Origin: Escherichia coli
GTDB taxonomy: Bacteria; Pseudomonadota; Gammaproteobacteria; Enterobacterales; Enterobacteriaceae
DNA: 64,000 nt
NCBI RefSeq assembly: GCF_030013205.1
Contig: NZ_CP122648.1
Direction: 5' to 3' (one strand)
Part shown: positions 1 through 64,000 of the stretch, piece after piece
Numbering within the stretch: the first letter of the stretch is position 1
How the letters are laid out: every line of letters starts with the position of its first letter
Notes under the pieces: model-generated
Database searches by the model: none
The model's input: the letters and a program-made list of their open reading frames with translations, nothing else
Told to the model about the DNA's origin: nothing
Translations under genes and position numbers: made by a program

Positions 1-120
1 CATCAGGCTTATCTTCAGTATATAAACGCCGATACGTTTTTACATAACCTAATGTAAAGAAGTTTAAAGAAAAGCGCGCCGTAATGTGCCACTTTTTTAG
101 TGCAGAAACGGAGTTTTCGG

Positions 121-148
121 AAAAAGAAAAGGCGGCATTGCTGCCGCC
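121..148 (-). terminator. Rho-independent terminator downstream of mukB
   Basis: Hairpin GGCGGCAGCAATGCCGCC followed by TTTTCTTTTT on the minus strand, directly after the mukB stop. Confidence 0.6.
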
Positions 149-154
149 TTAAAC

Positions 155-3100
155 CTAGCTCGCCTGGGAAGGCGCTTCGTCAGTTCCTGGAAGCGTTTCA
201 GGGAGTTGCGGCGCAAAGCCACGCAGGCCGACGACGTGTACGTGTTCGGTATTCTGGAAGACTTTACGCACCAGTTTATAGGTGGTGCCTTTCTCCGGGC
301 TGATATTTTCCGGCGCTGCGATGATGAGCTGCATTTGCAAACGCTCACACAATTCAAACAGCGTGGCGATAGAACGAGCATCCAGTCGCGCTGCTTCATC
401 GAGGAACAGCAGGCGGCAAGGAGAGATATCTTTACCGCGCAGGCGGCGAGATTCATCTTCCCAGCTTTGTACCACCATCACCAGAATCGACATACCGGTA
501 CCAATCGCCTCACCGGTCGACAATGCACCAGACTCTGCGCGCAACCAGCCATCGGAACCACGGTTAACCTCAACTTCCATTTCCAGATAGTTGCGGTAAT
601 CCAGCAGTTCTTCGCCAATGGTCTGCGGCGTGCGCTGCCCCATATCAATCTGCGGATTAAGACGCTGATACAATTTCGCCAGCGCTTCCGAGAAGGTCAG
701 ACGGTTGCTGTTAAACAGATCCTGATGCTGCTCGTGCTGTTCAGAGAGCACATCCAGCAGCATGGCGTGCGTTTCACGTACGTTCACGTTCAGACGTACG
801 CTGTTTACCTGACCGAACGATACGTTCTGCAAGCCCTGGTTGAGCATACGGATACGGTTTTGCTCGCGCTGAATGGTTTTGCGAATAATGTTCGCCACGC
901 TGCGGGAACTGATCGCCAGTTTCTGTTCGCGGGAGGTTAACTCTTCGGTCAGACGGCTAAGTTCGATCTCCATCTGTTCGATAGCTTCCACCGGATCATC
1001 GGTACGAATAATATCCTGACGAATACGTTCACGCAGATGCTGATAAACCGCCACGAAGAACTGAATTTTACGTTCCGGACGTTTTGGATCTTCCGACATG
1101 CGCAGCACATCGCGCAGATGTTCGTTATCTGCCACTGCCAGACGCAGCGCACCTAACGCCTTATCCGACATGGAACGCAAATCATCAGCGGAGAGATAAG
1201 CCAGCTCACGACGGTGTAAGCGGCGCTCAACGCCGTTATCTTTCACCATGCGCATGACTGCACACCAGCCCGCTTTCGCGGTCACTACCTGCTCGCGCAT
1301 CTCAAAGTAATCCCGCTCCAGCTTGCGCAGTTTGCGGGTCAGGTTGTCCATCTCTGCTTCGCAGAAGGTAAGCGCTTTTTCCAGTTGATTGCGGCGTGAA
1401 CGGTTATTGCTCAGTTGCGCGTGCAGCTCGTCACGGCGAATACGCGCCCGCTCTTCTGCCCCGCTATCAGCTCGCACGCCGATATCCTGCAATTCACGTT
1501 GCAGATCATTGAGTAGCTCTTTTTTGGTGTCGTAAGAACTTTTCAGCGAAGCCAGCACCTGGTTGTACTGACTCAACTGCGCTGCGTGTCCGCGCAACGC
1601 TTCACGCGCGCGGGTACGCTCCGCTTCCGCCTGTTCCAGACGTTCACGCAGTTTTTCGTTGAGATCGCTGTTACCGCTAAGCATTTCTGCCGAGTCAGAG
1701 TAGCTAAAGTGCGCACGACGCTGCACCACTTCCGTCAGGGCAAACGCCTGCTGACGGGCATCGCGCTGCATCTGCTGAGAGTACGCGTAATCTTCTTTTA
1801 ACTGTTCGAACTGTTCCGGGTCACTCTGCAATACCGAAACGATCGGTTCCAGTTTCGCCAGTTGATTACCGAACTGCTGAACAAAACGCGCGGCTTCCTG
1901 GGCTTCATCCAGACGTTCGCGGATTTCATCGACGCGATCTGCCAGGCTGTCATCAGCCAACAGGTTGAGACGCGGCAGAATGCGGTTCAGCGCCGTAACG
2001 CCCACTTTCGCCTGCTCAAATTGAATACGCTGCTGCTGGTTATCATTTTCATGATTACTCAGCGCCCGCTCCAGTTCGACGCGACGGCTGTTCAGTTGAC
2101 GGATTTCTGCTTCCGGGTTAGACTCAAACGCCACCGCCAGATGACTACCGATAAAGCGGCTGAACGCCTGATGCAGACGCTGGGTTTTCTGTACATCAAA
2201 GGAGAGCGTGGCGAAGCGTTCGGAAAGCACTTCACGCTCGACATGGAGGCTTTCAATACGGCTTTCACGCGCAGCACGACCAAACAGCGGCACTTCCGGG
2301 AAACGTGAATAACGCCACTGACGATCGGCGATTTTCACCACCACCGCTTTTTCCAGCTCATCAACGCTGAACACGCTGTCATCGAATGACTGCGGATCCC
2401 CTTCGATCAGATAGAGATCTTCCGGGCAATCGGTCAAGCCTTCCAGGTGTTCGGTTACCTGTGACAGATCTGGCACCACGATGGCGTGGCGTGACGGGCC
2501 ATACAGCGCCGAGAAGTACGGCGCATCTTCCAGGCTAACGTCGTCATAAATTTCTGACAGCAGCACGCCGCCAAAACGCTCCGCCAGCGCATTCAAACGC
2601 TGGTCTTCAGAACCACCTGGCTGGCTTAAACGTTCGATCTCTTCATCGACGGCGTTTTTGCGCGCGCCTACTTCATCGCGTTCAACAATCGCCTCGCGCT
2701 CACGCTCCAGCAACTGTTGCAGATATTCGGTGACGTCCTGGCTGGAGGAGAACTCTTCGCCGCACTGTTCGCTCAACTGGTTGAGACTGTTTTGCGCAGC
2801 CAGCCAAACCGGCGCACGCTGCATCAAACTCTGAATGCGAGACTGCAGCTGTTCCTGCTCCTGACGCAGTGCCATACGCTCTTCGCGGGCGTTAGACACG
2901 CTATCGGAAAGAGAGGCAATGCGCGCTTCCAGCTCCTGATGCAGAGCTTCCAGTTCATCAATATCAAAATTCTTGCCCTGACGTTTGCAGAAATCTGCCA
3001 GCAGGCGTTCGGCTTCTTGCTGCTCGCGCAGACGCTGTTCCAGTTCGCTTAAGCGCATCCGCAACGGTTGAACCTGCTCTGCCAGGTGACGCTGATCGAC

Positions 3101-4615
3101 CCCTTCGCGCAGCAGTTCGCGAGCGACATCCCACGCCTCGTTACGCGCCAGCGGGCCGTTGATTGCCACCACCAGCTGATAAGCCTGCTCAAACTGGCTG
3201 TGCGCGGTTTGCGCCATGCTCATTTTCTGCTCAAGAGAGAGCATTTTTTCAGTCGCTTCCAGCTCTTTCGCCTGGAAGGTTTCCAGCCATTCGGCGGCGC
3301 TGTCGGCGGTTAAGTCCGGCAGATGGCACAGTTCTTTGGCACGATTAAGCGCAGCAACCGCCTGGTTATACTGGATCGCGCGCGTTTGCTGGACGTCCAG
3401 CGCCTGCTGATAGTCAGCAAGCTGGCTTTTCAGCTCGTCCACTTCCAGTTCGGCAGCTTCCGCACGAGCCTCGTTCTCTTCCTGGCGTTCGATGGCTTCT
3501 GCCACCACTTCGTTTTGCTCTTCCAGACGGATCTGCAGCTCATCGAGATCCGCTTCGTAACGTTCGATCTTCTCCTGCTGACGCAGTGCGGTTTGCACCA
3601 GGTTCAGGTGATCGCTGGCCGCCTGATAATCTGCTTCCAGATCGCCTTCGGCACCGTTGTGCTCTGCCAGCTCACGCGCCATATCGACGTGTTTGTACTG
3701 CTCAGCCGCCAGTTGCTGACGCGAAGTGTGTAGCTCGCGACGAAATTCCAGGGCTTTGTCGAGATGGACACGGCGCTCGTTGGCGTGACGCATGTAGTCC
3801 GCCGCCACGTAGTTGGTGGCTTCGCTGATCAGATGCTTAAACAGGTCACGGTCCGACTGGGTGACACGAATCGCTTCCAGCGTCATGCGGTTTTCGCGCA
3901 GCGCCGCTTCCATGTCCTGGAACGCTTTCCGCACGCCGCTGTTTTCCGGCAACAGGTAGTCGCGCAGAGAGCGCGTAATGGCGCTGGAGATCCCGCCGTA
4001 CAGCGAAGCTTCGATCAGACGATAGAATTTGCTACGGTCAGACGCTGAGCGCAGACGACGCGCGATGATGCCCAGATCGAACATCAGCGAGTGGTAATCG
4101 GTAATGGAGTTGAACTGCTTAAACTGCACGCCTTCCATCGCCTCGAGCTTGTCTTTCAGCTCGTTCAGCGGCAGTACACGCGCCTGGCGTTCGTTGAGGG
4201 TTTCGGTCACCAGCTGCGTCGGCAGCACCGACATCGGCAGGCCCTGAATGGCAAACGGTTTGATATCGACTTTACGATCGCGTCCGGCAACCTGTTGCAA
4301 ACGCACACCGACCACCACACGCTGGTGGCGCGAGTTAATGGTGTCGAGCATCGAATAACAGACACCCGCTTTCAGCTTACCGTGCAGACCTTTATCGCGC
4401 GAACCGCTGGTGGCCCCGGCTTCCGTGGTGTTACGGAAATGCAGCAGGGTCAGGTCGGGGATCAGCGCCGTAACGAACGCCGCCATGGTGGTGGATTTAC
4501 CCGCCCCGTTACCGCCGGAGAGCGTCGTAACCAGCTCATCGAGGTCAAAAGTTCGGGCAAAAAAGCCGTTCCAGTTAATCAGCGTCAGTGAGCGAAATTT
4601 ACCGCGTTCAATCAT
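155..4615 (-). CDS. mukB: Chromosome partition protein MukB (SMC-like condensin ATPase), 1486 aa
   Basis: Full-length ORF; N-terminal Walker A (GGNGAGKST), long coiled coils, C-terminal DEAARLD motif; synteny with mukE/mukF. Confidence 0.97.
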
Positions 4616-5319
4616 TATTCTTCCTCTCCGCTATCTGGCTGACTCTCTTCGGTTTCATCGTTGAGTTGCAGATGATTTTCAATCGGCATTGCTTCGCCAT
4701 CACGAATCAGGCGACGCTGTGCTTCACGGGGATCGTCGCCAGCACGCACATCGGCTCCGAAGCGGAACACCGATTCGGTAATGCGGAACTTGCTGCTGTC
4801 GTGGCCCATAAACCACACCATACCCAAACGACGCAGACGGTTGAGCGAAGAACGTACTTTTTCCTGCAACTTCTGGCGGTCAACGTCTGAACCGGTTGAA
4901 CGGTTGTTCACCAGTTTCAGCAGTTTCGCTTCATCGGCCAGGGTGAGCAGTTCGTCGTACAGTTCCTGCTGGGTGAAAATCCCCTCGTTCGCCAGCCGTT
5001 CCGGGCTGAGATAGAGATAACAGAGGATTTTCCCGACCATCATATCCAGTTCCGACAAGACGGAACGAGGGATCAGCGTGGTGGAACGTGGGCGTAAATA
5101 GAAGAACCCTTCCGGTGCACGAATAAGCTCAACGTTATAACGCGCGTAAAACTCTTCCAGATATTCCTGAAAATCCATCAGGAATGCATGATTATCCAGT
5201 TCGTCGAGGCCAATATGGCGGCCTGAACGTAAGGCGCTATCCAGCGCCGGAAATAACGGATTCGCCAGCGCCTGCGCCAGCTTAACCGGCATCACTTGTT
5301 CAATATTTGTCGATGACAT
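4615..5319 (-). CDS. mukE: Condensin subunit MukE (kleisin-interacting)
   Basis: ORF extends to 5346; start at MSSTNIEQ (5319) gives ~234 aa and a ~20-bp overlap with the mukF end as recalled for K-12. Confidence 0.9.
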
Positions 5320-6622
5320 GCGCCTGTACCTTGGCTCCGTAATCATTAATCGGCTGCCATTTCGCTGGCAGTCCGGTGAAATCTGCTTGCGCTACGCCAA
5401 GACGTACCGCCTGATCAATAACAATGCGCGCAACGTCAAAGTGACGTGCACGCGGATACTGTGACAGATATTCGCGTACCACCAGACCAAGATCCAGCGG
5501 CACTTGTCTGGTTTTGTACACGGCGAGTTGTTCTTCGATGATCGCCGCCAACTGTTCGCGGATCTCGTTAAACTCTTCGTACTCCAGATCCTCAGGAAGT
5601 TCTCCTGTCACTTCTTCATCGCGCAGAGCCATCTCTTCGTCACGCATATCCAACAGACGATCGGCATTGGCATAAGTTAGCGCCCACGGCTCATCAAAAT
5701 AGGTTTGTACCGACTGACGTAACCGCTGAGCAAAGACGCGGTTTTTATCCATATCGATCGCAGTACGAATAAATTTGTGTACGTGGCGGTCGTAGCCAAT
5801 CCACAAATCGATGGATTGCTGGCCCCAGCTGATAATACGGTCAAGTTTGCTCTGCAGATCGAATACCAGACGATCGACAAAATGCAGATCGTCATGGGTC
5901 ATCGTCGCATCCTGAATGCGTAACAGGTTGGCCTGCAATTTATCGCCTGCCGCTTCCAGCGTATCCTGCAATTCACGCAGCGTGCCGGAAGTTTCTGAAA
6001 GCAACAATTCACAGCTGGAAATCGCCGCCCGCCAGTCTTTGTTCAACAACTGGGCGATATCATCCTTCACCTGCTGCTGCTGTTCATCCATCAGACGTTG
6101 CGTCAGGTCGATACTGTCGAAAATTTCTGCTACCGAATATTTCAGTGGCGCATAAACATTACGGTGCCAGTGAAATTCATCACCGCCCTCTTCGGCGGCA
6201 TCTGCTGCGCGTTTGAGCTCACCCGCCACAATCGACAATTGCATAGAAAGGCGCAGCGTAGAAAACTCGCGCTGACGAATGTAATAGTCAGTGATGCCAA
6301 TGCCGAGCGGCGTCAGACGGTAAATTGCGTTCCCTTCCGCCTGCTCGCTGGTAAAGCGGTTCAGCAGACGTTGACGCACCATGTCGTTGATCGCGTTGTT
6401 GGCGCGCACGCCGATGGTTTCGCTGGTTTGCTCAAACGCATCACTCACATGGCGGAATGCATCCACCAGCTCGCCTTCACTCATCTCACCATCCAGACGC
6501 TCGCCGTTCAGCGTGGCAACCGCCAGCAGAAAAGAGAGTCGGTCTACCGGCAGCGAGATGGAGAAGTCATTTTTTCTGGCCCAGGCAACCAGTTCGGGGA
6601 CTGTCTGGGAAAATTCACTCAT
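5300..6622 (-). CDS. mukF: Condensin kleisin subunit MukF, 440 aa
   Basis: Full-length ORF, operon position between cmoM and mukE. Confidence 0.95.
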
Positions 6623-7404
6623 ACTTTATCCTTGCTCTGCGGTTTGCGCGCGGTGACATGAATATAACGCCCCAGGGTAATATACGGTTCCTGACGGCAA
6701 TAACGCGTTTCTAATTCAAGTAATGCTTCATAGCAGTCGCGCTGCTGGTGCTTCTCGCGCAGATAATCATGAAACACGCGAACGCCTGTCTTACCCATAA
6801 TTTGCCAACCAGCTTCTTCCAGCCACAGATAAACCTGCGCCGGGTCGCGTGGATAATCTGGCGAAAGCGTCCGTTTTTTCTTTTTCGGCATTCCCGCCTG
6901 CACGTAATCAAAATTCCCGGCGACCATGTTATGCATCAGCAAGCCGTGCGCATTGTAGAACATTAACGACAACACACCGCCTGGACGCAACACTGACCAC
7001 AGGGTCTGTAATACGCTGCGGGGATCGGCCACCCACTCGAGCACCGCATGGAACAATATCAGATCAACGGGCGTTTCCAAATGCGAAGCAACATCCTGAG
7101 CGGCGCAATGTATAAATTGCATGTTGTCGCTCACACCTTTTGCTTCTGCCGCCTGTTTTGCGCGGTCGATCATCTGCGCAGAAAGATCGCATAAAATGAC
7201 CTGATGCCCGCGCTCAGCCATTTTGATTGCGGTCTGCCCTTCTCCACCGCCAGCATCCAGCACACGCAGTTTTTGCGGGCCCATTTCCGCCAGCACGCGA
7301 TCGAGATCCTGCCACAGAATAGCCTGTCGAAGCTGCCCTTTGGTGGTGCCGTAAATGTTACGGGAAAACTTTTCCGCAATATCATCAAAATTGCGATCCT
7401 GCAT
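6619..7404 (-). CDS. cmoM: SAM-dependent tRNA methyltransferase CmoM (formerly SmtA)
   Basis: Methyltransferase motif VLDAGGGEG; 4-bp ATGA overlap with mukF; start taken at MQDRNFDD. Confidence 0.9.
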
Positions 7405-7539
7405 TGCTTTCTCCACCGGTTGGCTAAGACGTTTTCTGATAAAGACGCTATTTTGTCACAGCCACGGCGAGAATGAACCCGTCTGGTGTAATATCGCTGG
7501 CGATCCCTTGCTATATGGTTAAAAAAGGAACCAGAAAGG

Positions 7540-8319
7540 ATGCTTTTTACACTGAAAAAAGTGATTGGCAATATGTTGCTGCCACTTCCGCTAATGTTGT
7601 TGATTATTGGCGCTGGCCTGGCGCTGCTGTGGTTTAGCCGTTTTCAAAAAACCGGGAAGATTTTTATTAGCATTGGGTGGCTGGCGCTCTTGTTATTGAG
7701 TTTGCAACCGGTAGCCGACCGCCTGCTGCGTCCCATCGAAAGCACCTATCCGACATGGAATAATTCGCAAAAAGTGGACTATATCGTGGTGCTCGGAGGT
7801 GGTTATACCTGGAACCCGCAGTGGGCACCAAGCTCGAATTTAATCAATAACAGTCTGCCCCGCCTGAATGAAGGTATTCGCTTATGGCGCGAAAATCCGG
7901 GATCAAAACTGATCTTCACGGGAGGCGTAGCAAAAACCAATACGGTGAGTACAGCCGAAGTAGGTGCCCGAGTTGCGCAATCGCTGGGCGTGCCGCGCGA
8001 GCAAATTATCACTCTGGATTTGCCAAAAGATACCGAAGAAGAAGCTGCGGCAGTGAAACAGGCAATTGGTGACGCCCCTTTCCTGCTGGTGACATCCGCG
8101 TCTCATTTGCCGCGGGCGATGATCTTTTTTCAGCAGGAAGGGTTAAATCCGCTGCCAGCCCCGGCGAATCAGTTGGCCATCGACTCGCCGCTTAACCCGT
8201 GGGAACGGGCAATCCCTTCTCCAGTCTGGTTGATGCATAGCGATCGTGTTGGCTATGAAACGCTTGGCCGCATCTGGCAGTGGCTAAAAAGTTCGTCAGG
8301 CGAGCCACGGCAAGAGTGA
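7540..8319 (+). CDS. elyC: Envelope biogenesis factor ElyC (YcbC, DUF218), 259 aa
   Basis: N-terminal membrane segment plus DUF218-like body; divergent from cmoM as in K-12. Confidence 0.88.
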   Translation: MLFTLKKVIGNMLLPLPLMLLIIGAGLALLWFSRFQKTGKIFISIGWLALLLLSLQPVADRLLRPIESTYPTWNNSQKVDYIVVLGGGYTWNPQWAPSSNLINNSLPRLNEGIRLWRENPGSKLIFTGGVAKTNTVSTAEVGARVAQSLGVPREQIITLDLPKDTEEEAAAVKQAIGDAPFLLVTSASHLPRAMIFFQQEGLNPLPAPANQLAIDSPLNPWERAIPSPVWLMHSDRVGYETLGRIWQWLKSSSGEPRQE

Positions 8320-9189
8320 TTTTGATGCCAGATCGAAGTTGCGCCGACTAAATCGTCCGGTATTAACCAGTTGCGCAACTTCATCCCATAACACATACAA
8401 CCAACGCCGCCAGATGAACGACTCCGCCACTGGCGCGCGTTGCAGGTAACTCCAGAGCAAATCTTCCGCCAGAGAATTATCCATTAGTCGGAACAGTTCG
8501 TATTCTCGCGGTGCCCAAAGCATTAGTCCCGGCCCGACCATCGCCAGTAACTGATCGCTGCGCGAATCTTTCAGCATGCTGCGTAAACAGAAGTTACCGT
8601 GAATCAGCACACAATTGTCGTTAAAGCCTTCAAATAATGCCGGGAGACATTCGCGAGTACGAAACAGGATCCGCTTATCCTGCATCGTTAGACCGGTGTT
8701 ATTGAACTGATTGAGCGTGGTCCATAGCACTTCAACATGTTGCCGGTACCATGAGGGCCAGAAATTTTCCTGAGTATTGTCGACCGCGCCGACGCAACCG
8801 CGACTGTCCTGACGGTGCCAGGCCAGTAAGGCTTCAACGATTTGGTCTTTGAGTTGTTCCCAGCGTTCTGGTGTTCGGGCTGGTGCCTCCACCGAAACAC
8901 CACGCATCCGCTCCAGTAGCAGGACATCGGGGCCGGGGTGTTCTTCATGCGTCATCACACCATAAATAGTCGGCATACGGACAGTTCCACTTCTTGCCAG
9001 CATGGTGGTTTTCCATGCCAGTTGTCGGGCTTTTCCGGGCGTACTAAAGCTTCTTGCCATTAACGGCATTGGGTTTCCCTGGCTGTCATACAAAGCCCAC
9101 AACGCCGTATCCGCTTTTTCATTGACGCACTCAATACGACTGAGTTTTTCGCCCAGTAAATGGCTTAATTCGGCACGCAGCTGTTCCAT
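8296..9189 (-). CDS. ycbJ: Putative phosphotransferase/kinase YcbJ, 297 aa
   Basis: Full ORF at the expected position between elyC and kdsB. Confidence 0.85.
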   Translation of the reverse strand: MEQLRAELSHLLGEKLSRIECVNEKADTALWALYDSQGNPMPLMARSFSTPGKARQLAWKTTMLARSGTVRMPTIYGVMTHEEHPGPDVLLLERMRGVSVEAPARTPERWEQLKDQIVEALLAWHRQDSRGCVGAVDNTQENFWPSWYRQHVEVLWTTLNQFNNTGLTMQDKRILFRTRECLPALFEGFNDNCVLIHGNFCLRSMLKDSRSDQLLAMVGPGLMLWAPREYELFRLMDNSLAEDLLWSYLQRAPVAESFIWRRWLYVLWDEVAQLVNTGRFSRRNFDLASKSLLPWLA

Positions 9190-9342
9190 TCAGATTACCC
9201 TCATAAAAGCTACTGCTTTCATAATGAGCGCCAATATAAAAGATGTCACCTGAATGAGATCAATTGTTGAAAAGAAAAATTGAGGAAAATCGTAACGGTA
9301 CGACACTCCTCCCAAAATTGGCTGGAGTGTCGTGAAGTGAAA

Positions 9343-10268
<926 letters not shown>

Positions 10269-10319
10269 AGTTCCTCCAGATGGATCGGGTTATGAATGCA
10301 TAAATCTTATCATAATCAT

Positions 10320-11552
10320 TTATGCGACGGGGTCTATTTCCCAGCCAGTGCGGCAATCAGTAAAGAGACCTTGCGGGCAGCGTCCTAATGTCACTCGCGT
10401 TGCCTGCTGCCAGCTCGCGAAATCAGTAATCGCCTGACGTAACCCTTTTTGCAGCATTGTCGTTGGTTTAATGCCTTCCTGTAACCACAGAGAGATAACT
10501 TCAAGGATGCCTGTCTGGCGATGCATTTTGGCATCCATTCGCCCAACTAATTGCCCACGATGTAATAACGGCAGAACAAAATAGCCATACTGGCGTTTCG
10601 GCGCTGGGGTATAGCACTCCAGCCGGTAGCTAAAATCAAAAAGCTGCTCTGCGCGTTTGCGATCCCAGACAACAGGATCAAAAGGCGAAAGTACCGCGCT
10701 GTGCGTTGCAGTGAGCTTTCCGGCCAGCGCACGCTCGAGTAGCGGCAGCAAATCAGCATGCAGCCAAAGATTGCCCAATTTTTCAACATGCACAGCAATG
10801 ATTTGCTGCTGTTCAGCCCTCGCTTCGCGCCACGCCGCCAGTGCCGGACGTTTCAGTCGATAGTAATCTGCCAACCACTGTTCGCGGAATATGCCCAGGC
10901 TACGCGCACTGTTATCCAGCATGATGATTTCTGCTTCTGTTTGCGAAACGAGATCGCGCTCATCATCCCAGTCAGGCATGACACGATGGGTTAAATCATA
11001 AACGCGCTGGAAGTTGCGCCGTTCAATCACCATCACTTTCCCGGCTGTAAATAAACCTTCCAGATGCCGTTTATGCGGCTTCCATTCCCACCAGCCGCTT
11101 GCACCTTTACGAGGATGCTCAAAATCGGCTGAACGTACCGGCCCCTTATCATGAATATGCTGAATTAACTGTGCAATTTCCGCCGCATGTTCCTGCATCC
11201 AGGCGTTTTTGTATTTCCAGCCCATTTTTTCAGGTGCCAGCATGCGGTGGCGAATAAGACGAAAGTCGCTACGCGGCATAAAGCAGGCTTCATGCGCCCA
11301 GTATTCCATTAATTCGCCACGCGCCAGAGACTCATCCAGCCACTGCGCAGGATAATTTCCCAGACGACTGAAAAGCACCAGATATGGGCTACGGGCAACA
11401 ATATTGATGATATCGATTTGCAGCAAGGACATGCGGGAGATCGTTGCCGGAATATCCTCCAACGATGCTCGACGGCGGGGTTTGTTTAACAGGCCTTGCG
11501 CGGCAAGGTGAAGATTACGCGCATCAGCAAGGGAGATGTGCGGCAGCGACAT
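10320..11552 (-). CDS. ycaQ: YcaQ (winged-helix DNA glycosylase family, DUF1006), 410 aa
   Basis: Full ORF at the conserved position between lpxK and ycaR. Confidence 0.85.
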   Translation of the reverse strand: MSLPHISLADARNLHLAAQGLLNKPRRRASLEDIPATISRMSLLQIDIINIVARSPYLVLFSRLGNYPAQWLDESLARGELMEYWAHEACFMPRSDFRLIRHRMLAPEKMGWKYKNAWMQEHAAEIAQLIQHIHDKGPVRSADFEHPRKGASGWWEWKPHKRHLEGLFTAGKVMVIERRNFQRVYDLTHRVMPDWDDERDLVSQTEAEIIMLDNSARSLGIFREQWLADYYRLKRPALAAWREARAEQQQIIAVHVEKLGNLWLHADLLPLLERALAGKLTATHSAVLSPFDPVVWDRKRAEQLFDFSYRLECYTPAPKRQYGYFVLPLLHRGQLVGRMDAKMHRQTGILEVISLWLQEGIKPTTMLQKGLRQAITDFASWQQATRVTLGRCPQGLFTDCRTGWEIDPVA

Positions 11553-11588
11553 TCATGACTCCATCAATCGAACGCTGCCGCGGCGTAA

Positions 11589-12575
11589 CTAGTTGCCAGA
11601 AGCCAGCGAGGTTAGTTGCGCAAGCAGTTTCGCTGGTTCATCACCTAAAAGCTGTGCGTCAACAGGCAAATACCACCAATTTCCTTCGGCAAAGGCCAAG
11701 CATTTCACCGCATCTTTTTCAGTCATTACCAGCGTTTGCCCGGCGCTTACCAACGCGCTAACATCCGCATGGTTCAAAGACTGATGATCGGCCAGCGGTA
11801 CACATTTTTCCGGTTGTACGCCGCACATCTTCAGCGTGGCAAAAAAGCGCGGCGGATGTCCAATCCCCGCCATCGCCACTACATGTTCAAGCTGAGCAAC
11901 GTCACAACGCATACCGGTACGTAAATTCACCGCCTGACCCGGCAGCAGATGCATGGGGATTTCACCGCTGCGTGGGACACCGCCGTTGACGATTACCGCA
12001 TCAACCGACTTTAAGCGCCCCGCTCGCTCACGCATTGGCCCCGCCGGCAACCACCAGCCATTGCCAAAGCGACGCACACCATCAACAACGACAATTTCCA
12101 CATCACGCGCCAGACGGTAATGCTGTAAACCGTCGTCGGTTACGATGATCTGCACATCAGGGTGTTGCGCCAGAATGGCTTTTACCGCATCAGAACGCAC
12201 GGGAGAAACCGCAACGGGCGCGCCAGTGCGTTGATAAATCAACACAGGTTCATCACCCGCCTGTGCTGTGGTGGTATCTGCCGACAATAACAGCGGATAA
12301 GATTCAGCCTTACCACCATATCCCCGCGATACTACCCCCACGCGAATACCGCGCTGTTGCAGCTGTTCCACCAGCCAGACAACGACCGGGGTTTTTCCAT
12401 TGCCGCCTGCGGTGAGATTACCAACCACGACAACCGGTACGGGGGCACGCCAGGCGCGCTTCAGTTTTAGTTTATAGCAAAGACGGATCGCGCCACTCAC
12501 CAGGCCATACAACCAGGAGAGTGGCAGCAATAGCCGCCACAAAGGGGATTCACCAGACCAGATTTTTTCGATCAT
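11589..12575 (-). CDS. lpxK: Tetraacyldisaccharide 4'-kinase LpxK, 328 aa
   Basis: P-loop [12 protein letters not shown]; 4-bp overlap with msbA. Confidence 0.96.
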
Positions 12576-14320
12576 TGGCCAAACTGCATTTTGTGAAGTT
12601 GCGCGTAAACGCCACGGTGCTCAAGCAAATCGTTATGCGTACCGCGTTCCACAATGACACCATCCTCGACGACCACGATTTCGTCTGCCTTTTCAATGGT
12701 AGACAAGCGGTGGGCAATCACCAGAGAGGTACGGTTTTTCTGCAACTCATCCAATGCCGCCTGAATCGCACGTTCAGATTCGGTATCCAGCGCCGAGGTA
12801 GCTTCGTCCAGAATCAGAATCGGGCTATCACACAACAAGGCTCGAGCGATGGCAATACGCTGACGCTGACCGCCAGAGAGCAGCACGCCGTTTTCACCAA
12901 TCACTGTATCGAGACCGTTATCCATCTTATTGATGAAGTCCATGGCGTAGGCCATACGCGCCGCTTCTTCAATTTGCTCACGGCTGTACTGTTCAGTCCG
13001 TGCGTAAGCAATGTTGTTAGCAACAGTATCGTTAAACAAATGGACATTCTGCGACACCAGAGCAACCTGGTTACGTAACGACGCCAGGGTATACTCGCGC
13101 AGATCGTGACCATCCATCAGGATTTCGCCTTCATCAATATCGTAAAAACGCGTGATCAGGCTGGCGATGGTTGATTTACCCGAACCAGAGCGTCCAACCA
13201 GAGCAACCGTCTTCCCTGCCGGAATTTTCAGGTTGATGTTACGCAATGCGGGTACGTCACGTCCCGGATAAGTAAAGGTGACATTGCGGAATTCCACGTC
13301 GCCAGTCGCACGCTCGATCACGCGCTTACCTTCGTCTTTCTCCTGCTCACTGTCCAGAATGGTAAACAGCGTCTGACAAGCCGCCATACCGCGCTGGAAC
13401 TGGGCGTTAACGTTGGTCAGCGATTTCAGTGGACGCATCAGTGCAATCATTGAAGAGAAAACAACGGTAATCGTACCGGCAGTCAGGTTATCCATAACAC
13501 TTGGGAAGCTCGCCGCATACAGAACAAACGCCAGCGCCAAAGAGGCGATCAGCTGAATGATCGGATCAGAGATGGAAGAGGCTGAAACCATTTTCATCCC
13601 CTGAAGACGCATTCGGTTACTGACTTTATCGAAGCGTTTCGTTTCCACTTCCTGACCACCGAAAATCAATACTTCTTTGTGGCCCTTCAGCATTTGTTCT
13701 GCGCTGGTGGTCACCTGCCCCATGGTGTTCTGCATGTTTTTACTGATGTTACGAAAACGCTTCGATACAACGCGAATCGCAATCGAAACAATCGGTGCCA
13801 GCACAATCAAAATGATCGACAGTTGCCAGCTGTAATAGAACATCATGATGAACAGGCCGATGATCGACGCACCTTCACGCACAACAGTAATCAGTGCGCC
13901 GGAAGAAGAAGAAGCAACCTGTTCGGAATCGTAGGTGATACGTGACAACAGCGTACCCGTTGACTGTTTGTCAAAAAATGAAACAGGCATTCCCATCATG
14001 TGACCAAACAGGCGGCGACGCATGGTCATTACCACCTTTCCTGATACCCAGGAGATACAGTAGCTGGAGACATAGCTGGTGATACCACGTAAAATCATTA
14101 GCCCGATCACCACCAGCGGCATCCACACCAGCACGGAGCGATCTGTTTTACCAAAGCCATCATCAAGAAGTGGCTTAAGGAGCGATAACATGAAGGTATC
14201 GCTGGCTGCGTTGAGGATTAACGCTACGCCCGCCACGATCAGACCCGCTTTAAAAGGCGCAATGGTTGGCCACAGTCGGCGGAATGTCTGCCACGTAGAG
14301 AGATCTTTGTCGTTATGCAT
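12572..14320 (-). CDS. msbA: Lipid A/LPS flippase MsbA (ABC transporter), 582 aa
   Basis: Six TM helices plus ABC domain with Walker [10 protein letters not shown], signature LSGGQRQR and Walker [13 protein letters not shown]. Confidence 0.97.
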
Positions 14321-14356
14321 TCAAAAAACCAGCATTTGTTGAAATAGCCGCATATT

Positions 14357-16621
14357 CTACCCGTTATCCACTGGCACGCCAAACCACTGATGATACCAAC
14401 GAGGTAAAATTTGCTCCCTGAGGCTGCTAATCCGCCAGCCTTGCGCTGAAAAATTGACCGTTATTTGCCCCTGATGAGGAGTATCAAGCCACGTATAACC
14501 CTGTTGTTGATAGCGATGTTTAACTTTGCTTGAGGGCAATCGCCATGCGTTATAGCGCGATGCCGATGCGAGTGCCACTTTTCCATTCACTCGCTGAATT
14601 AATGGTAACGATGATGAGGTATTACTGCCATGATGAGGTACCTGAAGTAATGTTGCCTGCATTTGCTGCCAGTAACGGCTTAGCATCTTTTGTTCAGCAG
14701 GGGCTTCAATATCACCGGTTAGAAGAATGCTATTCGTCCCGTCATCAACCTTAACCACACAGGAATGGTTATTTCCTTTATCGTTGCTACCTTGTAAAGG
14801 CCAGTGCGCGCTGAAACGCAATCCTTGCCATTGCCACGCTTCGCCACGCACACAGGGCTGATGATGTTCCCAGTTTAACGGACTTCTGATCCATAACATC
14901 GGCCATATATGCAATATTGAATCCAGCCCTCCCCGGTGATCCAGATGTTCATGGCTCAGAATAACGCCTTCCGGTTCAAGATTATGCCAGTGGAGCCAAG
15001 GGATAATCAGTTGTTGCCCACTATCTCCTTCAGGCCAGGCCATTCCCGTGTCATAGAGAATCGCTTTGCCGTTTCTGGCTATCACCATTGCCAGCCCTTG
15101 CCCGACATCAAGCATGTACACTTGCCACTCGTCAGGTCGAGGTTTTTGCCACAGCGGCCAGCACATCAGCAAGCCTACAGCCACACACATTGCTGGCAAC
15201 GTTCGCCAGGCGTTTAATCGCCATACCACCAGTAAGAACCATGGGGAAAATGTTAGCCATTGCCAACGTTCAGCAATGTTGATCCACCCTTCCGGCAAAC
15301 TCTTTAACCCCCAGAAAAGTAAAGCTAAAGACCGGTCGGCAAGAAACCATAATCCCTCTTCCAGGATTAACGGCCCGCTTAAATGCACAACCATAGCGGC
15401 GAGGATCAACGGAACCGTGATAAATGTCACCAAGGGAATTGCAAATAGATTTGCAATAAACGAGGTCAGACTAATGCCATGAAATATGACGATTTGCACG
15501 GGCATAAGCAGGAGGGTGATTCCCAGCTGCAGATGGATGAGGGAAACAACCGCGCGCAATACCGGCGGCAGTTGCCACTCCGGACAGGGAAACCACTGAT
15601 ACCAAAAAATCAGTGCCGCGACCGCAGCGGCAGAGAGCCATAAACTTTGCGAGAGAATGGCAACAGGATCCATCAGCAAAATTGCCGCCAGACAACATAT
15701 CCATACATCCCAGCCACTCCACTGTCGCCCACTTAACTTAAGCATTCCCCACGTAGCAAGCGCCACCACGGTACGAAATGCAGGAGGTTGCATTCCCGTC
15801 AGCCAGGCATAAAAAGCAGCACAGCAGATTCCGCCAATTAATGGCATTTGCCAGTGGATCCAGCGCCCAGGCAGAAAAATTTGTCCACTGCGAATGAGTC
15901 CGGCAGCCAGCAACGCCGCAAAAGCGATATGCAATCCCGATATCGCCATTAAATGCGCCGTTCCAGTATCGCGCATGATATTTTTGATTTCTTTGGGAAC
16001 GGATAACCGTTCCCCCATACCTAAACCAAGAATAACCGCATTCCACGGATAGGGTTGCAGCGTTGTTTGTAATGACGCCAGATACTGTGCACGCAGGCTA
16101 CAATTCGGTTCAATGACACTTGCCTGCAGAAAGCGGCCGGTCAGCGGCTGATGCTGGGCAATGGCATAACGCTGGCTATCAAAGCCGCCATCATTAAGTT
16201 GGCCATGAACTGCACGAACTTTGAGTTTCATTGACCACAGTTGTCCAGCACAAACCGCTTGCGGAAGATATTCGCCATACAGCACGAGGCCTGGCGCAGG
16301 GAATATACGTCGACCTTGTAGATGAGTAATTTGACCGTAATGAGTGGTCATACCGTCAGTAGCAGTGATCTCAACAATTGCATCCTGCGTCGCGCCAGTT
16401 AAGGTTTCTCCTGCCCACAAAATTTGCTTTGCTGCTAATATGCCCCAAACGAAAAACAGCAACGTCAGCGCGATATAACGGACAGTTTTAAAAGGGATAA
16501 ATACCAGTACGCAGGCGAAGACGGTCAGAGACGCAAGGGTTAATGTCCCAGGCAATTGGGGCAAAATCAGCAACGGAAAAATTCCGCAAATTATGCATAC
16601 GCCGACTGTCGTTATTTTCAT
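14357..16621 (-). CDS. ycaI: ComEC/Rec2-family inner membrane protein YcaI with metallo-beta-lactamase domain
   Basis: Polytopic membrane region plus HEHLDHRGG motif; start taken at MKITTVG (ORF extends to 16699). Confidence 0.88.
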   Translation of the reverse strand: MKITTVGVCIICGIFPLLILPQLPGTLTLASLTVFACVLVFIPFKTVRYIALTLLFFVWGILAAKQILWAGETLTGATQDAIVEITATDGMTTHYGQITHLQGRRIFPAPGLVLYGEYLPQAVCAGQLWSMKLKVRAVHGQLNDGGFDSQRYAIAQHQPLTGRFLQASVIEPNCSLRAQYLASLQTTLQPYPWNAVILGLGMGERLSVPKEIKNIMRDTGTAHLMAISGLHIAFAALLAAGLIRSGQIFLPGRWIHWQMPLIGGICCAAFYAWLTGMQPPAFRTVVALATWGMLKLSGRQWSGWDVWICCLAAILLMDPVAILSQSLWLSAAAVAALIFWYQWFPCPEWQLPPVLRAVVSLIHLQLGITLLLMPVQIVIFHGISLTSFIANLFAIPLVTFITVPLILAAMVVHLSGPLILEEGLWFLADRSLALLFWGLKSLPEGWINIAERWQWLTFSPWFLLVVWRLNAWRTLPAMCVAVGLLMCWPLWQKPRPDEWQVYMLDVGQGLAMVIARNGKAILYDTGMAWPEGDSGQQLIIPWLHWHNLEPEGVILSHEHLDHRGGLDSILHIWPMLWIRSPLNWEHHQPCVRGEAWQWQGLRFSAHWPLQGSNDKGNNHSCVVKVDDGTNSILLTGDIEAPAEQKMLSRYWQQMQATLLQVPHHGSNTSSSLPLIQRVNGKVALASASRYNAWRLPSSKVKHRYQQQGYTWLDTPHQGQITVNFSAQGWRISSLREQILPRWYHQWFGVPVDNG

Positions 16622-16782
16622 GCACCCCTCCCTGTTTATGGAAAGTGTGCAACTTTGTTGAGCGGTTGTCTGGTGGGAATTTTGCGTTCCCCGAGGCACG
16701 TTCAGAAGAATTTAACGAGAGGGTGAAAACTGCTCAAAACTCTGCGAGGCAGCTTCCAGTTCCAGATTAGAGAAATGAAAAA

Positions 16783-16799
16783 AGCACCCGACAGGTGCT
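16783..16799 (-). terminator. Bidirectional hairpin terminator downstream of ihfB
   Basis: AGCACC-CGACA-GGTGCT stem-loop flanked by an A-run and a T-run. Confidence 0.6.
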
Positions 16800-16827
16800 T
16801 TTCTCGCGTTCAAGTTTGAGTAAAAAC

Positions 16828-17112
16828 TTAACCGTAAATATTGGCGCGATCGCGCAGTTCTTTACCTGGTTTAAAGTGAGGAACGTATTTTCCTTCCAGT
16901 TCTACTTTATCGCCAGTCTTCGGATTACGTCCGGTACGTGGTGCGCGGTAGTGCAAAGAGAAACTGCCGAAACCGCGGATTTCAATACGCTCGCCCTGCG
17001 CAAGAGTCGAGGCCATATGCTCCAGCATCTCTTTTACTGCATCTTCAACCGTCTTGGCGGGAATGTGCGATTGCTGGGTGGCAAGTCTTTCTATCAATTC
17101 TGACTTGGTCAT
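16828..17112 (-). CDS. ihfB: Integration host factor beta subunit, 94 aa
   Basis: [11 protein letters not shown]... HU/IHF fold sequence, downstream of rpsA. Confidence 0.97.
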
Positions 17113-17271
17113 GATTCCTCCGGTTCCTTAAAGGCAAATTTAGCGGCTGCTGTTGCTGCATTGATTAAGGGCGGCCGTAGCCGCCCTTAGTGCTTGATTA
17201 CAGGACGAAACCTGCAATCTGTCAAGTAAACTCAACAAACTTCGGAATAAAAATCCCGAAGAGTCAGAGAA

Positions 17272-18945
17272 TTACTCGCCTTTAGCTGCTTTGAAAGCTT
17301 CAGCCATTGCGTTGTTGGAGAAGTTTGCATCTTCCTGTTTGTTAACAGTTGCGATTGCATCTTTCTCGTCAGCTTCGTCTTTCGCACGAACAGACAGGCT
17401 GATTGCGCGGTTTTTACGATCAACGCCGGTGAATTTAGCTTCAACTTCGTCGCCAACGCTCAGAACCAGGGTAGCGTCTTCAACGCGGTCACGGGATGCT
17501 TCAGAAGCACGCAGGTAACCTTCAACGCCGTCAGCCAGTTCTACGGTTGCGCCTTTAGCGTCAACTGCAGTTACTTTACCGGTTACGATAGCGCCTTTCT
17601 TGTTCAGAGCAACCCAGTTGTTGAACGGATCTTCTGCGAGCTGTTTAACGCCCAGGGAGATACGTTCACGTTCTGCGTCAACCTGCAGAACAACTGCAGC
17701 GATTTCGTCGCCTTTTTTGTATTCACGAACTGCTTCTTCGCCTGCAACGTTCCAGGAGATGTCAGACAGGTGAACCAGGCCGTCGATGCCGCCGTCCAGG
17801 CCGATGAAGATACCGAAGTCAGTGATAGACTTGATTTTACCTTCAACACGGTCACCCTTGTTGTGGGTTTCCGCGAACTGCTGCCACGGGTTAGCTTTGC
17901 ACTGTTTCAGACCCAGGGAGATACGACGACGTTCTTCGTCGATATCCAGAACCATAACTTCCACTACATCGCCAACGTTAACAACTTTGGACGGGTGGAT
18001 GTTTTTGTTGGTCCAATCCATTTCGGAAACGTGTACCAGGCCTTCAACGCCTTCTTCGATTTCAACGAAGCAGCCGTAGTCGGTCAGGTTGGTCACGCGA
18101 CCAGTCAGTTTGGTACCTTCCGGATAACGTTTAGCGATAGCTACCCACGGATCTTCACCCAGCTGTTTCAGGCCCAGGGATACACGGGTACGTTCGCGGT
18201 CGAACTTCAGCACTTTAACAGTGATTTCATCGCCAACGTTGACGATTTCGCTCGGATGCTTAACGCGTTTCCAGGCCATGTCAGTGATGTGCAGCAGGCC
18301 GTCAACGCCGCCCAGATCAACGAATGCACCGTAGTCAGTGAGGTTCTTAACGATACCTTTAACTTCCATGCCTTCCTGCAGGTTTTCCAGCAGCTGATCG
18401 CGCTCTGCGCTGTTTTCGGATTCGATAACGGCACGACGAGAAACAACAACGTTGTTGCGCTTCTGATCCAGCTTGATTACTTTGAATTCAAGCTCTTTGC
18501 CTTCCAGGTGCAGAGTGTCACGCACCGGACGAACGTCTACCAGAGAACCTGGCAGGAACGCACGAATACCGTTCAGCTCAACAGTGAAGCCGCCCTTAAC
18601 TTTGCCGTTGATAACACCGGTAACAGTTTCAGCATCTTCGTAAGCTTTTTCCAGCGTGATCCAGGCTTCGTGACGTTTAGCTTTCTCACGGGACAGCAGA
18701 GTTTCACCGAAGCCGTCTTCTACTGCGTCCAGAGCAACGTCAACTTCGTCACCTACCTGGATTTCCAGCTCGCCCTGGGCGTTTTTGAACTGCTCAGCCG
18801 GGATGGCGGACTCAGATTTCAGACCAGCGTCAACCAGTACTACGTCTTTGTCGATAGCAACAACAACGCCACGAACGATAGAACCCGGGCGGGTTTCGAT
18901 TTCTTTTAAGGACTCTTCAAAGAGTTGAGCAAAAGATTCAGTCAT
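17272..18945 (-). CDS. rpsA: 30S ribosomal protein S1, 557 aa
   Basis: Six S1 repeats; N-terminus [14 protein letters not shown]. Confidence 0.98.
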
Positions 18946-19055
18946 GTTTAATCTTCAGGTTTATATTTAACGTCCACCTGGCTCCATGCCGGATGGGGTT
19001 GTTTAACATACCCGCTGTCATTCCATTGCAACGGGGGTACTGCAAATTCGGTCGC

Positions 19056-19739
19056 TTATGCGAGAGCCAATTTCTGGCGCGCGTATTGTAGCGCTTTTTC
19101 AATCACTTGCTCAATGCTTAAGGTGGTGGAATCCAACACTAAAGCATCGGCTGCCGGAACCAGTGGCGCTACCGCTCGGTTACGATCGCGGTCGTCGCGT
19201 TCTTTGATCTCGGCCAAAAGGCGCTCAAAGTTAACACTAAAGCCCTTCTCCTGCAACTGTAGCATGCGGCGATGCGCACGTTCTTCCGAGGAGGCGTCAA
19301 GGAAAATTTTCACTGGCGCATCAGGGAATACCACCGTTCCCATATCGCGGCCATCGGCAATCAAGCCTGGTAATTCGCGAAACGCGCGTTGGCGACGCAA
19401 TAATGCTTCACGAACGCGTGGGAATGCCGCGACTTGTGAAGCAGCATTCGCCACTTCCTGAGTACGAATTTCGCCGCTGACATCTTCCCCTTCGAGGATC
19501 ACTTCCAGATTGCCATTGGTCGACACAAAACGTACATCCAGATGGGATGCCAGCGGCACGAGCGCATCTTCCGATGCAACATCAACATGGTGATGTAATG
19601 CCGCCAGTGCCAGTACGCGATAAATTGCACCCGAGTCCAGCAGATGCCATTGCAACGCTTCCGCCATAGCCTTACACAAGGTGCCTTTCCCTGCACCGCT
19701 TGGGCCATCAATGGTAATAACCGGGGCAATTGCCGTCAT
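19056..19739 (-). CDS. cmk: Cytidylate kinase, 227 aa
   Basis: P-loop [13 protein letters not shown]. Confidence 0.97.
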
Positions 19740-19911
19740 CTTTATCTCCTTAAAACAGGCGTACCGTTAACATAACCGCGCGCATTATACGCGCCGACGC
19801 CACAAATCGTTAACGTTGTGTGCAAAAACCAGTTTTGTCTGTATTCAGATGGGGATTTATTGCGCAATTATAGCGGGCTGGCAGAAGACCAGCCCGAAAG
19901 ATGACAATGAT

Positions 19912-20676
19912 TTACTTACCAGAGGCGATACGATCACGGATGTGTTGCGCACGCTCTGTTGATGGTGGGTGAGAGTCAAACATGGACTGGGTACGACCGC
20001 CATCCAGGCTGGCCAATTTTTCAAAGCTGCCAACCAGCCCCTGGGTGCTGATGCCACGTTTCTTCAACAGTTCAAAGGAGAAATCATCTGCTTCGGACTC
20101 TTTATCGCGGGAGTATTTAGCATTGATCGCGCCTTCTGCGATATCACCTAATTGTGAGCGAGAAAGCTGGGAAGCCACACCGCTGGTAGCGGAAATCGCA
20201 TCACGTGCGGCAACGATCGCATAAGAAGCTTTCATTTCAGCCAGCGAGTGACCCAACGCGACGTGGCCCAGTTCATGACCCAGAACGCCTTCAATTTCGT
20301 TGTCGTTCATCATGTCCATCAGGCCACTGTAGACACGAACACAGCCGTTCGCCATCGCCCATGCGTTGACGTCGCTGGTCATATAAACCTTATAGTTGAC
20401 CGGCGTGCCATTAATATTGTTACCCAATGCTTTGGCGATTTTTGCCAGACGTTTACCGTACTTGCTGGATTTACTTGCGACTTGATTGCCGCTGTCCATT
20501 TCGGCACAGCCCTGATTGGCAATCGCTTTTGCATCAGCATCGCTTAACGTTGCTGCTTTATAGGCATTTAAACCTGAGCTGATAGCCATATTGGTATCAA
20601 TACCGTGGGTATTTTGACACCCTGTCAGTAATGCTGCAGAAGCCGCAATCGCCAGCAGTAATTTAGTATTCTTCAT
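19912..20676 (-). CDS. ycaL: Lipoprotein metalloprotease YcaL (M48 family)
   Basis: Lipobox LLTGC and HELGH zinc motif; start taken at MKNTKLL. Confidence 0.9.
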   Translation of the reverse strand: MKNTKLLLAIAASAALLTGCQNTHGIDTNMAISSGLNAYKAATLSDADAKAIANQGCAEMDSGNQVASKSSKYGKRLAKIAKALGNNINGTPVNYKVYMTSDVNAWAMANGCVRVYSGLMDMMNDNEIEGVLGHELGHVALGHSLAEMKASYAIVAARDAISATSGVASQLSRSQLGDIAEGAINAKYSRDKESEADDFSFELLKKRGISTQGLVGSFEKLASLDGGRTQSMFDSHPPSTERAQHIRDRIASGK

Positions 20677-20789
20677 GTGAATCATCCGTTGATTAATCAT
20701 ATATAAATATTATGTATCAACAACTTACATTGACAAGCGACGCTACCATTAATCAAAATGACTCACAAGGTCCGAATAAATATCCTCCG

Positions 20790-21520
20790 GCATAGCCGGA
20801 GGTTTTTCAAATGCGCCTATAAGGCTCTCTTACCAGCCGCGCCCTAACAGGCGCACACGATCTGACATTTGCATCCAACTTCGTTACTTACGGCCCGTAA
20901 ACGGGCTGCCCGGATAGGGAATCGATAACTGCTCTCCCATTTTATCCTCTTCAAGCTGGTGCTTTATGTAATCCTGTATCTTCGCCGTGTTCTTACCCAC
21001 CGTATCGACGTAGTACCCTCTGCACCAGAACTCTCTGTTCCTGTATTTGAATTTCAAATCACCAAACTGCTCGTAAAGCATCAGACTGCTTTTCCCTTTC
21101 AGATATCCCATAAAGCCGGATACGCTCATTTTGGGCGGGATCTCCACAAGCATATGGATATGATCTGCACAGCATTCAGCTTCAAGAATCCGTACGCTTT
21201 TCCACTCACACAGCTTTCTCAAAATACTGCCTATTGCTCTACGCTTCTCTCTGTAGAACACTTGTCTTCGGTATTTTGGCGCAAAAACTATGTGATATTT
21301 ACAGTTCCATCGGGTGTGCGCTAAGCTCTTTTCGTTCCCCATTGGGACCCCCTTTTGATTTCTTGTTTGACACTTGCAGTTGCCAGACCGCAAGGTGTTT
21401 TAACAAATCAAAAGGGGTTTTAATAACTGGCTCAAAGCTGAAAGCTTTCCGGAACCCCCAGCCTAGCTGGGGGTTTTCTGTGCACAAAAAAAACGCCGAC
21501 AATGTGCCGACGTTTTGATA
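20790..21520 (-). mobile_element. IS200-type insertion sequence (IS200/IS605 family); boundaries approximate
   Basis: The ycaL-aroA spacer is ~880 bp and contains a Y1 transposase ORF with flanking hairpins (e.g. CCCCCAGCCTAGCTGGGGG at ~21463-21485); ends not mapped precisely. Confidence 0.6.
20884..21342 (-). CDS. tnpA: IS200 transposase TnpA (HuH/Y1 single-strand transposase), 152 aa
   Basis: MGNEKSLAHTRWNCKYHIVFAPKYRR...ADHIHML (HuH motif)...; near-identical to recalled IS200 TnpA. Confidence 0.9.
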   Translation of the reverse strand: MGNEKSLAHTRWNCKYHIVFAPKYRRQVFYREKRRAIGSILRKLCEWKSVRILEAECCADHIHMLVEIPPKMSVSGFMGYLKGKSSLMLYEQFGDLKFKYRNREFWCRGYYVDTVGKNTAKIQDYIKHQLEEDKMGEQLSIPYPGSPFTGRK

Positions 21521-21555
21521 AAGAAAGATTTGGCTATTTATTGCCCGTTGTTCAT

Positions 21556-22839
21556 TCAGGCTGCCTGGCTAATCCGCGCCAGCTGCTCGAAATAATCCGG
21601 AAATGTTTTGGCCGTACATTTGGGATCAAGAATCGTCACTGGTGTATCTGACAACGCCACCAGCGAGAAACACATCGCCATCCGGTGATCATTGTATGTC
21701 GCGATCTCGGCAAAGTTCAGTTTTTCCGGTGGAGTGATACGAATGTAATCGTGCCCCTCTTCTACTTCCGCACCAACTTTACGCAGTTCTGTTGCCATCG
21801 CAAACAGGCGATCGGTCTCTTTAACACGCCAGTTATAGATATTGCGCAGCGTGGTGGTGCCTTTTGCAAATAACGCCGCCGTGGCAATGGTCATCGCCGC
21901 ATCGGGAATATGGTTCATATCCATATCAATAGCGTTCAGTTCACCACGCGTGCAGGAAATATAATCGTCGCCCCAGCAAATAGTCGCGCCCATTTTTTCC
22001 AGCACATCAGCAAAGCGAATATCACCCTGCATACTGTTGCGTCCAATGCCGGTCACTTTTACAGTGCCGCCTCTGATTGCTGCTGCTGCCAGGAAGTAAG
22101 AAGCCGAAGATGCATCGCCTTCGACCAAATAAGTACCCGGAGACTGATAAGACTGCCCGCCTTTTACGACAAATTGTTGATAGTGCTGATTTTCAATTTC
22201 AACACCAAACGTCTTCATCAGATTGAGTGTGATGTCGATATAAGGTTTAGAAACCAGATCGCCTTTAATACGAATAACCGTATCTTCCGGCGCAAGAGGC
22301 GCAGTCATTAATAGTGCGGTGAGGAACTGGCTGGAAACGGAGCCATCAACGTCAACGTTGCCGCCAGTAAAGCTGCCCTGTAAACGCAATGGCGGATAAT
22401 TTTCTTGTTCCAGGTAAGTGATCTTCGCCCCGCCCAGGCGCAGCGCATCCACCAGATGACCAATCGGGCGCTCTTTCATACGCGGCTCACCAGTCAGCAC
22501 AATATCATTGCTACCCAGACAAAGAGCTGCCGCCAGCGGGCGCATTGCCGTTCCGGCGTTTCCGAGGAACAACTCCAGGGCACCTTCTGCGTGTAATGGA
22601 CCGCCGTTACCGATAATTTCGCAACGCGTACGATCAGCTGAAAGCGTATAGCTTACCCCTAACGCTGCTAATGCATTCAGCATATGGCGCACGTCATCGC
22701 TATCCAGCAGATTGGTTAATACTGTTTTGCCGTGTGCTAATGCCGCCAGCAATAAAGCGCGGTTAGAAACGCTCTTGGAACCGGGCAGATTAATAGTGCC
22801 ATCGACACGAGCGATGGGTTGTAACGTCAGGGATTCCAT
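21556..22839 (-). CDS. aroA: 3-phosphoshikimate 1-carboxyvinyltransferase (EPSP synthase), 427 aa
   Basis: [23 protein letters not shown]... canonical AroA. Confidence 0.98.
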
Positions 22840-22860
22840 GAACTCAACTCTCTACAACAG

Positions 22861-22890
22861 AAATAAAAACCCCACAGGCTGGCTGTGGGG
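22861..22890 (-). terminator. serC-aroA intercistronic hairpin with T-run (attenuator/partial terminator)
   Basis: CCCCACAGCC-AGC-CTGTGGGG followed by TTTTTATTT on the minus strand, between the serC stop and aroA start. Confidence 0.55.
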
Positions 22891-22909
22891 ATTAAGCAAA
22901 ATTTCGGCA

Positions 22910-23998
22910 TTAGCCGTGACGGCGTTCGAACTCAATCATGAAGTCTGTCAGCGCTTTAACGCCTTCCAGTGGCATGGCGTTATAAATGGACGCACGCATT
23001 CCGCCGACCACACGGTGACCTTTCAGTGCATGAAGGCCAGCAGCAAAAGACTCTTCAAGGAACAATTTGTCAAGCGCACTGTCCGCCAACTGGAACGGCA
23101 CGTTCATCCGCGAACGGTTAGCTTTCGCCACGTCATTGCGGTAGAAATCGCTGTTATCAATCACCCCATACAGCAGTTCTGCTTTTTGCTGATTGATTTT
23201 ATCCATTTCAGCTACACCGCCGTTCGCTTTCAGCCATTTAAAGACCAGACCAGACAGATACCAGGCAAATGTCGGCGGCGTGTTAAACATGGAGCCGTTA
23301 TCGTTGAGGATGGAATAATCCAGAATCGACGGACACGCGATATTCGCTTTGCCCAGCAAATCTTCACGAACGATGACGATTGTCAGGCCTGCCGGGCCGA
23401 TATTTTTCTGCGCGCCAGCGTAAATCACGCCATAACGGCTGACGTCAATCGGACGGGAAAGAATGGTTGAAGAGAAGTCGGCGGCGACCACCACATCTTT
23501 GCCGAAGTCTGGCGTTTCGTCGATGGCGATACCGTCGATAGTTTCATTCGGGCAATAATGCATATAAGCAGCATTATCAGAGAGTTGCCATTCACGCATT
23601 GGTTTAACCGCGCGCAGACCATCAACAGTCACTTTGGCGTCAAAGACATTAGGCGTGCAGTATTTTTTCGCTTCTTTAATGGCACTTGCCGCCCAGTAAC
23701 CGGCATCAACATAATCTGCAGTGGTTTTATCACCGAGAATATTCAGCGGAACAGCAGCAAACTGACCGCGACCGCCGCCATGGCAGAACAATACCTTGTA
23801 GTTGGAGGGGACATTAAGAAGATCGCGAAAATCCTTCTCGGCTTCCTCTGCAACCTGAATGAACTCTTTGCCACGGTGACTCACTTCCATCACCGACGTA
23901 CCAAGACCGTTCCAGTCGCGCAGTTCCTGTTGAGCCTGTTTAAGCACCTCTGCCGGTAGCATTGCCGGACCAGAACTAAAATTGAAGATTTGAGCCAT
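22910..23998 (-). CDS. serC: Phosphoserine aminotransferase, 362 aa
   Basis: [15 protein letters not shown]... canonical SerC. Confidence 0.98.
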
Positions 23999-24196
23999 TT
24001 CCCCTCACCACGTTGCGTTGCTATTAACCCGCGGTCAATCGATTGCGACCACAGGTAATACATTATTCCTGTGGCTATCGGTTTTATCATTCAGTGACAC
24101 ACATCGCAATGAGTAAAACCGTTGAGGGCAAAAATGTGGCTTGCATCACACAAAAGAATCTCTCGGATTATTAGCAAAAAGCCGATGTTTTTACTG

Positions 24197-24889
24197 TCAC
24201 GTCACCCGTTTTGCCCGACTTGCCTTCGTCCATTCTGGATTTGCACAGCGCGGACATAATTGTTTTTCCCCCGCGTTCATATGAATGATTTCACTGCAAC
24301 GAATGCAGGCATAGTCCGCCGACTCCGGCACCACTTTGTAACGCTGAGTACAATCACTGGGTAAAATAAGTAAACCCGGTTTCACCTTGTCATCTTCAAA
24401 GAAATAGACACTGATTTGCCCGTTGGTTTCGAGAATCGCCAGACGTACCTGCCCCAACTGCTCTACACCGCGCAATCGTAGCTCCATAAAGAACTCAAAT
24501 TCCGTCATGTTGGAGTTATTGAGTTTTGACCAGGCCAGCTCGCCATCTTCAATAATGACAACCGGCTTGCCTTCCAGAAGATCTTCCAGTTTTTCACTGT
24601 GCGCCATCAACCACATTACCAGGCGGTATAACAACGCCAGAGTAATAAAGACGATAAGTACCGGGACCATCGGCACATCATCATAAAACGCCACATCTCC
24701 CGCCGCTGATCCCAGCGTCAGAATGATTAACACTTCAAAAAGCGACATCTGCCGCACACCGCGTCTTCCGGTCATTTTGAGGAACAAAAAAACCAGTACA
24801 AAGGTATAAAGACTACGTAGTGCCACTTCGCCAAGGAAATCAAAAGGCACTTTATCAAATGCCATACGGTGGAGATCGAACGCCTTCAT
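24197..24889 (-). CDS. ycaP: Inner membrane protein YcaP (DUF421), 230 aa
   Basis: Full ORF with TM helices at the conserved position. Confidence 0.85.
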   Translation of the reverse strand: MKAFDLHRMAFDKVPFDFLGEVALRSLYTFVLVFLFLKMTGRRGVRQMSLFEVLIILTLGSAAGDVAFYDDVPMVPVLIVFITLALLYRLVMWLMAHSEKLEDLLEGKPVVIIEDGELAWSKLNNSNMTEFEFFMELRLRGVEQLGQVRLAILETNGQISVYFFEDDKVKPGLLILPSDCTQRYKVVPESADYACIRCSEIIHMNAGEKQLCPRCANPEWTKASRAKRVT

Positions 24890-25018
24890 TTTTATGCTCT
24901 TATCGTGGTTTATCCACTAAAAGCATAGTCAACAGTTCATCGGCATGGCGGCGGTGATAGCGCCTTTGAGATAAAACCCGTATTATTGCGCGCTTTCCGT
25001 ACGACTAAAGTGATTTTC

Positions 25019-36778: not shown

Positions 36779-39223
36779 TTACACCTTTTCAACCTGAACA
36801 AGGTTTGTATGTGACGGATTCCCCTTAGCGAGAGGAGACGGACGTTGAGTGGTCAGTACGTTGATACAACCGCCCTTATCGACACGTTTTGCATCCGGGT
36901 CATACCAGGCACCTTCACCCAGTGCGACCACACCCGGCATCATTCGTGGCGTCACTTTCGCCTCAATATGAACTTCACCACGGTCATTAAAGATCCTGAC
37001 ATTATCGCCGTTGTTGATACCGCGTTTTTGTGCATCAAGCGGGTTGATCCACATTTCCTGACGGCAAGCTGCTTTCAGCACATCAACGTTGCCGTAAGTT
37101 GAGTGAACGCGAGATTTGTAGTGGAAGCCAGTAAGCTGCAGCGGATATTGTTTGTTCAGCGGATCCTGATAACTTTCAAAGCCCGGCGTATAGATCGGCA
37201 GTGGATCGATCACATCGCCTTCTGGCAATTCCCAGGTCACGGCAATGTCAGCCAGCGCCTGCGAATAAATCTCAATTTTACCCGATGGCGTGGTCAGTGG
37301 ATTTGCCTGAGGATCTTCACGGAAAGCTTTATAAGCAACGTGGTGCCCTTGTGGGTCGCGCTTTTTAAAGATCCCCTGCTTGCGGAACTCTTCAAACGTT
37401 GGCAGTTCAGGAATCGCTTCCCGCGACTGGGCATACAGATGCCGCATCCACTCTTCCTGTGTACGGCCTTCAGTAAACTGTTGCTCAACGCCAAGACGTT
37501 TTGCCAGTTCGCTGGTCATTTCATAGATGGTCTTACATTCAAAGCGCGGTTTAATCACCTGATCGTTGAAAATCACGTAAGACATATTCCCGCAGGATGC
37601 ATCCAGTGCAAAGTCCATCTGTTCGGAAGCGGTGCAGTCAGGCAGCAGGATGTCAGCATATTTCGCTGATGAGGTCATGTGGCAGTCGATAACCACAATC
37701 AGCTCGCACTTCTTATCATCCTGAAGGATTTCATGGGTACGGTTGATTTCAGAATGCTGGTTAATCAGGCAGTTACCGGCATAGTTCCAGATCATTTTGA
37801 TCGGCACATCCAGCTTATCTTTCCCGCGCACACCATCACGCAGCGCTGTCATTTCCGGGCCACGTTCAATGGCATCGGTCCACATAAACATCGAAATGCT
37901 GGTCTGGATCGGGTTTTCGAGGGTCGGCATACGGACAAACGGTAAGCTGTATGAACCTTCACGCGCGCCGCTGTTGCCTCCGTTAATACCAACGTTACCG
38001 GTCAGAATCGCCAGCATCGAGATAGCACGGGTTGCGATTTCACCGTTAGCGTGACGCTGCGGGCCCCATCCCTGGCTGATGAACGCCGGTTTGGTACTAC
38101 CGATTTCACGAGCCAATTTGATGATTTTGTCTGCCGGAACACCGGTGATTTGCGAGGCCCATTCCGGCGTTTTAGCCACGCCATCTGGCCCTTCACCCAG
38201 AATATAAGCTTTATAGTGACCATTTTTCGGCGCACTGGCTGGCAGTGTTTTCTCGTCGTAGCCAACGCAATATTTATCGAGGAATGCCTGATCCACCAGG
38301 TTTTCGGTGATCATGACATACGCCAGACCGTTAACCAGTGCGGCATCTGTTCCCGGACGAATAGGGATCCACTCATCTTCGCGCCCGGCACCGGTGTCGG
38401 TATAGCGCGGATCGATGATGATCATGCGAGCATTAGATTTCTGGCGCGCCTGTTCAAGATAGTAAGTCACCCCACCGCCACTCATTCGCGTTTCGCCAGG
38501 GTTATTACCAAACAGCACTACCAGTTTACTGTTTTCGATATCCGACGGGCTGTTACCATCTGCCCAGCCGCCGTAGGTATAGTTCAAACCTTCCGCAATT
38601 TGCGCGGAAGAGTAGTCACCGTAATGGTTCAGATAACCGCCGCAGCAGTTCATCAGGCGAGCGACCAGGGTATTTCCCGGCGGCCAGGAGCGGGTCATGG
38701 TGCCACCCAGCGTACCGGTGCCATAGTTCAGATAGATGGATTCGTTGCCGTACTCTTTGATCAGGCGCTGCATATTGGTCGCGATGATGTCGTAGGCTTC
38801 TTCCCAGCTAATGCGCTCGAATTTGCCTTCACCGCGCGCCCCGACTCGTTTCATCGGATATTTCAGGCGGTCCGGATTGTAGACACGGCGACGCATGGAA
38901 CGCCCACGCAGACAGGCGCGCACCTGGTGCAGGCCGTCATAGTTGTCATCGCCGGTATTATCCGTTTCAACATATTTAATTTCACCGTCCACAACGTGCA
39001 TACGTAGCGGGCAGCGACTACCACAGTTAACTGTACAGGCGCTCCAGATAACCTTTTCGTCTGATTTTGTTGGAATGGCGCTATCGACAGCGTGCGCAAT
39101 CCGACTAAAAGGTAATGTTAACGCGCTGCTTGCCATTGCCAGGCCGCCGATCGCTGTCGTTTTTACCAAACCACGGCGACTCACCTCAGCAGCCAATACC
39201 GCATCAGGGATTTTCGTTTTCAT
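36779..39223 (-). CDS. dmsA: DMSO reductase catalytic subunit DmsA (molybdopterin), 814 aa
   Basis: Tat signal (SRRGLVK), N-terminal Cys cluster, molybdopterin oxidoreductase body. Confidence 0.97.
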   Translation of the reverse strand: MKTKIPDAVLAAEVSRRGLVKTTAIGGLAMASSALTLPFSRIAHAVDSAIPTKSDEKVIWSACTVNCGSRCPLRMHVVDGEIKYVETDNTGDDNYDGLHQVRACLRGRSMRRRVYNPDRLKYPMKRVGARGEGKFERISWEEAYDIIATNMQRLIKEYGNESIYLNYGTGTLGGTMTRSWPPGNTLVARLMNCCGGYLNHYGDYSSAQIAEGLNYTYGGWADGNSPSDIENSKLVVLFGNNPGETRMSGGGVTYYLEQARQKSNARMIIIDPRYTDTGAGREDEWIPIRPGTDAALVNGLAYVMITENLVDQAFLDKYCVGYDEKTLPASAPKNGHYKAYILGEGPDGVAKTPEWASQITGVPADKIIKLAREIGSTKPAFISQGWGPQRHANGEIATRAISMLAILTGNVGINGGNSGAREGSYSLPFVRMPTLENPIQTSISMFMWTDAIERGPEMTALRDGVRGKDKLDVPIKMIWNYAGNCLINQHSEINRTHEILQDDKKCELIVVIDCHMTSSAKYADILLPDCTASEQMDFALDASCGNMSYVIFNDQVIKPRFECKTIYEMTSELAKRLGVEQQFTEGRTQEEWMRHLYAQSREAIPELPTFEEFRKQGIFKKRDPQGHHVAYKAFREDPQANPLTTPSGKIEIYSQALADIAVTWELPEGDVIDPLPIYTPGFESYQDPLNKQYPLQLTGFHYKSRVHSTYGNVDVLKAACRQEMWINPLDAQKRGINNGDNVRIFNDRGEVHIEAKVTPRMMPGVVALGEGAWYDPDAKRVDKGGCINVLTTQRPSPLAKGNPSHTNLVQVEKV

Positions 39224-39393
39224 AATGGCTCACTCAAGCTTGCTCACGATTGATTCCAGTAACAAACCGTATTGTGTAATTATTTCTATAGCAGGTCGCT
39301 ATATAGGCTTGTATACATCGAATAATTTGAAAATCAAAGAGATAGGTAGATTTTCACTCGAAAGTAGTATTACGTGTAAGTGAGGAGTAATTA

Positions 39394-39407
39394 TTGTTCG
39401 GTATCAA
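39394..39407 (-). promoter_or_regulatory. Putative FNR-like half-site pair upstream of dmsA
   Basis: TTGTT-CGGT-ATCAA resembles the FNR consensus; distance to the dmsA start (~180 bp) makes assignment uncertain. Confidence 0.25.
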
Positions 39408-39419
39408 AGGGAGACAAAA

Positions 39420-39439
39420 AAAGCGCCCGCAGGCGCTTT
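39420..39439. repeat. attL: 20-bp direct repeat AAAGCGCCCGCAGGCGCTTT (prophage boundary)
   Basis: Identical copy at 60471-60490; palindromic stem; here followed on the minus strand by a T-run, i.e. the intact host terminator context. Confidence 0.8.
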
Positions 39440-39522
39440 AACGTTTCTTGCTCCCCCTGATGATTTACTTATTTTTCAACGAATAAGCCAAAACAGGGGG
39501 AACAAATTAACACAAATTATAA

Positions 39523-40515
39523 CTAATCGATGGACAGTTTATGGACACTTTCAGCCAGCGGATTAAAGTTGATCGCGTCCTGTAAGAAGTCCGGCGAAAA
39601 ATGAGCGTACGTCATTGTTTGCTGAATCGTTGCGTGCCCCAGGATTCGTTGCAACGTAACAATATTTCCGCCATTCATCATAAAGTGTGTGGCAAATGTA
39701 TGACGCATGACATGCGTAGCCTGCCCCTTCGGCAAATCCGGTTTCACCTCCTGAAGAATCTCCCGGAACTTCAGATAATCAACCTGATACAATAACCCCG
39801 TTCGACGGGTTTTAATCAGAGGCACGACCGAATCCGCCACAGGAACCGAACGGGATTTTCCGTTTTTGGTGTTAAAGAACGTCACCCGGTTGCCAACGAT
39901 ATGCTCTCCACGTAGTTCCGATGCTTCACTCCATCGGGCACCAGTAGAAAGACACAGAATGGCAACACGACGCGCATCACCCTCCAGTCGCTCAAGAAGC
40001 CGTTCAATCTCATCATCAGAAAGAAAGGCCATCTCTGTGTTCTGAACTTTCAGTTTTCGTATACCGCGTACAGGGTTCGCGTTGTGAAAGACCTCAGCTT
40101 CAATCAGCACCGTGAACATGGTAGACAGTACGCATAAGTCACGATTAATACTGGACGGCATTAATCCGGCCTGTAATTTCTCTGACCGATATTCAAGCAT
40201 AAATTTTCGCGTCATCTGACTGGCGCGAGGATCTCCCATTTCACGAACAACCTTCCCTAGCCTAACCCTGTAGCTATCCCCGTAAGCCTGATTACGCCCA
40301 TCAAGCATCCACCACGCATCAAGCAGCTCTGATAATCGCCGCTGATCAGCTGGCTTAGCCTGCCATGGCTTGTCATGAAAGTTCTGTAACACATACTTCT
40401 CAAACTCCTGAGCCTTTGATTTCAGGGCAAAGATTTTTCGAATCCGCTTTCCTTCCGCCCCCTGCGGTCTGACATCGACCTGATAACGTCCGTCTTTGAG
40501 TTGCTTAATCGACAT
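39523..40515 (-). CDS. int: Phage integrase (tyrosine recombinase, P2 Int-like)
   Basis: N-terminus MSIKQLKDGRYQVDVRPQG resembles P2 Int; C-terminal catalytic region with HxxR...Y; adjacent to attL. Confidence 0.88.
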   Translation of the reverse strand: MSIKQLKDGRYQVDVRPQGAEGKRIRKIFALKSKAQEFEKYVLQNFHDKPWQAKPADQRRLSELLDAWWMLDGRNQAYGDSYRVRLGKVVREMGDPRASQMTRKFMLEYRSEKLQAGLMPSSINRDLCVLSTMFTVLIEAEVFHNANPVRGIRKLKVQNTEMAFLSDDEIERLLERLEGDARRVAILCLSTGARWSEASELRGEHIVGNRVTFFNTKNGKSRSVPVADSVVPLIKTRRTGLLYQVDYLKFREILQEVKPDLPKGQATHVMRHTFATHFMMNGGNIVTLQRILGHATIQQTMTYAHFSPDFLQDAINFNPLAESVHKLSID

Positions 40516-40584
40516 GATTAGCCCCTCCAACGGATAAATTAACTAAACACTCCTTGCGATATGTAATTCGCTCAATGTGTAGAG

Positions 40585-40926
40585 TCAGCCAACATTGCGG
40601 CCTGATCGGGGTGATTTTTGGGTAATACCGATTGAAACCTGATCGCCCTCCGACTGAATAGATCCATCAAGAGAGAGAGCCGGAGCAATCTGCCCGGCGA
40701 CAGGTAGCGTCTTATCTTTTATTAGCCACAGCATGTATTTTTCAAAGCGATCGACTTGCAGAACCGCCTCAACGATTTTTGCTCTAGCGTTCTTTTGCCC
40801 CGATTCGTAATTCCTTATGGTTGCCAAAGACAACCCAGTAATATCCGCAAACTGCTTTTGTGTTAACCCTTCCGCCTTACGTATCTGACGTAACTTTTTT
40901 GCATAGTCTATTGACAAGATAACCAT
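40585..40926 (-). CDS. Prophage repressor (P2 C-like, HTH)
   Basis: HTH LTQKQFADITGLSLATIRNYESG and C-terminal GQIAPAL motif resembling P2 C; start uncertain (ORF extends to 40980). Confidence 0.75.
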   Translation of the reverse strand: MVILSIDYAKKLRQIRKAEGLTQKQFADITGLSLATIRNYESGQKNARAKIVEAVLQVDRFEKYMLWLIKDKTLPVAGQIAPALSLDGSIQSEGDQVSIGITQKSPRSGRNVG

Positions 40927-40971
40927 TTGAGTATTAACCTCTCGCACAAAGATAACCGTTTGATTATCTTT

Positions 40972-40989
40972 ACAAACCAAAACAAACCA
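40972..40989. promoter_or_regulatory. Candidate operator: two 8-bp direct repeats ACAAACCA spaced 10 bp centre to centre
   Basis: Lies between the divergent repressor and early operon; P2 C binds direct repeats. Confidence 0.35.
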
Positions 40990-41030
40990 TCACAAGGCGC
41001 GACAAGCGCACCAACGCAAGAGGATAACAA

Positions 41031-41552
41031 ATGCGGGACTTCATTGCCGATAAAGAGTTATCTGACCACCAACCACTTCAGGAAAGTGACGCACTCAGCG
41101 GATCCATTGATGCCGCCAACGACGACGAACACGAAGAAAACAAGAAAAAGCGTTCCTACAAAAAAGGAGCGACTTTACGGCTGGATGGTCCGATCGCCGG
41201 GCTTTGCTCTCTGGAAAAAGGCGCGGCATATATTGGGCTAACAAAATCTGCACTGCGCGTAGCCATTCATCGCGGTCAAATGCCGGGACACAAGACGCGC
41301 ACAAACCCGGAAGATGAAAACTCAGACGGAGTATGGTGGTTTAACGCCAAAGAGTGGGACGCACTGGCTGACGAGCTACCGGAACTTGAGCCACCAGAAT
41401 GGCACAACTGGAAAAGTTACTGGACGTATGACCGCCAGAAAAGAAAGTTCTTTCCAGCTAATAAAGAAGACTGCCAGACCATTAACGGTAAGCGAGTTTA
41501 TACAGGCAGAAGCTCAAAACTGAACCAACTCAGAAACAACAGAGGCAACTAA
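41031..41552 (+). CDS. Early protein with excisionase/AlpA-like HTH (possible Cox analogue), 173 aa
   Basis: First gene of the rightward early operon with a good RBS; segment YIGLTKSALRVAIHRGQMPG resembles Xis/AlpA HTH. Confidence 0.5.
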   Translation: MRDFIADKELSDHQPLQESDALSGSIDAANDDEHEENKKKRSYKKGATLRLDGPIAGLCSLEKGAAYIGLTKSALRVAIHRGQMPGHKTRTNPEDENSDGVWWFNAKEWDALADELPELEPPEWHNWKSYWTYDRQKRKFFPANKEDCQTINGKRVYTGRSSKLNQLRNNRGN

Positions 41553-41556
41553 TCGT

Positions 41557-41979
41557 ATGAAAACAAACACGTCAGATTTCACAATAACTATTTCAAAAAA
41601 TGACCAAGCATTAATTGATAACCTGAAATACCTTGCGGAAAAACATAATAACGGACGAATTGCAATTAATTTACGACACATCACAGGAGTAACAATTGTA
41701 ACCAGTTACTGGCATCTATATCTAATCGCTAAATCAGTACTGGAAAACAAAGATTCTGTTGTCAATGGAAGAGATGTAGATACTCTTCCTGCACAAATCA
41801 AACCGATAGCCTATCAATTGCGTAATCGTTTTAAAAATGAAGGTGGGATTATATTTGACTTTCCCGCAGCTGTAGCCGTGAGCTTCTCTCGGGAGGATAT
41901 ACTTCACTCATTTCGTTTTGCTCTATCAGGTGACGAGACATTATGGCAGCTAGAAGATGCCGGGAGCAGCCCGGCATAA
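41557..41979 (+). CDS. Hypothetical protein, 140 aa, AT-rich cargo
   Basis: ORF starts 5 bp after the preceding gene; markedly AT-rich; no recognisable domain. Confidence 0.5.
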   Translation: MKTNTSDFTITISKNDQALIDNLKYLAEKHNNGRIAINLRHITGVTIVTSYWHLYLIAKSVLENKDSVVNGRDVDTLPAQIKPIAYQLRNRFKNEGGIIFDFPAAVAVSFSREDILHSFRFALSGDETLWQLEDAGSSPA

Positions 41980-41985
41980 ATCAAA

Positions 41986-42177
41986 TTAAAAATCAACCAG
42001 TTGTGTGACAGGTGGGTATTTACGCTGAATTTTGTCAGTTACTAACGCCAGTAATATATGAATCTCTGCGTTTAATGCGTCTTTATCACCCGTCGTTTTT
42101 ACCCTAGGAGGGTTAATGTTATCCAGAGCAGCACTAAGGTCACTCAACAAATTAACAACTTTTTTATCTTCTGACAT
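41986..42177 (-). CDS. Hypothetical small protein, 63 aa, convergent to the 140-aa ORF
   Basis: AT-rich ORF on the opposite strand inside the early region. Confidence 0.35.
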   Translation of the reverse strand: MSEDKKVVNLLSDLSAALDNINPPRVKTTGDKDALNAEIHILLALVTDKIQRKYPPVTQLVDF

Positions 42178-42312
42178 GAAAACCTCTAAACAATTTAATT
42201 AAACATAAGCCAGGACCTGAACCGGCCAGTCCAAGTCCTAGACACACAAAAAATACCACAAATCAATACAAGGTGACACGAGTACACCTTACCGAAGGTA
42301 CAGAGTTTTAAT

Positions 42313-42663
42313 ATGAAACTACAGCGCAATTCTTCACAGCCGCGCTTCCGCAACGGTGCGGAACGCCACGCTAACCGTTTCGCTACCAGTGCATCACGTA
42401 GCAACTCTCGCTACAGCCTGAGCGAAACACACGCAACGCCGGATGGCTACCCAGTAAAACAAATCGGCGAGCATACCTGGCTGATTGAGAAAGCTGGAAT
42501 TGTGGTCCACAAATGCCCACGCAATCCGTTTACCGGAAACCGCATTTTTGCATTGAGCTGCGGCGACAATCAGTTCGGGCAGGATTTCACATTATACGAA
42601 GCACTTCGCACGGTTGATCGTCTGCTTCGCGGGCAAAGTTTTATTAAACAGGCTGATTTATAA
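42313..42663 (+). CDS. Hypothetical phage early protein, 116 aa
   Basis: ORF in the early operon; start uncertain. Confidence 0.4.
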   Translation: MKLQRNSSQPRFRNGAERHANRFATSASRSNSRYSLSETHATPDGYPVKQIGEHTWLIEKAGIVVHKCPRNPFTGNRIFALSCGDNQFGQDFTLYEALRTVDRLLRGQSFIKQADL

Positions 42664-42673
42664 CAGGTGCGTT

Positions 42674-42961
42674 ATGACCAAAGAGCATGCACAAGGTGTA
42701 TTTATCCGTTTTATTGATTTTCGCGGTGAAATGTTATTACGCGCATCCGCTATTGATGGAGTGGCTCCAGCGGGTAAAAACGGAGCCAACGAAGCCACTT
42801 ACGTTTATCTGAACAGCACGCGACTGCTTGTGGAACTTCCGTACCAGACCGTACGAGAAATCATTAGTGAAGCTGAAAAGGCACGCCAGGCTAATGGCGA
42901 TAAACCCTATATCGAAATTATTTGTATGGATTCAGAAACTGAAATTCAGAAAGCAGATTAA
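42674..42961 (+). CDS. Hypothetical phage early protein, ~95 aa
   Basis: Start taken at MTKEHAQG; tight spacing with neighbours. Confidence 0.45.
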   Translation: MTKEHAQGVFIRFIDFRGEMLLRASAIDGVAPAGKNGANEATYVYLNSTRLLVELPYQTVREIISEAEKARQANGDKPYIEIICMDSETEIQKAD

Positions 42962-42972
42962 AGGGCGTTGCG

Positions 42973-43215
42973 ATGGGCAAAGAATATAAAACTCTCATTA
43001 ACAAAGCACTTGAGCGTTTTTATTTTCGCTTAAGTGCATCAGGCGCTCATGCTGAACGTGCAGCCCGTGACTCATTGACCAGGGCAATCCGGAGTCTGTA
43101 TGACGTGGCTTTTTACGCTGATGATCTGGATGCACTTAACGAACTTTCCGAGCTGATCTGTGCCGCAGAATGCGGGGAACATATTGAACCGTATAAGCTG
43201 GGGAATATCGCATGA
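42973..43215 (+). CDS. Hypothetical phage early protein, 80 aa
   Basis: ORF ending in an ATGA overlap with the following small ORF. Confidence 0.45.
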   Translation: MGKEYKTLINKALERFYFRLSASGAHAERAARDSLTRAIRSLYDVAFYADDLDALNELSELICAAECGEHIEPYKLGNIA

Positions 43216-43325
43216 GTATATTTATCTCGTGGCTTGTTCTGATTATTTCGGTGATCTGCGCTATTGGCATTATGCGAATTATTCATTCAGTGAAAAAGAT
43301 TGAGCGTTTTTTCTCTGACGAATAA
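43212..43325 (+). CDS. Small hydrophobic peptide, 37 aa (MSIFISWLVLIISVICAIGIMRIIHSVKKIERFFSDE)
   Basis: ATG overlaps the upstream stop (ATGA); single TM helix; below the ORF-track length cutoff. Confidence 0.35.
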   Translation: MSIFISWLVLIISVICAIGIMRIIHSVKKIERFFSDE

Positions 43326-43418
43326 CAGCACAAATAAAACACCAGATTAAATAAGAAAACGTGAAAACCATCCGAATTAACGGAGGCATTCACACACGTA
43401 AATAATGGAGATACAAAA

Positions 43419-43829
43419 ATGAACGCAAAAGAAAAAGGCATTATAACTGCGCTAAAAAATATATCGGAGACCGCAAACAGAGCCATTCAGGATGCAACAA
43501 ATGCAGGAATGATTGGGCCTGCCACCACAGCCATGATGATAGCAAGAGTAACCGCCGAAGCAGCCGAAATTATCGAAAAACAGGATGCTGAACTAACGGT
43601 TCTCAGAACACAATCAGTCACCGAACTGGATTTGTCTAACACCGGACGCCTTATTTACACAATTGGCTCGGAGCCACAGCAATACACCATTATCGTCGGA
43701 TTACAGGATAAATACCTGATCACTCCTCACCCCATAAGGGAATCAGAAATTCTGACAAATCTCCGCCTGATAGAGCGCTCTCAAGTCGCATTCATTGATG
43801 ACGCACAGCGCACCGTATTTAACGCATAG
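43419..43829 (+). CDS. Hypothetical phage protein, 136 aa
   Basis: ORF in the early operon. Confidence 0.45.
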   Translation: MNAKEKGIITALKNISETANRAIQDATNAGMIGPATTAMMIARVTAEAAEIIEKQDAELTVLRTQSVTELDLSNTGRLIYTIGSEPQQYTIIVGLQDKYLITPHPIRESEILTNLRLIERSQVAFIDDAQRTVFNA

Positions 43830-43853
43830 GGTTACTGGACAAAGGGGGGCGCA

Positions 43854-44057
43854 ATGGCAATTAAGCGTTTTTCCGTCATTCGTTTCACATCCAGAGGGCG
43901 TGAATACGAGGTTGACGAACGGCTGATTAAAACGCTCGACCGTCACCGTTCGCAACCTGACGCGCATCACATTTACCTCACTGACGACACTTACTTCTGC
44001 GCCACCAACGTGGTGCAGGTGAATCTTATCAGACAGGTACAGGAGTCACGCAGATGA
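43854..44057 (+). CDS. Hypothetical phage protein, 67 aa
   Basis: 4-bp overlap with the next gene. Confidence 0.45.
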   Translation: MAIKRFSVIRFTSRGREYEVDERLIKTLDRHRSQPDAHHIYLTDDTYFCATNVVQVNLIRQVQESRR

Positions 44058-44299
44058 CCATTCTGGACTACATCACAGCCAATCCGGGTTGTAGCGGTGG
44101 AGAAATCGCCGCCGCGCTGAATACCCCAACCACAGCCATTAATGCTGAGTTGCGCCGACTCTGGCGTGACGGCTTAGTCATCAGAGAAGAGCGCAAAACA
44201 GGCGGTCGGTTCTCTTACCAGGTAAACCCGATGCCGTTCGGGTGTGGCAACCCACTTACTCACATGTTTAACCAGCTACTGAAGGAAGCCAGAGCATGA
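44054..44299 (+). CDS. Small winged-helix-like DNA-binding protein, 81 aa
   Basis: Segment GCSGGEIAAALNTPTTAINAELRRLWRDGLV resembles a wHTH recognition helix; ATGA-coupled on both sides. Confidence 0.45.
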   Translation: MTILDYITANPGCSGGEIAAALNTPTTAINAELRRLWRDGLVIREERKTGGRFSYQVNPMPFGCGNPLTHMFNQLLKEARA

Positions 44300-44595
44300 G
44301 CACCATCAACCACCAGGAACTACGCGAACTGGCGACTGACCTGCAACGAATGGCAACGCATCAAAAATTACTGGCGTTTCGCGCAATGCTCTCGCCATCT
44401 GCCGTGTTGGCACTACTGGATGAGCTGGAGCACGCCAGAACCACAGCGCCAGCCATTCGCCTGACGCTCCATCATGAAATCGCTGATTTCTGTGCACCAC
44501 TGGGTTCACCTGGCGAACCGGAAACACCGGAAGCAATGCAGCGAGAGCTGCTGCAACGCATCGACAAGGTTTTTGATTTTTTCCTTAACCAGTAA
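44296..44595 (+). CDS. Hypothetical phage protein, 99 aa
   Basis: Coupled ORF. Confidence 0.45.
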   Translation: MSTINHQELRELATDLQRMATHQKLLAFRAMLSPSAVLALLDELEHARTTAPAIRLTLHHEIADFCAPLGSPGEPETPEAMQRELLQRIDKVFDFFLNQ

Positions 44596-44606
44596 GGGAT
44601 CGCAGC

Positions 44607-44810
44607 ATGAACAAAAAGACCTGGTTTCGCGCATACATGTGGGCGCTGGTATGCGTCCTCGTTTCTCTCATTCTGTATGCAGGACTCCTCCCCCGAATGA
44701 TTTCATCAGACAGCTCCTTCCTGGTATTGCTGGGCATTTTCATTGCCATGCTGTACCCGGCAGGCGTTGTTCGCCTTTTCAGTAAGTACATCAAGGAAAT
44801 CAAACAATGA
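44607..44810 (+). CDS. Small two-helix membrane protein, 67 aa (possible NfeD-like partner)
   Basis: Two hydrophobic helices; stop overlaps the start of the SPFH gene (ATGA). Confidence 0.5.
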   Translation: MNKKTWFRAYMWALVCVLVSLILYAGLLPRMISSDSSFLVLLGIFIAMLYPAGVVRLFSKYIKEIKQ

Positions 44811-45637
44811 AGAAATTCAAACTCTTTCAGATTATCCCTCTTTTTGCCGCCATCCTGCTGGTTGGTTGCGATCGTGTTGAGCCAGGTAATGTGGGCATCA
44901 AAGTCAACAAACTGGGCGACGACAAAGGCGTCGGTGAAGTGGTTGGTGTTGGCCGCTACTGGACTGGCTGGAATACCGAGGTTTACATCTTCCCGACCTT
45001 CAAACAAATGAAGACCTACGATGAGCCGTTCAGCTTCCAGATGAGTGACGGCACAACCATCGGCTATCACATCGGTGTGGCCTACAAGGTTGATCCATCC
45101 AAAGTTACTACAGTGTTTCAGACCTACCGCAAAGGCGTGGATGACATTACCGACACTGACCTGCGCCAGAAGATCGCCGATGCACTCAACCGACTGGCCA
45201 GCAAAATGACCACCGACAAATTTATCGACGGCGGGAAATCTGAACTACTGGATGCAGCTCTTAAAGACATTCAGGAGGAAATGACACCCATCGGTATTCA
45301 GGTAATGAGCCTCTCATATGTGGGTAAGCCGGAGTACCCGTCAACCGTTATCGACAGCATTAATGCCAAAGTCACGGCAAACCAGAAAACCCTGCAACGC
45401 GAACAGGAAGTCAAGCAACGTGAAGCAGAAGCCAACATGTTGCGCGCAGAAGCTGCCGGACAGGCTGATGCCATTCGCACAAAAGCCCAGGCTGAAGCCG
45501 ACGCCATTCGTTTACGCGGTGAAGCTCTGCGCCAGAATCCCGGCGTTATGGAGCTGGAAGCAATCAACAAATGGAACGGCACGCTGCCGCAATACATGAC
45601 CAGCAATACCGCTGTTCCGTTTGTTCCGGTGAAGTAA
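44807..45637 (+). CDS. SPFH/band-7 (stomatin/prohibitin-like) lipoprotein, 276 aa
   Basis: Lipobox LLVGC; SPFH-like core followed by an Ala/Glu-rich coiled coil (REAEANMLRAEAAGQADAIRTKAQAEADAIRLRGEA). Confidence 0.65.
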   Translation: MKKFKLFQIIPLFAAILLVGCDRVEPGNVGIKVNKLGDDKGVGEVVGVGRYWTGWNTEVYIFPTFKQMKTYDEPFSFQMSDGTTIGYHIGVAYKVDPSKVTTVFQTYRKGVDDITDTDLRQKIADALNRLASKMTTDKFIDGGKSELLDAALKDIQEEMTPIGIQVMSLSYVGKPEYPSTVIDSINAKVTANQKTLQREQEVKQREAEANMLRAEAAGQADAIRTKAQAEADAIRLRGEALRQNPGVMELEAINKWNGTLPQYMTSNTAVPFVPVK

Positions 45638-46004
45638 TTAAACCCGGCCAGTGAAAATCACTGGCCGGAGCAGTATCAGGATTTTTTAGTATGCCGTTCT
45701 CACAAAAAAACCGCTTGCCATGCCGCAATCAGTCAGGTTACATTTCCGCTGCACCTCATAAAACGGGTGCCGGGATTTCCACCCCGCTGACAACCAAAGC
45801 GCACAACCGCGCCAGCGGTTTTTTTGTGCGTACCGTATCGCCACGTCTTTTTCGCACACGAATTATGGTGGGGCGTATGGGGCCGACTTCGGTCGGGCCG
45901 GGTTCTTTGGTTGCCGGTTGTGGAAACCCTGTACGTCTCACCACCCCGAGTTTTCCACCTCTGGATGGTGAGTTTTCAAAACTTACAACCAAAGAGGCCA
46001 CACC

Positions 46005-46235
46005 ATGGCAAACCGCAAACAACAGCGCACATACGCTGCGCGTCGTCACATCCAGACTGAAATCAACCGCAGACTTTTCCGCGCATTCCGCGTCGCGCAA
46101 ATCATGCACATCAATATGCTGCATGAACGCAGTCACGCACTATCGAACAGCTATTCCGCCTCTGTTTTCAGCTATCTGGCGGATGATCTGCGCGAGCTTC
46201 AGCAGCTCATCCAGCAGCAAAACAAACTCCATTAA
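46005..46235 (+). CDS. Hypothetical small basic protein, 76 aa
   Basis: ORF downstream of a structured non-coding stretch. Confidence 0.35.
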   Translation: MANRKQQRTYAARRHIQTEINRRLFRAFRVAQIMHINMLHERSHALSNSYSASVFSYLADDLRELQQLIQQQNKLH

Positions 46236-46307
46236 TTCCTGTTCCGGGCCTTTCCTGCACCTTGCGGCGGGAGGCCTTCGCACATCTGTAACAAGAGGAG
46301 TGCCGCA

Positions 46308-46673
46308 ATGATTCTCGCCAACGACTTTCTTGAATACCTGCTCAACACAGAGCGTGATCTTGCCGTTCGCGTGCGTGACCGTTATGACATGTACCTGAAA
46401 TCCCTGCCTGTACCGCAGCTCGCTGACGGAAAGATTGTTATTGATGGCCGCTACATGATTGACAGCCACGAGGGAAATTACAGGCTTTACCGCATTGAAG
46501 GCGGCACCCCGTCCGTTATTGGCATTTACCAGCGCCCATCCTCTGCGATCGTCGATGTGATTGCAGACAGCATCCGCATCACACATCACTATGCCGACAC
46601 AGAAGACACCGTGCTGGAAATTCAGCGGCTGGCTACAGTCTGCCGCGACACCCTGAATGGCATGACGAAGTAA
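46308..46673 (+). CDS. Hypothetical phage protein, 121 aa
   Basis: Tightly packed with downstream ORFs. Confidence 0.45.
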   Translation: MILANDFLEYLLNTERDLAVRVRDRYDMYLKSLPVPQLADGKIVIDGRYMIDSHEGNYRLYRIEGGTPSVIGIYQRPSSAIVDVIADSIRITHHYADTEDTVLEIQRLATVCRDTLNGMTK

Positions 46674-46679
46674 ATCACT

Positions 46680-46967
46680 ATGACAGCAGAGTACATCAGG
46701 GACTGGCAACAACCGCGCCACGCAGTGGGGCGTGAAGGAACGGGGATCCCTGCTCCTGAAGCGGTGGAAGGTGTCGCAACGTCACAGGCCGACATTATCG
46801 ACCGTTTTAATGCGCTGGAAACCCGCCATCAGCAGGACAGCCAGAAAATCACTTTACTGACCACAGAGCTGACAGCACTGAAGGAAAAACTGCGCACGCA
46901 GGACGGCGATCCGCAGAACCGGTTCACCGCAACGGGCGCAGCCTCCGATCAACTGGCTGACTTCTGA
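46680..46967 (+). CDS. Hypothetical phage protein, 95 aa
   Basis: Tightly packed ORF. Confidence 0.45.
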   Translation: MTAEYIRDWQQPRHAVGREGTGIPAPEAVEGVATSQADIIDRFNALETRHQQDSQKITLLTTELTALKEKLRTQDGDPQNRFTATGAASDQLADF

Positions 46968-46990
46968 TAAGACAAAGGAGCAAATTTTTT

Positions 46991-47254
46991 ATGAATCTGG
47001 TGATGTCAGATATTACCCGCAACAAGCTGGGTTGCTATATGGCGCAGCAGGCGTCGCTTAACAACATCCCGGTATCTGCACTGGTATCGCGATTTACCGT
47101 GGAACCCTCGGTGTCCGCCATTGCTGCCGCACTGCATGTGCACGGTGTGCAACGCGTGGAAATAATCGAACCCACACAGAATATGGCCATCAGCGACATA
47201 CAGGCGGCGCGCTGTGAGTCATTCACCATCAGCGAAGGTGGACGCAATGAGTAA
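46991..47254 (+). CDS. Short ORF (87 aa) overlapping the gpI start; possibly a 3' remnant of baseplate gene J
   Basis: 8-bp overlap with gpI as expected for a J/I junction; far shorter than P2 J (~300 aa). Confidence 0.35.
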   Translation: MNLVMSDITRNKLGCYMAQQASLNNIPVSALVSRFTVEPSVSAIAAALHVHGVQRVEIIEPTQNMAISDIQAARCESFTISEGGRNE

Positions 47255-47774
47255 TTCGCTGTTACCACCATCAGCCAGCAATTTCATGCGTTGTGCCGAA
47301 GCCGTCGGGACACGCATTACAGACATTCCGGTAGACCTCAACACGCTGTGGTCGCCGGATACCTGCCCGGTGCATCTGCTGCCTTATCTCGCCTGGGCAT
47401 TTTCCGTTGACCGCTGGGATCGCAACTGGCCGGAAGAGACAAAGCGACAGGTGATTCGTGATGCATGGCTGATACACCGACACAAGGGAACCATCAGCGC
47501 ACTGCGCCGGGCCATTGAGCCGCTGGGATATCTCATTCGTGTGTCTGAGTGGTGGGAGTTCGACGGCGAACCCGGAACATTCAAGGTTGATGTTGGCACG
47601 CTGGACAGTGGTGTGACCGAGGAAATGTATCTGGAAATGGAACGGCTGATTGCCGATGCCAAACCCGCAAGTCGCCACCTTATCGGCCTGAACATTATCC
47701 AGGACATTCCTGGCTATCTGTATACAGGCGGTGTGGTCTGTGATGGTGATGTTATTACTGTTTATCCCGGATAA
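47247..47774 (+). CDS. Baseplate/tail protein I (P2 gpI family), 175 aa
   Basis: MSNSLLPP...LWSPDTCPVHLLPYLAWAFSVDRWD...ERLIADAKPASRHLIGLNI matches recalled P2 gpI. Confidence 0.85.
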   Translation: MSNSLLPPSASNFMRCAEAVGTRITDIPVDLNTLWSPDTCPVHLLPYLAWAFSVDRWDRNWPEETKRQVIRDAWLIHRHKGTISALRRAIEPLGYLIRVSEWWEFDGEPGTFKVDVGTLDSGVTEEMYLEMERLIADAKPASRHLIGLNIIQDIPGYLYTGGVVCDGDVITVYPG

Positions 47775-47784
47775 GTGAGAAACA

Positions 47785-50442
47785 ATGAGCACGAAATTTA
47801 AAACCGTTATCACTACTGCCGGAGCCGCGAAGCTGGCAGCCGCCACTGTCCCCGGCGGGAAAAAAGTAACTCTGTCTGCAATGGCCGTGGGTGACGGTAA
47901 TGGCAAATTGCCGGTGCCGGATGCCGGTCAGACGAAACTGGTGCATGAGGTCTGGCGTCACGCTCTGAATAAAGTCAGCGTGGATAACAAGAATAAAAAC
48001 TATATCGTGGCTGAACTGGTTGTACCGCCAGAAGTGGGCGGCTTCTGGATGCGTGAGCTGGGTCTGTATGACGATGCCGGAACACTGATTGCGGTCGCTA
48101 ACATGGCGGAAAGCTATAAACCTGAACTCGCTGAAGGCTCCGGGCGCGCGCAGACCTGCCGCATGGTTATTATTGTCAGCAACGTGGCGTCCGTTGAGCT
48201 GAGTATTGATGCCAGCACAGTGATGGCGACGCAGGATTACGTCGATGACAAAATCGCAGAGCATGAGCAGTCCCGCCGCCATCCTGACGCCACGCTGACA
48301 GAAAAAGGTTTTACTCAGTTAAGTAGCGCAACAAACAGCACCAGTGAAGAGCTGGCGGCAACGCCAAAGGCAGTAAAAGCAGCCTATGACAATGCTGAAA
48401 AACGTATGCAGAAAGACCAGAACGGTGACGATATTCCAGATAAGGGCGCTTTTCTGGACAACGTTGGCGTTACCAGCCTGACGTTTATGAAAAACAATGG
48501 CGAAATGCCGCTTGATGCTGACTTGAATACATTTGGTCCCGTTAAGGCTTATCTTGGCATCTGGTCTAAAGCAACATCCACCAACGCAACACTGGAGAAA
48601 AATTTCCCGGAAGATAATGCTGTCGGTGTGCTTGAGGTTTTTGCAGCTGGCAATTTTGCAGGCACGCAACGTTTTATCACGAGAGACGGCAATGTATACA
48701 TGCGTAAACTCGCCAATAAGTGGAATGGCACTGATGGTCCGTGGGGCGTATGGCGTCACACTCAATCAGCTACCCGCCCTTTGAGTACGACTATAGACCT
48801 GAATACGCTTGGAGCCGCTGAGCATCTTGGTTTATGGCGTAACAGTAGCTCGGCTATAGCTTCATATGAACGCAATTATCCAGAGGAAGGCGGCTTTGCT
48901 CAGGGGACGCTTGAGATCCTCGAAGGCGGGAATTATGGAAGAACGCAACGTTATACCACTCGTCGTGGGAATATGTACGTTCGCTGCCTTGCGGCAAGCT
49001 GGGATGCATCAAATCCGCAGTGGGAACCGTGGTTAAGAGTCGGTCATCAGTCAGAGAGCCGTTATTACGAAGGTGATTTGAATGTTCTAACCGACCCCGG
49101 TATTTACAGTGTTACAGGAAAGGCGACAAACGGTCCGATGCTGGACGCTGCTGGGGCGACATTGCTTGGGATACTGGAAGTAATCAGGCGTTTTGATGGT
49201 GTATCTGTCTGGCAGCGTTACACAACCACAGGGAAATCAGAAACCACACAGGGGCGCACTTTTGAGCGCGTCTACGCCGGGAGCACATGGACCGAATGGC
49301 GAGAAGTGTATAACTCCTTTTCGTTGCCCCTGAATATGGGGATCGGTGGCGCAGTGGCAAAACTCACCAGCCTGGACTGGCAGACCTACGATTTTGTGCC
49401 GGGCAGTCTGATAACCGTTCGGCTTGATAACATGACCAATATTCCCGACGGTATGGACTGGGGCGTCATTGATGGCAACCTGATAAACATCGCTGTTGGT
49501 CCGAGTGATGATTCCGGTACGGGGCGCTCAATGCATGTATGGCGCAGCACTGTAAGTAAAGCGAATTACCGCTTTTTTATGGTTCGCATTTCAGGAAATC
49601 CGGGAAGCCGCACGATTACGACAAGACGTGTGCCAATTATCGACGAAGCTCAGACATGGGCGGCGAAACAGACATTCAGCGGTGGTCTTTCTGGCGAACT
49701 ATCCGGCAATGCTGCTACAGCAACAAAGCTGAAAACGGCAAGGACAATTAACGGCGTAAAATTTGACGGCTCGGCAAATATTGAAGCGTTTCCGCCAGGT
49801 GTTCCGCTGCCGTGGCCATCAGATACTGTGCCGTCTGGTTACGCCCTGATGCAGGGACAGACTTTTGATAAATCTGCATACCCGAAACTTGCAGTCGCTT
49901 ATCCGTCAGGCGTGATCCCGGATATGCGTGGCTGGACAATCAAGGGCAAACCCGCCAGTGGTCGGGCCGTATTGTCTCTGGAACAGGACGGCATTAAATC
50001 GCACACCCACAGTGCCAGCGCATCCAGTACGGATTTGGGTACGAAAACCACATCGTCGTTTGATTACGGTACTAAATCAACGAATAACACAGGTGCACAT
50101 ACCCACAATGTATCTGGTACTGCAAATAGTGCTGGCGCACATACTCATACCGTTCCATTAAGGAGACCAAACAGTGGCGGTATGAATTTCGACTGGCTGG
50201 ATGGTGCATCAAGTGGCACGGTGGTGGGGAATGGAACTGTGCCTTCTTCTGGCGCACATACCCACTCAGTATCAGGTACCGCTACAAGTGCTGGGGCACA
50301 TGCACACACTGTTGGTATTGGCGCTCATACGCACTCTGTTGCGATTGGTTCACATGGACACACCATCACCGTTAACGCTGCTGGTAACGCGGAAAACACC
50401 GTTAAAAACATCGCATTTAATTATATTGTGAGGCTTGCATAA
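47785..50442 (+). CDS. Tail fiber protein (P2 gpH-like), 885 aa
   Basis: Conserved N-terminal fiber domain ([20 protein letters not shown]...), internal repeats, C-terminal HxH repeats (GAHTHxVSGTAxSAGAH) ending [11 protein letters not shown]. Confidence 0.9.
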
Positions 50443-51059
50443 TGGCATTCAGAATGAGTGAACAATCACGTACTGTAAAAATTTATAACCTGCTGGCCGG
50501 AACTAATGAGTTTATTGGTGAAGGTGACGCATATATTCCACCTCATACAGGGCTGCCAGCCAATTCTACAGATATCGCCCCACCGGAAATTCCTGCTGGC
50601 TTTGTGGCAGTTTTTAACAGTGAAAATGAATCGTGGAATATTGTTGAAGACCATCGTGGTAAAACGGTCTATGACGTGGCATCGGGGGACGCGTTGTTTA
50701 TTTCTGAACCCGGACCGCTACCAGAGAATGTCACCTGGTTGTCGCCAGCAGGGGAGTATCAGAAGTGGGACGGCGTATCCTGGGTGAAGGATGAGGAAGC
50801 AGAAAAACTGTTTCGGATACGGGAAGCGGAAGAGAAAAAGGCAAGGTTGATCCAGGAAGCAACAGATAACATCGCAATTCTGCAGGATGCAGTTAATCTT
50901 GAAATAGCAACAAACGAGGAAAATTCACAACTGGATTCCTGGAGAAAATACAGAGTATTAGTGAGTAGAATTGACACCAGTACAGCTCCGGATATCGTAT
51001 GGCCAGAGCTGATGAATCAGGGTTATGTGCGGGAGGACGAGCAGATAACTTCAGACTGA
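50442..51059 (+). CDS. Tail fiber assembly chaperone (P2 gpG/Tfa-like), 205 aa
   Basis: TAATG-coupled to the fiber gene; Tfa-like sequence. Confidence 0.8.
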
Positions 51060-51586
51060 AATTTAGTGATGAATGTTGAATCATCTGGAATATCATGCAA
51101 TACCAATGCATGAGCACCTATTGTGACATTGTTTCCTATACGCACTTTGCCACCAAGAATGGTGGCATTACAACCAATGGTCACATTATGTCCTATAACA
51201 ATATCCATATCATTAAAATCACCACGCAGCCCAATAGTTACCCCTGGTTTTATTGAACAATTTTCACCGATTGTTACTTTGTGACCGATAACAACACTGT
51301 TGAGATAAGAAATATCAAAGCCTTTCCCTATATTTACAGTTAAAGGGACTGTTACATTATATTTATCAAGAATGAAACGTTCTATTTTCCCCGCAATCTT
51401 CCGACAGCATCCGCCTTTATCAAAAAGGTATTTGGCTATGCGCCACCAAAATAAATAACGAACTCTTCTATGTTTTATTGCGCGAACAATTGCCTTTCGC
51501 CAGGAGAAAGGACGCTCGCTACCGATTACTTCATAGTGAATACAATCTTTAAGTTCATTAATATTCATATCTCTATTATTCAGCAT
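51023..51586 (-). CDS. Hexapeptide-repeat O-acetyltransferase (WcaB/CysE-like), 187 aa
   Basis: Left-handed beta-helix repeats ([45 protein letters not shown]); AT-rich; 37-bp convergent overlap with the fiber assembly gene. Confidence 0.75.
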
Positions 51587-51756
51587 AAGATAATCATGTG
51601 ACCAATTATTGTAATAATTTTAATGGTATGTTTCTACTGGCTATCCAGCGTGTCTGATGTCCAGTAACAAATCGTTAACACTGGTGCAATCAAATGGTGA
51701 GTGTTAAGACTGGCCACTTATTACCAGGTATGAGGGTATGAGTGGCCAGCATTAAA

Positions 51757-52251
51757 TCAGAACAGCCCTTTAACTGAACTGGCCGCGCTGTTAAGGGATG
51801 ATGTCACTTTATCTTTGAAGCCGGACAGCATATCGCTGAACGATGAGGATTGCAGGCGCTCCCGCAAATCCTCATCACAGCGTTCAAGGGTCAGTGAAAA
51901 TTCTATCTTTTTCGCCTTACCGTAGCGATCAAACTCGGAACGGGTCGTATTCGTTTCGGTCAGGACATACATGCCGTAAATCTGCCCGACGCCATCAATA
52001 AGAGGCCAGGGGCGTCCTGTATACGCCTGCGTGGTCAGCAGCGACAGCGACACTTCGCCACCTGTAATTTCAGGATAAAGCACACCAGAAAGAACGATGC
52101 GATCATCACCTGCACCGATATACTGCCAGCTTGCTGAACGGTTAACGCGTTCATTTTTCACATGCCGCCAGCTTTTGTTTTGCTGTAACTGCTGATGCGG
52201 CAGCGTGCGCAGCTCAAAAACAAACATGCCGTAGATCATCATCATGGCCAT
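51757..52251 (-). CDS. Tail protein U (P2 gpU-like)
   Basis: MMMIYGMFVFELRTLPHQQLQQNKSWRH...VLSGVLYPEITGG...PLIDGVGQIYGMYV matches recalled P2 gpU. Confidence 0.88.
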   Translation of the reverse strand: MAMMMIYGMFVFELRTLPHQQLQQNKSWRHVKNERVNRSASWQYIGAGDDRIVLSGVLYPEITGGEVSLSLLTTQAYTGRPWPLIDGVGQIYGMYVLTETNTTRSEFDRYGKAKKIEFSLTLERCDEDLRERLQSSSFSDMLSGFKDKVTSSLNSAASSVKGLF

Positions 52252-52257
52252 GACTCC

Positions 52258-55074
52258 TCAATCTTTATCGTAAAAACTGCCACGCCCGGCACGGGCGCGC
52301 CGTTCCATTTCTGCCCTGACCATTTCACCGACCAGTTTCGCCAGTTCGCGGGGATTCTGCGTAACAACGTTATGCAGATGAACATGAATTTCACCACCAA
52401 ATCCGGAGGCAACAGGCTCCCGGTTACGGGAAGTTACAGGAACTGATGCCACTGGAGATCGTATGGCCTCCGCCACCGGGCGGGAGCTGGCCGCAACAAC
52501 AGGGACCAGCGCCGGAGGCAGCGGAGCCGGGACCACGGGTGTGATATTAATTGCGGGGGCAGGCTTACTGACCTGCGCAATCTTCCGCTCCTGCCACTCT
52601 CCACGAACAGCAAGTGCGCGGGGCAGGTTCTTAAAGACAATATCGCCGGGGCCAATGCGTTTTTTCGTCTCATCAACCAGCTTACCTGTGTTATCAGCAA
52701 TTTTGCTGAGTCTGCGTAGCGTCCCGGTATTGCTGTCTGTGAGCGGTTTGTTGTCTTTGGGTTTATTACCTCCGGTGCCATTGCCATTTTCCACAGGCTT
52801 CGGCGGATTGATTTTCGCCAGGTCACCCTGAAGCAAGGCAACCTTGTCCTGAAGAATGGCCGCACGCTGTGCGTCTTCGATTTTCTTGCGCGCCCTTTCC
52901 GCTTCATCCGGAAGGACGCCAAGTTTTTCAAGTATCCACGCCAGCGTATCCAGTAGCATTTTTGCAGGTGTCAGAACAAGCTGTAACGCACCGCCAAGAA
53001 CGTTACCGAATATCTCGCCAGCACTGGTACATTTATCCAGCGTTTCCTTGCTGGACTCCATCGGTGACAGCAGCGATTTAAACCAGTTAAACACCTGGCT
53101 GATCCCGCTTCCGATTGTGTCAAAAACAGGACCAAACCGTTCAAAGGTTTCGCGCAACGGGGTCAGCCTTTCCATAATCCCGCTGAACACCCCGGCAAAA
53201 AATGCCCTGATGGGATCCCAGTATTTCCAGATAAGAACGGCAGCTCCGGCAAGCGCAGCCACGATAAGACCAACCGGACTGAACAACGCCCCGATGGCGC
53301 CTCCCAGTAAAGAAACGGAACCCGTCACCATTCCCCACAGCGCAGGCAACACCCTGACGACATTCATTGACCGGGTAAGAATGTCAAAACCAAGACGCAG
53401 GGTGGCCAGCTTCCCGTAAAGCACCCCAATAACCAGCGACAACGAGCCAATCGTTGCAGTCATTGCCAGCAACGCACCGCCTGCTATCAGTAGCTGGCGC
53501 GTCAGTACCGGATGGGCCTGCGCCAGCGAGGTGATTTTTTCAAGCACCCGCGTGAGCCACTGCGTGACAGAACGCAGCGGACCGTCAACCAGATCACTGA
53601 TGCGAATACGAAGACCTTCCCATGCGCTGTCGAGATTTTTCAGGTCCCCATCAAGATTATCGGCCATTACTTTTGCGACGCGATCGGCCTCTCCCCTTGC
53701 CCCCTGCAATTCTCTGGTCAGTTTTTGCAGCTCTCCTGAACCAGCCGCCGCAACAAGCGTCTGCAAACCAACGAACGCCTCTTCTCCGGCGATGTCCTTG
53801 AAGAAGGAAACCTGGTCCACCTGTCCGTATTTTTGTGTCGCCTTATAGAGATCAAGCAGCACATCCTCCATCGGGCGCATTTTGCCTCTGGCGTCAGCAA
53901 CTGACACCCCCAGCTCTTTCAGTGCATCAGCCGCAGCTTTTGGCGGTGATGCAAGGCGGGACAGACTTGCGCGCATGGCCGTACCAGCATCGCTTCCGCG
54001 AAGACCATTATTGGCAAGCATCCCGGCCATGGCCGCCGCTTCTTCAAGACTGATACCAAGTTTTGCGGCAACCGGACCGGTATACTTCATGGTTTCGCCC
54101 AGCGCGCGTAAATCAGTATTGGTCCGGGTGAATGCTGCTGTCAGCGTATCGCCAACACGGTCCATTTGATCGGCTGTCAGGTTGAACTGTGTGAGGATAT
54201 TGGAGCCTATATCAGCCGTCTCGCCGAGTTCGACGCCACCTGCCAGCGCCATATTAAGAACACCGGGCAATGCGGCCTGAATGGCCTGCGGAGTAAAACC
54301 AGCCATTGCCAGAAAGCTCTGCCCACTGGCGGCATCACTCGCAGTAAACTGTGTTTCAGAGCCAAGTTTTAACGCCTGCTCACGCAGCGCCTTAAACTGC
54401 GGGCTGTTTTTGTCGATTCGCGTCAGTGCCTGAACGCGGGACATCTCTTTGCCGAACCCGATCGCAGGCTGCAAAAAACGCCCGGCAGCATAGCCGCCCG
54501 CCGTTGCCGCACCAATTGCCAGCGCACCACCTGTTTTCAGTTTTCCCGCTGTTTCCTGCGCGCGCGAATACCGCTCACGCGCCCGTGTTACACGCGCAAG
54601 CGCCTGCCGTTCGCGTTCAAGCTGGTTGTTGTACTGTTCGGTGCGTCTGATGGCCTGCTGGATGGTGTTATCGCTGCCTGTCAGGGAAATGCCGTGGCGT
54701 TTCAGCTCTCCGCCAAGCTCCCGCATTTTCTGAATTTCCCGTGTGCGCGATTCATTCAGGCGTTCAAGCCGGGTGCTTAACTGCTGCATCAGCTTTTGTT
54801 GTTTTTCGCTGAGCACTGTACCCGTGCGTTGTAACTGATTAAGGGCGTTAAGCTGGCGTCGTGCTTTCAATATGCCAGCATCCGCTTTACTGACAGCGTC
54901 ACGGGCGCGCTCAAATGAACGCGCCTGACGCTCGAGATTTTTGATCGCCCCCTGCGTTCGCTGGATGGAGTCACCAAACTGCCCCATCAGGCGGCGGGCG
55001 TTTTCGGCAGGCCGGGTCAGCCTGTCAACGGCGCTGAAAGCGACCCGGATGTCAAGAGTCTTCATTGTCTGCAT
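52258..55074 (-). CDS. Tail tape measure protein (P2 gpT-like)
   Basis: Long coiled-coil/TM-rich protein between E' and U; start uncertain (ORF extends to 55101). Confidence 0.85.
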   Translation of the reverse strand: MQTMKTLDIRVAFSAVDRLTRPAENARRLMGQFGDSIQRTQGAIKNLERQARSFERARDAVSKADAGILKARRQLNALNQLQRTGTVLSEKQQKLMQQLSTRLERLNESRTREIQKMRELGGELKRHGISLTGSDNTIQQAIRRTEQYNNQLERERQALARVTRARERYSRAQETAGKLKTGGALAIGAATAGGYAAGRFLQPAIGFGKEMSRVQALTRIDKNSPQFKALREQALKLGSETQFTASDAASGQSFLAMAGFTPQAIQAALPGVLNMALAGGVELGETADIGSNILTQFNLTADQMDRVGDTLTAAFTRTNTDLRALGETMKYTGPVAAKLGISLEEAAAMAGMLANNGLRGSDAGTAMRASLSRLASPPKAAADALKELGVSVADARGKMRPMEDVLLDLYKATQKYGQVDQVSFFKDIAGEEAFVGLQTLVAAAGSGELQKLTRELQGARGEADRVAKVMADNLDGDLKNLDSAWEGLRIRISDLVDGPLRSVTQWLTRVLEKITSLAQAHPVLTRQLLIAGGALLAMTATIGSLSLVIGVLYGKLATLRLGFDILTRSMNVVRVLPALWGMVTGSVSLLGGAIGALFSPVGLIVAALAGAAVLIWKYWDPIRAFFAGVFSGIMERLTPLRETFERFGPVFDTIGSGISQVFNWFKSLLSPMESSKETLDKCTSAGEIFGNVLGGALQLVLTPAKMLLDTLAWILEKLGVLPDEAERARKKIEDAQRAAILQDKVALLQGDLAKINPPKPVENGNGTGGNKPKDNKPLTDSNTGTLRRLSKIADNTGKLVDETKKRIGPGDIVFKNLPRALAVRGEWQERKIAQVSKPAPAINITPVVPAPLPPALVPVVAASSRPVAEAIRSPVASVPVTSRNREPVASGFGGEIHVHLHNVVTQNPRELAKLVGEMVRAEMERRARAGRGSFYDKD

Positions 55075-55288
55075 TCCCGCTGCGAAGTGCCGCCCGCTCA
55101 CGCCAGCTAACCACTTCGCCGGGCGTCATCATGAAGATTTCGGCGGGCGACCAGTTAAAAATGGCGGCGATATCTGCCACCAGATCTTCGATGTGCTCAA
55201 AGCACACCAGGGTGATTACGCTGCCGTCTCCTGCACGCTCTTCGCGCCAGAGTCTGGCTCGCTCATAAAATTTACAGCCACAGCGCAC
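55052..55288 (-). CDS. E' frameshift extension of tail assembly chaperone (P2 E+E'-like)
   Basis: Overlapping -1 frame ORF continuing past the E stop; joined via a slippery heptamer. Confidence 0.6.
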   Translation of the reverse strand: MRCGCKFYERARLWREERAGDGSVITLVCFEHIEDLVADIAAIFNWSPAEIFMMTPGEVVSWRERAALRSGNADNEDS

Positions 55289-55590
55289 AACTGAATAAAA
55301 TCGCGTGACGACATTTTTTTAATCATCACTTCATCCAGTCGTGGCGAGGTCACGCGAGGCAACAGCGTGAACATGGTATCCGCTTTCAGATTCAGCACAT
55401 CAGACAGCGACAGACCACGCAGGGATCCAGCCTGTTCAATAGCCCCGGTGATCTCCACATACGTGATTTTTTCGCCACCACGCTCAATTGGTCGGGTCAG
55501 TTTTACGCCACGTTCGACAGCCATATCCTCACCTGCCGTCACATCATCCGCCACGGTGTTATTCCGGGTTTCAGTATCGATGTCTTTCAT
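55216..55590 (-). CDS. Tail assembly chaperone E (P2 gpE-like)
   Basis: Small acidic ORF between the tail tube and tape measure genes; start uncertain. Confidence 0.75.
   Translation of the reverse strand: MKDIDTETRNNTVADDVTAGEDMAVERGVKLTRPIERGGEKITYVEITGAIEQAGSLRGLSLSDVLNLKADTMFTLLPRVTSPRLDEVMIKKMSSRDFIQLCAVAVNFMSEPDSGAKSVQETAA
55267..55273 (-). promoter_or_regulatory. Candidate -1 programmed frameshift slippery site A_AAT_TTT (E to E')
   Basis: Heptamer of the form X_XXY_YYZ in the E frame, located where the E' frame opens. Confidence 0.45.
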
Positions 55591-55645
55591 CAGTTGTCTC
55601 CTTTTCAGTCAGAGGCGACGCACTGCGCCGCCTGCATATTACTTA

Positions 55646-56158
55646 TCAGCCAAGCCCGAGCGCGGAACGGATGCGATCGGGCACAATGTCCTTGCCGTCC
55701 TTCCGGTAAATGAAGTTCAGCAGGTCAATCTCCCACAACGGGCGATCGTTAACACTCAGCTTGTAGTAGGTGTTTTTAATGGCGTAAGTGTGTGATGTGG
55801 CTTCGCCCTGTTTGGCTTCCCCCATATCAATTTCCGTCACACGTCCGCGCATTTCGACTTCATACAGGTCGCTTTCTGCATCGGTGTAGTATTCACCCGC
55901 AAAACGCAGCAGCGTGCCGTCAATCGTGCCGCCATACTTAAGGAACAGCTCACGAACTGCGCCCCCCATGACAAAGCTCGCATCAAGCGCGGAGTCGTCC
56001 AGACCGAGATCAATACTTACCGCACCCATCATGCCACCACCCCGGTAGCTGTCGGTTTTGCGCGTCAGCTTAGGCAGAGTGACGGACGTCACCTTACCCA
56101 CTTCGTTTTCACCATCCACAAACAGCGTAAAAAAGCGAAGATGTTTTGGTACAGCCAT
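55646..56158 (-). CDS. Tail tube protein (P2 gpFII-like), 170 aa
   Basis: ...VTLPKLTRK...YRGGGM...DLGLDD... matches recalled P2 FII; TGATG-coupled to the sheath gene. Confidence 0.9.
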   Translation of the reverse strand: MAVPKHLRFFTLFVDGENEVGKVTSVTLPKLTRKTDSYRGGGMMGAVSIDLGLDDSALDASFVMGGAVRELFLKYGGTIDGTLLRFAGEYYTDAESDLYEVEMRGRVTEIDMGEAKQGEATSHTYAIKNTYYKLSVNDRPLWEIDLLNFIYRKDGKDIVPDRIRSALGLG

Positions 56159-57345
56159 CAGGCACCTCCCAGCACCGCAAATGCGGGACCAAAGAATTCA
56201 TCAGTAAACGACTGATAAAGCTCCATGTCTTCCAACGGGGGAACAGGCGTATATTTGTAGCGAATACGCACGCGCCCCTGACGTAAATCCGTGGTGCTGT
56301 TATCCACCACGTCATACCAGCACTCCGCGCCAATCAGTTTCCCGGCAGTCACCAGTGAATCCAGTTTTGCCCTGATGGCACTGATAACATCCTTCACGTT
56401 CGCAGGCGTCAGTGGACTGTCGATGGTTTCAAACTGCGCTTCCGCAATTGAATCAGCCAGCACCTGTGCGGTTCGGGTATACACCTCAAAGATGTAGGCG
56501 TTCGTTTCCGGTGTGCGGTTGCCCCAGAAGCGGAACCCGTTGCGACGAATAATGGTCGTGATTTCTTTGTTGTTGAGGCTGTTGGCATCGCTGTCTTCGG
56601 CCTGCAACGACCAGAACACATGCCTCGACATCCCCAGCACATTTTTAACAGGAACGTTGGACAGTGATTTGTGCCAGCCCTGCTCATGGTCAATGTACGC
56701 ACGAAGGCCGCACGCATAGGCAGGCGCGGGGAACGTTTCGTTTTTGCCACTTTTCGGGTTGTAGGCGATGAAGTCCGGCCATAAGAGCATCACCTCACGT
56801 TCGTTGAATTTCTGGCGGTAGGTAATCGCATCAGCCATCGTGTCACAGCCATGACATGAGGCATACACAAACGCGCGCAGTTTACCCGCAATCACGCACA
56901 GGGATTTTGTCACCGCCTCCGTGTCCAGCTCCGGCGCGGCCAGAATACGCGGACGGTATCCGATGCTTTCATCCTGCTCTGCAACAAGCAGCGCATACAT
57001 CCCCGTATAGCTGCCGTCAGATTCAGAACCACCGATAACCAGTTGATCCTGCGTCTTTCCGTCTTCTTCTTTGTGTTCAGCCACGCGAACGACGATCACC
57101 TTTGTGCTCACCTGGTCTGCGATAGCCTTAAGCGCACGATAAAGCGTCCCCGTTGTCCCGCATTTTCCCAGCACGTCATTGACGCGGGTCAGCAGTGTGG
57201 GCTTGTTCAGCGGGAACAGCTTCGCGTCCGCATCATCCGCCGTTGCCACGATACCGATAACACTGGAATCAACATCATTAATCGCTGTTACCAGGTCGGT
57301 ATTTTCCGTAACACGGGCACCATGAAAACGAGTTTCACTCATAGC
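56158..57345 (-). CDS. Contractile tail sheath protein (P2 gpFI-like), 395 aa
   Basis: Start taken at MSETRFHGARV; size and sequence typical of a myovirus sheath. Confidence 0.9.
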   Translation of the reverse strand, partial: AMSETRFHGARVTENTDLVTAINDVDSSVIGIVATADDADAKLFPLNKPTLLTRVNDVLGKCGTTGTLYRALKAIADQVSTKVIVVRVAEHKEEDGKTQDQLVIGGSESDGSYTGMYALLVAEQDESIGYRPRILAAPELDTEAVTKSLCVIAGKLRAFVYASCHGCDTMADAITYRQKFNEREVMLLWPDFIAYNPKSGKNETFPAPAYACGLRAYIDHEQGWHKSLSNVPVKNVLGMSRHVFWSLQAEDSDANSLNNKEITTIIRRNGFRFWGNRTPETNAYIFEVYTRTAQVLADSIAEAQFETIDSPLTPANVKDVISAIRAKLDSLVTAGKLIGAECWYDVVDNSTTDLRQGRVRIRYKYTPVPPLEDMELYQSFTDEFFGPAFAVLGGA

Positions 57346-57499
57346 TTCAGCCCCTTGTATCCGTAAAATGATTCGGCAACAATCATCACCCACCACGCGC
57401 GTAATCTCACCCCTGCGCCGTTCTCCCGACCCGGCGACAACAAAAAGCAGTAACCCCCTCCGCACGCACATGCGACCATGCCGCACAGGGAGGGAACAG

Positions 57500-58609
57500 A
57501 TGACCGATACCACCATGCAATTGCTCAGTCAGGGCACAGACCCCGTGAAAATGCCGGATTTTGATATTCTCGCGGAGGGTAAAACGCTGTCAGGCGTGGC
57601 AGAGCGCCTGATGAGCCTGTCACTGACCGACAACCGGGGATTTGAGGCGGACCAGCTCACCATCACGCTGGATGATGCGGATGGTCAGTTGCAGCTACCG
57701 CCACGGGGCGCGCGCCTGACGGTTCTCATTGGCTGGAAAGGAGAACCGCTGACAGAAAAAGGCACTTACATTGTTGATGAAATCGCTCACGAAGGACCGC
57801 CGGACAGGCTGACTGTTTCAGCCAGAAGCGCAGATTTTCGGGATGAATTTAACGTTAAACGTGAGGTGTCCTGGCATGATGTGACCGTTGAGCGTGTGGT
57901 ATCCGCCATCGCTCATCGGTACGGCCTGAAACCGCAAATCAGCGAAATGCTGATGGATATCGAAATCGACCACGCCGACCAGACCGAAGAAAGCGACATG
58001 TCCTTTCTTACGCGCATGGCGGAAATGCTGGGCGCAATCACCACGGTAAAAAGCGGTAATCTGTTATTCATTATGCCAGGCGGTGGCGTGAACGCACAGG
58101 GCCAGCCGTTGCCCTCGTTCGCCATTACACGCAGCAGCGGCGATCGCCATCAGTTCCGTATTGCTGACCGCGAGGCGTATACGGGGGTACGCGCCTACTG
58201 GCTTGATCTTAATTACGGGAAAAAGAAAAAAGTCAGCGTGAAACGCCGTAAACCGCCAAAACCCAAAAAGGAGAAAAGCAGCAGCCGTGAAGGTGATTAT
58301 ATGGAAGGCGCGGAAGGCAATGTGTTTGTGTTACGCAAGACTTATCAGAACGAGCAGGCAGCAAGACGCGCAGCGGCGGCAAAGTGGCAGCAGCTACAAC
58401 GCGGAGCCGCATCATTCTCCATCACGCTGGCGCGTGGACGTGCAGAACTCTACCCTGAAATGCATGGCACGGTGACAGGCTTTAAAAGTGACATCGACAA
58501 TCAGGACTGGATTATTGCAAAAGCCGAGCACACCATTGATAACAGCGGCTTTACCACGCAGCTTGAGCTTGAAGCAAAAATCCCAGAATGGATAGCAGAA
58601 ACAGAGTAA
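57500..58609 (+). CDS. Tail protein D (P2 gpD-like), 369 aa
   Basis: Start at MTDTTMQLL with RBS AGGGAGGG; gpD-like sequence; ORF track extends upstream to 57368. Confidence 0.85.
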   Translation: MTDTTMQLLSQGTDPVKMPDFDILAEGKTLSGVAERLMSLSLTDNRGFEADQLTITLDDADGQLQLPPRGARLTVLIGWKGEPLTEKGTYIVDEIAHEGPPDRLTVSARSADFRDEFNVKREVSWHDVTVERVVSAIAHRYGLKPQISEMLMDIEIDHADQTEESDMSFLTRMAEMLGAITTVKSGNLLFIMPGGGVNAQGQPLPSFAITRSSGDRHQFRIADREAYTGVRAYWLDLNYGKKKKVSVKRRKPPKPKKEKSSSREGDYMEGAEGNVFVLRKTYQNEQAARRAAAAKWQQLQRGAASFSITLARGRAELYPEMHGTVTGFKSDIDNQDWIIAKAEHTIDNSGFTTQLELEAKIPEWIAETE

Positions 58610-58785
58610 ACAACTTAGATGCATTAGCCCTGACATTTGCTAACGCGCCTACAGCAAGAATCATAATCAATCTGACAGCCTACCCGGTGTCAAAATCAGA
58701 AGTACCTTACATTAGAATATGTTAATTTGTAGCAAACAAATTTACACACAAATAATTACTGCTGAAATAGCGCCCCATAAATGCC

Positions 58786-59469
58786 ATGTCAGAGGACCAT
58801 GTTATGAATATGCAAATTTTTATTGGACCAACAGCCACAGTTGCCGCGGTCTGCCTTGCTGCATATTTTGCTTTACGAAATGAGCGTAAAAAGAAAGCGC
58901 TTGAGATTAGAACAACTCAACTAGATCGAATATCTGAGCTAGTAAGCAGAGCATCTACCAATTTGATGCAATATACAGGTACTCTTGCCTCTATACTGGA
59001 AGCGCACACCAAAGAAAATTATCTACCAGACCACAAATTTAACATTAATGAAATTAGCAAATGGAAAAATGATCTCGATAAGAGAGAAGATTGGGCTATT
59101 GATATACAGCAACTAAGAACATGCCAGCACAACCTGGAGTTTCATCGTGAAAAAGAATGGGCTGAATGGGAAAAAATAATTCCACCATTACTTGATAAAA
59201 TTAACCAATTTTTTCTCATATCCAAGCCGGGGCAACCTGTTACGCTTATAAATGGTCAAAATAAAACAGTCGATGAACTGATTGCTTTCTCAATATACTT
59301 ACAACAACAAACAGAAGAAATTAAAGCGGTACGTAAGCTGCTACTTTCTCAAATGAGAGAAGAATTCATCGAGTTAACTAGCTTTGAACCTGTCACAATA
59401 TTTAGCTTATTAAAATCAATAAAGAAAAGTGTCCTGCAATTTTTCTGTATCAGTGCTCTTAAAAATTGA
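58786..59469 (+). CDS. Membrane-anchored hypothetical protein, 227 aa, AT-rich cargo between D and ogr
   Basis: N-terminal TM helix (IFIGPTATVAAVCLAAYFAL) then ~190-aa charged helical domain; low GC; followed by a hairpin terminator at ~59483-59512. Confidence 0.6.
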   Translation: MSEDHVMNMQIFIGPTATVAAVCLAAYFALRNERKKKALEIRTTQLDRISELVSRASTNLMQYTGTLASILEAHTKENYLPDHKFNINEISKWKNDLDKREDWAIDIQQLRTCQHNLEFHREKEWAEWEKIIPPLLDKINQFFLISKPGQPVTLINGQNKTVDELIAFSIYLQQQTEEIKAVRKLLLSQMREEFIELTSFEPVTIFSLLKSIKKSVLQFFCISALKN

Positions 59470-59618
59470 CGCTCTGTTACAAGCAACCCCAGTGTTAAAC
59501 TGGGGTTATTCTTGCTAAGAGACCTTTATACGGCATAAGTAAACAAAGAGAACTATCAGTTGGAGTCTGGGCAAGTTCAGCCTAAACTAGCGACAGTACC
59601 ACGTTAAGGGAGGTCGCT

Positions 59619-59879
59619 ATGTTCCGTTGTCCGCTTTGTGGCGCATCTGCCCGTATCCGCACCAGTCGTCCGGAAAATGATTCAAACACCGTGCGGCAAA
59701 AGTATTACCAGTGCAACAACCTGGAATGCGGCGTATGCTTCTCAACACTGGAAGCTTTCCATAAATTCACATCGAAACACGCCTCCGGCATCCACTCTTC
59801 AGAAGGTATCCCGTGGCATGAGCTGCCAGCTTCACACAGGGGAAACAATCAGATGAGCTTGCCTTTACCTCAGAATTAA
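59619..59879 (+). CDS. ogr: Ogr/Delta-like zinc-finger late gene activator, 86 aa
   Basis: MFRCPLCGASARIRTSR...QKYYQCNNLECG: CxxC...CxxC arrangement as in P2 Ogr. Confidence 0.8.
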   Translation: MFRCPLCGASARIRTSRPENDSNTVRQKYYQCNNLECGVCFSTLEAFHKFTSKHASGIHSSEGIPWHELPASHRGNNQMSLPLPQN

Positions 59880-59939
59880 CAGGCAGAATTGCCGGAGTAA
59901 CAAAAAAGCGATAGATTACGCGCGGGTGCCTTTCGGCTG

Positions 59940-60152
59940 ATGGTCGGAGGGAATACCCGAAGGCCGGATGTGGAAAGGCCCCGGAAAACATTTTTGTTTA
60001 ACCGAGGCCCTGACCATACAACCTTCGCAAGTCGTAGGTTAGCGCCTCTCCAACAAAGGAGCAAGCGCTATGTCGCAAAAATCGCTTATGGCCATCACGT
60101 TCTGCGTGACGGTAATCCTCATCATCTGGATGCTGCACGGTTCGCTGTGTGA
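59940..60152 (+). CDS. Mok-like reading frame overlapping the hok-like toxin gene
   Basis: 70-codon ORF in another frame, starting upstream of and ending within the toxin ORF, as in hok/mok loci. Confidence 0.4.
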   Translation: MVGGNTRRPDVERPRKTFLFNRGPDHTTFASRRLAPLQQRSKRYVAKIAYGHHVLRDGNPHHLDAARFAV

Positions 60153-60210
60153 AATACGGATGAGCTTCTGGGGAGCGGAGTTTGCGGCGTTCTTACAGTG
60201 TAAGCAGTAA
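60070..60210 (+). CDS. Hok/Gef-family type I toxin, 46 aa (MSQKSLMAITFCVTVILIIWMLHGSLCEIRMSFWGAEFAAFLQCKQ)
   Basis: N-terminal TM helix then SLCEIR and AAF motifs characteristic of Hok-family toxins; RBS AAGGAG 8 nt upstream; below the ORF-track length cutoff. Confidence 0.75.
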   Translation: MSQKSLMAITFCVTVILIIWMLHGSLCEIRMSFWGAEFAAFLQCKQ

Positions 60211-60302
60211 GGAAACCGCGACGGGGGAGCAATCCCCCGTCAATCGGTTGCCAGGGTAAAGGTCGAAAAGGCACCCTATTTCCAGTTGACGTGAACAACA
60301 AG

Positions 60303-60336
60303 CCCGCAGCGTAAAAACTGCGGGTTTTCTTTTTGG
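60303..60336 (+). terminator. Rho-independent terminator, likely 3' end of the hok-like mRNA
   Basis: CCCGCAG-loop-CTGCGGG followed by TTTTCTTTTT. Confidence 0.6.
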
Positions 60337-60367
60337 TTCCCTCACTCATGAGGAAACCAAAAACAAA

Positions 60368-60396
60368 GCCCACAGCATAGAAGCTGTGGGCTTTTT
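60368..60396. terminator. Bidirectional hairpin terminator between the hok-like locus and serS
   Basis: GCCCACAGC-ATAGAA-GCTGTGGGC with T-runs on both strands. Confidence 0.55.
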
Positions 60397-60470
60397 GCAT
60401 TCAAAGATGGACGTTATATGGACACTTAAAAATAAAATCCATTTATTTTCAAATGATTAAACCTCTACTT

Positions 60471-60490
60471 AAAGCGCCCGCAGGCGCTTT
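60471..60490. repeat. attR: 20-bp direct repeat AAAGCGCCCGCAGGCGCTTT
   Basis: Identical to 39420-39439; 23 bp downstream of the serS stop. Confidence 0.8.
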
Positions 60491-60512
60491 TTAGATTCAG
60501 AAAAATTGGGTA

Positions 60513-61826
<1,314 letters not shown>

Positions 61827-61895
61827 TTAAATGGGAGATGTGGCCACAGCCTGCGACCACAGGGATACAGTAACAACATTACCGCAACGATAACA

Positions 61896-63239
61896 TTAAC
61901 GGTAGCGTTTTATGGGGCTATTTTGATCCTGTTCAGCCAGCCAGGCGAGCTTTTCGCCAATCTTGCCTTCAAGGCCCCTGTTTGTCGGGAAATAATAGCG
62001 TGTTTGTGCTATTTCCGGCGGGAAGTAAACCTCACCGGCAGCATAAGCGTTTGCTTCATCATGAGCGTAACGATATTCCTGCCCGTAGCCCATTTCCTTC
62101 ATTAATTTCGTCGGCGCATTACGCAAATGAACCGGCACGTCATAATCCGGACGTTCGCGAGCATCCGCCAGCGCGGCTTTAAACGCAGTGTAGACAGCGT
62201 TGCTTTTTGGCGCGCAGGCCAGGTAAACAATCGCCTGAGCAATGGCGCGTTCTCCTTCCGCCGGGCCAACTCGGGTAAAGCAATCCCAGGCCGCAATTGC
62301 CACCTGCATCGCTCGTGGATCAGCATTACCCACATCTTCCGACGCTATCGCCAGACAGCGACGCGCGACATATAACGGATCGCCACCGGCAGTAATAATT
62401 CGCGCATACCAGTACAGCGCCGCATCGGGTGCGCTACCACGTACCGACTTATGCAGTGCGGAAATGAGATCGTAAAAGCGATCGCCTTTGTTATCAAAGC
62501 GGGCGCTACGTTCACCGGCGATTTCGGTCAGTAATTCAGGCTTCAGGACCCGCTTACCGCTATCATCGACTTCGGCCATATCCGCCATCATTTCCAGCGT
62601 ATTTAACGCCCGGCGCGCGTCGCCATTCACCAGTTCAGCAATGGCGCGTCGCGTTTCATCTGGCAGAACTATATCCTGACCACCATAGCCACGGGTTTTG
62701 TCTTCCATCGCCTGAGTAAGCACCTGCTCAATATCCTCTGTACTCAGGGATTTCAGCAGATAGACACGGGCACGGGAAAGCAGTGCCGAGTTAAGTTCAA
62801 ACGACGGGTTTTCAGTGGTTGCGCCAATAAAAGTGATGGTGCCGTCTTCAATATGTGGCAGAAATGCATCCTGCTGGCTTTTGTTGAATCGGTGAACTTC
62901 GTCAACAAAAAGAATAGTGCGGCGACCAGCATTGCGGTTTTGCCGAGCGCGCTCGATCGCCTCGCGAATCTCTTTCACGCCAGAAGTAACGGCAGAAATA
63001 CGTTCCACATCAGCGTTCGCATAGCGGGCAATCACTTCAGCGAGGGTTGTTTTGCCGGTACCCGGTGGCCCCCAGAGGATCATAGAATGCAAATGCCCGG
63101 CTTCGATAGCACGCGGCAACGGCTTCCCCGCAGCCAACAAATGTTGCTGGCCGATATACTGTGCTAAATTTTCTGGCCGCATACGCGCGGCCAGAGGTTG
63201 AAAAGTATTATCCGAAAAATCGAGCGACAGATTGCTCAC
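61896..63239 (-). CDS. rarA: Replication-associated recombination protein A (AAA+ ATPase), 447 aa
   Basis: Walker [10 protein letters not shown]; MgsA/RarA family. Confidence 0.96.
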
Positions 63240-63249
63240 TCAGGTGCCT

Positions 63250-63861
63250 CTACTTACGTTGATCATCTACCGTTACGCCTTGCGGCGGGGTGAAGGTAAA
63301 TTTCGCTGCATCCACAGTCCCATTTTGCTGGGATTTCAGCTGATAACTGCTGCGCTGATCGTCCTGCTCCACCGCGCTAAACTGATGGATTGTGCCATCA
63401 CGTCCCACGTTAATGGTGAACTGCTTCAGATTGCCATTGCTGGCTTTCGGCGTCAGGACAAAGTCATCGCCATTCTGTTTGATATTGTACTGCTGCCAGT
63501 CGCTGGACTGGTTGCGGGCAATCAGCATAAACGGCGTATTACCGGTGGCATCTTTCAGCCAGGTTGCCGTAGCTTGCTCAACGAACGGGTTATAGAACCA
63601 CAGTGTTTTACCGTCAGAAACCAGAATGCTTTCATCAGGTTGAGTCATATGCCAGTTGAATAAGTTTGGACGTTTCACCCACAGATCGCCCTGGCCTTCC
63701 TGCACCGCCGCGCCGCTACCGTCAGTCACTTTTTGTGTGAAGCTGGCGTGGAAGCTGCTGACTTTATCCAGGCGGCTTTTAAGATCGCTTGCGGCATCAG
63801 CCCAAACGCTGCTTGCTACTAAGCTTGAGAGTAATGCACAGGTGATGGCAATTTTTTTCAT
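63250..63861 (-). CDS. lolA: Outer-membrane lipoprotein carrier protein LolA
   Basis: Signal peptide [21 protein letters not shown] then LolA body; ORF has one extra upstream Met. Confidence 0.95.
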
Positions 63862-64000
63862 CATTATTCCTCAAATTACGTCACTCCCGATCGGGAGTTC
63901 CCTCTACTCTCTATTCCAGGCTAATAATCAGCTTGAGGAAAGAAGAAAATACTGAATTTTCAGTTGTTAGAGTGCCGGATGCGACGCTACCGAGCCTTAT

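Follow-up and report, generated by a model that had tools for sequence, protein, structure and literature searches.

A probable intact IS200C element in the T-tract of the aroA terminator of Escherichia coli, and the possible recognition of terminator hairpins by IS200-type transposases

Introduction

In the 64-kb stretch of Escherichia coli DNA analysed here (the window; positions count from its first letter), the genes rpsA, cmk, ycaL, aroA, and serC all lie on the minus strand, and the spacer between aroA (21556..22839, minus strand) and ycaL (19912..20676, minus strand) exceeds by 711 bp the 168-bp spacer of K-12 MG1655 and E. coli C. What occupies this enlarged spacer, does it disturb the gene on either side, and why does it lie so close to the 3′ end of aroA? 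A preliminary description made from the sequence had proposed an IS200-type insertion carrying a Y1/HUH transposase gene, accompanied by flanking hairpins and with possible effects on the aroA terminator and on the neighbouring genes.

We conclude, with a probability of roughly 0.88, that the feature is one intact IS200C element (IS200/IS605 family, tnpA-only group) whose insertion point is the T-tract of the intrinsic aroA terminator. The IS200C copy at aroA is already annotated at the same site in public genomes and is a known, ordinary element; the enlarged ycaL-aroA spacer is not a new gene. For the window itself the element is of little consequence, being known, annotated, and most likely leaving aroA and ycaL untouched. 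What the data give beyond this is a nucleotide-level picture of where IS200-type elements land: directly behind terminator hairpins, and repeatedly at one terminator.

Identity and boundaries of the element

Alignment of the filled site with the empty sites of K-12 and E. coli C places a complete element of 711 bp at 20775..21485 on the minus strand. In K-12 MG1655, aroA occupies 958812-960095 and ycaL starts at 960264, and the IS200 site between them is empty. When the flanks of the window were aligned separately (the left flank ending in ...GTCGGCGTTTTTTTT and the right flank starting with CGGACCTTGTGAG...), they rejoined exactly on the K-12 and E. coli C spacer, with neither target duplication nor deletion. 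Comparison with the K-12 spacer had been named in the preliminary description as a check, and it agrees with the proposed insertion, as does the family assignment of the transposase given below. The range proposed there, 20790-21520, was close to the element but drops the last 15 bp of its right end and takes in 35 bp of host DNA belonging to the aroA terminator. Because the tip of the right end finishes in TT and the target is itself a run of T, the boundary is uncertain by 0-2 nt. The same 711-bp unit was found at 7 other E. coli sites, and its termini, GTGCACAG... and ...ATATTTATT, are not inverted repeats of each other.

The name IS200C rests on the PGAP/RefSeq naming of the identical protein, used as a proxy for the ISfinder reference. 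Twelve porcine E. coli genomes contain, at 100% identity, a 1101-bp stretch with the element, which carries the RefSeq label IS200C there; for strain K_EC180 and others with 100%-identical DNA, RefSeq gives the product as WP_000526135.1, "IS200/IS605-like element IS200C family transposase". The content of the element is that of the ~700 bp class, with tnpA as the single family-size ORF; only 109 bp lie between the tnpA stop codon and the right-end tip, and tnpB and an omega-RNA are absent from the element. Every testable defining feature of the IS200 group is present in the window element, and both its ends and its tnpA reading frame are intact.

The transposase

The tnpA gene (20884..21342, minus strand) encodes a 152-aa Y1 HUH transposase, as judged from its ORF, its Pfam and NCBIfam matches, and its homology to solved structures. 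The protein scores 130.7 bits against Pfam PF01797 (Y1_Tnp; cut-off 23, E=3.8e-38) and 147.7 bits against the NCBIfam equivalog NF033573 transpos_IS200 (cut-off 55), so that the presence of the transposase gene proposed for the enlarged spacer is confirmed. It aligns over its length with the solved IS200/IS605 transposases 2ec2, 2f4f, and 2a6m, the last being the IS608 TnpA (E=3.9e-19). The HUH motif is H61-I-H63, and it is accompanied by Tyr125 and by Gln129, four residues beyond the tyrosine; Tyr125 is the predicted catalytic tyrosine. An ORF on the opposite strand (20959-21324, plus strand) was set aside as a mechanical ORF.

The Y1_Tnp fold is common to another class of proteins, and a domesticated REP-associated tyrosine transposase (RayT/TnpA-REP) at its native locus was considered. 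This reading can draw on the common fold and on a weak match to the REP_Tyr_transpos model, but that match reaches only 32.2 bits, below the cut-off of 80, against 147.7 bits for transpos_IS200. The site is moreover empty in K-12, E. coli C, and ~99% of genomes, the element is multicopy and mobile-looking (19-33 places per genome in the lineages with this insertion), and no REP arrays flank it. With the REP score below its cut-off and the K-12 site empty, a native RayT-type locus, the finding that the preliminary description had named as contrary to its proposal, was rejected as having practically no chance of being correct.

Structures at the element ends and in the 5′UTR

The left end opens with the linker GTGCACAGAAAA (21474..21485, minus strand), in which the GAAAA beside the hairpin is a candidate guide. 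This GAAAA is conserved in all left-end variants and directly precedes both subterminal hairpins on their 5′ side; the first 7 nt of the left-end linker vary and differ between lineages. The linker leads into a perfect hairpin, AACCCCCAGC-TAG-GCTGGGGGTT (21453..21475, minus strand), which was identified by DNA folding, corresponds to positions 1-23 of Rfam STnc490, and is presumably the hairpin bound by TnpA. The whole STnc490 match (RF01405), which takes in the left-end hairpin and the tnpA 5′UTR (21352..21475, minus strand), covers the full length of the model (1-124) with 146.4 bits against a gathering score of 56 (E=3.5e-31). The left-end hairpin occurs once in the 64-kb window, where 0.01 occurrences would be expected by chance, and there is no further IS200C copy in the window; given this count and the STnc490 E-value, a chance match is ruled out.

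Within the 707 bp of IS200, a bidirectional terminator has been placed at nt 12-34 and a stem masking the Shine-Dalgarno sequence at nt 69-138, and an antisense sRNA, art200/STnc490, has been described (PMC4513863, PMC5435999). The terminator is the left-end hairpin (PMC4513863, PMC5435999), and it is reported to stop ~85% of impinging transcripts (PMC5435999). In the window element, a stem-loop in the tnpA 5′UTR (21349..21417, minus strand; RNA fold -40.4 kcal/mol, z = -3.7) pairs the Shine-Dalgarno sequence AAAAGGGG with CCCCUUUUGAUUUG / CCCCUUUU in the predicted RNA fold; translational repression by this stem was shown for Salmonella IS200 (PMC4513863). A further feature from the same description (PMC4513863) was mapped by homology onto 21334..21423 on the plus strand of this copy.

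The right end (20775..20883, minus strand) consists of an imperfect palindrome (~20812-20855), GAAAAA, a hairpin CCTCCGGC-TAT-GCCGGAGG (20784-20802), and, last, the tail ATATTTATT (20775-20783). Copies of E. coli IS200C and Yersinia pestis IS1541 do not differ in this hairpin and tail, and on both strands the hairpin, taken together with the T-rich tail, has a terminator-like score. Together, these structures would leave IS200C transcriptionally insulated and translationally repressed. The element thus has hairpins of its own (21453-21475 and 20784-20802), but these are subterminal; of the flanking hairpins reported earlier, one (21490-21516) belongs to the host and is its aroA terminator.

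Three weaker Rfam matches were discarded. An RmaA match at 21456-21532 (27.9 bits, gathering score 57) merely combines the aroA terminator and the left-end hairpin, and MIR827 (21.9 against 65) and a reverse-strand echo of STnc490 (20.6 against 56) fall below their gathering scores and were treated as noise. Elsewhere, large virulence-type plasmids of O157:H7 and O103 strains contain unannotated 141-bp fragments that match the IS200 right end only (query 176-316, 92% identity) and look like orphan right-end remnants.

Effect on aroA and ycaL

The aroA intrinsic terminator, the target of the insertion, is intact at 21486..21516 (minus strand), with its hairpin at 21490-21516 and its T8 tract at 21486-21493. 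It lies directly 5′ of the IS200C left end and is identical to the terminator at the empty K-12 site; as DNA, the hairpin of this haplotype has two G-T mismatches and is not perfectly paired. On the other side, promoter-like hexamers of ycaL, recognised by consensus match (TTGTCA-16-CATAAT, 20709..20736, minus strand), are unchanged from K-12. They lie 39 bp downstream of the IS200C right end, so that 38 bp next to the -35 hexamer on its upstream side are also unchanged and the sequence beyond has been replaced by the right end.

Disruption of the aroA terminator or of the ycaL promoter region by IS200C is unlikely on this evidence. Since the terminator and hexamers are intact and the element ends are themselves terminator-like, aroA termination and ycaL expression are expected to change little or not at all, and the copy is probably near-neutral for its host. 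The suggestion in the preliminary description that the insertion could affect the aroA terminator or its neighbours finds no support in the sequence, where the terminator hairpin, all eight T's, and the ycaL hexamers are retained.

Recurrence at the aroA site

IS200 was found at the aroA site in 52 of 5426 complete E. coli genomes (~1%), in the same orientation in all 52, and the insertion is usable as a lineage marker. The filled genomes are not one clone. Seven representatives were aligned, and element variants and flank haplotypes proved to be decoupled: two variants of the element ~4% apart occupy the same aroA site, with the near-identical variant A found in flanks differing by 3-5% and variant B found beside a ycaL flank with 1/1171 differences from that of the window. 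The element of strain 2009C-3133, for example, differs from that of the window at 1/711 positions, and its flanks differ at 41/1205 and 34/1171 (~3%); in strain ST2747, the element differs at 29/711 positions and the ycaL flank at 1/1171. The numbers of T to the left and right of the element also differ between lineages (T8|0, T7|+2, and T8|+1). Because the variants and haplotypes are decoupled and the T counts differ, the simplest reading of these sequences is that several independent insertions have occurred into the same aroA T-tract, with the caveat that gene conversion between IS copies, together with recombination in the flanks, could mimic some of these apparent independent events.

A single ancestral insertion at aroA, spread by vertical descent and homologous recombination with no hot spot involved, would account for the identical site and orientation in all 52 genomes, and E. 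coli recombines often. Such an origin is nevertheless hard to reconcile with two variants ~4% apart at one site, with the finding of variant A in divergent flanks and of variant B beside a nearly identical ycaL flank, with the differing junction T counts, and with just 1% of genomes being filled, and we regard it as quite unlikely.

One aroA-site copy has an odd right-end tip, ATATTTTTTTT. The copy at aroA in strain Z1323CEC0015 ends in ...GGAGGATATTTTTTTT-CGGACC rather than ...ATATTTATT-CGGACC and has T7 instead of T8 on its left; its tip is altered, and either slippage or an aberrant junction may have caused this.

Lineages with the aroA insertion have 19-33 places per genome that match the element, against a median of 2. 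The porcine ETEC/O139:H1 lineage to which the window belongs has 19-23, and some pig and human strains have ~30, which indicates that IS200C copy number has expanded in porcine ETEC/O139:H1 and in some pig and human lineages. In strain 28Eco12, the ymgL-iraM region holds two IS200C copies in the same orientation, ~1.2 kb apart.

The window is 100% identical to the porcine ETEC strain ETEC4079 across the stretch compared; it is likewise 100% identical to K_EC180 once a 21-kb segment at 39440-60470 is set aside. This segment (~21.0 kb), missing in K_EC180, has dmsA on one side and the 3′ end of serS on the other, and a 20-bp repeat marks its junctions. It is 100% identical in ETEC4079, where its annotation includes a phage integrase, a tail sheath, and a tape measure; at this locus, relatives have a 36-kb P2-like prophage with a replication endonuclease and terminase. 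Rfam matches within it include a C4 antisense RNA (45861-45948) and isrK (45751-45825), with STnc130 (39314-39448) at its border. The segment looks like a deleted P2-family prophage.

Target pattern at other sites

In all 8 of the E. coli sites read (aroA included), the left end lies a few bases after a terminator-like hairpin and T-tract. At the other sites, the hairpin and T-run are found downstream of cgtA/obgE, osmE, zntB, uhpT, sseA, and a gene near iroB, and in the ymgL-ymgK spacer, with the left end abutting the hairpin and T-run. At most of these sites tnpA is co-oriented with the upstream gene, as it is with aroA and with ycaL downstream in the window. The adjacency to the aroA 3′ end thus looks like a target preference of the element and not an accident.

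These other sites also bear on the idea that the insertion is adaptive, with changed expression of ycaL or aroA explaining its recurrence. Recurrence in several lineages and the replacement of all sequence beyond the first 38 bp upstream of the ycaL -35 hexamer speak for such an advantage. The terminator, T-tract, and promoter-like hexamers are untouched, however, and target specificity alone predicts the same recurrence, the terminators of cgtA, osmE, uhpT, sseA, and others being likewise hit; we consider an adaptive origin very improbable.

A wider sample was assembled by searching a single genome of each species for exact matches to the left-end hairpin, which gave 120 loci from Y. pestis (IS1541), Vibrio, Brenneria, Edwardsiella, Pluralibacter, and metagenome-assembled genomes (MAGs; Mailhella/Desulfovibrio, Bacillota, Peptococcaceae, Oxalobacter, and others). 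In these other taxa, 103 of the 118 unique left-end flanks (87%) were terminator-like, in a sample that comes mostly from Y. pestis, Vibrio ruber, and a few MAGs and with flanks that are not phylogenetically independent in element lineage. The corresponding figure for control positions 300-1200 nt away was 7/432 (1.6%; Fisher p about 1e-85). Among unoccupied runs of T>=5 at the same loci it was ~15%, a pooled value, the split into coding and non-coding runs having used a crude six-frame ORF mask that makes it unreliable as a split. T was found at positions -1 and -2 in 112 of 113 flanks. With left-end junctions set by a fixed offset from the hairpin, as in the count of terminator-like flanks, a G:C-closed stem ended 6-9 nt before the junction in 98 of 113; the corresponding distance at the element's own right end is 9 nt.

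The main rival to terminator targeting holds that IS200 inserts at any T-rich site and that only neutral, transcription-shielded insertions persist. Intergenic positions 3′ of genes are plausibly neutral, and a 2026 preprint reads the upstream terminator-like context as limiting transposase expression (10.1101/2025.07.22.666184), both of which suit this explanation. Yet a left-end terminator is already part of IS200 (PMC4513863), insertions have recurred at one nucleotide-level site, the spacing from stem to junction is narrow, and hairpins are found at far fewer of the unoccupied T-runs than of the occupied sites. The contrast of 87% with 15% and the narrow spacing favour real targeting, and persistence alone seems improbable as the cause, if less so than the other alternatives considered here; selection against insertions elsewhere could still contribute to the association with terminators.

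Several observations on the left-end hairpin and on tandem copies stand beside these results. The 22-nt hairpin CCCCCAGCTAGGCTGGGGGTTC is exact in very distant taxa (MAG contigs L013-L084, which include Saccharibacteria and Elusimicrobiaceae), and the 12-nt linker before it in L013-L084 is lineage-specific, for example GGTTAAAAGAAAA or GTGAAACGAAAA. Many of the L013-L084 matches are at contig ends, as expected of multicopy repeats. This suggests a strong constraint on the left-end hairpin and wide horizontal spread, with MAG binning errors as a possible contributor. In Y. pestis NCTC5923, two loci (L088 and L090) hold tandem IS1541 dimers in which one copy's left end directly follows the ATATTTATT tail of the copy before it, which fits the right end, with its hairpin and T-rich tail, itself resembling a target.

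A preference for terminators is partly known already. Odaert et al., in 1998, reportedly saw stem-loops resembling terminators at 8 of 14 IS1541 sites and suggested that these are hot spots. A search of the literature for an explicit statement of terminator targeting by IS200 or IS1541 gave only the 2026 preprint, which provides statistics on terminator-like sequences upstream of IS200/IS605 elements and interprets them in terms of transposase expression, as noted above (10.1101/2025.07.22.666184). In the literature searched, an explicit structural target rule and the idea of right-end mimicry were not found.

A possible mechanism of target recognition

In IS608 and ISDra2, TnpA cuts out the top strand in the form of a single-stranded circle, which it then inserts 3′ of a short single-stranded target; this target is read by base pairing with a guide beside the left-end hairpin and can be re-programmed; both elements prefer the lagging-strand template (PMC5027513, PMC5934647, PMC6006769). 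By extension of this "peel and paste" scheme, the TnpA of IS200C would excise its top strand as a single-stranded circle, which would be pasted 3′ of a short target on single-stranded DNA, mainly on the lagging-strand template. GC skew is negative on the plus strand of the window across the 64 kb, and the top strand of IS200C, which is the minus strand, is therefore the lagging-strand template. In K-12, aroA is on the plus strand at 0.96 Mb, and the assignment to a replichore rests on the established positions of oriC and dif.

The target of IS200-type elements would, in this scheme, consist of a GC-rich hairpin and, 6-9 nt beyond it, a cleavage point inside a T-tract, in other words an intrinsic terminator presented as single-stranded DNA. 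Such a geometry would resemble the one at the right end of the element itself, where the 9-nt tail ATATTTATT follows a hairpin, and TnpA may recognise the terminator hairpin as a mimic of that end. The GAAAA that precedes both subterminal hairpins may act as a guide by pairing with T-rich cleavage sites, by analogy with the guide of IS608. A target preference of this kind would explain the repeated hits on the aroA terminator in E. coli.

Taken as a whole, the proposal that IS200-group transposases recognise intrinsic terminators as structured single-stranded DNA (a hairpin, cleavage in the T-tract 6-9 nt downstream, right-end geometry, and a GAAAA guide), creating recurrent, orientation-specific hot spots across phyla, is one on which we are evenly divided. 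If structural recognition of the target is true, it would explain how a multicopy element stays harmless and silent, and it would suggest a natural "safe-harbour" single-stranded DNA transposase whose target might be re-programmable, as with IS608.

Comparison with known systems

The closest relatives of the window element are IS200 of Salmonella enterica and IS200C of E. coli. Like these, it is 707-711 bp long with a single gene for a 152-aa Y1 transposase, and it has the left-end terminator hairpin (~nt 11-33), the SD-sequestering 5′UTR stem, the art200/STnc490 region, and the right-end hairpin, with neither inverted repeats nor target duplication (PMC4513863). Nothing substantive differs; the window element is one chromosomal copy, and the porcine ETEC/O139 lineage that carries it has unusually many copies.

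IS1541 of Y. pestis and Yersinia pseudotuberculosis shares an identical left-end hairpin and the right-end hairpin and tail, and its left end abuts a hairpin and T-tract in most of the ~45 Y. pestis loci examined. The two differ in the left-end linker, which is GTGCCCAGAAAA in IS1541 and GTGCACAGAAAA in IS200C; copies of IS1541 also differ in sequence, and tandem dimers occur in Y. pestis.

RayT/TnpA-REP proteins have in common with the IS200C transposase a Y1 HUH fold acting on hairpin DNA. RayT genes are, however, single-copy, domesticated, and flanked by REP sequences, whereas IS200C is multicopy, is absent from the corresponding K-12 site, and misses the score of the REP equivalog.

IS608 of Helicobacter pylori and ISDra2 have homologous TnpA proteins with HUH and Tyr motifs and subterminal hairpins; they too insert 3′ of a short target at the left end, without duplication, and have their active strand on the lagging-strand template (PMC5027513). 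No description of a structural component in the target choice of IS608 was found in the literature searched. In contrast to the IS200 type, which lacks tnpB and is found at a T-tract with an upstream hairpin, IS608 carries tnpB and has the bare tetranucleotide TTAC as its target.

Follow-up and report, generated by a model that had tools for sequence, protein, structure and literature searches.

The closest described system is the serC (pdxF)-aroA operon of Escherichia coli K-12 itself. This operon was reportedly defined by Duncan and Coggins in 1986. Man, Pease and Winkler are said to have found in 1997 that single-gene mRNAs make up 80-90% of serC transcripts, and reportedly regarded Rho-independent termination between serC and aroA as their likely origin. 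Our full-text literature search on a serC/aroA terminator or attenuator, whose coverage lay outside the 1986 and 1997 originals, returned no paper describing the site. Partial terminators inside operons have been described in other organisms. In cellulolytic Clostridia they set the gene ratios of ABC-importer operons (PMC9045158), and they are present in 38% of Methanococcus maripaludis operons (PMC10450193).

Here, we describe the hairpin between serC and aroA in an E. coli window (the whole stretch of DNA that was analysed, 64,000 nucleotides). The serC-aroA spacer of the window is base-for-base the same as K-12 MG1655 NC_000913.3 958742-958811. Therefore, experiments with K-12 apply directly to it. 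The hairpin is already known: it is the same element as the published K-12 internal terminator, with an identical sequence. Very probably, it acts as a Rho-independent (intrinsic), constitutive terminator inside the operon, which is partly read through and sets the ratio of aroA to serC. As a discovery it has little weight, because it is a textbook-type internal terminator in a well-studied operon and its 3' end is in published maps. Our additions are the breadth of its conservation (81 loci; the best 80 of 259 relatives plus the E. coli record L001), the compensatory changes in its stem, and the better conservation of the internal terminator than of the operon-end one. The site is a clean, well-conserved example of one promoter serving two pathways at different levels, with SerC leading to serine and vitamin B6 and AroA to aromatic compounds.

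The serC-aroA operon and its spacer hairpin

The window is E. coli DNA with the gene order ycaO, ycaP, serC, aroA, (IS200C), ycaL and cmk. The coordinates of the features are given in Table 1. In the preliminary description, serC and aroA were named as the flanking genes, and the profile matches in Table 1 bear out both names; the serC label is also carried by the annotation of matching E. coli records. The same description placed a GC-rich perfect hairpin and a T-run on the coding strand of a 70-bp spacer. Exactly 70 nt separate the two genes on the minus (coding) strand, and positions 22861-22890 cover the stem-loop and the T-run exactly.

Table 1. Features of the serC-aroA region and other sites in the window. 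Mean pairwise identities are from the comparative survey.
Feature	Position in window	Strand	Mean pairwise identity	Remarks
Promoter-like site ATGATA-17-AATAAT	24062..24090	-		Candidate operon promoter upstream of serC; consensus match only, 9/12
serC (phosphoserine/phosphohydroxythreonine aminotransferase)	22910..23998	-		First operon gene, 362 aa; NCBIfam NF003764, E 7e-167
serC stop codon TAA	22912..22910	-		
Upstream linker TGCCGAAATTTTGCTTAAT	22891..22909	-	0.38	19 nt, serC stop to stem
Hairpin 5' arm CCCCACAG	22883..22890	-	0.81	Alignment columns 26-33 inclusive
Loop CCAGC	22878..22882	-	0.39	5 nt
Hairpin 3' arm CTGTGGGG	22870..22877	-	0.87	
T-run (U-tract, T-tail) TTTTTATTT	22861..22869	-	0.79	Starts at the first base past the stem
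Segment with the aroA ribosome-binding region	22860..22840	-		21 nt
aroA translation-initiation block TAGAGAGTTGAGTTC	22840..22854	-		Consensus TGAGAGTTGAGTTTC; conserved (ribosome-binding block, identity 0.77), abuts the ATG
aroA ribosome-binding block			0.77	
aroA start codon ATG	22839	-		
aroA (EPSP synthase)	21556..22839	-		Second operon gene, 427 aa; NCBIfam TIGR01356, E 3e-139
Operon-end terminator 3' of aroA	21486..21513	-		ACGTCGGCA-CAT-TGTCGGCGT, then 8 T
Fourfold-degenerate sites, flanking genes			0.46-0.52	
IS200C copy	20775-21485	-		711 bp
IS200C tnpA ORF	within 21393..20884			
Rfam STnc490 match	21475..21352			In the IS200C region, 146 bits
Hairpin CCTCCGGCATAGCCGGAGG at the IS200C right end	20784-20802			Terminator-like on both strands
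ycaL/loiP ORF	19912-20700	-		262 aa, intact
Other strict terminator site	31324-31347	+		
Other strict terminator site	60368-60391	-		
Other strict terminator site	129-150	-		

An intrinsic terminator has a G+C-rich stem-loop (stem of about 5-14 bp, loop of 3-8 nt) on the transcribed strand and a U-rich tract of about 7-9 nt immediately 3' of the stem. Both are present in the spacer. The stem-loop (22890..22870) has a perfect stem of 8 bp with six G-C pairs and a ΔG of -13.4 kcal/mol, and the U-tract that follows, UUUUUAUUU, contains eight U in nine positions. The fold of the whole spacer has a z value of -2.2 against shuffles. In the context of the upstream RNA, the probability of the terminator stem is 0.97-0.99. 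We scanned the 64-kb window with strict criteria, namely a perfect 8-bp stem with at least six G/C, a loop of 3-8 and at least seven T in the next nine bases. Four distinct sites were observed, as compared with a mean of 0.01 expected from 100 dinucleotide-preserving shuffles. Thus, the serC-aroA site is not a chance match. The three other strict sites are listed in Table 1.

Two further structures were considered and rejected. Bidirectional termination was rejected because the stem is followed by ATTAAGCAA when read on the plus strand, and the terminator consensus scan reported the serC-aroA site on the minus strand only. An outer helix, GCUUAAU/GUUGAGU, appears in the minimum free energy fold of the single sequence. 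It was rejected because it is weak and rich in G-U pairs and its 5' half is unconserved; it is also missing from the consensus fold.

The candidate operon promoter lies about 57 nt before the serC ATG, at a position that we take to agree with the published P-serC. In the serC-aroA spacer, the consensus scan found no promoter-like site, and an aroA promoter within the spacer was rejected because a consensus match is absent. Therefore, aroA mRNA should be a fixed fraction of serC mRNA. Within the conserved block that abuts the aroA start codon, GAGAG is probably the Shine-Dalgarno sequence of aroA. Cotranscription of aroA with serC has been reported, and targeting of serC by GcvB lowers both the serC and the aroA mRNAs (PMC11878033).

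Downstream of the operon, the window carries an IS200C copy between aroA and ycaL in the orientation of the operon; K-12 is without it. Its insertion point directly follows the 8-T run of the aroA terminator, with GGCGTTTTTTTT and GTGCACAG... on the two sides of the junction. At its right end, just before the terminal ATATTTATT, the element has a hairpin of its own (Table 1). The LoiP profile matched the ycaL/loiP ORF over positions 2-246 of 247, and in CFSAN018748, the public record that matches best, ycaL is annotated as a pseudogene with a frameshift.

Transcript 3' ends at the spacer hairpin

The preliminary description had looked to 3'-end profiles for transcripts ending at this site. Such ends are found in published K-12 maps (TRS, based on RNAtag-seq and Term-seq; PMC10687069). 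A plus-strand 3' terminus at 958782-958793 is labelled serC and classified as "Alternative primary in TU". One listing puts the peak of this terminus at 958784 and two put it at 958786, with corrected p values from 1e-15 to 1e-52, and one listing prints the hairpin of the serC-aroA spacer itself (PMC10687069). When coordinates are mapped from the K-12 serC end at 958741, the terminus corresponds to 22869..22858 of the window and the peak to 22867/22865, which are U 3-5 of the tract. Thus, the published K-12 termini place the in vivo 3' ends in the U-tract, as is expected of an intrinsic terminator.

The strength of the stop is given by the TRS stop statistic, which is 1 minus the local read-through; it is a ratio of local read counts and is not calibrated as a termination efficiency (PMC10687069). 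At the serC terminus, this statistic is 0.82, 0.84 and 0.97 in listings that are not a controlled comparison (PMC10687069). The "Primary aroA" 3' terminus of K-12, at 960160-960169, has a stop statistic of 0.98-1.0 (PMC10687069). The range of 0.82-0.97 at serC against 0.98-1.0 at aroA agrees with a first stop that is strong but leaks and a second that is tight.

The 3'-end catalogues disagree on K-12 958782-958793: three TRS listings (PMC10687069) contain the site and Adams et al. 2021 does not. Their curated Term-seq list (supplementary file 1, three conditions) has no serC or aroA 3' end. This list is not exhaustive, since it is also without entries for aroA and pflB, and rpsA is missing from file 1. 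Therefore, we regard absence of the serC site from one catalogue as weak evidence. The Rho-dependent termination regions in the same work (supplementary file 2) have no serC or aroA entry, which agrees weakly with Rho independence. The supplements of TERMITe 2025 and SMRT-Cappable-seq 2018 contain no occurrence of the serC-aroA site, and PMC10667835 mentions neither serC nor aroA. Among the published 3'-end data sets examined, PMC10687069 alone lists the site. It should be mentioned that 3'-end mapping alone cannot separate termination from processing and trimming back to a hairpin. We infer both that the U-tract ends originate from termination, not processing, and the size of the terminated fraction.

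Conservation of the hairpin in E. coli and other Enterobacteriaceae

Within E. coli, a 601-nt junction query matched 5425 of 5426 complete genomes at 95-100% identity. In the variants sampled, changes were located in the upstream linker or the flanking genes and never in the stem or the T-run. The spacer is interrupted in about 3 of the 5425 genomes. In E. coli P31_YH1_02.21 (L083), two IS200C copies are present, at 3560-4270 and 5648-6358 of that locus. One directly follows the T-run of the internal serC-aroA terminator (after GGGGTTTTTATT), and the other directly follows the aroA terminator. Thus, IS200C has inserted more than once at a position just 3' of a terminator T-run. The first copy puts 0.7 kb between aroA and its only known promoter, and this raises the question of aroA expression in that strain. 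In E. coli FXCREC035 (L084, about 3846-4920), ISApl1 of the IS30 family is inserted in the spacer just after TTTTTATTTCTG, with CTG on either side; the terminator is intact and aroA is displaced by about 1.1 kb.

For a wider comparison, we surveyed species-representative genomes. The best 80 of 259 relatives, all of them Enterobacteriaceae, and the E. coli record L001 gave 81 loci. In these 80 relatives, SerC shares 84-99% identity with the query. Among the genera are Escherichia, Salmonella, Citrobacter, Enterobacter, Klebsiella relatives, Kosakonia, Kluyvera and Raoultella, and further Cedecea, Buttiauxella, Siccibacter, Atlantibacter and Mangrovibacter. In all 81 loci (best 80 of 259 plus L001), aroA directly follows serC, the spacer is 64-82 nt (median 70), and a G+C-rich hairpin with a T-run is present at the same relative position. 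The strict finder detected this hairpin in 80 of the 81 loci. In the remaining locus, L044, the hairpin has a one-base bulge and was recognized by eye; the strict-finder call there is a spurious weak hairpin and was excluded from the ranges. Across the surveyed loci, the stem is 7-11 bp long, and the loop varies in sequence and in length (3-7 nt) between species. The ΔG of the strict-finder hairpins is -11.7 to -20.9 kcal/mol (median -15.2). The distance from the serC stop codon to the stem is 14-21 nt in the 81 loci, and that from the stem end to the aroA ATG is 27-39 nt with the L044 mis-call excluded. The tail has at least seven T in nine bases in 72 of the 81 loci (best 80 of 259 plus L001). 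The longest uninterrupted T-run is five in the window and at most five in 76 of the 81.

We then asked how the stem is kept in MAFFT alignment A1 of these loci (best 80 of 259 plus L001). Standard pairs make up 99.2% of the stem cells, and compensatory changes are present in five of the eight stem pairs (43 cells). None of 500 shuffles reached any of the observed pairing measures. When the 3' partner was slid by 1-3 columns, only 43-63% of cells could pair. RNAalifold predicted the terminator helix and no other helix in the spacer. As shown in Table 1, both arms, the T-tail and the aroA ribosome-binding block are conserved. In contrast, the loop and the upstream linker (0.39 and 0.38) change at the neutral level or are less conserved than the fourfold-degenerate sites of the flanking genes (0.46-0.52). 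This pattern across the segments shows that the pairing, the T-run and the aroA initiation region are under selection, whereas the remaining spacer is not. Thus, the structure is kept by selection, a property that is additional to, and not part of, the definition of an intrinsic terminator.

The terminator at the end of the operon behaves differently. Within 200 nt after aroA, a terminator-like site was found in 42 of 78 loci (among the best 80 of 259 relatives). These sites lie at variable distances (4-134 nt) and their T-runs are often weak. The comparison of the internal terminator (81/81) with the operon-end one (42/78) hints at stronger selection on the ratio-setting site.

Proposed mechanism, rival readings and known systems

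We propose the following mechanism. RNA polymerase would start upstream of serC and transcribe the GC-rich inverted repeat, and the nascent RNA would fold into the 8-bp hairpin directly before the U-rich tract. Most complexes would release the RNA on the U-tract and leave a serC-only message. A minority would read through, and the resulting serC-aroA cotranscript, which would end at the second terminator past aroA (21513..21486), would be the sole source of aroA mRNA. In other words, the hairpin site would hold the amount of aroA mRNA at a constant proportion of that of serC mRNA, and the aroA message would be scarcer than that of serC. Because no sensing element is present, the terminator is expected to act constitutively.

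The preliminary description had called the hairpin an attenuator that sets the ratio of aroA to serC expression. The ratio-setting part stands for a constitutive partial terminator, on the K-12 3' ends, the conservation and the covariation. A metabolite-responsive switch is not supported, as neither a sensing element nor an antiterminator was found. Such a switch, in which a metabolite, a protein or a leader peptide would control termination via an antiterminator so that aroA responds independently of serC, is improbable. The terminator does lie directly before a biosynthetic gene, like the trp, phe and pyrBI attenuators, and the spread of the stop statistic from 0.82 to 0.97 between listings might reflect growth conditions. 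However, an attenuator needs an antiterminator structure that is mutually exclusive with the terminator, and the consensus fold and the stem probabilities gave none. The median ensemble probability of the terminator stem, computed with 60-200 nt of upstream RNA, is 0.98-0.99 in 80 species (best 80 of 259), and no recurrent competitor of the stem was found in them. RNAalifold gave no second conserved helix, and the 19 nt upstream of the stem are unconserved (identity 0.38). An attenuator also needs a sensing element, and a leader ORF, an aptamer or a repeated protein-binding motif was not found in the spacer. No Rfam family matched the spacer at E values up to 1. The 70 nt contain no ATG-initiated ORF, and no leader ORF that has both a start codon and a ribosome-binding site. 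Moreover, the RNA upstream is serC coding sequence under ribosomes. A ribosome-gated leak would modify the constitutive terminator and not replace it. It is rather unlikely that a ribosome finishing serC partly blocks folding of the hairpin, and there is a correspondingly small chance that read-through into aroA depends on how closely translation follows transcription. The precedent is lambda tR2 in E. coli. There, a terminating ribosome interferes with folding of the hairpin, and the termination efficiency climbs gradually from approximately 0 to about 0.9 when the 8 nt between stop codon and stem are extended to about 27-30 nt (PMC4824070). At intermediate distances the sequence context matters: two contexts with spacings of 18 and 17 nt gave efficiencies of about 0.8 and about 0.12, respectively (PMC4824070). 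For serC the spacing is 19 nt, with a range of 14-21 nt over all 81 loci (best 80 of 259 plus L001), which is inside this graded zone. However, the linker (14-21 nt) is held to length no more strictly than the segment from the stem end to the ATG (27-39 nt) in the same loci, and many of the terminators after aroA elsewhere (among the best 80 of 259) are 8-20 nt from the stop codon. Thus, the internal site is not exceptional in its short distance. If the leak were gated in this way, the supply of AroA would depend on how tightly translation of serC keeps up with its transcription and would, for example, drop when translation slows. The serC-aroA site naturally lends itself to testing how the distance of a ribosome affects a terminator.

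The remaining readings concern the RNA after its synthesis. It is very improbable that the cotranscript is cut between the genes, with the hairpin shielding the serC fragment from 3' exonucleases and the T-run being incidental. Terminator hairpins do stabilize upstream mRNA, and the origin of an end is invisible to 3'-end maps. However, a protective hairpin alone needs no T-run, and the T-run after the stem is conserved (0.79 against the neutral 0.46-0.52), with at least seven T of nine in 72 of the 81 loci (best 80 of 259 plus L001). The mapped ends, 3-5 nt into the U-tract, are also at the classic position for termination. That the 3' end of serC mRNA yields an Hfq-binding sRNA from its 3'UTR, with the hairpin and U-tail as the Hfq module, is extremely improbable. 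The element is conserved, and in enterobacteria many sRNAs are released by cleavage of mRNA 3' ends that close with an intrinsic terminator. The terminators of Hfq-binding sRNAs have seven or more T (PMC5558911). In contrast, the uninterrupted T-run is five here and at most five in 76 of the 81 loci (best 80 of 259 plus L001). Neither seven or more consecutive U nor a conserved 5' seed was found: the region 5' of the hairpin where the seed is expected is unconserved. The spacer has no Rfam sRNA match.

The constitutive, partly read-through terminator can be compared with three kinds of known system. The K-12 serC (pdxF)-aroA Rho-independent terminator is the same element; the 70-nt spacer is identical and the K-12 3' termini lie on its U-tract. 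The element itself shows no difference from K-12, and the window strain adds IS200C after the aroA terminator, where K-12 has none. The partial terminators of Clostridia and Methanococcus resemble the serC-aroA site in lying between cotranscribed genes and lowering distal relative to proximal expression without a dedicated sensor. They differ in organisms and genes, and serC and aroA encode enzymes of separate pathways (serine and pyridoxal phosphate versus chorismate), not subunits that need a fixed stoichiometry. Like the leader attenuators trpL, pheL and pyrBI, the serC-aroA site is an intrinsic terminator upstream of a biosynthetic gene that controls the number of polymerases reaching the gene. 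Unlike them, it lacks a leader peptide containing regulatory codons, an antiterminator helix and any site for a ligand or protein, and the RNA upstream of its hairpin is the end of a full-length enzyme gene.

Follow-up and report, generated by a model that had tools for sequence, protein, structure and literature searches.

Integration of a P2-family prophage at the predicted serS terminator hairpin of Escherichia coli

INTRODUCTION

When the attachment core of a prophage coincides with the transcription terminator of a host gene, what remains of that terminator after integration, and where does transcription of the host gene end? The question is raised by a 64,000-nucleotide stretch of Escherichia coli DNA (i.e., the window), in which a 21-kb P2-family prophage of the PhiECO5/UTI89 type (E. 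coli ETEC4079) is inserted between dmsA and serS. We consider it probable that the attachment core is the 20-bp repeat of this prophage, that the integrase recombines inside the serS terminator hairpin, and that the serS terminator is weakened as a result, with a phage terminator acting as a backstop 77 nt farther on.

RESULTS AND DISCUSSION

The repeats that bound the prophage are attachment-site junctions

An exact 20-nt direct repeat (AAAGCGCCCGCAGGCGCTTT) occurs at 39420-39439 (attL) and at 60471-60490 (attR), 21,051 bp apart (Table 1). The 14-mer GCGCCCGCAGGCGC has exactly two matches in the window (39423-39436 and 60474-60487, both on the plus strand), while shuffled sequence gives 0.08. 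The repeat has dyad symmetry: a stem of 5 G/C base pairs, which reaches 8 bp with its AAA/TTT ends, encloses a loop of 4 nt. The loop is the sole asymmetric part of the repeat, reading CGCA on the plus strand and UGCG on the serS strand.

Joining the left flank of attL to the right flank of attR yields the empty site (a 202-nt reconstruction), which is intact in 5076 of the 5426 complete E. coli genomes and 100% identical in strains K-12 and HS. The order in K-12 MG1655 is the serS stop codon TAA, 20 nt, AAAAA-GCGCC-TGCG-GGCGC-TTTTTTT-GTCTCC, and then the dmsA upstream region. Occupied junctions were found in 348 E. coli genomes for attL (int beside dmsA) and in 346 for attR; in every other E. 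coli genome, the match to the attR query starts at 60471 only. The empty and occupied classes sum to essentially all of the E. coli genomes, and therefore one phage family in one orientation explains the occupied sites. As is characteristic of P2-type attachment sites, attL and attR share an identical core, and joining the flanks reproduces the empty site precisely. The repeats are true attachment-site junctions; a chance repeat or a transposon target duplication is ruled out by the empty-site reconstruction together with the integrase and the anatomy of the arm sites.

The att site belongs to an already catalogued P2-like prophage group. In their catalogue of P2-type att sites, Nilsson et al. 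(2011) placed the UTI89 prophage PhiECO5 at 911187-948481 (Table 1 in PMC3448106), and the UTI89 matches of our search fall at 910768-912081. The two elements share the locus beside serS, the integrase type, the C repressor/Cox switch, and arm repeats of the tgTGGaCa type; they differ in that the window prophage is a 21-kb deletion remnant, whereas PhiECO5 is an element of roughly 35 to 37 kb. The cores in that catalogue were deduced from attL/attR junctions, and the word "terminator" does not occur in the paper (PMC3448106).

Gene content and recombination anatomy of the prophage

The gene layout (Table 1) was read from the annotation of NZ_CP122643.1 (E. coli ETEC4079), which is 100% identical to the region. 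Pfam searches identified the Int_N (9.9e-28) and Phage_integrase (1.1e-18) domains in Int and confirmed the HTH_3, Phage_Cox, Ogr_Delta, and HOK_GEF domains in other prophage proteins. Int is 56% identical to P2 Int, and the Int protein search returned no free phage with a closer integrase. The portal, terminase, capsid, and lysis genes and most of the baseplate genes are gone. Since relatives measure about 35 kb (e.g., the E. albertii prophage), the 21-kb element is a deletion remnant. The E. albertii type strain is itself a lysogen, with an Int that is 99.7% identical and junctions that lie 35.4 kb apart.

TABLE 1 Features of the dmsA-prophage-serS region (positions in the window; tail scores and discriminants were calculated as described in the text and are reliable only for the direction of change)
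Feature	Position	Strand	Basis and remarks
dmsA	36779-39223	-	Annotation; upstream region (39224-39415) remains joined to the intact predicted terminator at attL
Rfam STnc130 (RF02084) match	39314-39448	+	Spans the entire dmsA-serS intergenic region, antisense to both genes, and ends in the att hairpin; putative RNA
Original serS T7 tract (A7 on the + strand)	39416-39422	-	Now part of a full predicted terminator downstream of int; tail score, 5.73, and discriminant, 54, as in the native site; terminator-like by scan
attL common core	39420-39439	.	Stems, 39423-39427 and 39432-39436; loop, 39428-39431; exact direct repeat; empty-site identity stops at 39439
int (P2-type tyrosine integrase)	39523-40515	-	Transcribed towards attL and dmsA; annotation, Pfam, comparison with P2 Int
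Putative arm-type Int-binding direct repeat, P' arm, ATGGACAGTTTATGGACAC	39530-39548	+	Overlaps the 3' end of int; same pattern as in the P arm
C-like repressor	40585-40926	-	Annotation
cox	41031-41552	+	Annotation
Early genes, then fragments of replication, scaffold, and capsid genes	about 46680-47113		Annotation; tail genes come next
ogr	59619-59879	+	Annotation
hok/gef-family toxin (cargo gene)	60070-60210	+	Annotation and Pfam HOK_GEF; past both phage terminators as viewed from serS
First + strand terminator after hok (phage backbone)	60300-60327	+	Predicted by scan; also present where YafO replaces hok
Phage bidirectional terminator	60365-60394	.	Predicted; on the serS strand, 9- to 12-bp stem followed by TTTGTTTTTGG; 77 nt past the attR hairpin; minus strand called by scan
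Putative arm-type Int-binding direct repeat, P arm, ATGGACGTTATATGGACAC	60407-60425	+	Pattern found twice in the window, with 0 expected; fits the P2-type consensus
Lysogen tail after the hairpin, TTTAAGTAGAGGTTT	60459-60473	-	serS strand; three T's from the core, remainder phage DNA
attR common core	60471-60490	.	Hairpin still behind serS; stems, 60474-60478 and 60483-60487; prophage-free genomes match from 60471 rightwards only
T5 at attR	60488-60492	+	With the hairpin, a complete predicted terminator facing transcription from the prophage towards serS; tail score, 4.74, and discriminant, 23.7
serS (seryl-tRNA synthetase)	60513-61805	-	Stop codon, 60513-60515; annotation and open reading frame list

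At 46680-47113, short pieces of a replication gene, the gpO scaffold gene, and the gpN capsid gene abut each other. Adjacent Rfam matches above threshold to the Hfq-binding RNA isrK (45751-45825, plus strand; 64.3 bits) and to C4 antisense RNA (45861-45948, plus strand; 80.5 bits) lie in the early region beside an "ash family" pseudogene. The tail-fibre gene contains, at 50092-50313 (plus strand), diverged tandem repeats that encode a His-rich GAHTH motif, and a serine acetyltransferase gene (51023-51568, minus strand), which is probably cargo, occupies the opposite strand just past the tail-fibre assembly gene. The slot between ogr and the att-proximal terminators carries a variable toxin cargo within an unchanged backbone: a hok/gef gene here, in UTI89, and in ST131, and a YafO-family toxin gene in E. 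coli EC361 (locus L005, 160-540). Outside the prophage, an IS200C transposase gene (20884-21342, minus strand) lies between ycaL and aroA in an otherwise standard E. coli core order from mukFEB through dmsABC.

The pattern ATGGAC-N5-ATGGACAC has just two matches in the window, 39530-39548 and 60407-60425, one per phage arm; the consensus of the P2-type arm repeats is tgTGGaCa (PMC3448106). An IHF-like site (TTTCAAATGATTA, 60447-60459) is the single match with one mismatch. In the reconstructed attP, a 10-bp perfect inverted repeat flanks the loop (TTAAAGCGCC CGCA GGCGCTTTAA). The 8-bp stem arms (AAAGCGCC and GGCGCTTT) may represent a symmetric pair of core-type Int sites, and the asymmetric 4-nt loop would then sit in the strand-exchange (overlap) region and set the orientation.

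Two exact-pattern scans of IMG/VR gave no match to an intact attP, and a megablast search with the reconstructed attP returned no GenBank phage record that spans the junction. The near-identical "phages" vB_EcoM-569R5, 705R2, and PV468777 were rejected as free phages, being prophage cut-outs that still contain dmsA. Because the phage collections searched hold no intact attP, the attP layout and the role of the phage hairpin as the int terminator in the free phage are reconstructions.

The core coincides with the predicted native terminator of serS

In K-12, the hairpin begins 25 nt past the serS stop codon, and T7 comes directly after it. Its serS-strand form has a 5-bp all-G/C stem and a C(UGCG)G loop (i.e., a UNCG-type tetraloop), with a folding energy of -9.7 kcal/mol versus -7.9 kcal/mol for the other strand. 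The tail TTTTTTTG stands directly behind the stem at the empty site and at attL, and the pattern scan calls this arrangement terminator-like.

We scanned the genomes of 100,044 species for exact matches to the 20-mer, a sample that excludes species with a diverged hairpin, and found at least 120 loci in very diverse bacteria. Among the matches listed, at least 17 loci lie beside serS in Enterobacterales (SerS, 85 to 100% identical). In all 16 of the non-lysogenic species among these listed matches, the same hairpin follows serS at 8 to 41 nt past the stop codon and has 6 to 8 T's in the next 8 nt; the sole serS-adjacent exception in the list is attR of E. albertii (TTTAAGAAGAGG). On the UGCG-loop strand of the 119 copies listed, at least 6 T's are present in 107 and at least 5 in 118, and the one copy that falls to 4 or fewer T's over the 8 nt following the stem is again the lysogen attR of E. 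albertii. The T-run of the other strand is variable (4 or fewer T's in 30 copies among the matches listed; 3 to 6 T's beside serS), and only the serS-strand T-tract is conserved across species.

On sequence and conservation, the hairpin with its long U-tract is predicted to be a conserved serS terminator. This agrees with the initial annotation, in which the att core had been read as the serS terminator stem-loop; K-12 and the 16 other species bear out that reading. By the same comparison, the lysogen junction is an unnatural configuration of the predicted serS terminator, and the 20-nt core itself is, as a sequence type, a generic, recurrent terminator hairpin design of the C(UNCG)G class. 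The Term-seq supplement of Adams et al. gives only serS-internal 3' ends, and the TERMITe supplements have no entry for serS. The hosts of the 20-nt core include Proteobacteria, Clostridia, Bacteroidales, and other metagenome-assembled genomes (at least 119 places), nearly always with a T-rich tail on the UGCG strand. Some Enterobacter, Klebsiella, and Lelliottia genomes contain two or three core copies, which could act as secondary att sites.

The opposing strand and the dmsA control region

The native site is symmetric, reading A7-hairpin-T5 on the plus strand and A5-hairpin-T7 on the serS strand. An upstream A-tract is a feature tied to bidirectional termination (PMC7445774; PMC12207403), and the A-hairpin-T layout on both strands resembles that of bidirectional intrinsic terminators, which consist of an A-tract, a hairpin, and a U-tract. 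The present site differs from them in that only its serS-strand T-tract is conserved and in that the sole proposed user of the other strand, the small RNA STnc130, has never been detected.

This symmetry lends itself to a reading in which the hairpin is mainly a shared bidirectional terminator of serS and the opposing STnc130, and in which the key effect of integration would be that the small RNA loses its U5 tail at attL. With a gathering score of 55 as the threshold, the Rfam match to STnc130 on the plus strand reaches 136.4 bits in this window and 140.1 bits in the empty site of K-12; it is of full model length and ends in the hairpin and a U-rich tail. However, Sittka et al. (2008) reported STnc130 as a computational class V prediction with 0 cDNA reads and a Northern result of "nd" (PMC2515195 supplement), and the RNA is given only as "putative" in PMC3632133. 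No sigma-70-like promoter was found upstream of the match on the plus strand, and the plus-strand T-run beside serS is not conserved (3 to 6 T's in other species). We thus regard a terminator governed by such sharing as very improbable and reject STnc130 as a real second user, a role left unsupported by the 0 reads and the lack of a Northern signal in the source study. As judged from its sequence context, the match stems from the conserved dmsA upstream region and the predicted terminator and does not demonstrate an RNA.

On the side of dmsA, an FNR-like site (TTGATACCGAACAA; 39394-39407, minus strand; a pattern match) lies 8 nt after the serS T7 tract, and therefore the dmsA control region is immediately adjacent to the terminator and attL. 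The FNR-like site is overlapped by a promoter-like match (TTGTCT-16-AATAAT, 39417-39390).

Integration divides the predicted terminator between the two junctions

On the minus strand at attL, the hairpin, located 87 nt beyond the int stop codon, is followed by TTTTTTTGTCTCC, with 7 T's. At attR, the minus-strand hairpin is followed by TTTAAGTAGAGG; serS thus keeps the hairpin and TTTAAGTAG, with 3 of its 7 trailing T's. The attR tail (TTTAAGTA) has three consecutive T's and four T's in 8 nt, which falls short of a U-tract on the serS strand, and this TTTAAG tail is kept in all of the lysogens examined (i.e., four E. coli lysogens and E. albertii).

We compared the serS strand of the empty site and attL with that of attR by using a discriminant formula and nearest-neighbour hybrid values other than those of a validated program, such that only the direction of change is reliable: the d'Aubenton-Carafa-type tail score falls from 5.73 to 3.66, the discriminant falls from 54 to 16.5, and the energy of the 8-nt rU:dA-type hybrid, -2.8 kcal/mol at the empty site and attL, is -5.5 kcal/mol at attR. 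Both strands of attL, and neither strand of attR, are called by the pattern scanner.

These results bear on several points of the initial annotation, which had proposed terminator prediction at both junctions as a check. The predicted drop at attR did appear, both in the scores and in the scanner calls. The stem had been described as separated from its T-tract, and this holds for the T7 tract, which now stands at attL behind int, although the three T's of the core remain at attR; the description of the attR hairpin as having no T-run was nearly right in the same sense. The minus-strand terminator proposed downstream of int is present at attL, with a T-run of seven rather than five.

The sequence of the two junctions suggests how the parts would be redistributed. 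Integration would duplicate the hairpin and split the host flanks between the junctions. The T7 tract would go to attL, forming a full terminator 87 nt after int that would shield the dmsA control region, and the T5 tract of the other strand would remain at attR, facing transcription out of the prophage. Both outgoing prophage transcripts would then meet complete terminators made of the duplicated hairpin and a host flank; the one in the ogr/hok direction would come first to two phage terminators and then to the hairpin with T5 at attR. Host transcription entering the prophage would meet the hairpin with UUU and then the phage terminators; serS would retain the hairpin, the A-tract upstream of it, and three U's, after which comes AAGUAG.

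How much termination such a remnant retains depends on the weight given to the U-tract. In strong terminators, conservation is highest at the four closing G-C pairs and the first three U's, and an extended U-tract adds efficiency (PMC7445774). The attR site retains the closing G-C pairs, the first three U's, and the upstream A-tract. Integration may accordingly have no functional effect on serS, with these elements still terminating efficiently in vivo: the features kept are those most conserved in strong terminators (PMC7445774), the discriminant stays positive at attR (16.5 by the formula used here), and the junction is stable and widespread, occurring in 346 E. coli genomes of several lineages and in E. 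albertii without any compensation in the tail sequence. Against this reading, the natural copies behind serS among the matches listed all keep 6 to 8 T's in the 8 nt after the stem, the presence of at least 5 T's in 118 of the 119 copies listed argues that a longer U-tract is needed, and the pattern scan calls attR on neither strand. We consider a complete absence of effect possible but rather unlikely. The reading that we prefer is that the serS-strand terminator at attR is, in silico, weakened and not abolished; termination there could stay efficient, and some serS read-through is likely.

A phage terminator would limit read-through from serS

A hairpin at 60365-60394 faces any transcript that passes attR. 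On the serS strand, it combines a stem of -18.6 kcal/mol with a discriminant of 48.9, which, on the scale used above, is comparable to that of the native serS terminator. It is conserved in all of the lysogens examined, whether the cargo is hok (this strain, UTI89, and ST131) or YafO (EC361), and in E. albertii, as is the other backbone terminator, on the plus strand at 60300-60327. A P2 genome has the same arrangement, in which int, arm repeats, the core, and arm repeats are followed by a bidirectional hairpin that abuts ogr. Among the lysogens, the 7-bp GCCCACA/TGTGGGC base of the stem and both T-tracts are invariant, and the top two base pairs vary (GC/GC, a G-U wobble, and mismatches in E. 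albertii and EC361; locus L012, around 9450-9480).

The hairpin is likely a backstop for serS read-through and the int terminator in the free phage. Transcription of int in the free phage would run over attP, with the same hairpin and TTTAAG tail, and would end at 60394-60365; in the lysogen, the identical hairpin and TTTAAG sequence would face serS. Read-through from serS would add about 100 nt of non-coding P arm to the mRNA, stop at the backstop, and miss hok and ogr. Because a strong phage terminator backs the weakened one, the effect on serS is probably small, and the consequence is likely a slightly longer serS 3' untranslated region at most.

The initial annotation had taken the read-through farther. 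It correctly pointed to a bidirectional hairpin, which it placed at 60368-60396, and it proposed that serS might be transcribed antisense to hok and ogr until that hairpin. The proposal contradicts itself, since both genes lie past the hairpin as seen from serS, and the endpoint comes before either of them is reached. The full scenario, in which serS transcription would run far into the prophage and yield RNA antisense to hok and ogr with regulatory consequences, is in our judgment very unlikely. The serS gene is an expressed housekeeping gene and the attR tail is weak, both of which count in its favor, as do the poor tails of the remaining minus-strand hairpins before hok (60324-60303, CTTGTTGTTC; 60242-60219, CGGTTTCCTT). 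However, the strong terminator at 60394-60365 intervenes (9 to 12 bp, -18.6 kcal/mol, TTTGTTTTTGG, and 48.9) and is conserved in the lysogens checked.

Comparison with known systems

A literature search that combined serS, dmsA, and prophage found no paper, and broader searches gave general precedents only. In the case of phage HK022, insertion between torS and torT replaces the torS promoters at the 5' end of the gene, and a phenotype was demonstrated (Carey et al. 2019; PMC6814406). In both cases, an insertion at an intergenic attB parts a host gene from a cis element, and phage DNA at the junction takes over its role. The element at torS is a promoter with a demonstrated phenotype, whereas here it is the predicted terminator tail at the 3' end of serS, for which the phage terminator probably compensates. 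The integrases of phage 186, HP1, and Fels-2/SopE-phi target tRNA or tmRNA genes, where identities of, e.g., 50 to 110 nt restore the whole gene (PMC3448106). Those targets likewise encode a conserved dyad RNA stem-loop, and the phage copy rebuilds the host element at one junction; the identity at serS differs in being only 20 bp, and because of this the hairpin is rebuilt but the U-tract is not. CP4-57 at ssrA was considered as a further precedent and rejected, the change there being a tmRNA base change and not one in a terminator.

A structural analogy may also be drawn with the int/sib retroregulation of phage lambda, in which int is transcribed towards attP and thus has one 3' flank in the free phage and another in the prophage. 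The present int transcript would similarly end at the 60394-60365 hairpin in the free phage and at the host hairpin with U7 in the lysogen. The likeness is structural only and does not extend to an RNase III site or to the stability of int mRNA.

The division of the terminator could also be imagined as an adaptive design. A hyperstable C(UNCG)G target would give both outgoing transcripts complete host terminators, and the leak from serS would cross the attR arm, with its Int, IHF, and Cox sites, to reach the backstop. We give such a design little credence; if it were true, host physiology would, through the growth-rate-linked, essential serS gene, be coupled to how the excision complex assembles or to how long and how stable the serS 3' untranslated region is.

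The preferred reading (i.e., a weakened serS terminator backed by a phage terminator) is a matter of careful annotation more than of discovery, and the finding is correct but ordinary. It nevertheless provides a concrete example of a prophage junction that alters the 3'-end signal of an essential host gene, and the junction is present in about 6% of the complete E. coli genomes, including UTI89 and ST131 strains. Bobay et al. noted that the conservation of an intergenic attB requires strong purifying selection (PMC3603311). That the site would be a working terminator hairpin offers a simple reason for the conservation of an intergenic attB across genera.

Follow-up and report, generated by a model that had tools for sequence, protein, structure and literature searches.

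A P88-like phage almost certainly inserted into the terminator that serves both serS and the putative sRNA STnc130 in the pig Escherichia coli strain ETEC4079, and was later cut by two internal deletions in the lineage of this strain. We analyzed a window of 64 kb (the whole stretch of DNA considered here), which matches the ETEC4079 chromosome at 100% identity and in which the first-pass annotation had recognized a P2-like prophage remnant of ~21 kb, bracketed by a perfect 20-bp repeat and containing an integrase, a C-like repressor, tail genes and ogr. The repeat proved exact at both positions, and int, an HTH repressor gene, cox, tail genes and ogr were found between its two copies (Table 1). 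Compared with phage P88 and other Xuanwuvirus records, the block displayed 93–94% nucleotide identity over ~60% of its length (93.8% over 60% for NC_026014, P88; Peduoviridae, Xuanwuvirus), and the retained genes stand in the same order as in P88 and in the prophage that the sister strain ETEC1701 carries at the same site. This comparison with P2-like phages, which had been proposed as a check, supports the assignment of the element to the P2-like phages (Peduoviridae) and, within them, to the P88-like genus Xuanwuvirus. The ETEC1701 prophage spans ~35.9 kb and is 14,887 bp longer, in agreement with the earlier description of the ETEC4079 copy as a remnant. Beyond that description, we identified the repeat as the serS/STnc130 terminator hairpin and determined the exact deletions that produced the remnant.

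Table 1. Features of the element and its host flanks (positions in the 64-kb window)
Feature	Position	Strand	Remarks
dmsA (host flank)	36779–39223	–	
Putative sRNA gene STnc130 (host)	39314–39448	+	Full-length match to Rfam RF02084; 3΄ terminator hairpin is the att core
attL core, 20 bp	39420–39439		Hairpin, 8-bp stem; adjoins int on its downstream side
Tyrosine integrase, P2 Int type	39523–40515	–	PGAP 'phage integrase'
Putative P΄ arm Int-binding sites	39530–39549	+	Tandem GATGGACAG / TATGGACAC, starts 39530 and 39541, 11 bp apart, in int 3΄ end
Immunity repressor, C-like HTH	40585–40926	–	phrog_147; GpC annotation in near-identical record; upstream of int, same strand
Cox-family DNA-binding protein, putative excisionase/switch	41031–41552	+	phrog_23196, full length; divergent from C
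Early-operon genes	41557–46673	+	Most without known function
63-aa ORF	41986–42177	–	Early region
SPFH-domain protein	44807–45637	+	Early operon
isrK and C4 RNA matches	45751–45948		Early operon
Homologue of P88 'derepression protein'	46005–46235	+	Early operon
Replication endonuclease gene A, first ~81–84 nt	46680–46760	+	Rest lost to deletion 1
Deletion-1 junction	46758–46760		GAA microhomology; 8,279 bp missing versus ETEC1701
Retained island, ~356 bp	46761–47113	+	Between junctions; 46758–47113 with shared GAA
Deletion-2 junction	47112–47113		TG exact, CGGTG/CGTTG imperfect; 6,608 bp missing
Tail gene I	47247–47774	+	
Tail fibre H	47785–50442	+	
Fibre assembly G	50442–51059	+	
Cargo hexapeptide-repeat acetyltransferase ('serine acetyltransferase')	51023–51586	–	phrog_2154; low GC
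Tail operon U, T (tape measure), E΄/E, FII (tube), FI (sheath)	51757–57342	–	Opposite strand to H, G and D, as in P88
gpD tail protein	57500–58609	+	Full length 369 aa; phrog_52; 99% identity to P88 gp51 over full length
Orphan cargo ORF, 227 aa	58786–59469	+	Predicted N-terminal membrane helix; GC ~38%
ogr/Delta-type zinc-finger late-gene activator	59619–59879	+	PGAP; CxxC...CxxxxC motif; beside att site
hok/sok-type toxin module	59924–60210	+	sok-region match 59924–60080; Hok/Gef peptide 60070–60210
Phage-borne bidirectional terminator-like hairpin	60365–60394		~80 nt inside attR
Putative P arm Int-binding sites	60407–60426	+	Tandem GATGGACGT / TATGGACAC, starts 60407 and 60418, 11 bp apart
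Putative IHF site	60429–60460	+	Between P arm and core; aligns with annotated P2 IHF site
attR core, 20 bp	60471–60490		22 nt 3΄ of serS stop codon
serS (host flank)	60513–61805	–	

Integration site and its distribution among E. coli genomes

The 20-bp sequence AAAGCGCCCGCAGGCGCTTT occurs as an exact direct repeat on the plus strand, and no further copies were found within the 64-kb window; minus-strand matches fall on the same two sites, the sequence being near-palindromic. In K-12 MG1655, serS and dmsA are adjacent, as the earlier annotation had stated, with a 238-bp spacer that contains one copy of the core and no element. We rebuilt the empty site from the outer flanks of the window and aligned it with K-12, which yielded a single repeat copy, no insert and 1 mismatch in 308 nt. 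The int ORF ends 83 nt inside attL (~85 bp had been estimated), and homology to non-lysogens stops precisely at position 39439, the last base of the core.

Across 5,425 complete E. coli genomes, the serS–dmsA site was occupied in ~6.4%, essentially always by the same integrase type, and the empty site was intact in 5,077. The int–attL–dmsA junction was present in 350 genomes; in all others, homology ended exactly at the last core base. The 21-kb form was restricted to 1 of 5,426 genomes, namely the source strain itself, and was not present in any K-12-like genome. The uninterrupted, single-core site in K-12 and in these 5,077 genomes supports the view, already taken in the first-pass annotation, that the element is a site-specific integrant, and comparison of lysogens with non-lysogens suggests a crossover within the core. 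The tyrosine integrase of a P88-like phage would have recombined into the 20-bp core 196 bp upstream of dmsA, doubling the core into attL and attR and leaving both serS and dmsA intact.

We considered whether the repeat might instead be a generic terminator or REP-like palindrome, of a kind that accompanies many genes, and border the phage block merely by chance. Its GC-rich hairpin followed by T-runs does resemble many intrinsic terminators; however, the core has a median of one copy per genome (5,424 genomes), with a second essentially restricted to lysogens, and none is expected by chance in the window (100 shuffles). In addition, homology of genomes with an empty site breaks off right where the core ends, and the rebuilt empty site agrees with that of K-12. 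A dispersed palindrome is already refuted by the genome copy counts, and the chance that coincidence explains the repeat is vanishingly small.

Integrase and attP architecture

The int product contains the Pfam domains Int_N (1.8e-27) and Phage_integrase (5.5e-16), and over its full length it is 52% identical to P2 Int, in an alignment of 334 aa that includes the RH..TH, LGH and YAHF segments. We reconstructed a putative attP that follows the layout annotated for P2, in which tandem arm sites precede an IHF site and the core, and further arm sites (P΄) lie in the 3΄ end of int. The P arm sites lie 64 to 46 nt before the core and match the annotated P2 P arm site; the P΄ arm sites lie at +91 to +109 from the core, with position and motif as in the annotated P2 P΄ arm site. 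Tandem ATGGAC is present on both arms at P2-like distances, and TATGGACAC occurs in the 64 kb at the two arm sites only. Judged from this layout, Int, IHF and Cox would be expected to bind the proposed sites. A contiguous attP (P arm, core and P΄ arm) was not detected by an exact-pattern search of 50,697 phage records or IMG/VR, which returned attL-type junctions only. Among 'phage' records, the closest ones with this integrase are predicted prophages in which dmsA is still included.

Two internal deletions and the genes they removed

The ETEC4079 and ETEC1701 copies align as three collinear blocks of 99.7–100% identity. Apart from one recombination patch, only 3 differences in ~22 kb separate the retained sequence from the full-length copy, and one of these falls in the host flank; the deletions are therefore very recent. 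Both deletions are known from one assembly, that of ETEC4079. The first took A, parM, parR, portal gene Q, terminase gene P and most of scaffold gene O, and the second took N, M, L, X, the holin, endolysin and spanin genes, R, S, V, W and most of J; the island between them comprises the 3΄ end of O and the first 123 nt of capsid gene N. The virion, lysis and replication set is incomplete: A, Q, P, O, N, M, L, X, holin, endolysin, spanins, R, S, V, W and J are either missing or cut short. A query of P2 cos, a site expected downstream of the portal gene, together with its flanks gave no match in the full-length ETEC1701 copy or in the window; by synteny, cos was presumably lost with deletion 1.

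The junctions point to a history in which a prophage of ~35.9 kb lost 14,887 bp by two internal illegitimate-recombination events at 2–3-bp microhomologies. The functions lost are those of nickase A, ParMR partition, the portal, both terminase subunits, scaffold, capsid and head completion, together with holin, endolysin, spanins, tail completion (R and S) and baseplate (V, W and J). The outcome is a cryptic prophage unable to replicate, package DNA, lyse the cell or build a baseplate. The element is the remnant of a member of this group and not a functional phage.

Three other explanations of the short form were weighed. An assembly artefact concealing a full-length prophage has a slim chance of being correct. 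In its favour, the ETEC4079 chromosome has other P2-like sequences, with seven places matching the query, and these can confuse assemblers. Against it, the chromosome record is finished and circular, both junctions are clean, keep collinearity and leave in-order stubs of A, O, N and J, the short microhomologies are typical of real illegitimate recombination, and a comparable, real-looking deletion exists in the independent strain P15-25.

That same pig strain, which independently lost a similar head-to-baseplate block, could also be taken to indicate a phage satellite (P4-like) or a domesticated tailocin (R-type), i.e. a set of P2 genes that selection has preserved and not the leftovers of random decay, as could the retention of sheath, tube, tape measure, fibre, D and ogr. 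We regard this as very improbable, because V, W, J and all lysis genes are missing and a contractile particle therefore cannot be assembled or released. Moreover, the few differences from the full-length copy make the deletions very recent, the short form is confined to 1 of 5,426 genomes, satellite hallmark genes are absent, and the element is collinear with the full phage except for the two deletions.

That this is a complete P2-like prophage, still inducible but with an exceptionally small genome, is extremely unlikely. In its favour, many of the tail genes are intact, as are int, C, cox and ogr, and the two att sites are perfect, but gene content already refutes it: portal, terminase, intact capsid and scaffold, holin, endolysin, baseplate V/W/J and gene A are lacking, cut stubs of A, O, N and J lie at the two junctions, and the ETEC1701 copy of the element exceeds this one by 14.9 kb.

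Genes retained in the remnant

What recent deletion left in place comprises an immunity and excision module that looks intact (C, int, cox and both att sites with their arm-type and IHF-like sites), half of the tail genes, ogr, the hok module and a few cargo genes. The C/cox switch is divergent, with int downstream of C, as in P2-like phages. Excision may still be possible, and immunity and hok may still function. The Hok/Gef peptide has 46 aa (PGAP annotation), and the adjoining sok model scored 41.4 bits (E = 7e-8), under its gathering score of 59. The ogr-type protein scored 44 bits against the NCBIfam Ogr model; because this is under the equivalog cut-off of 116, we assigned it as a family member and not as an Ogr equivalog. 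The acetyltransferase occupies the slot of Z/fun in P2, and its best matches (EpsC, CysE and WcaB) were every one under the curated cut-offs. The orphan ORF had no match in PHROG, PADLOC, Pfam or NCBIfam and yielded only 7 clusters among 5.8 billion proteins. The RefSeq annotation of gpD covers the last 266 aa only.

The terminator hairpin of serS and STnc130

The att core is the stem-loop of a bidirectional terminator common to serS and the putative sRNA STnc130. The Rfam RF02084 match scored 136.4 bits (gathering score 55) and the K-12 empty site 140.1 bits, with the hairpin at model positions 107–126; these scores reflect mainly the sequence conservation of the orthologous intergenic region. 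In the literature, STnc130 is named only as a 'putative sRNA' beside dmsA in Salmonella; K-12 RefSeq has no ncRNA annotated at this position, and a simple scan found no sigma-70-like promoter upstream.

Because the core is their common terminator hairpin, integration would alter the 3΄ ends of both the serS and the STnc130 transcripts. The attL core keeps its full T-run on the minus strand (TTTTTTTG), and on the serS strand of the attR core the T-run is down to TTT. The U-tract after the hairpin changes from seven U to three on the serS strand; it shrinks from five U to three, with phage sequence beyond, on the STnc130 strand, where the last 9 nt of the gene are phage-derived in the ETEC4079 lysogen. 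The phage-borne hairpin near attR could halt serS read-through. It is conceivable, but unlikely, that the phage rewires termination or Hfq binding of STnc130, or lets serS transcription run on into the prophage, where the phage-borne hairpin would take over as terminator. If true, such a change would concern ~6% of E. coli, the share with this insertion.

Significance and comparison with known systems

The element is a clean example of prophage decay that is very recent, since both junctions could be mapped by comparison with the near-identical full-length copy of a sister strain. It also precisely defines the attB of one P2-family integrase type as a 20-bp, single-copy terminator hairpin, occupied in ~6% of complete E. 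coli genomes, and indicates that the P2 plan of attP is retained when Int identity is down to 52%. These data should help prophage callers and allow some database records to be corrected, and vectors that integrate at the serS site could be designed from them. Beyond good annotation, the significance is small, and nothing here should surprise a specialist. As a P2-like (P88-type) prophage, the element is of an ordinary kind that has been documented before: a 2025 paper reported P88-like prophages downstream of serS; in ST131, a P88 prophage of 38.6 kb has been described there, and GI-3 of ST131 strain NS30 is a P88-like prophage with this location.

P88 is an inducible P2-like phage from porcine ETEC, an origin that it has in common with the present element. 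Besides gene order and operon orientation, P88 shares ParMR with the full-length ETEC1701 copy, and in both phage and element hok adjoins attR. However, the two differ in the int–C–cox module (matches to P88 begin ~2.9 kb into the element), in the tail-fibre tip, and in the slot after G, where P88 has an invertible fibre segment together with a DNA invertase in place of the acetyltransferase; the ETEC4079 copy also lacks 14.9 kb of the P88-like full length.

P2 has the same prophage layout (attL–int–C / cox–early ... late–D–ogr–attR) and the same attP plan, with TGGAC-containing tandem arm repeats 11 bp apart at nearly identical distances. In contrast, the P2 core has 27 bp and its attB differs from the 20-bp terminator hairpin, the FI–U operon is inverted relative to P2, and Cox, with 173 aa, is about double the length of P2 Cox; the element is without old, tin and fun, and its early region is largely unrelated to that of P2. 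The cryptic prophages of E. coli likewise have internal deletions and keep an integrase, a repressor and some cargo. Unlike cryptic prophages generally, the decay of this element is very recent and can be dated against a near-identical full-length copy in a sister strain.

Attachment site and its occupancy in E. coli

Two exact plus-strand copies of the 20-mer AAAGCGCCCGCAGGCGCTTT were found in the window at the positions that the first-pass annotation had given (Table), whereas none was expected in shuffled sequences. Because the 20-mer is an almost perfect palindrome (stem of 8 bp, loop of 4 nt), matches on the minus strand fall at the same positions. The end of the integrase ORF, at 39523, lies 83 nt inward of the left copy, close to the 85 bp originally estimated. 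The chromosome of E. coli ETEC4079 (NZ_CP122643.1), a Belgian pig isolate, matches the window at 100% identity. In K-12 MG1655, serS is next to dmsA, and their 238-bp spacer contains a single core copy and no element, as the first-pass annotation had stated; when the two flanks of the window are joined around one core, the product differs from K-12 by 1 mismatch over 308 nt. Elsewhere in the window, an IS200C transposase gene (20884-21342, minus strand) lies between ycaL and aroA, where the K-12 spacer is just 168 bp, and ycaN and ycaK, which K-12 has between ycaM and pflA, are absent at 31312-31520, where a 111-bp pseudogene fragment is all that remains.

We then surveyed the site in complete E. 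coli genomes. Using a 442-nt synthetic sequence as the empty-site query, we found the site uninterrupted in 5,077 out of 5,425 genomes and interrupted in 348. The junction of the dmsA upstream region, core and integrase (query, window 39250-40530) was found in 350 genomes; for all remaining genomes, the match stopped at query position 190, corresponding to window 39439, the final base of the core. These counts and this endpoint indicate that occupied sites essentially always hold this integrase type, and the endpoint places the element boundary exactly at the core edge. We also considered whether the core is a dispersed intergenic repeat. A 34-nt query centred on the core matched 5,800 places in 5,424 genomes (median one place per genome, maximum 4), which rules out this explanation, and the surplus agrees with roughly 350 lysogens. 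Neither the 21 kb in a K-12-like genome nor the repeat at many loci was found, and the initial reading of the block as a site-specific P2-like prophage remnant is supported.

Features of the prophage and its flanks in window coordinates
Feature	Position	Strand	Remarks
dmsA	36779-39223	-	start codon 196 bp from left core copy (core upstream)
STnc130 (Rfam match)	39314-39448	+	full length, 136 bits
attL core	39420-39439	+	AAAGCGCCCGCAGGCGCTTT
Putative P' arm sites	39530 and 39541		tandem GATGGACAG / TATGGACAC; +91 to +109 from core, within int 3' end
Orphan ORF, 140 aa	41557-41979	+	directly after cox, convergent with 63-aa ORF
Orphan ORF, 63 aa	41986-42177	-	convergent with 140-aa ORF
isrK match	45751-45825	+	64 bits, over gathering score
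C4 antisense RNA match	45861-45948	+	80 bits, over gathering score
Derepression protein homologue	46005-46235
Deletion 1	46758-46760 (junction)		GAA microhomology; 8,279 bp lost versus ETEC1701
Deletion 2	47112-47113 (junction)		TG exact, CGGTG/CGTTG imperfect microhomology; 6,608 bp lost
Hexapeptide-repeat acetyltransferase	51023-51586	-	low GC, between G and U
gpD ORF, 369 aa	57500-58609	+	99% identity to full-length P88 gp51
Orphan ORF, 227 aa	58786-59469	+	between D and ogr; GC ~38%; predicted N-terminal membrane helix
Terminator-like hairpin	60365-60394		phage-borne, about 80 nt further inward from attR
Putative P arm sites	60407 and 60418		tandem GATGGACGT / TATGGACAC; 64 to 46 nt before core
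Putative IHF site	60429-60460		A/T-rich, aligns with P2 IHF site
attR core	60471-60490	+	AAAGCGCCCGCAGGCGCTTT
serS	60513-61805	-	right core copy 22 nt beyond stop codon

The integration target is a terminator hairpin

The model for STnc130, a putative host sRNA, matches over its full length in the window (Table) and scores 140 bits at the empty K-12 site; the att core coincides exactly with its terminal hairpin (positions 107-126). On the opposite strand, the same hairpin is followed by seven T's and forms the serS terminator. Because the hairpin terminates both strands, attB is a bidirectional terminator. We infer that its dyad symmetry provides the inverted core-type sites used by tyrosine integrases. 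At attL of the lysogen, the complete hairpin and T-run now follow int; at attR, on the serS side, the hairpin is kept with only three T's and fails a terminator scan, and a phage-borne terminator-like hairpin lies further inward. The prophage also substitutes the sequence directly 3' of the STnc130 hairpin. Since STnc130 is described in the literature only as a 'putative sRNA' and is absent from the K-12 annotation, any regulatory effect of the insertion is speculative.

Integrase and attP layout

The integrase contains the Pfam Int_N and Phage_integrase domains and, across its full length, shares 52% identity with P2 Int; its identity to the next-best true phage integrases is about 56%. We rebuilt attP by joining both prophage ends and compared it with the P2 reference record, in which Int sites are marked on the P arm, followed by an IHF site, the core, Cox sites and further Int sites on the P' arm that overlap the 3' end of int; the two layouts agree. 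The putative arm sites of the element (Table) lie at distances from the core similar to those of their P2 equivalents, which span -63 to -36 for the P arm and +87 to +113 for the P' arm, and TATGGACAC is absent elsewhere in the 64-kb window. This agreement in sequence with an experimentally annotated system strongly supports a P2-type mechanism, in which protein binding at these sites is predicted from sequence.

No contiguous attP was found in phage records or viral contigs (IMG/VR), where one contig carried attL only. 'Phage' records with the same integrase were rejected as a source of attP: ON470599 and the records related to it are predicted prophages containing host dmsA, and GenBank record ON470599.1 ('Escherichia phage vB_EcoM-569R5') contains the attL junction with dmsA rather than attP. 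Identical attL-type matches beginning at the core were seen in ON470623 and PV468777.

Phage identity and gene order

For about 60% of its length, the element is 93-94% identical to P88 and other Xuanwuvirus (Peduoviridae) records, in agreement with its earlier description as P2-like. Its annotated order is attL, int, a C-like HTH repressor, divergent cox, early genes, the deletions, I, H, G, the acetyltransferase (-), U-T-E'-E-FII-FI (-), D, an orphan ORF, ogr, hok and attR. The FI-U operon is on the strand opposite to its P2 orientation. A strain-specific or local inversion is ruled out because P88 is arranged alike, indicating a genus trait. Similarly, the gpD truncation implied by RefSeq (266 aa) is ruled out by a 369-aa ORF that matches P88 gp51 over its full length, so gpD is intact; RefSeq places a spurious antisense pseudogene beside the 266-aa call, and the gene is miscalled likewise in ETEC1701 and P15-25.

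Deletions and remaining capability

That the element is a remnant was borne out by the sister strain ETEC1701, also a Belgian pig isolate, in which the element between the same genes is 14,887 bp longer. The two copies align in three collinear ungapped blocks separated by two deletions (Table). Deletion 1 left only the first ~81-84 nt of replication gene A and also removed parM, parR, the portal and large terminase genes and most of the scaffold gene. With deletion 2, the capsid gene was lost past nt 123, along with X and the genes for the small terminase subunit, head completion, holin, endolysin and spanins, as well as R, S, V, W and J up to its last 141 nt. Between them survives an island of about 356 bp, made up of the 3' part of O and the 5' part of N. 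Of 42 mismatches to the ETEC1701 copy, 39 cluster at 57262-59768 (FI start, D, orphan ORF and ogr), which is probably a recombination patch; elsewhere, only 3 positions differ in about 22 kb, and the deletions are therefore very recent.

The 21-kb form was found in only 1 out of 5,426 genomes. Among the best 25 matching genomes, all had 35-40 kb at the site except ETEC4079 and the pig strain O139:H1 P15-25. The latter carries a separate deletion (L008, its record, 14706-15930) from scaffold nt ~378 into J, and keeps A, parMR, the portal and terminase, indicating that the head-to-baseplate block was lost more than once.

Having lost A, its head, lysis and baseplate genes and, judging from synteny, cos as well, the element would be incapable of replication, packaging, lysis or tail assembly. 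Searches of the sister prophage and the window with the P2 cohesive-end sequence, and by BLAST with the P2 cos region, gave no match. With C, int, cox and both att sites intact, homoimmunity would be retained, and possibly excision.

Cargo and early-region genes

The other cargo comprises a hok-type toxin module, the acetyltransferase, an SPFH protein and three orphan ORFs. A PADLOC search for an anti-phage defence role of the cargo ORFs returned nothing meaningful, and three of them have no PHROG, Pfam or NCBIfam family. The 227-aa ORF matched no family of PHROGs, PADLOC, Pfam or NCBIfam, and among 5.8 billion proteins it has just 7 clusters (E. coli and Kluyvera). No PHROGs or PADLOC family was found for the 140-aa and 63-aa ORFs, and no significant Pfam match for the former.

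The acetyltransferase occupies the G-U slot, taken up by Z/fun in P2 and by an invertible fibre segment in P88, and it accompanies the tail-fibre module in other phage records. Its RefSeq label, 'serine acetyltransferase', is doubtful because the best NCBIfam matches (EpsC, CysE and WcaB) are all far under cut-offs. The isrK and C4 matches are in tandem within a RefSeq 'ash family' pseudogene, just upstream of the homologue of the P88 'derepression protein', and the three may together form an antirepressor module under RNA control in a P2-like phage.

Comparison with known systems

P88 has been described as P2-like and inducible, and as originating from porcine ETEC K88. Its ParM/ParR genes have led to its being flagged as a possible phage-plasmid, and a published survey suggested that it may exist in integrated as well as episomal states. 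ETEC1701 has plasmid-type ParM/ParR like P88 (record L002, 12080-13355), which are deleted from the window copy. In a 2025 paper, ST131 strains were described as carrying, downstream of serS (mislabelled there as a serine recombinase), a 38.6-kb P88 prophage named GI-3. The phage family, site and mechanism are all of known kinds, and the finding is real but ordinary.

Follow-up and report, generated by a model that had tools for sequence, protein, structure and literature searches.

Results

Organization of the locus

We analysed a 64-kb stretch of E. coli DNA (the window) that carries a P88-like prophage (Xuanwuvirus, Peduoviridae) in the chromosome between dmsA and serS. This prophage is degraded, and the island described here is still kept in it; over the region examined, ETEC4079 is 100% identical to the window. 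The integrase gene and a gene for a C-type HTH repressor are encoded on the reverse strand, and the early operon opens on the forward strand with a 173-aa ORF (Table 1). This ORF belongs to the Cox family (Pfam PF10743 Phage_Cox, E 6e-7; PHROG 23196, E 3.5e-114), carries the RefSeq label 'Cox family DNA-binding protein' and is referred to as cox. Upstream of it lies a candidate for the early promoter Pe, at a position equivalent to that of Pe in P2-type phages (P2 annotation).

A reading of the letters alone (the sequence-only reading) had described a 140-aa ORF and a convergent 63-aa ORF directly after the first early gene. Both ORFs are indeed present, start with ATG and leave six bases between their stop codons, and the gene in front of them is cox. 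We refer to them as ORF140 and ORF63. They are followed by DUF4761, DUF4754 and other conserved early genes.

Table 1 Features of the post-cox island and its neighbourhood, in positions of the window.
Feature	Position	Strand	Description
int	39523-40530	-	left end of prophage
C-type HTH repressor gene	40585-40980	-	mechanical ORF; RefSeq version 342 nt, 40585-40926
Pe candidate	40911-40940	+	TTGACA-18-TAACCT, -10 at 40935-40940; top sigma-70 match on the forward strand in the region
cox	41031-41552	+	173 aa; first early-operon gene; left flank of island
Whole variable island	41553-42295		743 bp; ORF140, ORF63 and ORF63 leader/promoter region; blastn junctions
ORF140	41557-41979	+	140 aa; alpha/beta protein; ATG start, 4 nt after cox stop codon
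GC hairpin	41960-41976		GCCGGG-AGCAG-CCCGGC; convergent junction, within last ORF140 codons; read from sequence
ORF63	41986-42177	-	63 aa; ATG start; int/C strand; predicted two-helix protein
Stem-loop in predicted ORF63 5' leader	42210-42241	-	14 pairs, then CUUAUGUUUAAUU; terminator-like scan
Rightmost 59 bp of island	42237-42295		remnant kept in L019
Predicted ORF63 promoter	42250-42279	-	-35 GTGTCA (42279-42274), extended -10 TGgTATTTT (42258-42250); PWM scan
DUF4761 gene	42313-42663	+	right flank, next conserved early gene; Pfam PF15958, E 8e-71

The island is an insertion in a variable slot

In blastn comparisons with the related loci L003, L004 and L005, backbone homology breaks at 41552 and resumes at 42296-42306. 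The left junction is the final base of the cox stop codon, also in the comparison with ETEC1749, and the right junction (42296) lies 17 nt 5' of the DUF4761 ATG. The island exactly fills the interval from the cox stop codon to the ribosome-binding site of the early gene that follows. In phage P88 this slot is empty, DUF4761 following about 30 bp after cox. In ETEC1749, which has the same integrase as the window and related C and cox genes, the slot holds a gene for a 68-aa protein with two TM segments. The same gene occupies the slot of RIVM_C037884, but there next to a different immunity region, and the loci L004 and L005 have this 68-aa membrane-protein gene in the slot. One further locus, L019, is a clean natural deletion of 41550-42236, which leaves cox joined to the rightmost 59 bp. 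The slot is therefore polymorphic for presence and absence, with sharp junctions, among otherwise collinear P88-like prophages.

The GC content is 0.386 for the island and 0.382 for the span 41557-42177, compared to 0.505 for the window and 0.49-0.51 for the flanks, and just 1.3% of all 743-bp segments across the 64-kb sequence are equally low. Third codon positions follow the same trend, with GC3 values of 0.30 (ORF140) and 0.31 (ORF63), whereas cox and DUF4761 both have 0.51. The sequence-only reading had called the pair an AT-rich island unlike the surrounding phage DNA. Its AT-richness was borne out, with a GC3 of about 30%, and the contrast holds mainly for the immediate flanks, as some neighbouring early genes (GC3 0.35-0.45) are moderately AT-rich too. 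Salmonella versions of the island show a GC content of 0.41-0.43 compared to 0.46-0.51 in their flanks. The island, then, is an insertion with sharp boundaries and a base composition that differs from the flanking phage DNA, i.e., phage cargo.

The island is restricted to E. coli and Salmonella P2-like prophages

The whole island is present as a single copy in 269 of 5426 complete E. coli genomes (about 5%), at 95-100% identity, among them UTI89, NU14, EC958 and JJ1886. A partial match alone occurs in two further genomes, one of them being the 59-bp remnant of L019. The island was also found on two plasmid records and in the phage records vB_EcoM-569R5, vB_EcoM-705R2 and the ST131 'Entero_P88' phage. 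A tblastn search of 50,697 phage records returned three near-identical phages and nothing else.

An exhaustive HMMER search retrieved two distant ORF140 homologues, to which a profile search added a dozen clusters; E. coli and Salmonella enterica were the only sources. These homologues are 21-35% identical and all reside in P2-like prophages of the two hosts. Matches were limited to E. coli and Salmonella prophage proteins in a word-indexed search of 5.8 billion proteins and when 1.84 billion representatives were searched exhaustively with phmmer, and the profile search likewise gave no homologues beyond them. A peptide-pattern scan of 100,044 species genomes gave no match, and the RefSeq accessions of the two proteins are not mentioned in the literature searched.

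The two genes are conserved as a convergent unit

We collected eight sequenced pairs, the one in the window and seven from Salmonella and IMG/VR, which fall into four divergent clades, and in addition L033 from IMG/VR. In every pair, a forward gene of 131-149 aa converges with a gene of 60-63 aa in the early region of a P2-like prophage, and the stop codons either overlap by 4 nt or lie 4-6 nt apart. This constant layout applies to loci where the ORF140-type protein stands alone as the last forward gene before the reverse gene; there, the two genes are always inherited as a convergent unit. Conservation of the pair across prophages, a check named by the sequence-only reading, is seen in all four clades.

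Between clades, the large proteins share 21-35% identity and the small ones 35-44%, and each ORF63 orthologue remains convergent with an ORF140-type gene. The pairwise identities of the two proteins correlate with r = 0.975. For the ORF140-type gene we obtained dN/dS values of 0.18-0.26 in relatives (0.18-0.22 within the best-sampled clade), and for the ORF63-type gene values of 0.11-0.34 in the best-sampled clade. Ratios of 0.1-0.35 indicate that both ORFs are real genes under purifying selection, and the concern that ORF63 might lack conservation did not materialize. In the large protein, the polar residues D16, T49, Y51 and R120 are invariant. Conserved in the small protein are the motif M-[NS]-[ED]-D-x-K at the N-terminus, an A-L pair within helix 1 and K-Y-P after helix 2.

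Other loci show a more modular arrangement. In L014 and L017, the ORF140-type domain occurs as a tandem paralogue that has no small partner of its own. In L009_225 it is fused to a C-terminal domain common to L007_259, and the convergent partner has 103 aa; in L015_234 it is joined to another C-terminal domain (common to L010_166 and L014_260), and the partner has 168 aa. Across about a dozen loci, the 62-aa reverse gene goes with the ORF140-type domain, the 103-aa gene with domain C and the 168-aa gene with domain B. No small gene was found without an ORF140-type gene among the loci examined. The small partner is not obligatory, however, because the ORF140-type domain of L015 is 88% identical to the partnered one of L013 and yet occurs without the small gene. 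An asymmetry in which each reverse gene is tied to one forward domain, and forward domains are also found alone, is the pattern that a dependent partner would leave; much of it could be explained by linkage alone.

Neither protein matches a characterized family

In agreement with the sequence-only reading, in which no domain had been recognized, neither ORF140 nor ORF63 matched a family in Pfam, PHROGs or NCBIfam, and PADLOC-DB 2.0 contained no family for either at E <= 1. Scanning every family member gave scattered single matches only. A weak match to DUF1408 / PHROG 5450 (16 bits, residues 67-101) was shown by only 1 of 12 family members and was discarded as noise. Profiles of both proteins had no match among PDB sequences. 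The earlier reading would have failed had ORF140 been a standard P2 early gene. This was not the case in hhalign comparisons with 186 CII, 186 Tum and P2 B (probability <=0.6%), and the ORF63 profile showed equally little similarity to 186 Fil and Dhr (<=0.6%).

The AlphaFold2 (AF2) model of ORF140 has a pLDDT of 61 and found no match in a fold library. Its invariant residues do not point to a catalytic site, and the protein may rather be read as a binding module. An ORF140-linker-ORF63 fusion modelled with paired alignments reached a pLDDT of 53 and a pTM of 0.40, with predicted ORF63 helices at residues 3-20 and 32-53. As confidence did not rise over that of ORF140 alone, the model lends no support to an interaction. 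Nothing from homology supports any activity for either protein.

A predicted leftward transcription unit for ORF63

ORF63 is preceded by a non-coding stretch of 135 nt and by the Shine-Dalgarno sequence AGAGG (42187-42183, 5-nt spacer). A predicted promoter on the int/C strand would place the transcription start near 42243; its PWM score of 9.5 is a level reached by chance about 0.45 times per kb per strand. The stem-loop in the predicted leader has an RNA folding energy of -21.5 kcal/mol (z -1.5). We rejected the reading of this hairpin as a plain terminator only, because the predicted promoter precedes it and the Shine-Dalgarno sequence of ORF63 follows it, with no room left for a promoter between hairpin and Shine-Dalgarno sequence.

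Salmonella relatives carry two more types of leader, whose sequences are related neither to one another nor to that of the window. In all three types the best site is an extended -10 (TGnTATnTT) located 65-72 nt 5' of the ATG, and both Salmonella types possess a hairpin at the matching relative position. Because extended -10 and hairpin recur at a constant distance in three unrelated leaders, there is reasonable support for predicting an independent leftward transcription unit for ORF63. One Salmonella leader, about 90% conserved, stands 5' of three reverse genes that are unrelated to one another and encode 62, 103 and 168 aa. The leader hairpins of relatives contain 1-2 compensatory pairs, too few to claim a selected RNA structure, and Rfam recognized no family in positions 40500-43000 of the window nor in the intergenic leaders of five relatives. 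The sequence 5' of ORF63 and the C-cox switch region have no k-mer of 8 or more bases in common.

A strict scan of the island detected neither a promoter nor a terminator on the forward strand. Since ORF140 begins 4 nt after cox and the island lacks such forward signals, ORF140 most likely rides on the early transcript from Pe and is probably part of the early lytic operon. In Salmonella relatives, the region 5' of the large gene holds ORFs for small hydrophobic peptides, not promoters. Weaker promoter-like sites on the forward strand do lie within ORF140 and cox, so that ORF140 expression in lysogens is possible. To reach DUF4761 and the genes beyond, the predicted Pe transcript must cross ORF63 in antisense direction. 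No terminator was detected on the reverse strand between ORF63 and the C gene, and the rightward and leftward transcripts would therefore overlap. The ORF63 mRNA could have its 3' end at the GC hairpin of the convergent junction; this hairpin was missed by the terminator scan and is absent at the junctions of relatives. Judged from this anatomy, ORF140 and ORF63 appear to be expressed in opposite regulatory states.

Insertions in ORF63 are tolerated in ST131 lysogens

The TraDIS table of EC958 (PMC3789825 Table S1) lists EC958_1050 at 1107210-1107383 on the + strand, the strand of the integrase gene EC958_1051, with dmsA as EC958_1052. For each gene that we compared (dmsA, int, DUF4761), the table gives a CDS that falls short of the gene by 18 nt. 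Once this is allowed for, the length of EC958_1050 (192 nt) and its distances from DUF4761 (138 nt) and int (1471 nt) agree exactly with those of ORF63 in the complete EC958 genome, and by this geometry EC958_1050 is ORF63. It contains 19 insertion sites with 247 reads and an insertion index of 0.110, and is scored is.essential = N (PMC3789825 Table S1). In a re-analysis, the entries for this gene in Table S2 of PMC11481867 give +4.34 for EC958 and +5.01 for NCTC13441, essential genes having negative scores. The EC958 result covers ORF63, as ORF140, cox and C were unannotated in the 2013 draft.

ORF63 can thus be inactivated in an ST131 lysogen that retains ORF140. This dispensability disfavours a classical addiction module, with the caveat that yeeU, a known antitoxin, was likewise scored non-essential in the EC958 TraDIS data (PMC3789825). 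It fits a situation in which ORF140 is silent or harmless in the lysogen.

Discussion

With a probability of roughly 0.9, we consider ORF140 and ORF63 to form a real, mobile two-gene accessory module, which belongs to an uncharacterized family of E. coli and Salmonella P2-like prophages and occupies a variable slot after cox. The sequence-only reading had proposed a cargo toxin-antitoxin or exclusion cassette. The cargo half of this proposal stood, given the polymorphism of the slot, the foreign composition of the island and the fact that the two genes travel together. For toxin-antitoxin or exclusion activity we found no positive evidence; this half is unsupported, and its classical form is disfavoured.

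The position of the island has precedents in the Peduoviridae. In phage 186, cII, fil (a cell-division inhibitor) and dhr (an inhibitor of host replication) follow directly after apl (186 annotation). Like the island, fil/dhr and orf78 of P2 occupy the slot right after the Cox/Apl gene of the early lytic operon; they are small and non-essential, and the activities of fil and dhr are directed against the host. Unlike ORF140 and ORF63, these accessory early genes all lie on the forward strand and have no convergent partner, and hhalign detected no similarity (<1%) between 186 Fil/Dhr and ORF63 or between 186 CII/Tum and P2 B and ORF140, comparisons that did not include orf78. A second parallel is offered by old, tin and Z/fun of P2 and by the P2/P4 defence hotspots, which are variable and compositionally atypical cargo of P2-like prophages, as is the island. 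Moreover, old and tin have their own promoters on the int/C strand, as ORF63 appears to have. The described P2 hotspots, however, lie between gpA and portal, within the tail genes and between tail and CI, and do not include the post-cox slot; the island also differs from P2 conversion cargo in that it shows no PADLOC homology and that its ORF140 half probably lies inside the lytic operon.

The predicted head-on transcription is not without parallel either. In the 186 pR versus pL arrangement, a lytic transcript meets a convergent promoter nearby, and of the overlapping transcripts one can suppress the other, as may be the case here. In the immI region of P22, the antirepressor gene ant faces the convergent sar RNA, again with overlapping transcripts of which one can suppress the other. 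The difference is that sar is an antisense RNA only, whereas the convergent transcript of the island would encode the conserved ORF63 protein.

As a tentative mechanism we propose that ORF140 is an early-lytic effector and ORF63 its cognate partner from the lysogenic strand, the two being made reciprocally through colliding transcription units. According to this proposal, ORF140 would be produced solely when Pe fires, after infection or induction, and would act against the host or against competitors, like fil/dhr in the same slot of 186. ORF63 would be made in the lysogen from its own extended -10 promoter and hairpin leader, buffering or counteracting any ORF140 that leaks out there, and head-on transcription from Pe would silence it during lytic growth. 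The logic of toxin and antidote would in this way be split across the lysis-lysogeny switch, in a pair that belongs to no toxin-antitoxin family.

This proposal draws on the retention of the pair as a unit in four clades with closely tracking divergence (r = 0.975), and on the fact that each small gene found came with an ORF140-type gene while the ORF140-type domain occurs alone or fused. The 4-nt gap to cox, the lack of a forward-strand terminator across the island and the Pe candidate at 40911-40940 as the strongest forward promoter match speak for the early expression of ORF140, and the recurrence of extended -10 and hairpin at a constant distance in three unrelated leaders for a separate ORF63 unit. 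The 186 slot provides the functional precedent, and dispensability of ORF63 in lysogens is expected if ORF140 is silent there. On the other hand, homology points to no activity of either protein, the AF2 fusion gained no confidence, and co-divergence is expected for any adjacent genes in one mosaic block. The partner is not obligatory, as the comparison of L015 with L013 illustrates, the ORF63 promoter is a consensus match of a kind that chance alone would produce about every 2 kb on each strand, and the promoter-like sites in ORF140 and cox leave room for ORF140 expression in the lysogen.

It is also conceivable, with a similar degree of reserve, that ORF140 and ORF63 are two independent cargo genes that are merely adjacent, ORF63 being a conversion or defence gene expressed in the lysogen and ORF140 an unrelated early accessory gene. 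The constant pairing would then reflect tight physical linkage in one recombination block. The opposite orientation and the probably separate promoters of the two genes agree with such a view, as does the Salmonella leader found upstream of three unrelated reverse genes, which suggests a generic expression site for reverse cargo. The AF2 fusion without sign of a complex and the ORF140-type domains that lack a small gene point the same way. Less easily accommodated are the observation that each reverse gene type was seen with one particular forward domain only, the 4-nt overlap of stop codons, and a pairing kept in four clades whose large and small proteins have diverged to 21-35% and 35-44% identity.

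The effector-and-partner proposal can be widened, rather speculatively, to a class of post-cox cassettes, so far undescribed and here termed 'split-switch', in which polymorphic effector and immunity genes would be wired into the lysis-lysogeny switch. Forward effectors would be assembled from shuffled domains, the ORF140-type domain standing alone or being fused to at least two other C-terminal domains, and each would be matched to a convergent reverse gene of 62, 103 or 168 aa. A common promoter-plus-hairpin leader on the lysogenic strand would drive these reverse genes, such that the antidote or immunity protein would be present in lysogeny and the effector released on lytic commitment.

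We regard it as unlikely that both proteins act together in the lysogen to block superinfecting phages, as a two-component exclusion or anti-phage defence system. The slot is variable in a phage family known for defence cargo, and a 2026 preprint (10.64898/2026.02.27.708500) locates 8% of P2-like phage defence systems somewhere in the stretch from the integrase to the primase gene. The island is AT-rich, encodes two small proteins without recognized function and persists in 269 genomes, even in the degraded prophage of the window. However, PADLOC matches neither protein, ORF140 follows cox by 4 nt in a repressed early operon and has no convincing promoter of its own, and the family is confined to E. 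coli and Salmonella, unlike most defence systems.

Similarly improbable is a role of the pair as a modulator of the lysis-lysogeny switch, in which the leftward ORF63 transcript, antisense to ORF140 and cox and possibly extending into C-int, would dampen early transcription by interference like that of 186 pE or lambda pRE, or in which ORF63 or ORF140 would serve as small regulators. The stretch from ORF63 to C without a detected reverse-strand terminator would permit this, convergent promoter interference is established in the 186 switch (pR versus pL and pE; 186 annotation), and the slot immediately after cox is the position of 186 cII. Yet the pair is absent from P88 and from ETEC1749, which has the same C/cox type, and the switch therefore does not need it. 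A DNA-binding domain was detected in neither protein, the hhalign probability for 186 CII is below 1%, and no operator-like sequence is common to ORF63 and the C-cox switch region.

The idea of a classical type II toxin-antitoxin addiction module, in which ORF140 would be the toxin and ORF63 a labile antitoxin needed continuously, is largely refuted: the pair resembles such modules in that two small genes are tightly linked on a mobile element, of which the larger has no known function and the smaller, helical one could neutralise it, but the genes run tail to tail on opposite strands, in relatives as in the window, and do not form a bicistronic operon; they match no toxin-antitoxin family in Pfam, PHROGs, NCBIfam or PADLOC and include no DNA-binding antitoxin domain; the ORF140-type domain exists without its partner; ORF140 should be silent in the lysogen because it sits in the early lytic operon; and ORF63 is dispensable, with 19 insertion sites in EC958 and non-essential scores in the entries for the two ST131 libraries.

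Neither protein has a recognizable relative outside E. coli and Salmonella P2-like prophages, which leaves a widespread orphan pair of unusual convergent layout in reference uropathogens. The island marks a small variable slot after cox, apart from the described old/tin, Z/fun and tail-CI hotspots. If the two genes are independent, ORF63 would be a candidate gene for lysogenic conversion in the lineages ST131 and ST95. If instead they are a cognate pair, expressed one on each side of the switch, they would illustrate how a host-directed early function is kept safe in lysogeny by temperate phages.

A probable shared leader upstream of reverse-strand genes in Salmonella

In P2-like prophages of Salmonella, three reverse-strand genes with no relation to one another (62, 103 and 168 aa) are each preceded by an intergenic element of ~160 nt. 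Its core of ~130 nt is conserved and ~90% identical across loci. On folding, the element forms three hairpins, one of which is strong and is followed by a U-tract. A search against Rfam matched zero families. The element looks like a promoter/leader module common to the reverse-strand cargo.

Small hydrophobic ORFs near the cox slot

Directly 5′ of the ORF140-type genes, the Salmonella relatives contain uncalled ORFs of ~37 aa, which encode hydrophobic peptides (MYDLKNL...IKFI...). Directly 3′ of cox, the Salmonella locus L008 carries a membrane ORF of 58 aa. The alternative cargo found in the post-cox slot of E. coli is also of the membrane type, a two-TM protein of 68 aa.

A clean natural loss of the AT-rich island, spanning window positions 41550-42236, was found in E. 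coli PRO_A-1504-6M-A_ESBL (L019, 1983-2560). In this deletion derivative Cox is 12 aa longer, and the predicted promoter of ORF63, the reverse-strand gene of the island, is retained and now aimed directly at cox.

Further genes and decay of the prophage

Other genes of note in the window prophage are listed in the table. The serine acetyltransferase gene lies within a low-GC patch (~0.37) and is probably cargo at the tail-fibre (Z/fun-type) hotspot. The gene for the 221-aa hypothetical protein is located in the lowest-GC patch of the window (0.357). An SPFH-domain lipoprotein gene like that of the early region is also present in P88.

Coordinates of putative leader elements, small ORFs, further prophage genes and gene remnants
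Feature	Sequence	Position	Strand	Remark
~160-nt element	L007	5603-5765 and 6805-6970		two copies
~160-nt element	L009	5938-6101
~160-nt element	L010	4636-4797
~160-nt element	L014	6069-6228
~160-nt element	L015	5238-5398
~37-aa ORF	L007	~4880-4995		uncalled
~37-aa ORF	L013	~3870-3990		uncalled
~37-aa ORF	L014	~3410-3530		uncalled
~37-aa ORF	L015	~3870-3990		uncalled
SPFH-domain lipoprotein, 276 aa	window	44807-45637	+	within early region
Replication gene, 5′ fragment	window	46680-46763		RefSeq, identical ETEC4079 region
GPO scaffold gene fragment	window	46758-46967		abutted by replication gene fragment; RefSeq, ETEC4079
Major capsid gene fragment	window	46991-47113		RefSeq, ETEC4079
Tail protein I	window	47247-47774		next after capsid fragment; RefSeq, ETEC4079
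Serine acetyltransferase	window	51023-51568	-	directly past tail-fibre assembly gene
Hypothetical, 221 aa	window	58804-59469	+	between truncated gpD/VgrG-like gene and ogr
Hok/Gef-family toxin	window	60070-60210	+	annotated; prophage right end, between ogr and serS

In the ST131 strain EC958, the hypothetical protein EC958_1039 (281 aa) is among 24 strain-specific essential genes identified by TraDIS (PMC3789825, Table S3). Its locus tag is numbered higher than that of serS (EC958_1005) and lower than that of dmsA (EC958_1052), and the EC958 prophage occupies this interval. The corresponding region is deleted from the window prophage.

The prophage of the window is defective. According to the RefSeq annotation of ETEC4079, replication, head, lysis and some baseplate genes are deleted at 46680-47774. 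The same island is also present in intact phages.

Follow-up and report, generated by a model that had tools for sequence, protein, structure and literature searches.

The closest described counterpart of the gene analysed here is gp07 of phage P88, which lies behind a DUF4754 gene and overlaps it by 4 nt; the position and the overlap are common to both, nothing of substance differs between them, and the two are the same gene. Neither the P88 paper nor the phiSM paper discusses it. Phage 186 fills the same slot with fil and dhr, which follow the gene for the apl regulator and are followed in turn by the terminator tR1. Both are short, overlapping, non-essential early genes, and their products inhibit cell division (Fil) and host replication (Dhr). 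Fil and Dhr differ from the peptide described below in that they show no sequence relationship to it and, with Kyte–Doolittle 19-residue means (KD19) of 1.26 and 0.49, respectively, are not membrane peptides. Moreover, neither P2 nor 186 was found to have an ORF encoding a transmembrane (TM) segment in its early operon, which makes fil and dhr weak analogues, by position only.

The window, which is the whole 64,000-nt stretch of Escherichia coli contig NZ_CP122648.1 that was analysed, contains a P88-like prophage of the Peduoviridae (P2 family), genus Xuanwuvirus, whose closest phages include P88, phiSM, P884B11 and 520873. The prophage adjoins dmsA, and the region is 100% identical to that of E. 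coli ETEC4079 (NZ_CP122643). It is a deleted prophage, in which a replication-gene fragment abuts capsid-gene fragments. The genes that frame the locus are as follows:

39523-40515, minus strand: integrase gene, upstream of the early operon
40585-40926, minus strand: gene for a helix-turn-helix (HTH) repressor, divergent to cox
41031-41552, plus strand: cox-family gene (from the annotation), the first gene of the early operon
42313-42663, plus strand: DUF4761 gene, present upstream in all contexts compared
42973-43215, plus strand: DUF4754 gene (80 aa, assigned with Pfam), directly upstream of the peptide gene
43212-43325, plus strand: small ORF of 37 codons followed by TAA, with the product MSIFISWLVLIISVICAIGIMRIIHSVKKIERFFSDE

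It can be seen from this list that the peptide gene belongs to a plus-strand series that runs from cox through a hypothetical gene, the DUF4761 gene, a second hypothetical gene (phrog_3800) and the DUF4754 gene to the peptide gene itself, and continues with further early genes. The same architecture of immunity region and early operon is found in P2 (Pe–cox) and in 186 (pR–apl). The first-pass annotation had described a 37-codon ORF encoding one TM helix, beginning within the stop codon of an 80-aa ORF in a prophage early operon. All of this is borne out by the analysis, the operon being the cox-side early operon of a P2-family prophage. A further statement, that ORFs of this kind are routinely missed by annotation, does not hold here. 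The PGAP annotation of E. coli throughout RefSeq includes the ORF as WP_001519659.1 'hypothetical protein', to which MSIFISWLVLIISVICAIGIMRIIHSVKKIERFFSDE is identical, and as WP_000021655.1 in O157; P88 gp07 is labelled 'membrane protein', the vB_EcoM-569R5 product 'putative membrane protein' and the UniRef entry 'Prophage membrane protein'; and 10 of the 11 annotated phage records that contain the ORF have the feature, the exception being NC_049344. The product is an orthologue of P88 gp07 (YP_009113050.1), with which it shares 92% identity across 37/37 aa, and it is 84-97% identical to its counterparts in the other eight phages. No family match to the peptide was obtained in Pfam, PHROGs, PADLOC or NCBIfam, and with Pfam at E ≤ 1 there were only noise matches and no toxin family. 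The remark in the first-pass annotation that small membrane peptides of prophage early operons are often host-killing or exclusion factors is thus a generality, to which no match in a defence or toxin family can be added for this peptide. Within the literature searched, its sequence and accessions led to no paper that characterises it, and it is missing from the O157 Sakai Ribo-seq supplements.

The finer features of the small ORF and its immediate surroundings are listed below:

43200-43205, plus strand: Shine–Dalgarno (SD)-like GGGGAA, 7 nt 5' of the ATG
43212-43215, plus strand: ATGA start/stop overlap with the DUF4754 gene, a possible point of termination–reinitiation coupling
43218-43274, plus strand: predicted TM core, codons 3-21, IFISWLVLIISVICAIGIM, from hydrophobicity, conservation and the helix model
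43275-43322, plus strand: basic amphipathic tail, codons 22-37, RIIHSVKKIERFFSDE, predicted to be cytoplasmic
43307-43312, plus strand: T6 run, codons 32-34, where loss of 1 nt gives 45-aa tail variants (…RFSLxNNxxNKTxx)
43361-43393, plus strand: hairpin with the core ATCCG-loop-CGGAGG, in the 93-nt gap 3' of the peptide gene (dG -12.6)

The ATG of the peptide gene (43212-43214) and the TGA of the DUF4754 gene (43213-43215) have the letters TG in common (gcATGAgt), and the SD-like GGGGAA lies within Leu-Gly-Asn codons of DUF4754. A purine tract of this kind is present 6-10 nt 5' of the ATG in all clades while its bases change between GGGGA, GAGGTGG, GAGGAG, AGGAGG and GGGAA. From the overlap and the conserved SD-like tract we infer that translation of the peptide is coupled to that of DUF4754.

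Neither the length of the open frame nor the ATGA overlap is remarkable in this setting. Frames of 37 codons or longer begin at 42% of the ATG triplets of the window, and the region is rich in AT, with a GC content of 35%; ATGA overlaps, for their part, are ordinary in the early operon, which has them at 4 of its 11 junctions. Whether the ORF is a gene must therefore be judged by comparison with relatives. Conservation of the reading frame in homologous regions had been named at the outset as the check to make, and its outcome favours the gene. Of 87 related loci, 86 have an intact frame and the unchanged ATGA, which is kept also in clades with differing flanks. The small ORF is under purifying selection: pN/pS (Nei–Gojobori, unique sequences) is 0.39 in its own frame, whereas four of the other five gave 0.99-1.20. 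The remaining one, on the antisense strand, also gave 0.39, yet the ORF there is not conserved, and the value follows from third codon positions common to both frames. The DUF4754 gene has a pN/pS of 0.36, comparable to that of the peptide. Two overlapping ORFs were rejected as candidates. One of these, antisense at 43136-43270, is without a start codon in 28 of the 39 unique sequences, and its frame is interrupted by stops in two of the three representatives of diverged clades; the other, on the plus strand at 43160-43303, is not conserved, as its frame breaks.

The same picture emerged when the comparison was extended to four diverged clades. Between them the synonymous sites of the small ORF are near saturation (pS 0.47-0.76) and pN is 0.2-0.33, corresponding to a dN/dS of about 0.1-0.4 in all pairs but one, for which it is 0.8. 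Nucleotide identity between clades reaches its maximum, 0.73-0.80, at the 5' end of the small ORF, and the peptide is 50-62% identical between clades as compared with 26-40% for DUF4754. When phmmer was run exhaustively against 1.84 billion representative proteins it returned only seven matches, all in the same family, and 68 protein clusters match the peptide at E ≤ 0.01. The most distant relatives, P0069, P0070 and P0071 (62, 57 and 50% identity, respectively), each lie directly behind a DUF4754 gene with the 4-nt overlap kept. On the strength of these comparisons we conclude that the small ORF at 43212-43325 is a genuine, conserved protein-coding gene; its reality as a gene, its conservation, its synteny and the hydrophobic helix that it encodes are demonstrated.

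The region containing the DUF4754 and peptide genes is present in 1390 of 5426 complete E. coli genomes (approximately 25%), and carriers include O157:H7, ETEC and ST131 lineages. The two families occur only in hosts of the Escherichia type, apart from spill-over into Shigella, Salmonella, E. albertii and Citrobacter. A scan of genome contigs with a DUF4754 profile, in which one restrictive pattern was used, produced a single mis-binned MAG contig and has no bearing on the taxonomic range. Within this population the allele of the window is characterised by I15 and a C-terminal SDE, at which positions P88 differs, and the commonest related allele has A15 and TGE. Loss of one T from the T5/T6 run has given rise to the 45-aa tail variants on several sequence backgrounds, and the long tail of P0071 derives from one single 1-nt deletion, so that frameshifts are tolerated in the last four residues of the peptide. 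In an O111 prophage the gene is broken by IS1203. Taken together, the tail frameshifts and the IS1203 disruption indicate that the peptide gene is dispensable for the lysogen.

We next consider the product, which is predicted to be a 37-aa single-pass inner-membrane peptide and falls within the usual definition of a small membrane protein (≤ 50 aa, one predicted TM helix). Residues 3-21 have a KD19 of 2.82, a value that none of the other ATG-initiated ORFs encoding 30-60 aa surpasses (216 ORFs across all six frames of the window), and the position-independent Hessa sum for this core is -3.6 kcal/mol. AlphaFold2, supplied with a 19-sequence alignment, modelled one continuous helix over residues 2-35 with a pLDDT of 88. 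The invariant residues are W7, L10, I11, G19, M21, I24, K28, I30 and F34. In addition the conserved small residues S2, S6, S13 and A17 share one helical face (100-160 degrees on the wheel), which is the pattern that would be expected of a helix-packing face. Only Met-Ser precedes the helix and every Lys and Arg of the peptide is located in the C-terminal tail, from which the positive-inside rule predicts an N-out/C-in topology.

The upstream partner in this arrangement is a full-length DUF4754 protein (Pfam E = 2.8e-54), and no paper on DUF4754 was found in the literature searched. AlphaFold2 modelled it as a helical hairpin with a disordered C-terminus (pLDDT 90), which suggests oligomerisation or partner binding. 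This model gave no Foldseek match in the PDB at E < 1, and a sequence search of the PDB with DUF4754 returned designed helical repeats only. In all contexts compared, the DUF4754 and peptide genes are adjacent and overlap by 4 nt, whereas the genes that flank the pair differ. DUF4754 itself is hypervariable between clades, with at least six types at ≤ 45% identity, and it can be seen that one and the same peptide may stand behind different types: identical copies of P0069 follow DUF4754 proteins that are 40% (locus L084) and 83% (locus L085) identical to that of the window, and only about 40% identical to each other. Chimeric peptides, P0041 and P0046, stand behind yet other DUF4754 types. The occurrence of identical P0069 behind divergent DUF4754 proteins indicates that conservation of the peptide does not depend on its hypervariable neighbour, and the lack of co-variation between peptide and DUF4754 types counts against a tightly co-evolving interface. 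These patterns suggest that the peptide is conserved for a target of its own which is itself conserved; DUF4754 is a possible partner, although not a co-evolving one.

No functional homologue of the peptide was found in any library, and its role is consequently argued only from position and physico-chemistry. With a probability of about 0.7, we consider it to be an early-lytic accessory inner-membrane peptide, orthologous to P88 gp07, that would act on a conserved host membrane target. Such an early-lytic membrane role is favoured by the position of the gene in an early operon that is presumably under repressor control. The gene would share the polycistronic transcript of the early operon, which begins with cox and, by extrapolation from P2, is presumably kept off in the lysogen by the divergent repressor. 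Translation would begin at the ATG on the DUF4754 stop codon, aided by the SD-like tract, so that the peptide would be made together with DUF4754. It would most likely insert into the membrane N-out/C-in and most likely engage in helix–helix packing within the membrane through its Ser/Ala/Gly face and Trp7, with the basic amphipathic tail placed on the cytoplasmic side. Candidate roles for a peptide acting in this manner include host takeover, perturbation of the envelope or of cell division, and an effect on membrane energetics.

A different explanation, which we regard as possible but unlikely, is that the peptide anchors DUF4754 to the membrane or is its obligate partner, both being joined in a complex of fixed ratio in which the peptide tethers the hairpin or is a toxin that DUF4754 neutralises. 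The strict adjacency and overlap of the two genes while those on either side vary, the restriction of both families to the same Escherichia P88-like phages and the DUF4754 model, with its suggestion of partner binding or oligomerisation, are all consistent with such a pairing. There is also a precedent in RonA of the Ronin system, a 61-aa single-TM effector whose lethality is suppressed by cytosolic partners encoded beside it and which is held in check by co-expressed HsdMS (bioRxiv 10.1101/2023.04.06.535777), although RonA, unlike the peptide, is encoded in a defence island of the host and has been demonstrated to be an effector of cell death, and the two are not related in sequence. However, an obligate complex sits poorly with the failure of peptide and DUF4754 types to co-vary (P0069 being paired with DUF4754 proteins 83 and 40% identical to that of the window) and with the presence of chimeric peptides behind other DUF4754 types. 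Nor do the long DUF4754::peptide 'fusions' in the database (103-128 aa) provide Rosetta-stone evidence for it, as these are singleton frameshift or assembly artefacts, mostly in the wrong frame.

It is also conceivable, although we think it improbable, that the peptide is a lysogenic-conversion factor that is expressed in lysogens and blocks superinfecting phages at the membrane. Prophage-encoded small membrane proteins can do so, an example being SieA of P22 (PMC10883804), and the gene is intact in many prophages, including the deleted one described here, and its locus is carried by about a quarter of complete E. coli genomes. Against this, the gene is part of the cox-side early operon, unlike the separately transcribed old and tin loci of P2, and a consensus scan for promoter-like sites upstream of it, which is a weak test, found five where 6.4 were expected from shuffles. 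Searches of PADLOC, PHROGs, NCBIfam and Pfam likewise gave no match to a defence or exclusion protein. We therefore continue to favour the early-lytic membrane peptide.

Two further proposals were considered. The first, which strikes us as highly unlikely, is that the peptide is a type I toxin-like killer of the Hok/TisB kind, under antisense-RNA control, with stabilisation of the prophage or death of the host as its effect. The type I toxins Hok/Gef, TisB, Ldr, Ibs, ShoB and DinQ resemble the peptide in being no longer than about 50 aa and in having one hydrophobic helix and a charged end, which in the peptide is the C-terminus. Translation of hok occurs via coupling to the overlapping frame mok, and the putative coupling of the peptide gene to an overlapping upstream frame recalls this arrangement. 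Prophage-borne type I toxin–antitoxin systems are also known (PMC12648545). However, the peptide matches no toxin family in Pfam, and when compared with sequences of TisB, Hok, Ldr, Ibs, ShoB and DinQ it scored within the range of shuffled sequences; the similarity is one of TM composition only, as it was with other small peptides compared. No RNA element in Rfam overlaps the ORF, and antisense promoter- and terminator-like sites at the ORF did not exceed shuffle expectation in consensus scans, which are weak tests. Furthermore, what lies upstream is no leader but a frame for a bona fide protein family of 80 aa, and the gene is embedded in a long polycistronic operon.

The second, to which we attach as little weight, is that the ORF is a regulatory leader or spacer whose translation is what matters, for example by modulating the hairpin or the downstream genes. 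The hairpin lies 36 nt past the peptide stop codon and is kept in all clades; five of its core pairs are nearly invariant, and one of these shows a compensatory replacement of C-G by U-A. It marks the end of an operon segment, closed by the ORF, at a place where 186 and P2 have terminators, and in the frameshift tail variants the stop codon is brought to about 12 nt from it. In the common form, however, the stop is too distant for a terminating ribosome to reach the hairpin, and amino-acid constraint across the TM segment, seen both in the pN/pS value and in the invariant residues, would not be expected of a spacer. Finally, a chance ORF without a product, in DNA conserved for other reasons, would be in keeping with the commonness of such frames in an AT-rich region, but it is already largely refuted by the frame-specific purifying selection, by the retention of start, SD and stop region across clades despite near-saturated synonymous sites, by the extreme hydrophobic periodicity and by the decay of the alternative frames.

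The gene thus encodes a phage small membrane protein, which is a known kind, has entries in the databases already and opens no new category; the result chiefly confirms that current annotation pipelines call this real small gene correctly. If the early-lytic peptide is indeed membrane-active, it would represent an early function specific to P88-like (Xuanwuvirus) phages and a possible compact tool or lead for perturbing some membrane process of the host. That a conserved peptide should be linked to a hypervariable neighbour suggests that the two divide the labour between them, a possibility that may merit testing. A further reading, which we offer only tentatively and consider rather unlikely, is a two-gene module for host takeover or counter-defence, in which DUF4754 would be a fast-evolving cytosolic hairpin made in fixed ratio with a conserved membrane effector, the latter binding an inner-membrane target such as the divisome or a transport or energy-coupling component. 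Were this so, a latent effector active at the membrane would be present in roughly one in four E. coli genomes.

Comparison with other short membrane proteins helps to place the peptide. A holin or pinholin was rejected, as the gene is flanked by cox on one side and the replication gene on the other, within the early operon, and not by an endolysin gene in a late lysis cassette. The Pf3 coat protein is the model for N-out/C-in insertion of a single span via YidC, and its short uncharged N-terminus on the outside and basic aromatic tail on the inside correspond to the topology predicted for the peptide; it differs from the peptide in being a virion protein, and the two are not homologous. Most small membrane proteins require SecYEG or YidC to insert (PMC12648545). 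Among the membrane regulators of E. coli itself, the divisome peptide Blr shows a 9-residue TM resemblance to the peptide, W[LI]VL[IV][IV]SVI. Membership of the Blr family was nevertheless rejected, since the peptide does not match PF24673, hhalign gives a probability of 28% over 12 columns, and the C-terminal motif SHIDNYQPPE, which is invariant in Blr, is absent from the peptide. AcrZ, MgrB, MgtS, CydX and Blr are not homologous to the peptide but have in common with it their size class and a single TM helix, and small single-pass regulators of this type are likely to act by helix–helix binding to a larger membrane protein (PMC12648545).

The gene directly upstream of the small ORF, encoding a DUF4754 protein (42973-43215, +), was compared with its counterparts in five related loci (L084, L088, L092, L098 and L099) and found to be hypervariable, with at least six types that share 26-45% identity among E. 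coli phages, vs 100% identity over 80 IMG/VR loci within one type. The peptide is far better conserved than the DUF4754 protein that it adjoins. Because one identical peptide allele is found behind different DUF4754 types, the comparison indicates that the junction between the two genes has been recombined.

In the related locus L093 (E. coli O111:H- 11128, NC_013364, 2744-4021) the small ORF is interrupted by IS1203, inserted about nine codons into it. This shows that a lysogen can do without the small ORF. In L085 (GCA_900536625.1, 1-1795) a Mu-type transposase gene precedes the DUF4761-DUF4754-peptide segment and replaces the integrase/repressor/cox module, and this arrangement is either a hybrid element or the product of adjacent insertions. 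L095 (JAIJJM010000267.1, a 'Collinsella sp.' MAG), a contig of 4 kb that was binned as actinobacterial, carries a DUF4754 gene of 99% identity; the contig is almost certainly a piece of an E. coli prophage placed in the wrong bin.

Further upstream, a variable insert separates cox from the DUF4761 gene:

41557-42312, variable insert, cox to DUF4761
within 41557-42312, +, 140-aa ORF
41986-42177, opposite strand to the 140-aa ORF, 63-aa ORF
42210-42241, hairpin with a 14-bp stem

Since the genes of related phages (L084, L086 and L087) in this interval are entirely different, we suggest that it is an accessory-gene hotspot.

Downstream of the peptide gene lie the following features:

43361-43393, +, hairpin with core ATCCG-loop-CGGAGG, dG -12.6
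44607-44810, +, 67-aa two-TM protein, corresponding to P88 gp11
44807-45637, +, 276-aa SPFH/Band-7 lipoprotein, corresponding to P88 gp12, with weak HflK/HflC similarity
45751-45825, +, isrK Hfq-binding RNA (Rfam, 64 bits, above gathering score)
45861-45948, +, C4 antisense RNA (Rfam, 80 bits, above gathering score)
about 46680-47115 (8081-8514 of locus L001), internal deletion joint with capsid-scaffold (GPO) and major-capsid gene fragments

At the joint a short replication-gene fragment is fused directly to the two capsid-gene fragments, and because of this internal deletion the prophage is defective, yet its early region is intact. The isrK and C4 matches stand in tandem within a stretch annotated as an 'ash family protein' pseudogene, 5' of the gene for a 'derepression protein'. 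The arrangement resembles an RNA immunity or antirepressor control module of the P4/P1 type, here in the interior of a P2-family prophage.

The two-TM and lipoprotein genes, coupled by an ATGA, form a second membrane gene pair in the early operon that holds the peptide gene, and resemble an NfeD/SPFH-type pair. The hairpin at 43361-43393 lies in the intergenic gap (43326-43418) 3' of the peptide gene and is carried by all diverged clades, with an invariant to nearly invariant 5-bp core and one compensatory pair change (C-G to U-A). Its GGAGG has no start codon at SD distance, and the hairpin has no U-tract despite its terminator-like position, which is that of tR1 in 186 and of a putative terminator in P2.

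Follow-up and report, generated by a model that had tools for sequence, protein, structure and literature searches.

A two-gene SPFH lipoprotein cassette in the early operon of a P88-like prophage of Escherichia coli: a putative phage membrane scaffold

Introduction

SPFH proteins such as HflK/C, prohibitin, flotillin, stomatin and erlin form cages whose structures are arriving fast, while their cellular roles are still vague. In bacteria, QmcA and YqiK are paired with NfeD proteins and face the cytoplasm. NfeD proteins have been defined by a length of 140–150 aa, three hydrophobic stretches and a soluble beta domain (PMC2636767). For about 20 years, reports of phage genomes have pointed out genes for an "SPFH/band 7 lipoprotein" or a "serine protease" without giving a function. 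Other phage products are better known at the membrane: T4 Imm and Sp, P22 SieA, T5 Llp, Cor of phi80 and HK022, and TP-J34 Ltp are envelope proteins or lipoproteins, T4 imm/sp and T5 llp being early genes, and a membrane protein together with a periplasmic lipoprotein is the classic composition of a superinfection exclusion system. In phage P2, the C repressor binds at O1 and O2 at Pe of the Pe/cox operon, whereas the lysogenic-conversion genes tin and old are read from the other strand, where separate transcript starts have been mapped for them. The P2 defence hotspot is located between gpA and gpQ, in a cos-proximal position (Rousset et al. 2022, PMC9122126).

Among phage-borne SPFH proteins, our literature search found functional data for PM0222 of Pasteurella multocida alone. 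It is reported to be a prophage-encoded, HflK/C-like protein of 25–35 kDa that was detected in cells of the lysogen and in OMVs, is a TLR1/2 agonist and contributes to virulence, its deletion being attenuating (PMC9872710). The same search returned no functional study of the phage SPFH family treated here. We describe a member of this family, and the small gene paired with it, in a 64,000-nucleotide stretch (the window) of E. coli contig NZ_CP122648.1 (GCF_030013205.1).

The Cassette and its Prophage Setting

The host element is a degraded P88-like Peduoviridae prophage of a porcine ETEC strain, and the cassette is in its early lytic (cox-side) operon, a position that a sequence-only reading of the window had already proposed and that synteny with P88 and P2 bears out. 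The five consecutive same-strand open reading frames (ORFs) listed in that reading are confirmed (Table 1). It had them all joined by ATGA or short overlaps, which is correct for three junctions (4-nt ATGA overlaps at 44054, 44296 and 44807), but the fourth, at 44595/44607, is an 11-nt gap. Likewise, the same-strand chain stands but is longer than an operon of five: the + strand run starts at cox (41031), and its sole break is a short − strand ORF (41986–42177) with its hairpin. A purine-rich, Shine–Dalgarno-like motif lies 5′ of each of the five starts.

Table 1. Coordinates of the cassette, its features and the ORFs directly upstream (window positions).
Feature	Position	Strand	Basis or remark
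67-aa ORF, role unassigned	43854..44057	+	PHROG 3459; outside the cassette
81-aa winged-helix (MarR-like) protein	44054..44299	+	ATGA overlap with the preceding ORF
99-aa ead/Ea22-like protein	44296..44595	+	Final gene before the variable cargo slot
67-aa two-TM hairpin partner (predicted)	44607..44810	+	Hydropathy, AF2, PHROG 1130
1,087-bp cassette insertion	44614..45700	+	Against the empty site in vB_EcoM-569R5; clean
Predicted periplasmic loop motif P-x-[LM]-[IV]-S-[SA]-x-[DST] (PRMISSDSS, residues 29–37)	44691..44717	+	Partner alignment
276-aa SPFH (Band 7) lipoprotein precursor	44807..45637	+	Band_7, PHROG 200, AF2, Foldseek
Lipoprotein signal peptide MKKFKLFQIIPLFAAILLVG, lipobox Cys21 (44867–44869), Asp22 (44870–44872)	44807..44872	+	Sequence
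Ala/Glu-rich wall helix, short helix, C-terminal motif	45341..45589	+	AF2 and alignment
GC-rich hairpin at the 3′ end of the cassette	45643..45669	+	11–12 bp stem, 3-nt loop

The slot is variable among related phages. The first of the five ORFs is also found in sister phages without the SPFH cassette, homology to 569R5 and Shae_phiSM ends just past the ead/Ea22-like gene, and Shae_phiSM carries different cargo in the same place. The insert consists of the two genes and the 3′ hairpin and nothing else; by blastn boundaries, the flanks (window 42900–44613 and 45701–46760) are contiguous at the empty site (L104). Comparison with canonical P2 agrees with the earlier statement that the pair is absent from it. 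The prophage is too decayed to replicate or assemble, and its gpA–gpQ region is deleted. A gpA remnant lies downstream of the cassette, which is itself intact.

Because the insertion begins 7 nt inside the first cassette gene, there is no space for a promoter of its own. Together with the 11-nt gap upstream and a crude scan of + strand positions 43407–45714 in which nothing promoter-like was found, this sets the cassette apart from morons defined by their own promoter. The lack of promoter space also suggests that transcription of the cassette would accompany that of the early lytic genes and would not occur in the repressed prophage, a timing read from the architecture and the crude scan. The region of the 3′ hairpin (45630–45700) has a folding energy of −23.9 kcal/mol (z = −4.0), and a T-run starts on the + strand about 13 nt past the stem. 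This hairpin, which is missing from the empty site, may act on the + strand as a weak or non-canonical terminator or as a stabiliser.

The SPFH Lipoprotein

The proposal that the last ORF encodes a lipoprotein with an SPFH core is well borne out. Pfam Band_7 (PF01145) matches residues 23–209 with an i-Evalue of 1.8e-30 over model positions 2–176 of 176, and the protein falls into PHROG 200 ("lipoprotein") at 8.5e-112. Its AF2 model (pLDDT 92.2) retrieves HflK/C over its full length in Foldseek (1.6e-13), as well as PHB1/2, erlin1/2, stomatin, flotillin and QmcA, with values from 1e-13 to 1e-7; the QmcA–YbbJ complex is among the matches at 5e-8. The Band_7 match, the modelled α/β fold and the long coiled-coil helix identify a genuine member of the SPFH superfamily. 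The Ala/Glu-rich coiled coil of the sequence-only reading corresponds to a 65-residue helix in the AF2 model (residues 179–243), followed by a short helix (246–255) and the motif W256-x-G258-x-x-P261, in which W256 is invariant and G258 and P261 are at least 90% conserved in an alignment of 86 sequences. This motif and the tail have low confidence in the AF2 monomer. With a pN/pS of 0.035, the SPFH part is under strong purifying selection.

The signal peptide comprises a basic n-region (MKKFK), an h-region (LFQIIPLFAAILLV) and the lipobox L-V-G-C21 (LLVGC), which follows the pattern [LVI][ASTVI][GAS]C, and the precursor is a predicted Lgt/LspA substrate. The lipobox is found in 112 of 150 family representatives; its Cys reaches at least 90% conservation across the 86 aligned sequences and never varies in A2 and A3. 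An Asp at +2, directly after the lipobox Cys, leads to Lol avoidance and retention at the inner membrane in E. coli, and the pair C21-D22 is common to the window, phiP27 and P1-like copies. Across the family, the +2 residue differs (T, S, D, G, E and others), so that inner-membrane retention by the enterobacterial rule would not be universal. Nonetheless, the lipobox, Asp+2 and the three N-terminal TM segments of the fused forms described below together predict that the SPFH domain lies at the periplasmic side of the inner membrane. DNA homology with other cassette types begins at or just before the lipobox Cys codon (window 44858–44867).

Two generic labels deserve a comment. The entries of PHROG 200 and of PHROG 1130, the family of the partner, carry generic product names only, with no tested function and no cross-link. 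The "serine protease" label on the Stx2, phiP27 and Erwinia phage copies is rejected, as only Band_7, and no protease domain, was found; it is probably a legacy of the old HflC/HflA-type "protease" naming.

The Hairpin Partner and its Fusions

Hydropathy and AF2 agree with the earlier description of the 67-aa product of the first cassette gene as a two-helix membrane protein. TM1 spans about residues 9–27 and TM2 about 38–56, the model has helices at 3–32 and 37–65 (pLDDT 85–93), and the basic tails, +3 at both the N- and the C-terminus, predict an N-in/C-in topology. The protein belongs to PHROG 1130 ("membrane protein", moron/host-takeover category; 1.3e-22). No Pfam family, including NfeD, holin and Imm-type, matched it or any of 16 family members, and a PDB profile search with the partner alignment returned nothing meaningful. 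An automated UniRef label names one homologue "Holin"; it is single and unsupported. The partner (pN/pS = 0.31) and the SPFH signal peptide diversify fast, and across 16 diverse partners and 19 fusion N-termini the predicted periplasmic loop motif is the sole well-conserved stretch.

A small ORF of the same family overlaps the SPFH start by 4, 7, 10 or 23 nt in all 80 of the IMG/VR loci compared, and the ATGA overlap at 44807 is therefore not a matter of chance. The partner is also present, unannotated, in phiP27, a P1-like element and N4-like phiEaP8, and its HMM finds it (E from 5e-14 to 3e-6) in LUZ24-like Ab22, rV5-like Hena1 and GAP31, Mu-like Pa5400, Myxococcus Mx1 and four metagenomic phages. 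Fusions of the two proteins, in the order TM1–loop–TM2–signal anchor–Cys–SPFH, make up about 19 of the 150 best family cluster representatives, and three of them were confirmed as single ORFs. An HMM built from the fusion N-termini alone matches the partner ORF of the window at E = 1.5e-9, and the next best of 796 six-frame window ORFs, which include focA, ycaM, ycaD and dmsC, reaches only E≈1. A profile was needed for this link; phmmer with the small protein against the fusion proteins was marginal (E about 1e-3).

These comparisons, together with its pN/pS, show that the 67-aa ORF is a real and conserved SPFH partner. For the most distant family members, the association is not proven: the TM protein encoded upstream in phiCbK, metagenomic L092 and Burkholderia E173 gives no significant HMM match, even if inspection by eye reveals the motif in that of E173. 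The sequence-only reading had likened the pair to an SPFH–NfeD scaffold. What stands of this is an adjacent, conserved and sometimes fused partner; profile searches matched Band_7 and not NfeD, there is no OB-fold, and the predicted orientation is opposite.

Distribution among Phages

The family occurs in at least 548 viral contigs and 384 phage records, an overwhelming link to mobile elements of the kind that the first reading had expected. The search for related loci with the 11-sequence alignment covers relatives of at least 92% identity only, and the wider diversity comes from the encoding-contig search and the phage database. The cassette is found in 13% of complete E. coli genomes, in phage-type elements in all cases examined, with up to three copies co-resident in one genome. 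Carriers of the module include P2-like, lambdoid/Stx2, N4-like, LUZ24-like and rV5-like phages and a P1-like plasmid; crAss-like phages carry it with a weakly matching partner, and the SPFH family as a whole spans phages of Pseudomonadota, Myxococcota and Bacteroidota. In about 20 contexts examined, homologues lie among early, replication or recombination genes in every sampled phage type, and none lies in a lysis cassette. Many of the carrier lineages, which account for most of the sampled homologues, we take to be virulent from taxonomy and general knowledge.

One lead proved a dead end. In Vi01-like PhiSH19, a "superinfection exclusion protein" lies by an SPFH gene, but the latter encodes an SPFH lipoprotein of another, very distant type, in which the alignment covers only 33 residues at the N-terminus. 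The neighbouring product is soluble and acidic, and the partner HMM has no match nearby.

Proposed Function and Alternatives

The best reading, to which we give roughly even odds (about 0.5), is a mobile two-gene phage cassette for a scaffold that would be expressed early, stand on the periplasmic side of the inner membrane and condition this membrane during lytic growth. The first gene would provide a hairpin of two helices that crosses the inner membrane in N-in/C-in orientation and exposes a short conserved loop to the periplasm. The second, translationally coupled to it, would provide the SPFH lipoprotein, which Asp+2 would keep at the periplasmic face. By analogy with HflK/C, prohibitin and erlin, the SPFH subunits may form a ring or cage standing on the membrane, and the hairpin, possibly in a 1:1 pairing, may supply the transmembrane element missing from a lipid-anchored SPFH protein; elsewhere in the family, one polypeptide combines these three hydrophobic segments with the SPFH domain. 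Transcribed with the early lytic genes and silent in the repressed prophage, the cassette would act on the inner membrane of the infected cell, and the likeliest read-out would be a membrane insulated against envelope insults such as DNA entry by superinfecting phages or membrane-damaging effectors.

The early and replication settings of the sampled homologues, in presumably virulent phages, argue for such a role in lytic growth over standing prophage defence. The SPFH part is under strong purifying selection and is shared by phages of several phyla, which suits a conserved host target more than it does an arms race among phages and weakens exclusion as the read-out. Other observations also count against the best reading. 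An intact cassette in a defective prophage could reflect a benefit to the host in the lysogenic state, and the expression in the lysogen of PM0222, a possibly related protein of similar size, speaks against a lytic-only function (PMC9872710).

A bolder version is tentative. Hairpin and SPFH lipoprotein, split or fused, might constitute an unrecognized two-component device, spread over many phage lineages, with which phages of diderm bacteria build an HflK/C-like cage of their own at the periplasmic side of the inner membrane early in infection. It would be a host-takeover or counter-defence organelle and not a passive "lipoprotein" moron. It might hijack FtsH-type quality control, shield against pore-forming abortive-infection effectors or block superinfecting DNA.

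Among the alternatives, mimicry of HflK/C retains the most in its favour, though we consider it unlikely. The phage cage would enclose FtsH, or compete with HflK/C for it, and change the access of substrates, namely membrane or phage proteins such as regulators, holins and other small phage membrane proteins. The nearest relatives of the lipoprotein (HflK/HflC with FtsH, prohibitin and erlin) are non-cytoplasmic cages acting together with AAA proteases of the membrane or with ERAD, the predicted topology is that of HflK/C, and purifying selection with spread across phyla would suit a universal, conserved host target. Against this, the protein falls far below the NCBIfam equivalog cut-offs (24.3 bits versus 134.4 for HflC and 23.5 versus 159.4 for HflK), a single SPFH gene replaces the K/C pair, and we know of no FtsH-controlled switch in P2-like phages. 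Nor is an FtsH-related gene linked to the cassette: the "FtsH" and "ClpX" annotations by the copy in N4-like phiEaP8 are generic AAA+ matches far under the cut-off. The idea of FtsH modulation has been raised before for other phage SPFH genes (PMC10269572).

The sequence-only reading considered an envelope-level exclusion or defence module plausible. In its standing form, expressed in the lysogen like P22 SieA, T5 Llp, phi80 Cor or TP-J34 Ltp, such a module would explain the combination of a membrane protein with a predicted periplasmic lipoprotein, the insertion into a variable slot that sister phages fill with other cargo, the survival of the cassette in a defective prophage, its presence in phage-type elements of E. 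coli, and the quick divergence of partner and signal peptide. The claim nevertheless went unsupported. PADLOC-DB v2 has no match for the SPFH protein, and the small protein matches only PDC-M18B, insignificantly (E = 0.0078, no passing stretch). The location is outside the gpA–gpQ hotspot, and SPFH proteins are not mentioned in two P2/P4 hotspot papers (one of them PMC9122126). The cassette has neither space for a promoter nor a predicted one upstream and, unlike tin and old, it is read on the same strand within the C-repressed early operon. Moreover, defence of the lysogenic state would be pointless in carriers classed as virulent, and up to three copies in one genome are also at odds with it. 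We regard standing defence as rather improbable.

A device for lysis timing or membrane integrity, in which the cage steadies the inner membrane or sequesters holin-type proteins, keeps them from triggering too early and so enlarges the burst, would be placed where holins and i-spanins act and would suit carriers classed as virulent. With no lysis cassette among the contexts examined, early and replication genes in their place, and a "Holin" label that no Pfam match in any partner member backs, it seems quite improbable. Still less credit is given to a lysogenic-conversion or virulence lipoprotein that aids the host through envelope stress tolerance, as OMV cargo or as a TLR2 agonist. The ETEC host, the intact cassette and PM0222 as a possible precedent (PMC9872710) would fit, but presence in presumably virulent phages, the lack of a promoter and the predicted Asp+2 retention oppose surface or OMV display in E. 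coli. A canonical SPFH–NfeD pair of the QmcA–YbbJ or YqiK–YqiJ type can be dismissed despite the co-translated small gene just upstream and the QmcA–YbbJ structural match, since AF2 gives the 67-aa partner two helices only and Pfam finds no NfeD or OB-fold in it or its 16 family members, which refutes NfeD membership, and since the SPFH protein is a predicted secreted lipoprotein and QmcA and YqiK are cytoplasm-facing.

Significance

An orphan annotation has become a module of two components, marked by a diagnostic motif in the partner and by natural fusions, for which a topology and an expression window can be predicted. With an intact P88-like phage, E. coli now offers a direct test of why phages build SPFH scaffolds. 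As several therapeutic phage lineages and Stx2 phages carry the module, any effect on superinfection, lysis or envelope integrity would be of practical relevance.

Comparison with Known Systems

The phage exclusion proteins T4 Imm/Sp, P22 SieA, T5 Llp, phi80/HK022 Cor and TP-J34 Ltp show no sequence or domain similarity to the cassette, including no Pfam Imm-type match, and they are narrow in distribution and fast-evolving, whereas the SPFH gene of the cassette is broadly conserved. Like P2 tin/old and the content of the P2/P4 hotspots, the cassette is accessory DNA at a variable site of a P2-family phage; however, tin and old occupy the gpA–gpQ interval and are read from the other strand, and the cassette precedes gpA on the operon strand and has no promoter space. 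PM0222 resembles the SPFH lipoprotein in prophage origin and similar size, a likeness drawn from description only, and the accessible part of the source makes no mention of a partner protein (PMC9872710).

The SPFH–NfeD operons (QmcA–YbbJ, PDB 8z5g; YqiK–YqiJ; PH1511–PH1510) are alike in having a co-expressed gene for a small membrane protein directly upstream, and the place of the partner in the membrane patch beneath the cage is a presumed likeness, by analogy. The phage partner is half the size of NfeD, without its OB-fold or detectable homology to it, and the predicted periplasmic lipoprotein would stand on the opposite side of the membrane from QmcA and YqiK. The closest system is HflK/HflC–FtsH (PDB 7vhp, 7vhq, 7wi3, 9cz2). 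HflK/HflC are the best full-length relatives in both structure and sequence, sharing the SPFH core, the long wall helix and the C-terminal cap segment, and the SPFH domain of the phage protein is predicted to lie on the periplasmic face, as that of HflK/C does. HflK and HflC form a K/C pair anchored by N-terminal TM helices, whereas the phage cassette has one SPFH gene, a lipid anchor at the lipobox and a two-TM partner.

A mobile gene pair in the early operon of a defective prophage

The gene for a 67-aa membrane protein with two transmembrane (TM) segments, here called the hairpin partner, and that for a 276-aa SPFH lipoprotein form a coupled module which is mobile among phages, is fused into one polypeptide in some lineages and lies in early gene blocks. 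In the window, which matches the E. coli ETEC4079 chromosome at 100% identity, the pair is carried by a P88-like prophage (Peduoviridae, Xuanwuvirus) inserted between dmsA and serS. Since about 15 kb of P88 content is missing, including most of replication gene A, the portal, terminase, capsid and lysis genes and part of the tail genes, this prophage can neither replicate nor assemble. Gene A is reduced to an 84-nt remnant at 46680-46763, abutting GPO scaffold and capsid gene fragments (RefSeq annotation; region ~46680-47113), and the P2-type gpA-gpQ defence hotspot was lost along with the same deletion.

Features of the prophage and its early operon (window positions)
Feature	Position	Strand	Remark
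Integrase	39523-40515		
C-type repressor	40585-40926	-	
cox	41031-41552	+	start of the early-gene run that takes in the five ORFs
Early-operon ORF 1	43854-44057	+	ORF calling
Early-operon ORF 2	44054-44299	+	ORF calling
Early-operon ORF 3	44296-44595	+	ORF calling
Early-operon ORF 4 (hairpin partner)	44607-44810	+	ORF calling
Early-operon ORF 5 (SPFH lipoprotein)	44807-45637	+	ORF calling
Promoter-like site	45715-45744	+	only one in the area, right before isrK
isrK-family Hfq-binding sRNA	45751-45825	+	Rfam gathering-level, 64 bits; immediately downstream of the cassette
C4 antisense RNA	45861-45948	+	Rfam gathering-level, 80.5 bits
ogr	59619-59879		
hok (Hok/Gef toxin gene)	60070-60210	+	prophage right end, beside ogr

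The five consecutive ORFs of the sequence-only reading were all found where it had placed them, each with a purine-rich SD-like motif upstream of its start. Its description of the junctions as overlaps holds for the three ATGA junctions at 44054, 44296 and 44807, whereas 44595/44607 is an 11-nt gap. It was also right that the pair is foreign to canonical P2, in which the same operon comprises only cox-orf78-B-orf80-83-A.

Other differences from P88 were observed nearby. An indel at 43399-43844 holds a 136-aa ORF (43419-43829; PHROG 9338, unknown function) that is absent from P88 and present in the sister phages vB_EcoM-569R5 and Shae_phiSM, and a site at 43377-43406 weakly resembles a promoter. 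Another variable slot (41557-42300) interrupts the early operon between cox and the DUF4761 gene with two extra genes: one of 140 aa on the + strand, for which PHROG gave no match, and a convergent one of 63 aa on the - strand (41986-42177). Just upstream of the latter, at 42241-42210 on the - strand, is a terminator-like hairpin, which is therefore not its terminator. Rfam matches were obtained for the sRNA STnc130 (39314-39448, +), immediately beyond the prophage's integrase end, and for STnc490 (21352-21475, -). Next to the gene for tail-fibre assembly, the opposite strand carries a serine acetyltransferase gene (~51023-51568, -), a possible moron for O-antigen modification.

Cassette boundaries and expression

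Homology to vB_EcoM-569R5 extends up to position 44613 and starts again at 45701, and the two flanks directly adjoin in that phage; 44614-45700 (1,087 bp) is therefore a clean insertion. This cassette contains exactly the two genes and a hairpin at 45643-45669 (RNA fold z = -4.0), and in Shae_phiSM the same slot is occupied by different cargo, a D5-like HTH regulator. The insertion starts 7 nt into its first gene, with 11 nt to the upstream gene, and a consensus-match scan predicted no promoter-like site on the + strand of 43407-45714. With no room for, and no prediction of, a promoter of its own, the cassette must, judging by its sequence, be transcribed by read-through of the early operon, which in P2 has C repressor-binding sites at Pe.

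Since a promoter-like site and two RNAs follow directly downstream, the SPFH gene may indeed, as the earlier description had it, close an operon, in the sense of one transcription unit. The RNAs look like an RNA switch of the P1 c4, P4 CI or Gifsy IsrK type placed before the replication genes. A 206-aa ORF (45691-46311) and a RefSeq 'ash family protein' pseudogene overlap both RNAs and are unlikely to be genuine coding sequence.

The SPFH lipoprotein

The 276-aa protein belongs to the SPFH superfamily (Pfam Band_7, 1.8e-30, residues 23-209) and to PHROG 200 ('lipoprotein', 8.5e-112). An HflK/HflC orthologue is ruled out by the weak NCBIfam matches to both (24 bits vs cut-offs of 134 for HflC and 159 for HflK); HflK was also matched at 6e-4 in a PDB sequence search. 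The AF2 monomer model, computed from an 86-sequence family alignment (pLDDT 92.2, pTM 0.75), shows the signal peptide as a helix (2-18). The SPFH core (21-176) is rich in beta strands and is followed by a single helix of 65 residues (179-243), a short one (246-255) and a tail that is flexible. With Foldseek, the entire chain aligned to SPFH proteins that form cages: HflK/C (1.6e-13), PHB1/2, erlin1/2 (TM 0.62), stomatin, flotillin, QmcA-YbbJ (5e-8) and the major vault protein.

At the N-terminus, MKKFK is followed by a hydrophobic segment and by L-V-G-C21, the classic make-up of a lipoprotein signal. The cysteine is at least 90% conserved in the family alignment and invariant in two other alignments, and a lipobox is found in 112 of 150 family representatives. 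Residue +2, next to Cys21, is Asp, the Lol-avoidance signal of E. coli; therefore, the mature protein should be retained at the inner membrane, in its periplasmic leaflet. The Band_7 match and the confident fold bear out the SPFH-like core proposed from sequence, the lipobox cysteine supports the proposed lipoprotein, and the 65-residue helix agrees with the Ala/Glu-rich coiled coil.

The hairpin partner

In the partner, two hydrophobic segments and basic tails (+3 each) flank a neutral loop, LPRMISSDSS, and by the positive-inside rule these tails predict an N-in/C-in topology. A concatenated AF2 model yields two long helices (3-32 and 37-65, pLDDT 85-93), in agreement with the small two-helix membrane protein first described. 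The partner belongs to PHROG 1130. Neither it nor any of 16 diverse homologues matched a Pfam family, NfeD and Imm-type immunity families included, and a PDB profile search with the partner found nothing. A profile search of 5.8 billion proteins returned 84 clusters, all named 'hypothetical' or 'membrane protein' except for one automatic 'Holin' label. NfeD proteins are defined by 140-150 aa with TM segments and a soluble OB-fold domain (PMC2636767). The 67-aa partner, with its two helices and no NfeD match, is thus ruled out as an NfeD, and the module as a member of the SPFH-NfeD pairs.

Among three E. coli cassette types, the mature SPFH domains are 95-98% identical, compared with 25-45% for the partners and 32-42% for the signal peptides, and DNA similarity starts at or just before the lipobox Cys codon. 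Either a recent recombination sweep of the mature-domain segment into old cassettes or rapid diversification of partner and signal peptide would explain this discontinuity. A nearly constant mature SPFH domain would thus be combined with three strongly divergent partners, and the loop motif is almost all that these have in common; this points to the periplasmic loop as the most probable site of contact or function.

Pairing and fusion of the two genes

A homologous small ORF overlaps the SPFH start by 4, 7, 10 or 23 nt in all 80 IMG/VR loci with the SPFH gene. In one P88-type locus among them the small ORF is frameshifted (its N-terminal half reads GPRYEQKDL... before rejoining ...PRMISSDSS), perhaps because this copy is decaying or was sequenced with an error. 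The small ORF also occurs, without annotation, in phiP27, P1-like plasmid prophages and the N4-like phiEaP8.

About 19 of the best 150 family representatives are longer (320-390 aa) and read as the two window proteins end to end: TM1, a P-x-L-[IV]-S-[AS]-x-[ST] loop, TM2, a basic linker, a signal-anchor with lipobox Cys, and SPFH. Three of these fusions were verified as single ORFs on their contigs. An HMM made solely from the first 62 residues of the fusion proteins matches the window ORF (1.5e-9), the phiP27 ORF (1.8e-17) and the P1-like ORF (4.4e-12); among the 796 other six-frame window ORFs, including polytopic focA, ycaM, ycaD and dmsC, the best scores E≈1. Together, fusions and HMM matches provide Rosetta-stone evidence suggesting that the two products act together.

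In 15 further loci with distant SPFH homologues (25-62% identity), a small membrane-protein gene is always immediately or closely upstream, and its product matches the same HMM significantly or borderline in 12: rV5-like GAP31 (5e-14) and Hena1 (4e-12), LUZ24-like Ab22 (4.7e-9), Mu-like Pa5400 (1.3e-8), Myxococcus Mx1 (3.7e-8), FelixO1-like phiEa104 (1.5e-4), phiEaP8 (1e-11), the metagenomic loci L087 (2.7e-13), L085, L091 and L090, and, borderline, crAss-like cr85_1 (8e-4 to 2e-3 depending on the ORF set). Burkholderia E173, locus L092 and phiCbK have an upstream TM protein without a significant score with this HMM, which in these most distant members is a candidate partner.

The lipobox Cys is kept in the fusions (representatives P0124, P0136, P0140 and others; loci L093, L107, L108) and invariant in alignment A3, though it follows two TM helices. 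Should such an internal lipobox still undergo lipidation and cleavage, the products would be a 3-TM fragment and a mature lipoprotein. In Vequintavirinae (Hena1, L096, 2642-4155; GAP31, L097, 2633-4125), a 54-57 aa soluble protein, which may be ribbon-helix-helix-like, separates the hairpin and SPFH genes, and a 64-73 aa secreted protein with conserved cysteines follows them; in some lineages, further components may belong to the module.

Distribution and annotation

The SPFH family counts 2,889 cluster representatives (50% identity) at E<1e-3, 221 of them below 1e-30, and tblastn located it in 384 of 50,697 phage records, which confirms its mobile-element association. Temperate carriers include P88, Stx2, phiP27, SSU5, P1-like RCS47 and Mu-like Pseudomonas phages; N4-like, LUZ24-like, rV5-like, FelixO1-like, phiCbK-like, crAss-like, Lak and jumbo phages also carry it, which we take to be virulent from taxonomy and general knowledge. 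All hosts named among the matches listed are diderm, and informatively annotated neighbours are always early, replication, recombination or nucleotide-metabolism genes. Of 5,426 complete E. coli genomes, 715 have the gene, each with up to three copies; 417 of its places are on chromosomes and 391 on plasmids.

In many records the lipoprotein is mislabelled as 'serine protease', 'transposase' or 'high frequency of lysogenization C protein' (phiP27 L05, Stx2 phages, Erwinia phages, crAss cr85_1), and the hairpin gene lacks an annotation in phiP27, in phiEaP8 and in the P1-like element that was inspected. Such errors are systematic and deserve correction.

Proposed function and alternatives

We propose that SPFH subunits assemble into a ring or cage of the HflK/C type at the inner membrane, on its periplasmic face, and that the hairpin supplies the transmembrane element present in cis in HflK/C and in the fusion proteins. 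Produced at an early stage of lytic growth, the module would alter a patch of the inner membrane and insulate the membrane of the infected cell, such that superinfecting DNA is kept out or membrane damage is tolerated. The whole package has, in our estimate, an even chance of being correct (about 0.5), the physiological read-out being its weakest link.

Purifying selection acts on the partner gene (pN/pS 0.31) and on the SPFH gene (0.035). The strong conservation would be fitted best by an HflK/C mimic directed at FtsH, a possible if outside candidate. Standing defence by the prophage, close to the defence module of the sequence-only reading, is unlikely: the architecture of the cassette, its position outside the P2 hotspot and its virulent-phage carriers all speak against it, as does the lack of a significant PADLOC match, which rules out a catalogued defence system. 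Control of lysis timing is highly unlikely, and a lipoprotein serving host benefit or virulence, by analogy with the HflK/C-like PM0222 of a Pasteurella multocida prophage, least likely of all.

Comparison with known systems

Phage SPFH genes have been noted in several papers, where their function was called unknown or speculated on (PMC13239085, PMC10269572, PMC1524935, PMC3220722), while no description of the hairpin partner or the fusions was found in the searchable literature. The SPFH gene is common and already annotated; it is the partner and the fusions that make this long-noted puzzle testable. What appears to be new is an SPFH scaffold that has a non-NfeD partner and a predicted lipid anchor and that keeps to the early genes of phages. 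The lysogenic-conversion genes of P2, tin and old, are on the opposite strand and have mapped transcript starts of their own, whereas the cassette is inside the early operon without a predicted promoter. With SPFH-NfeD pairs the module shares the combination of an SPFH scaffold and a membrane partner, but it would differ from them in the novel nature of that partner and in the lipid anchor.
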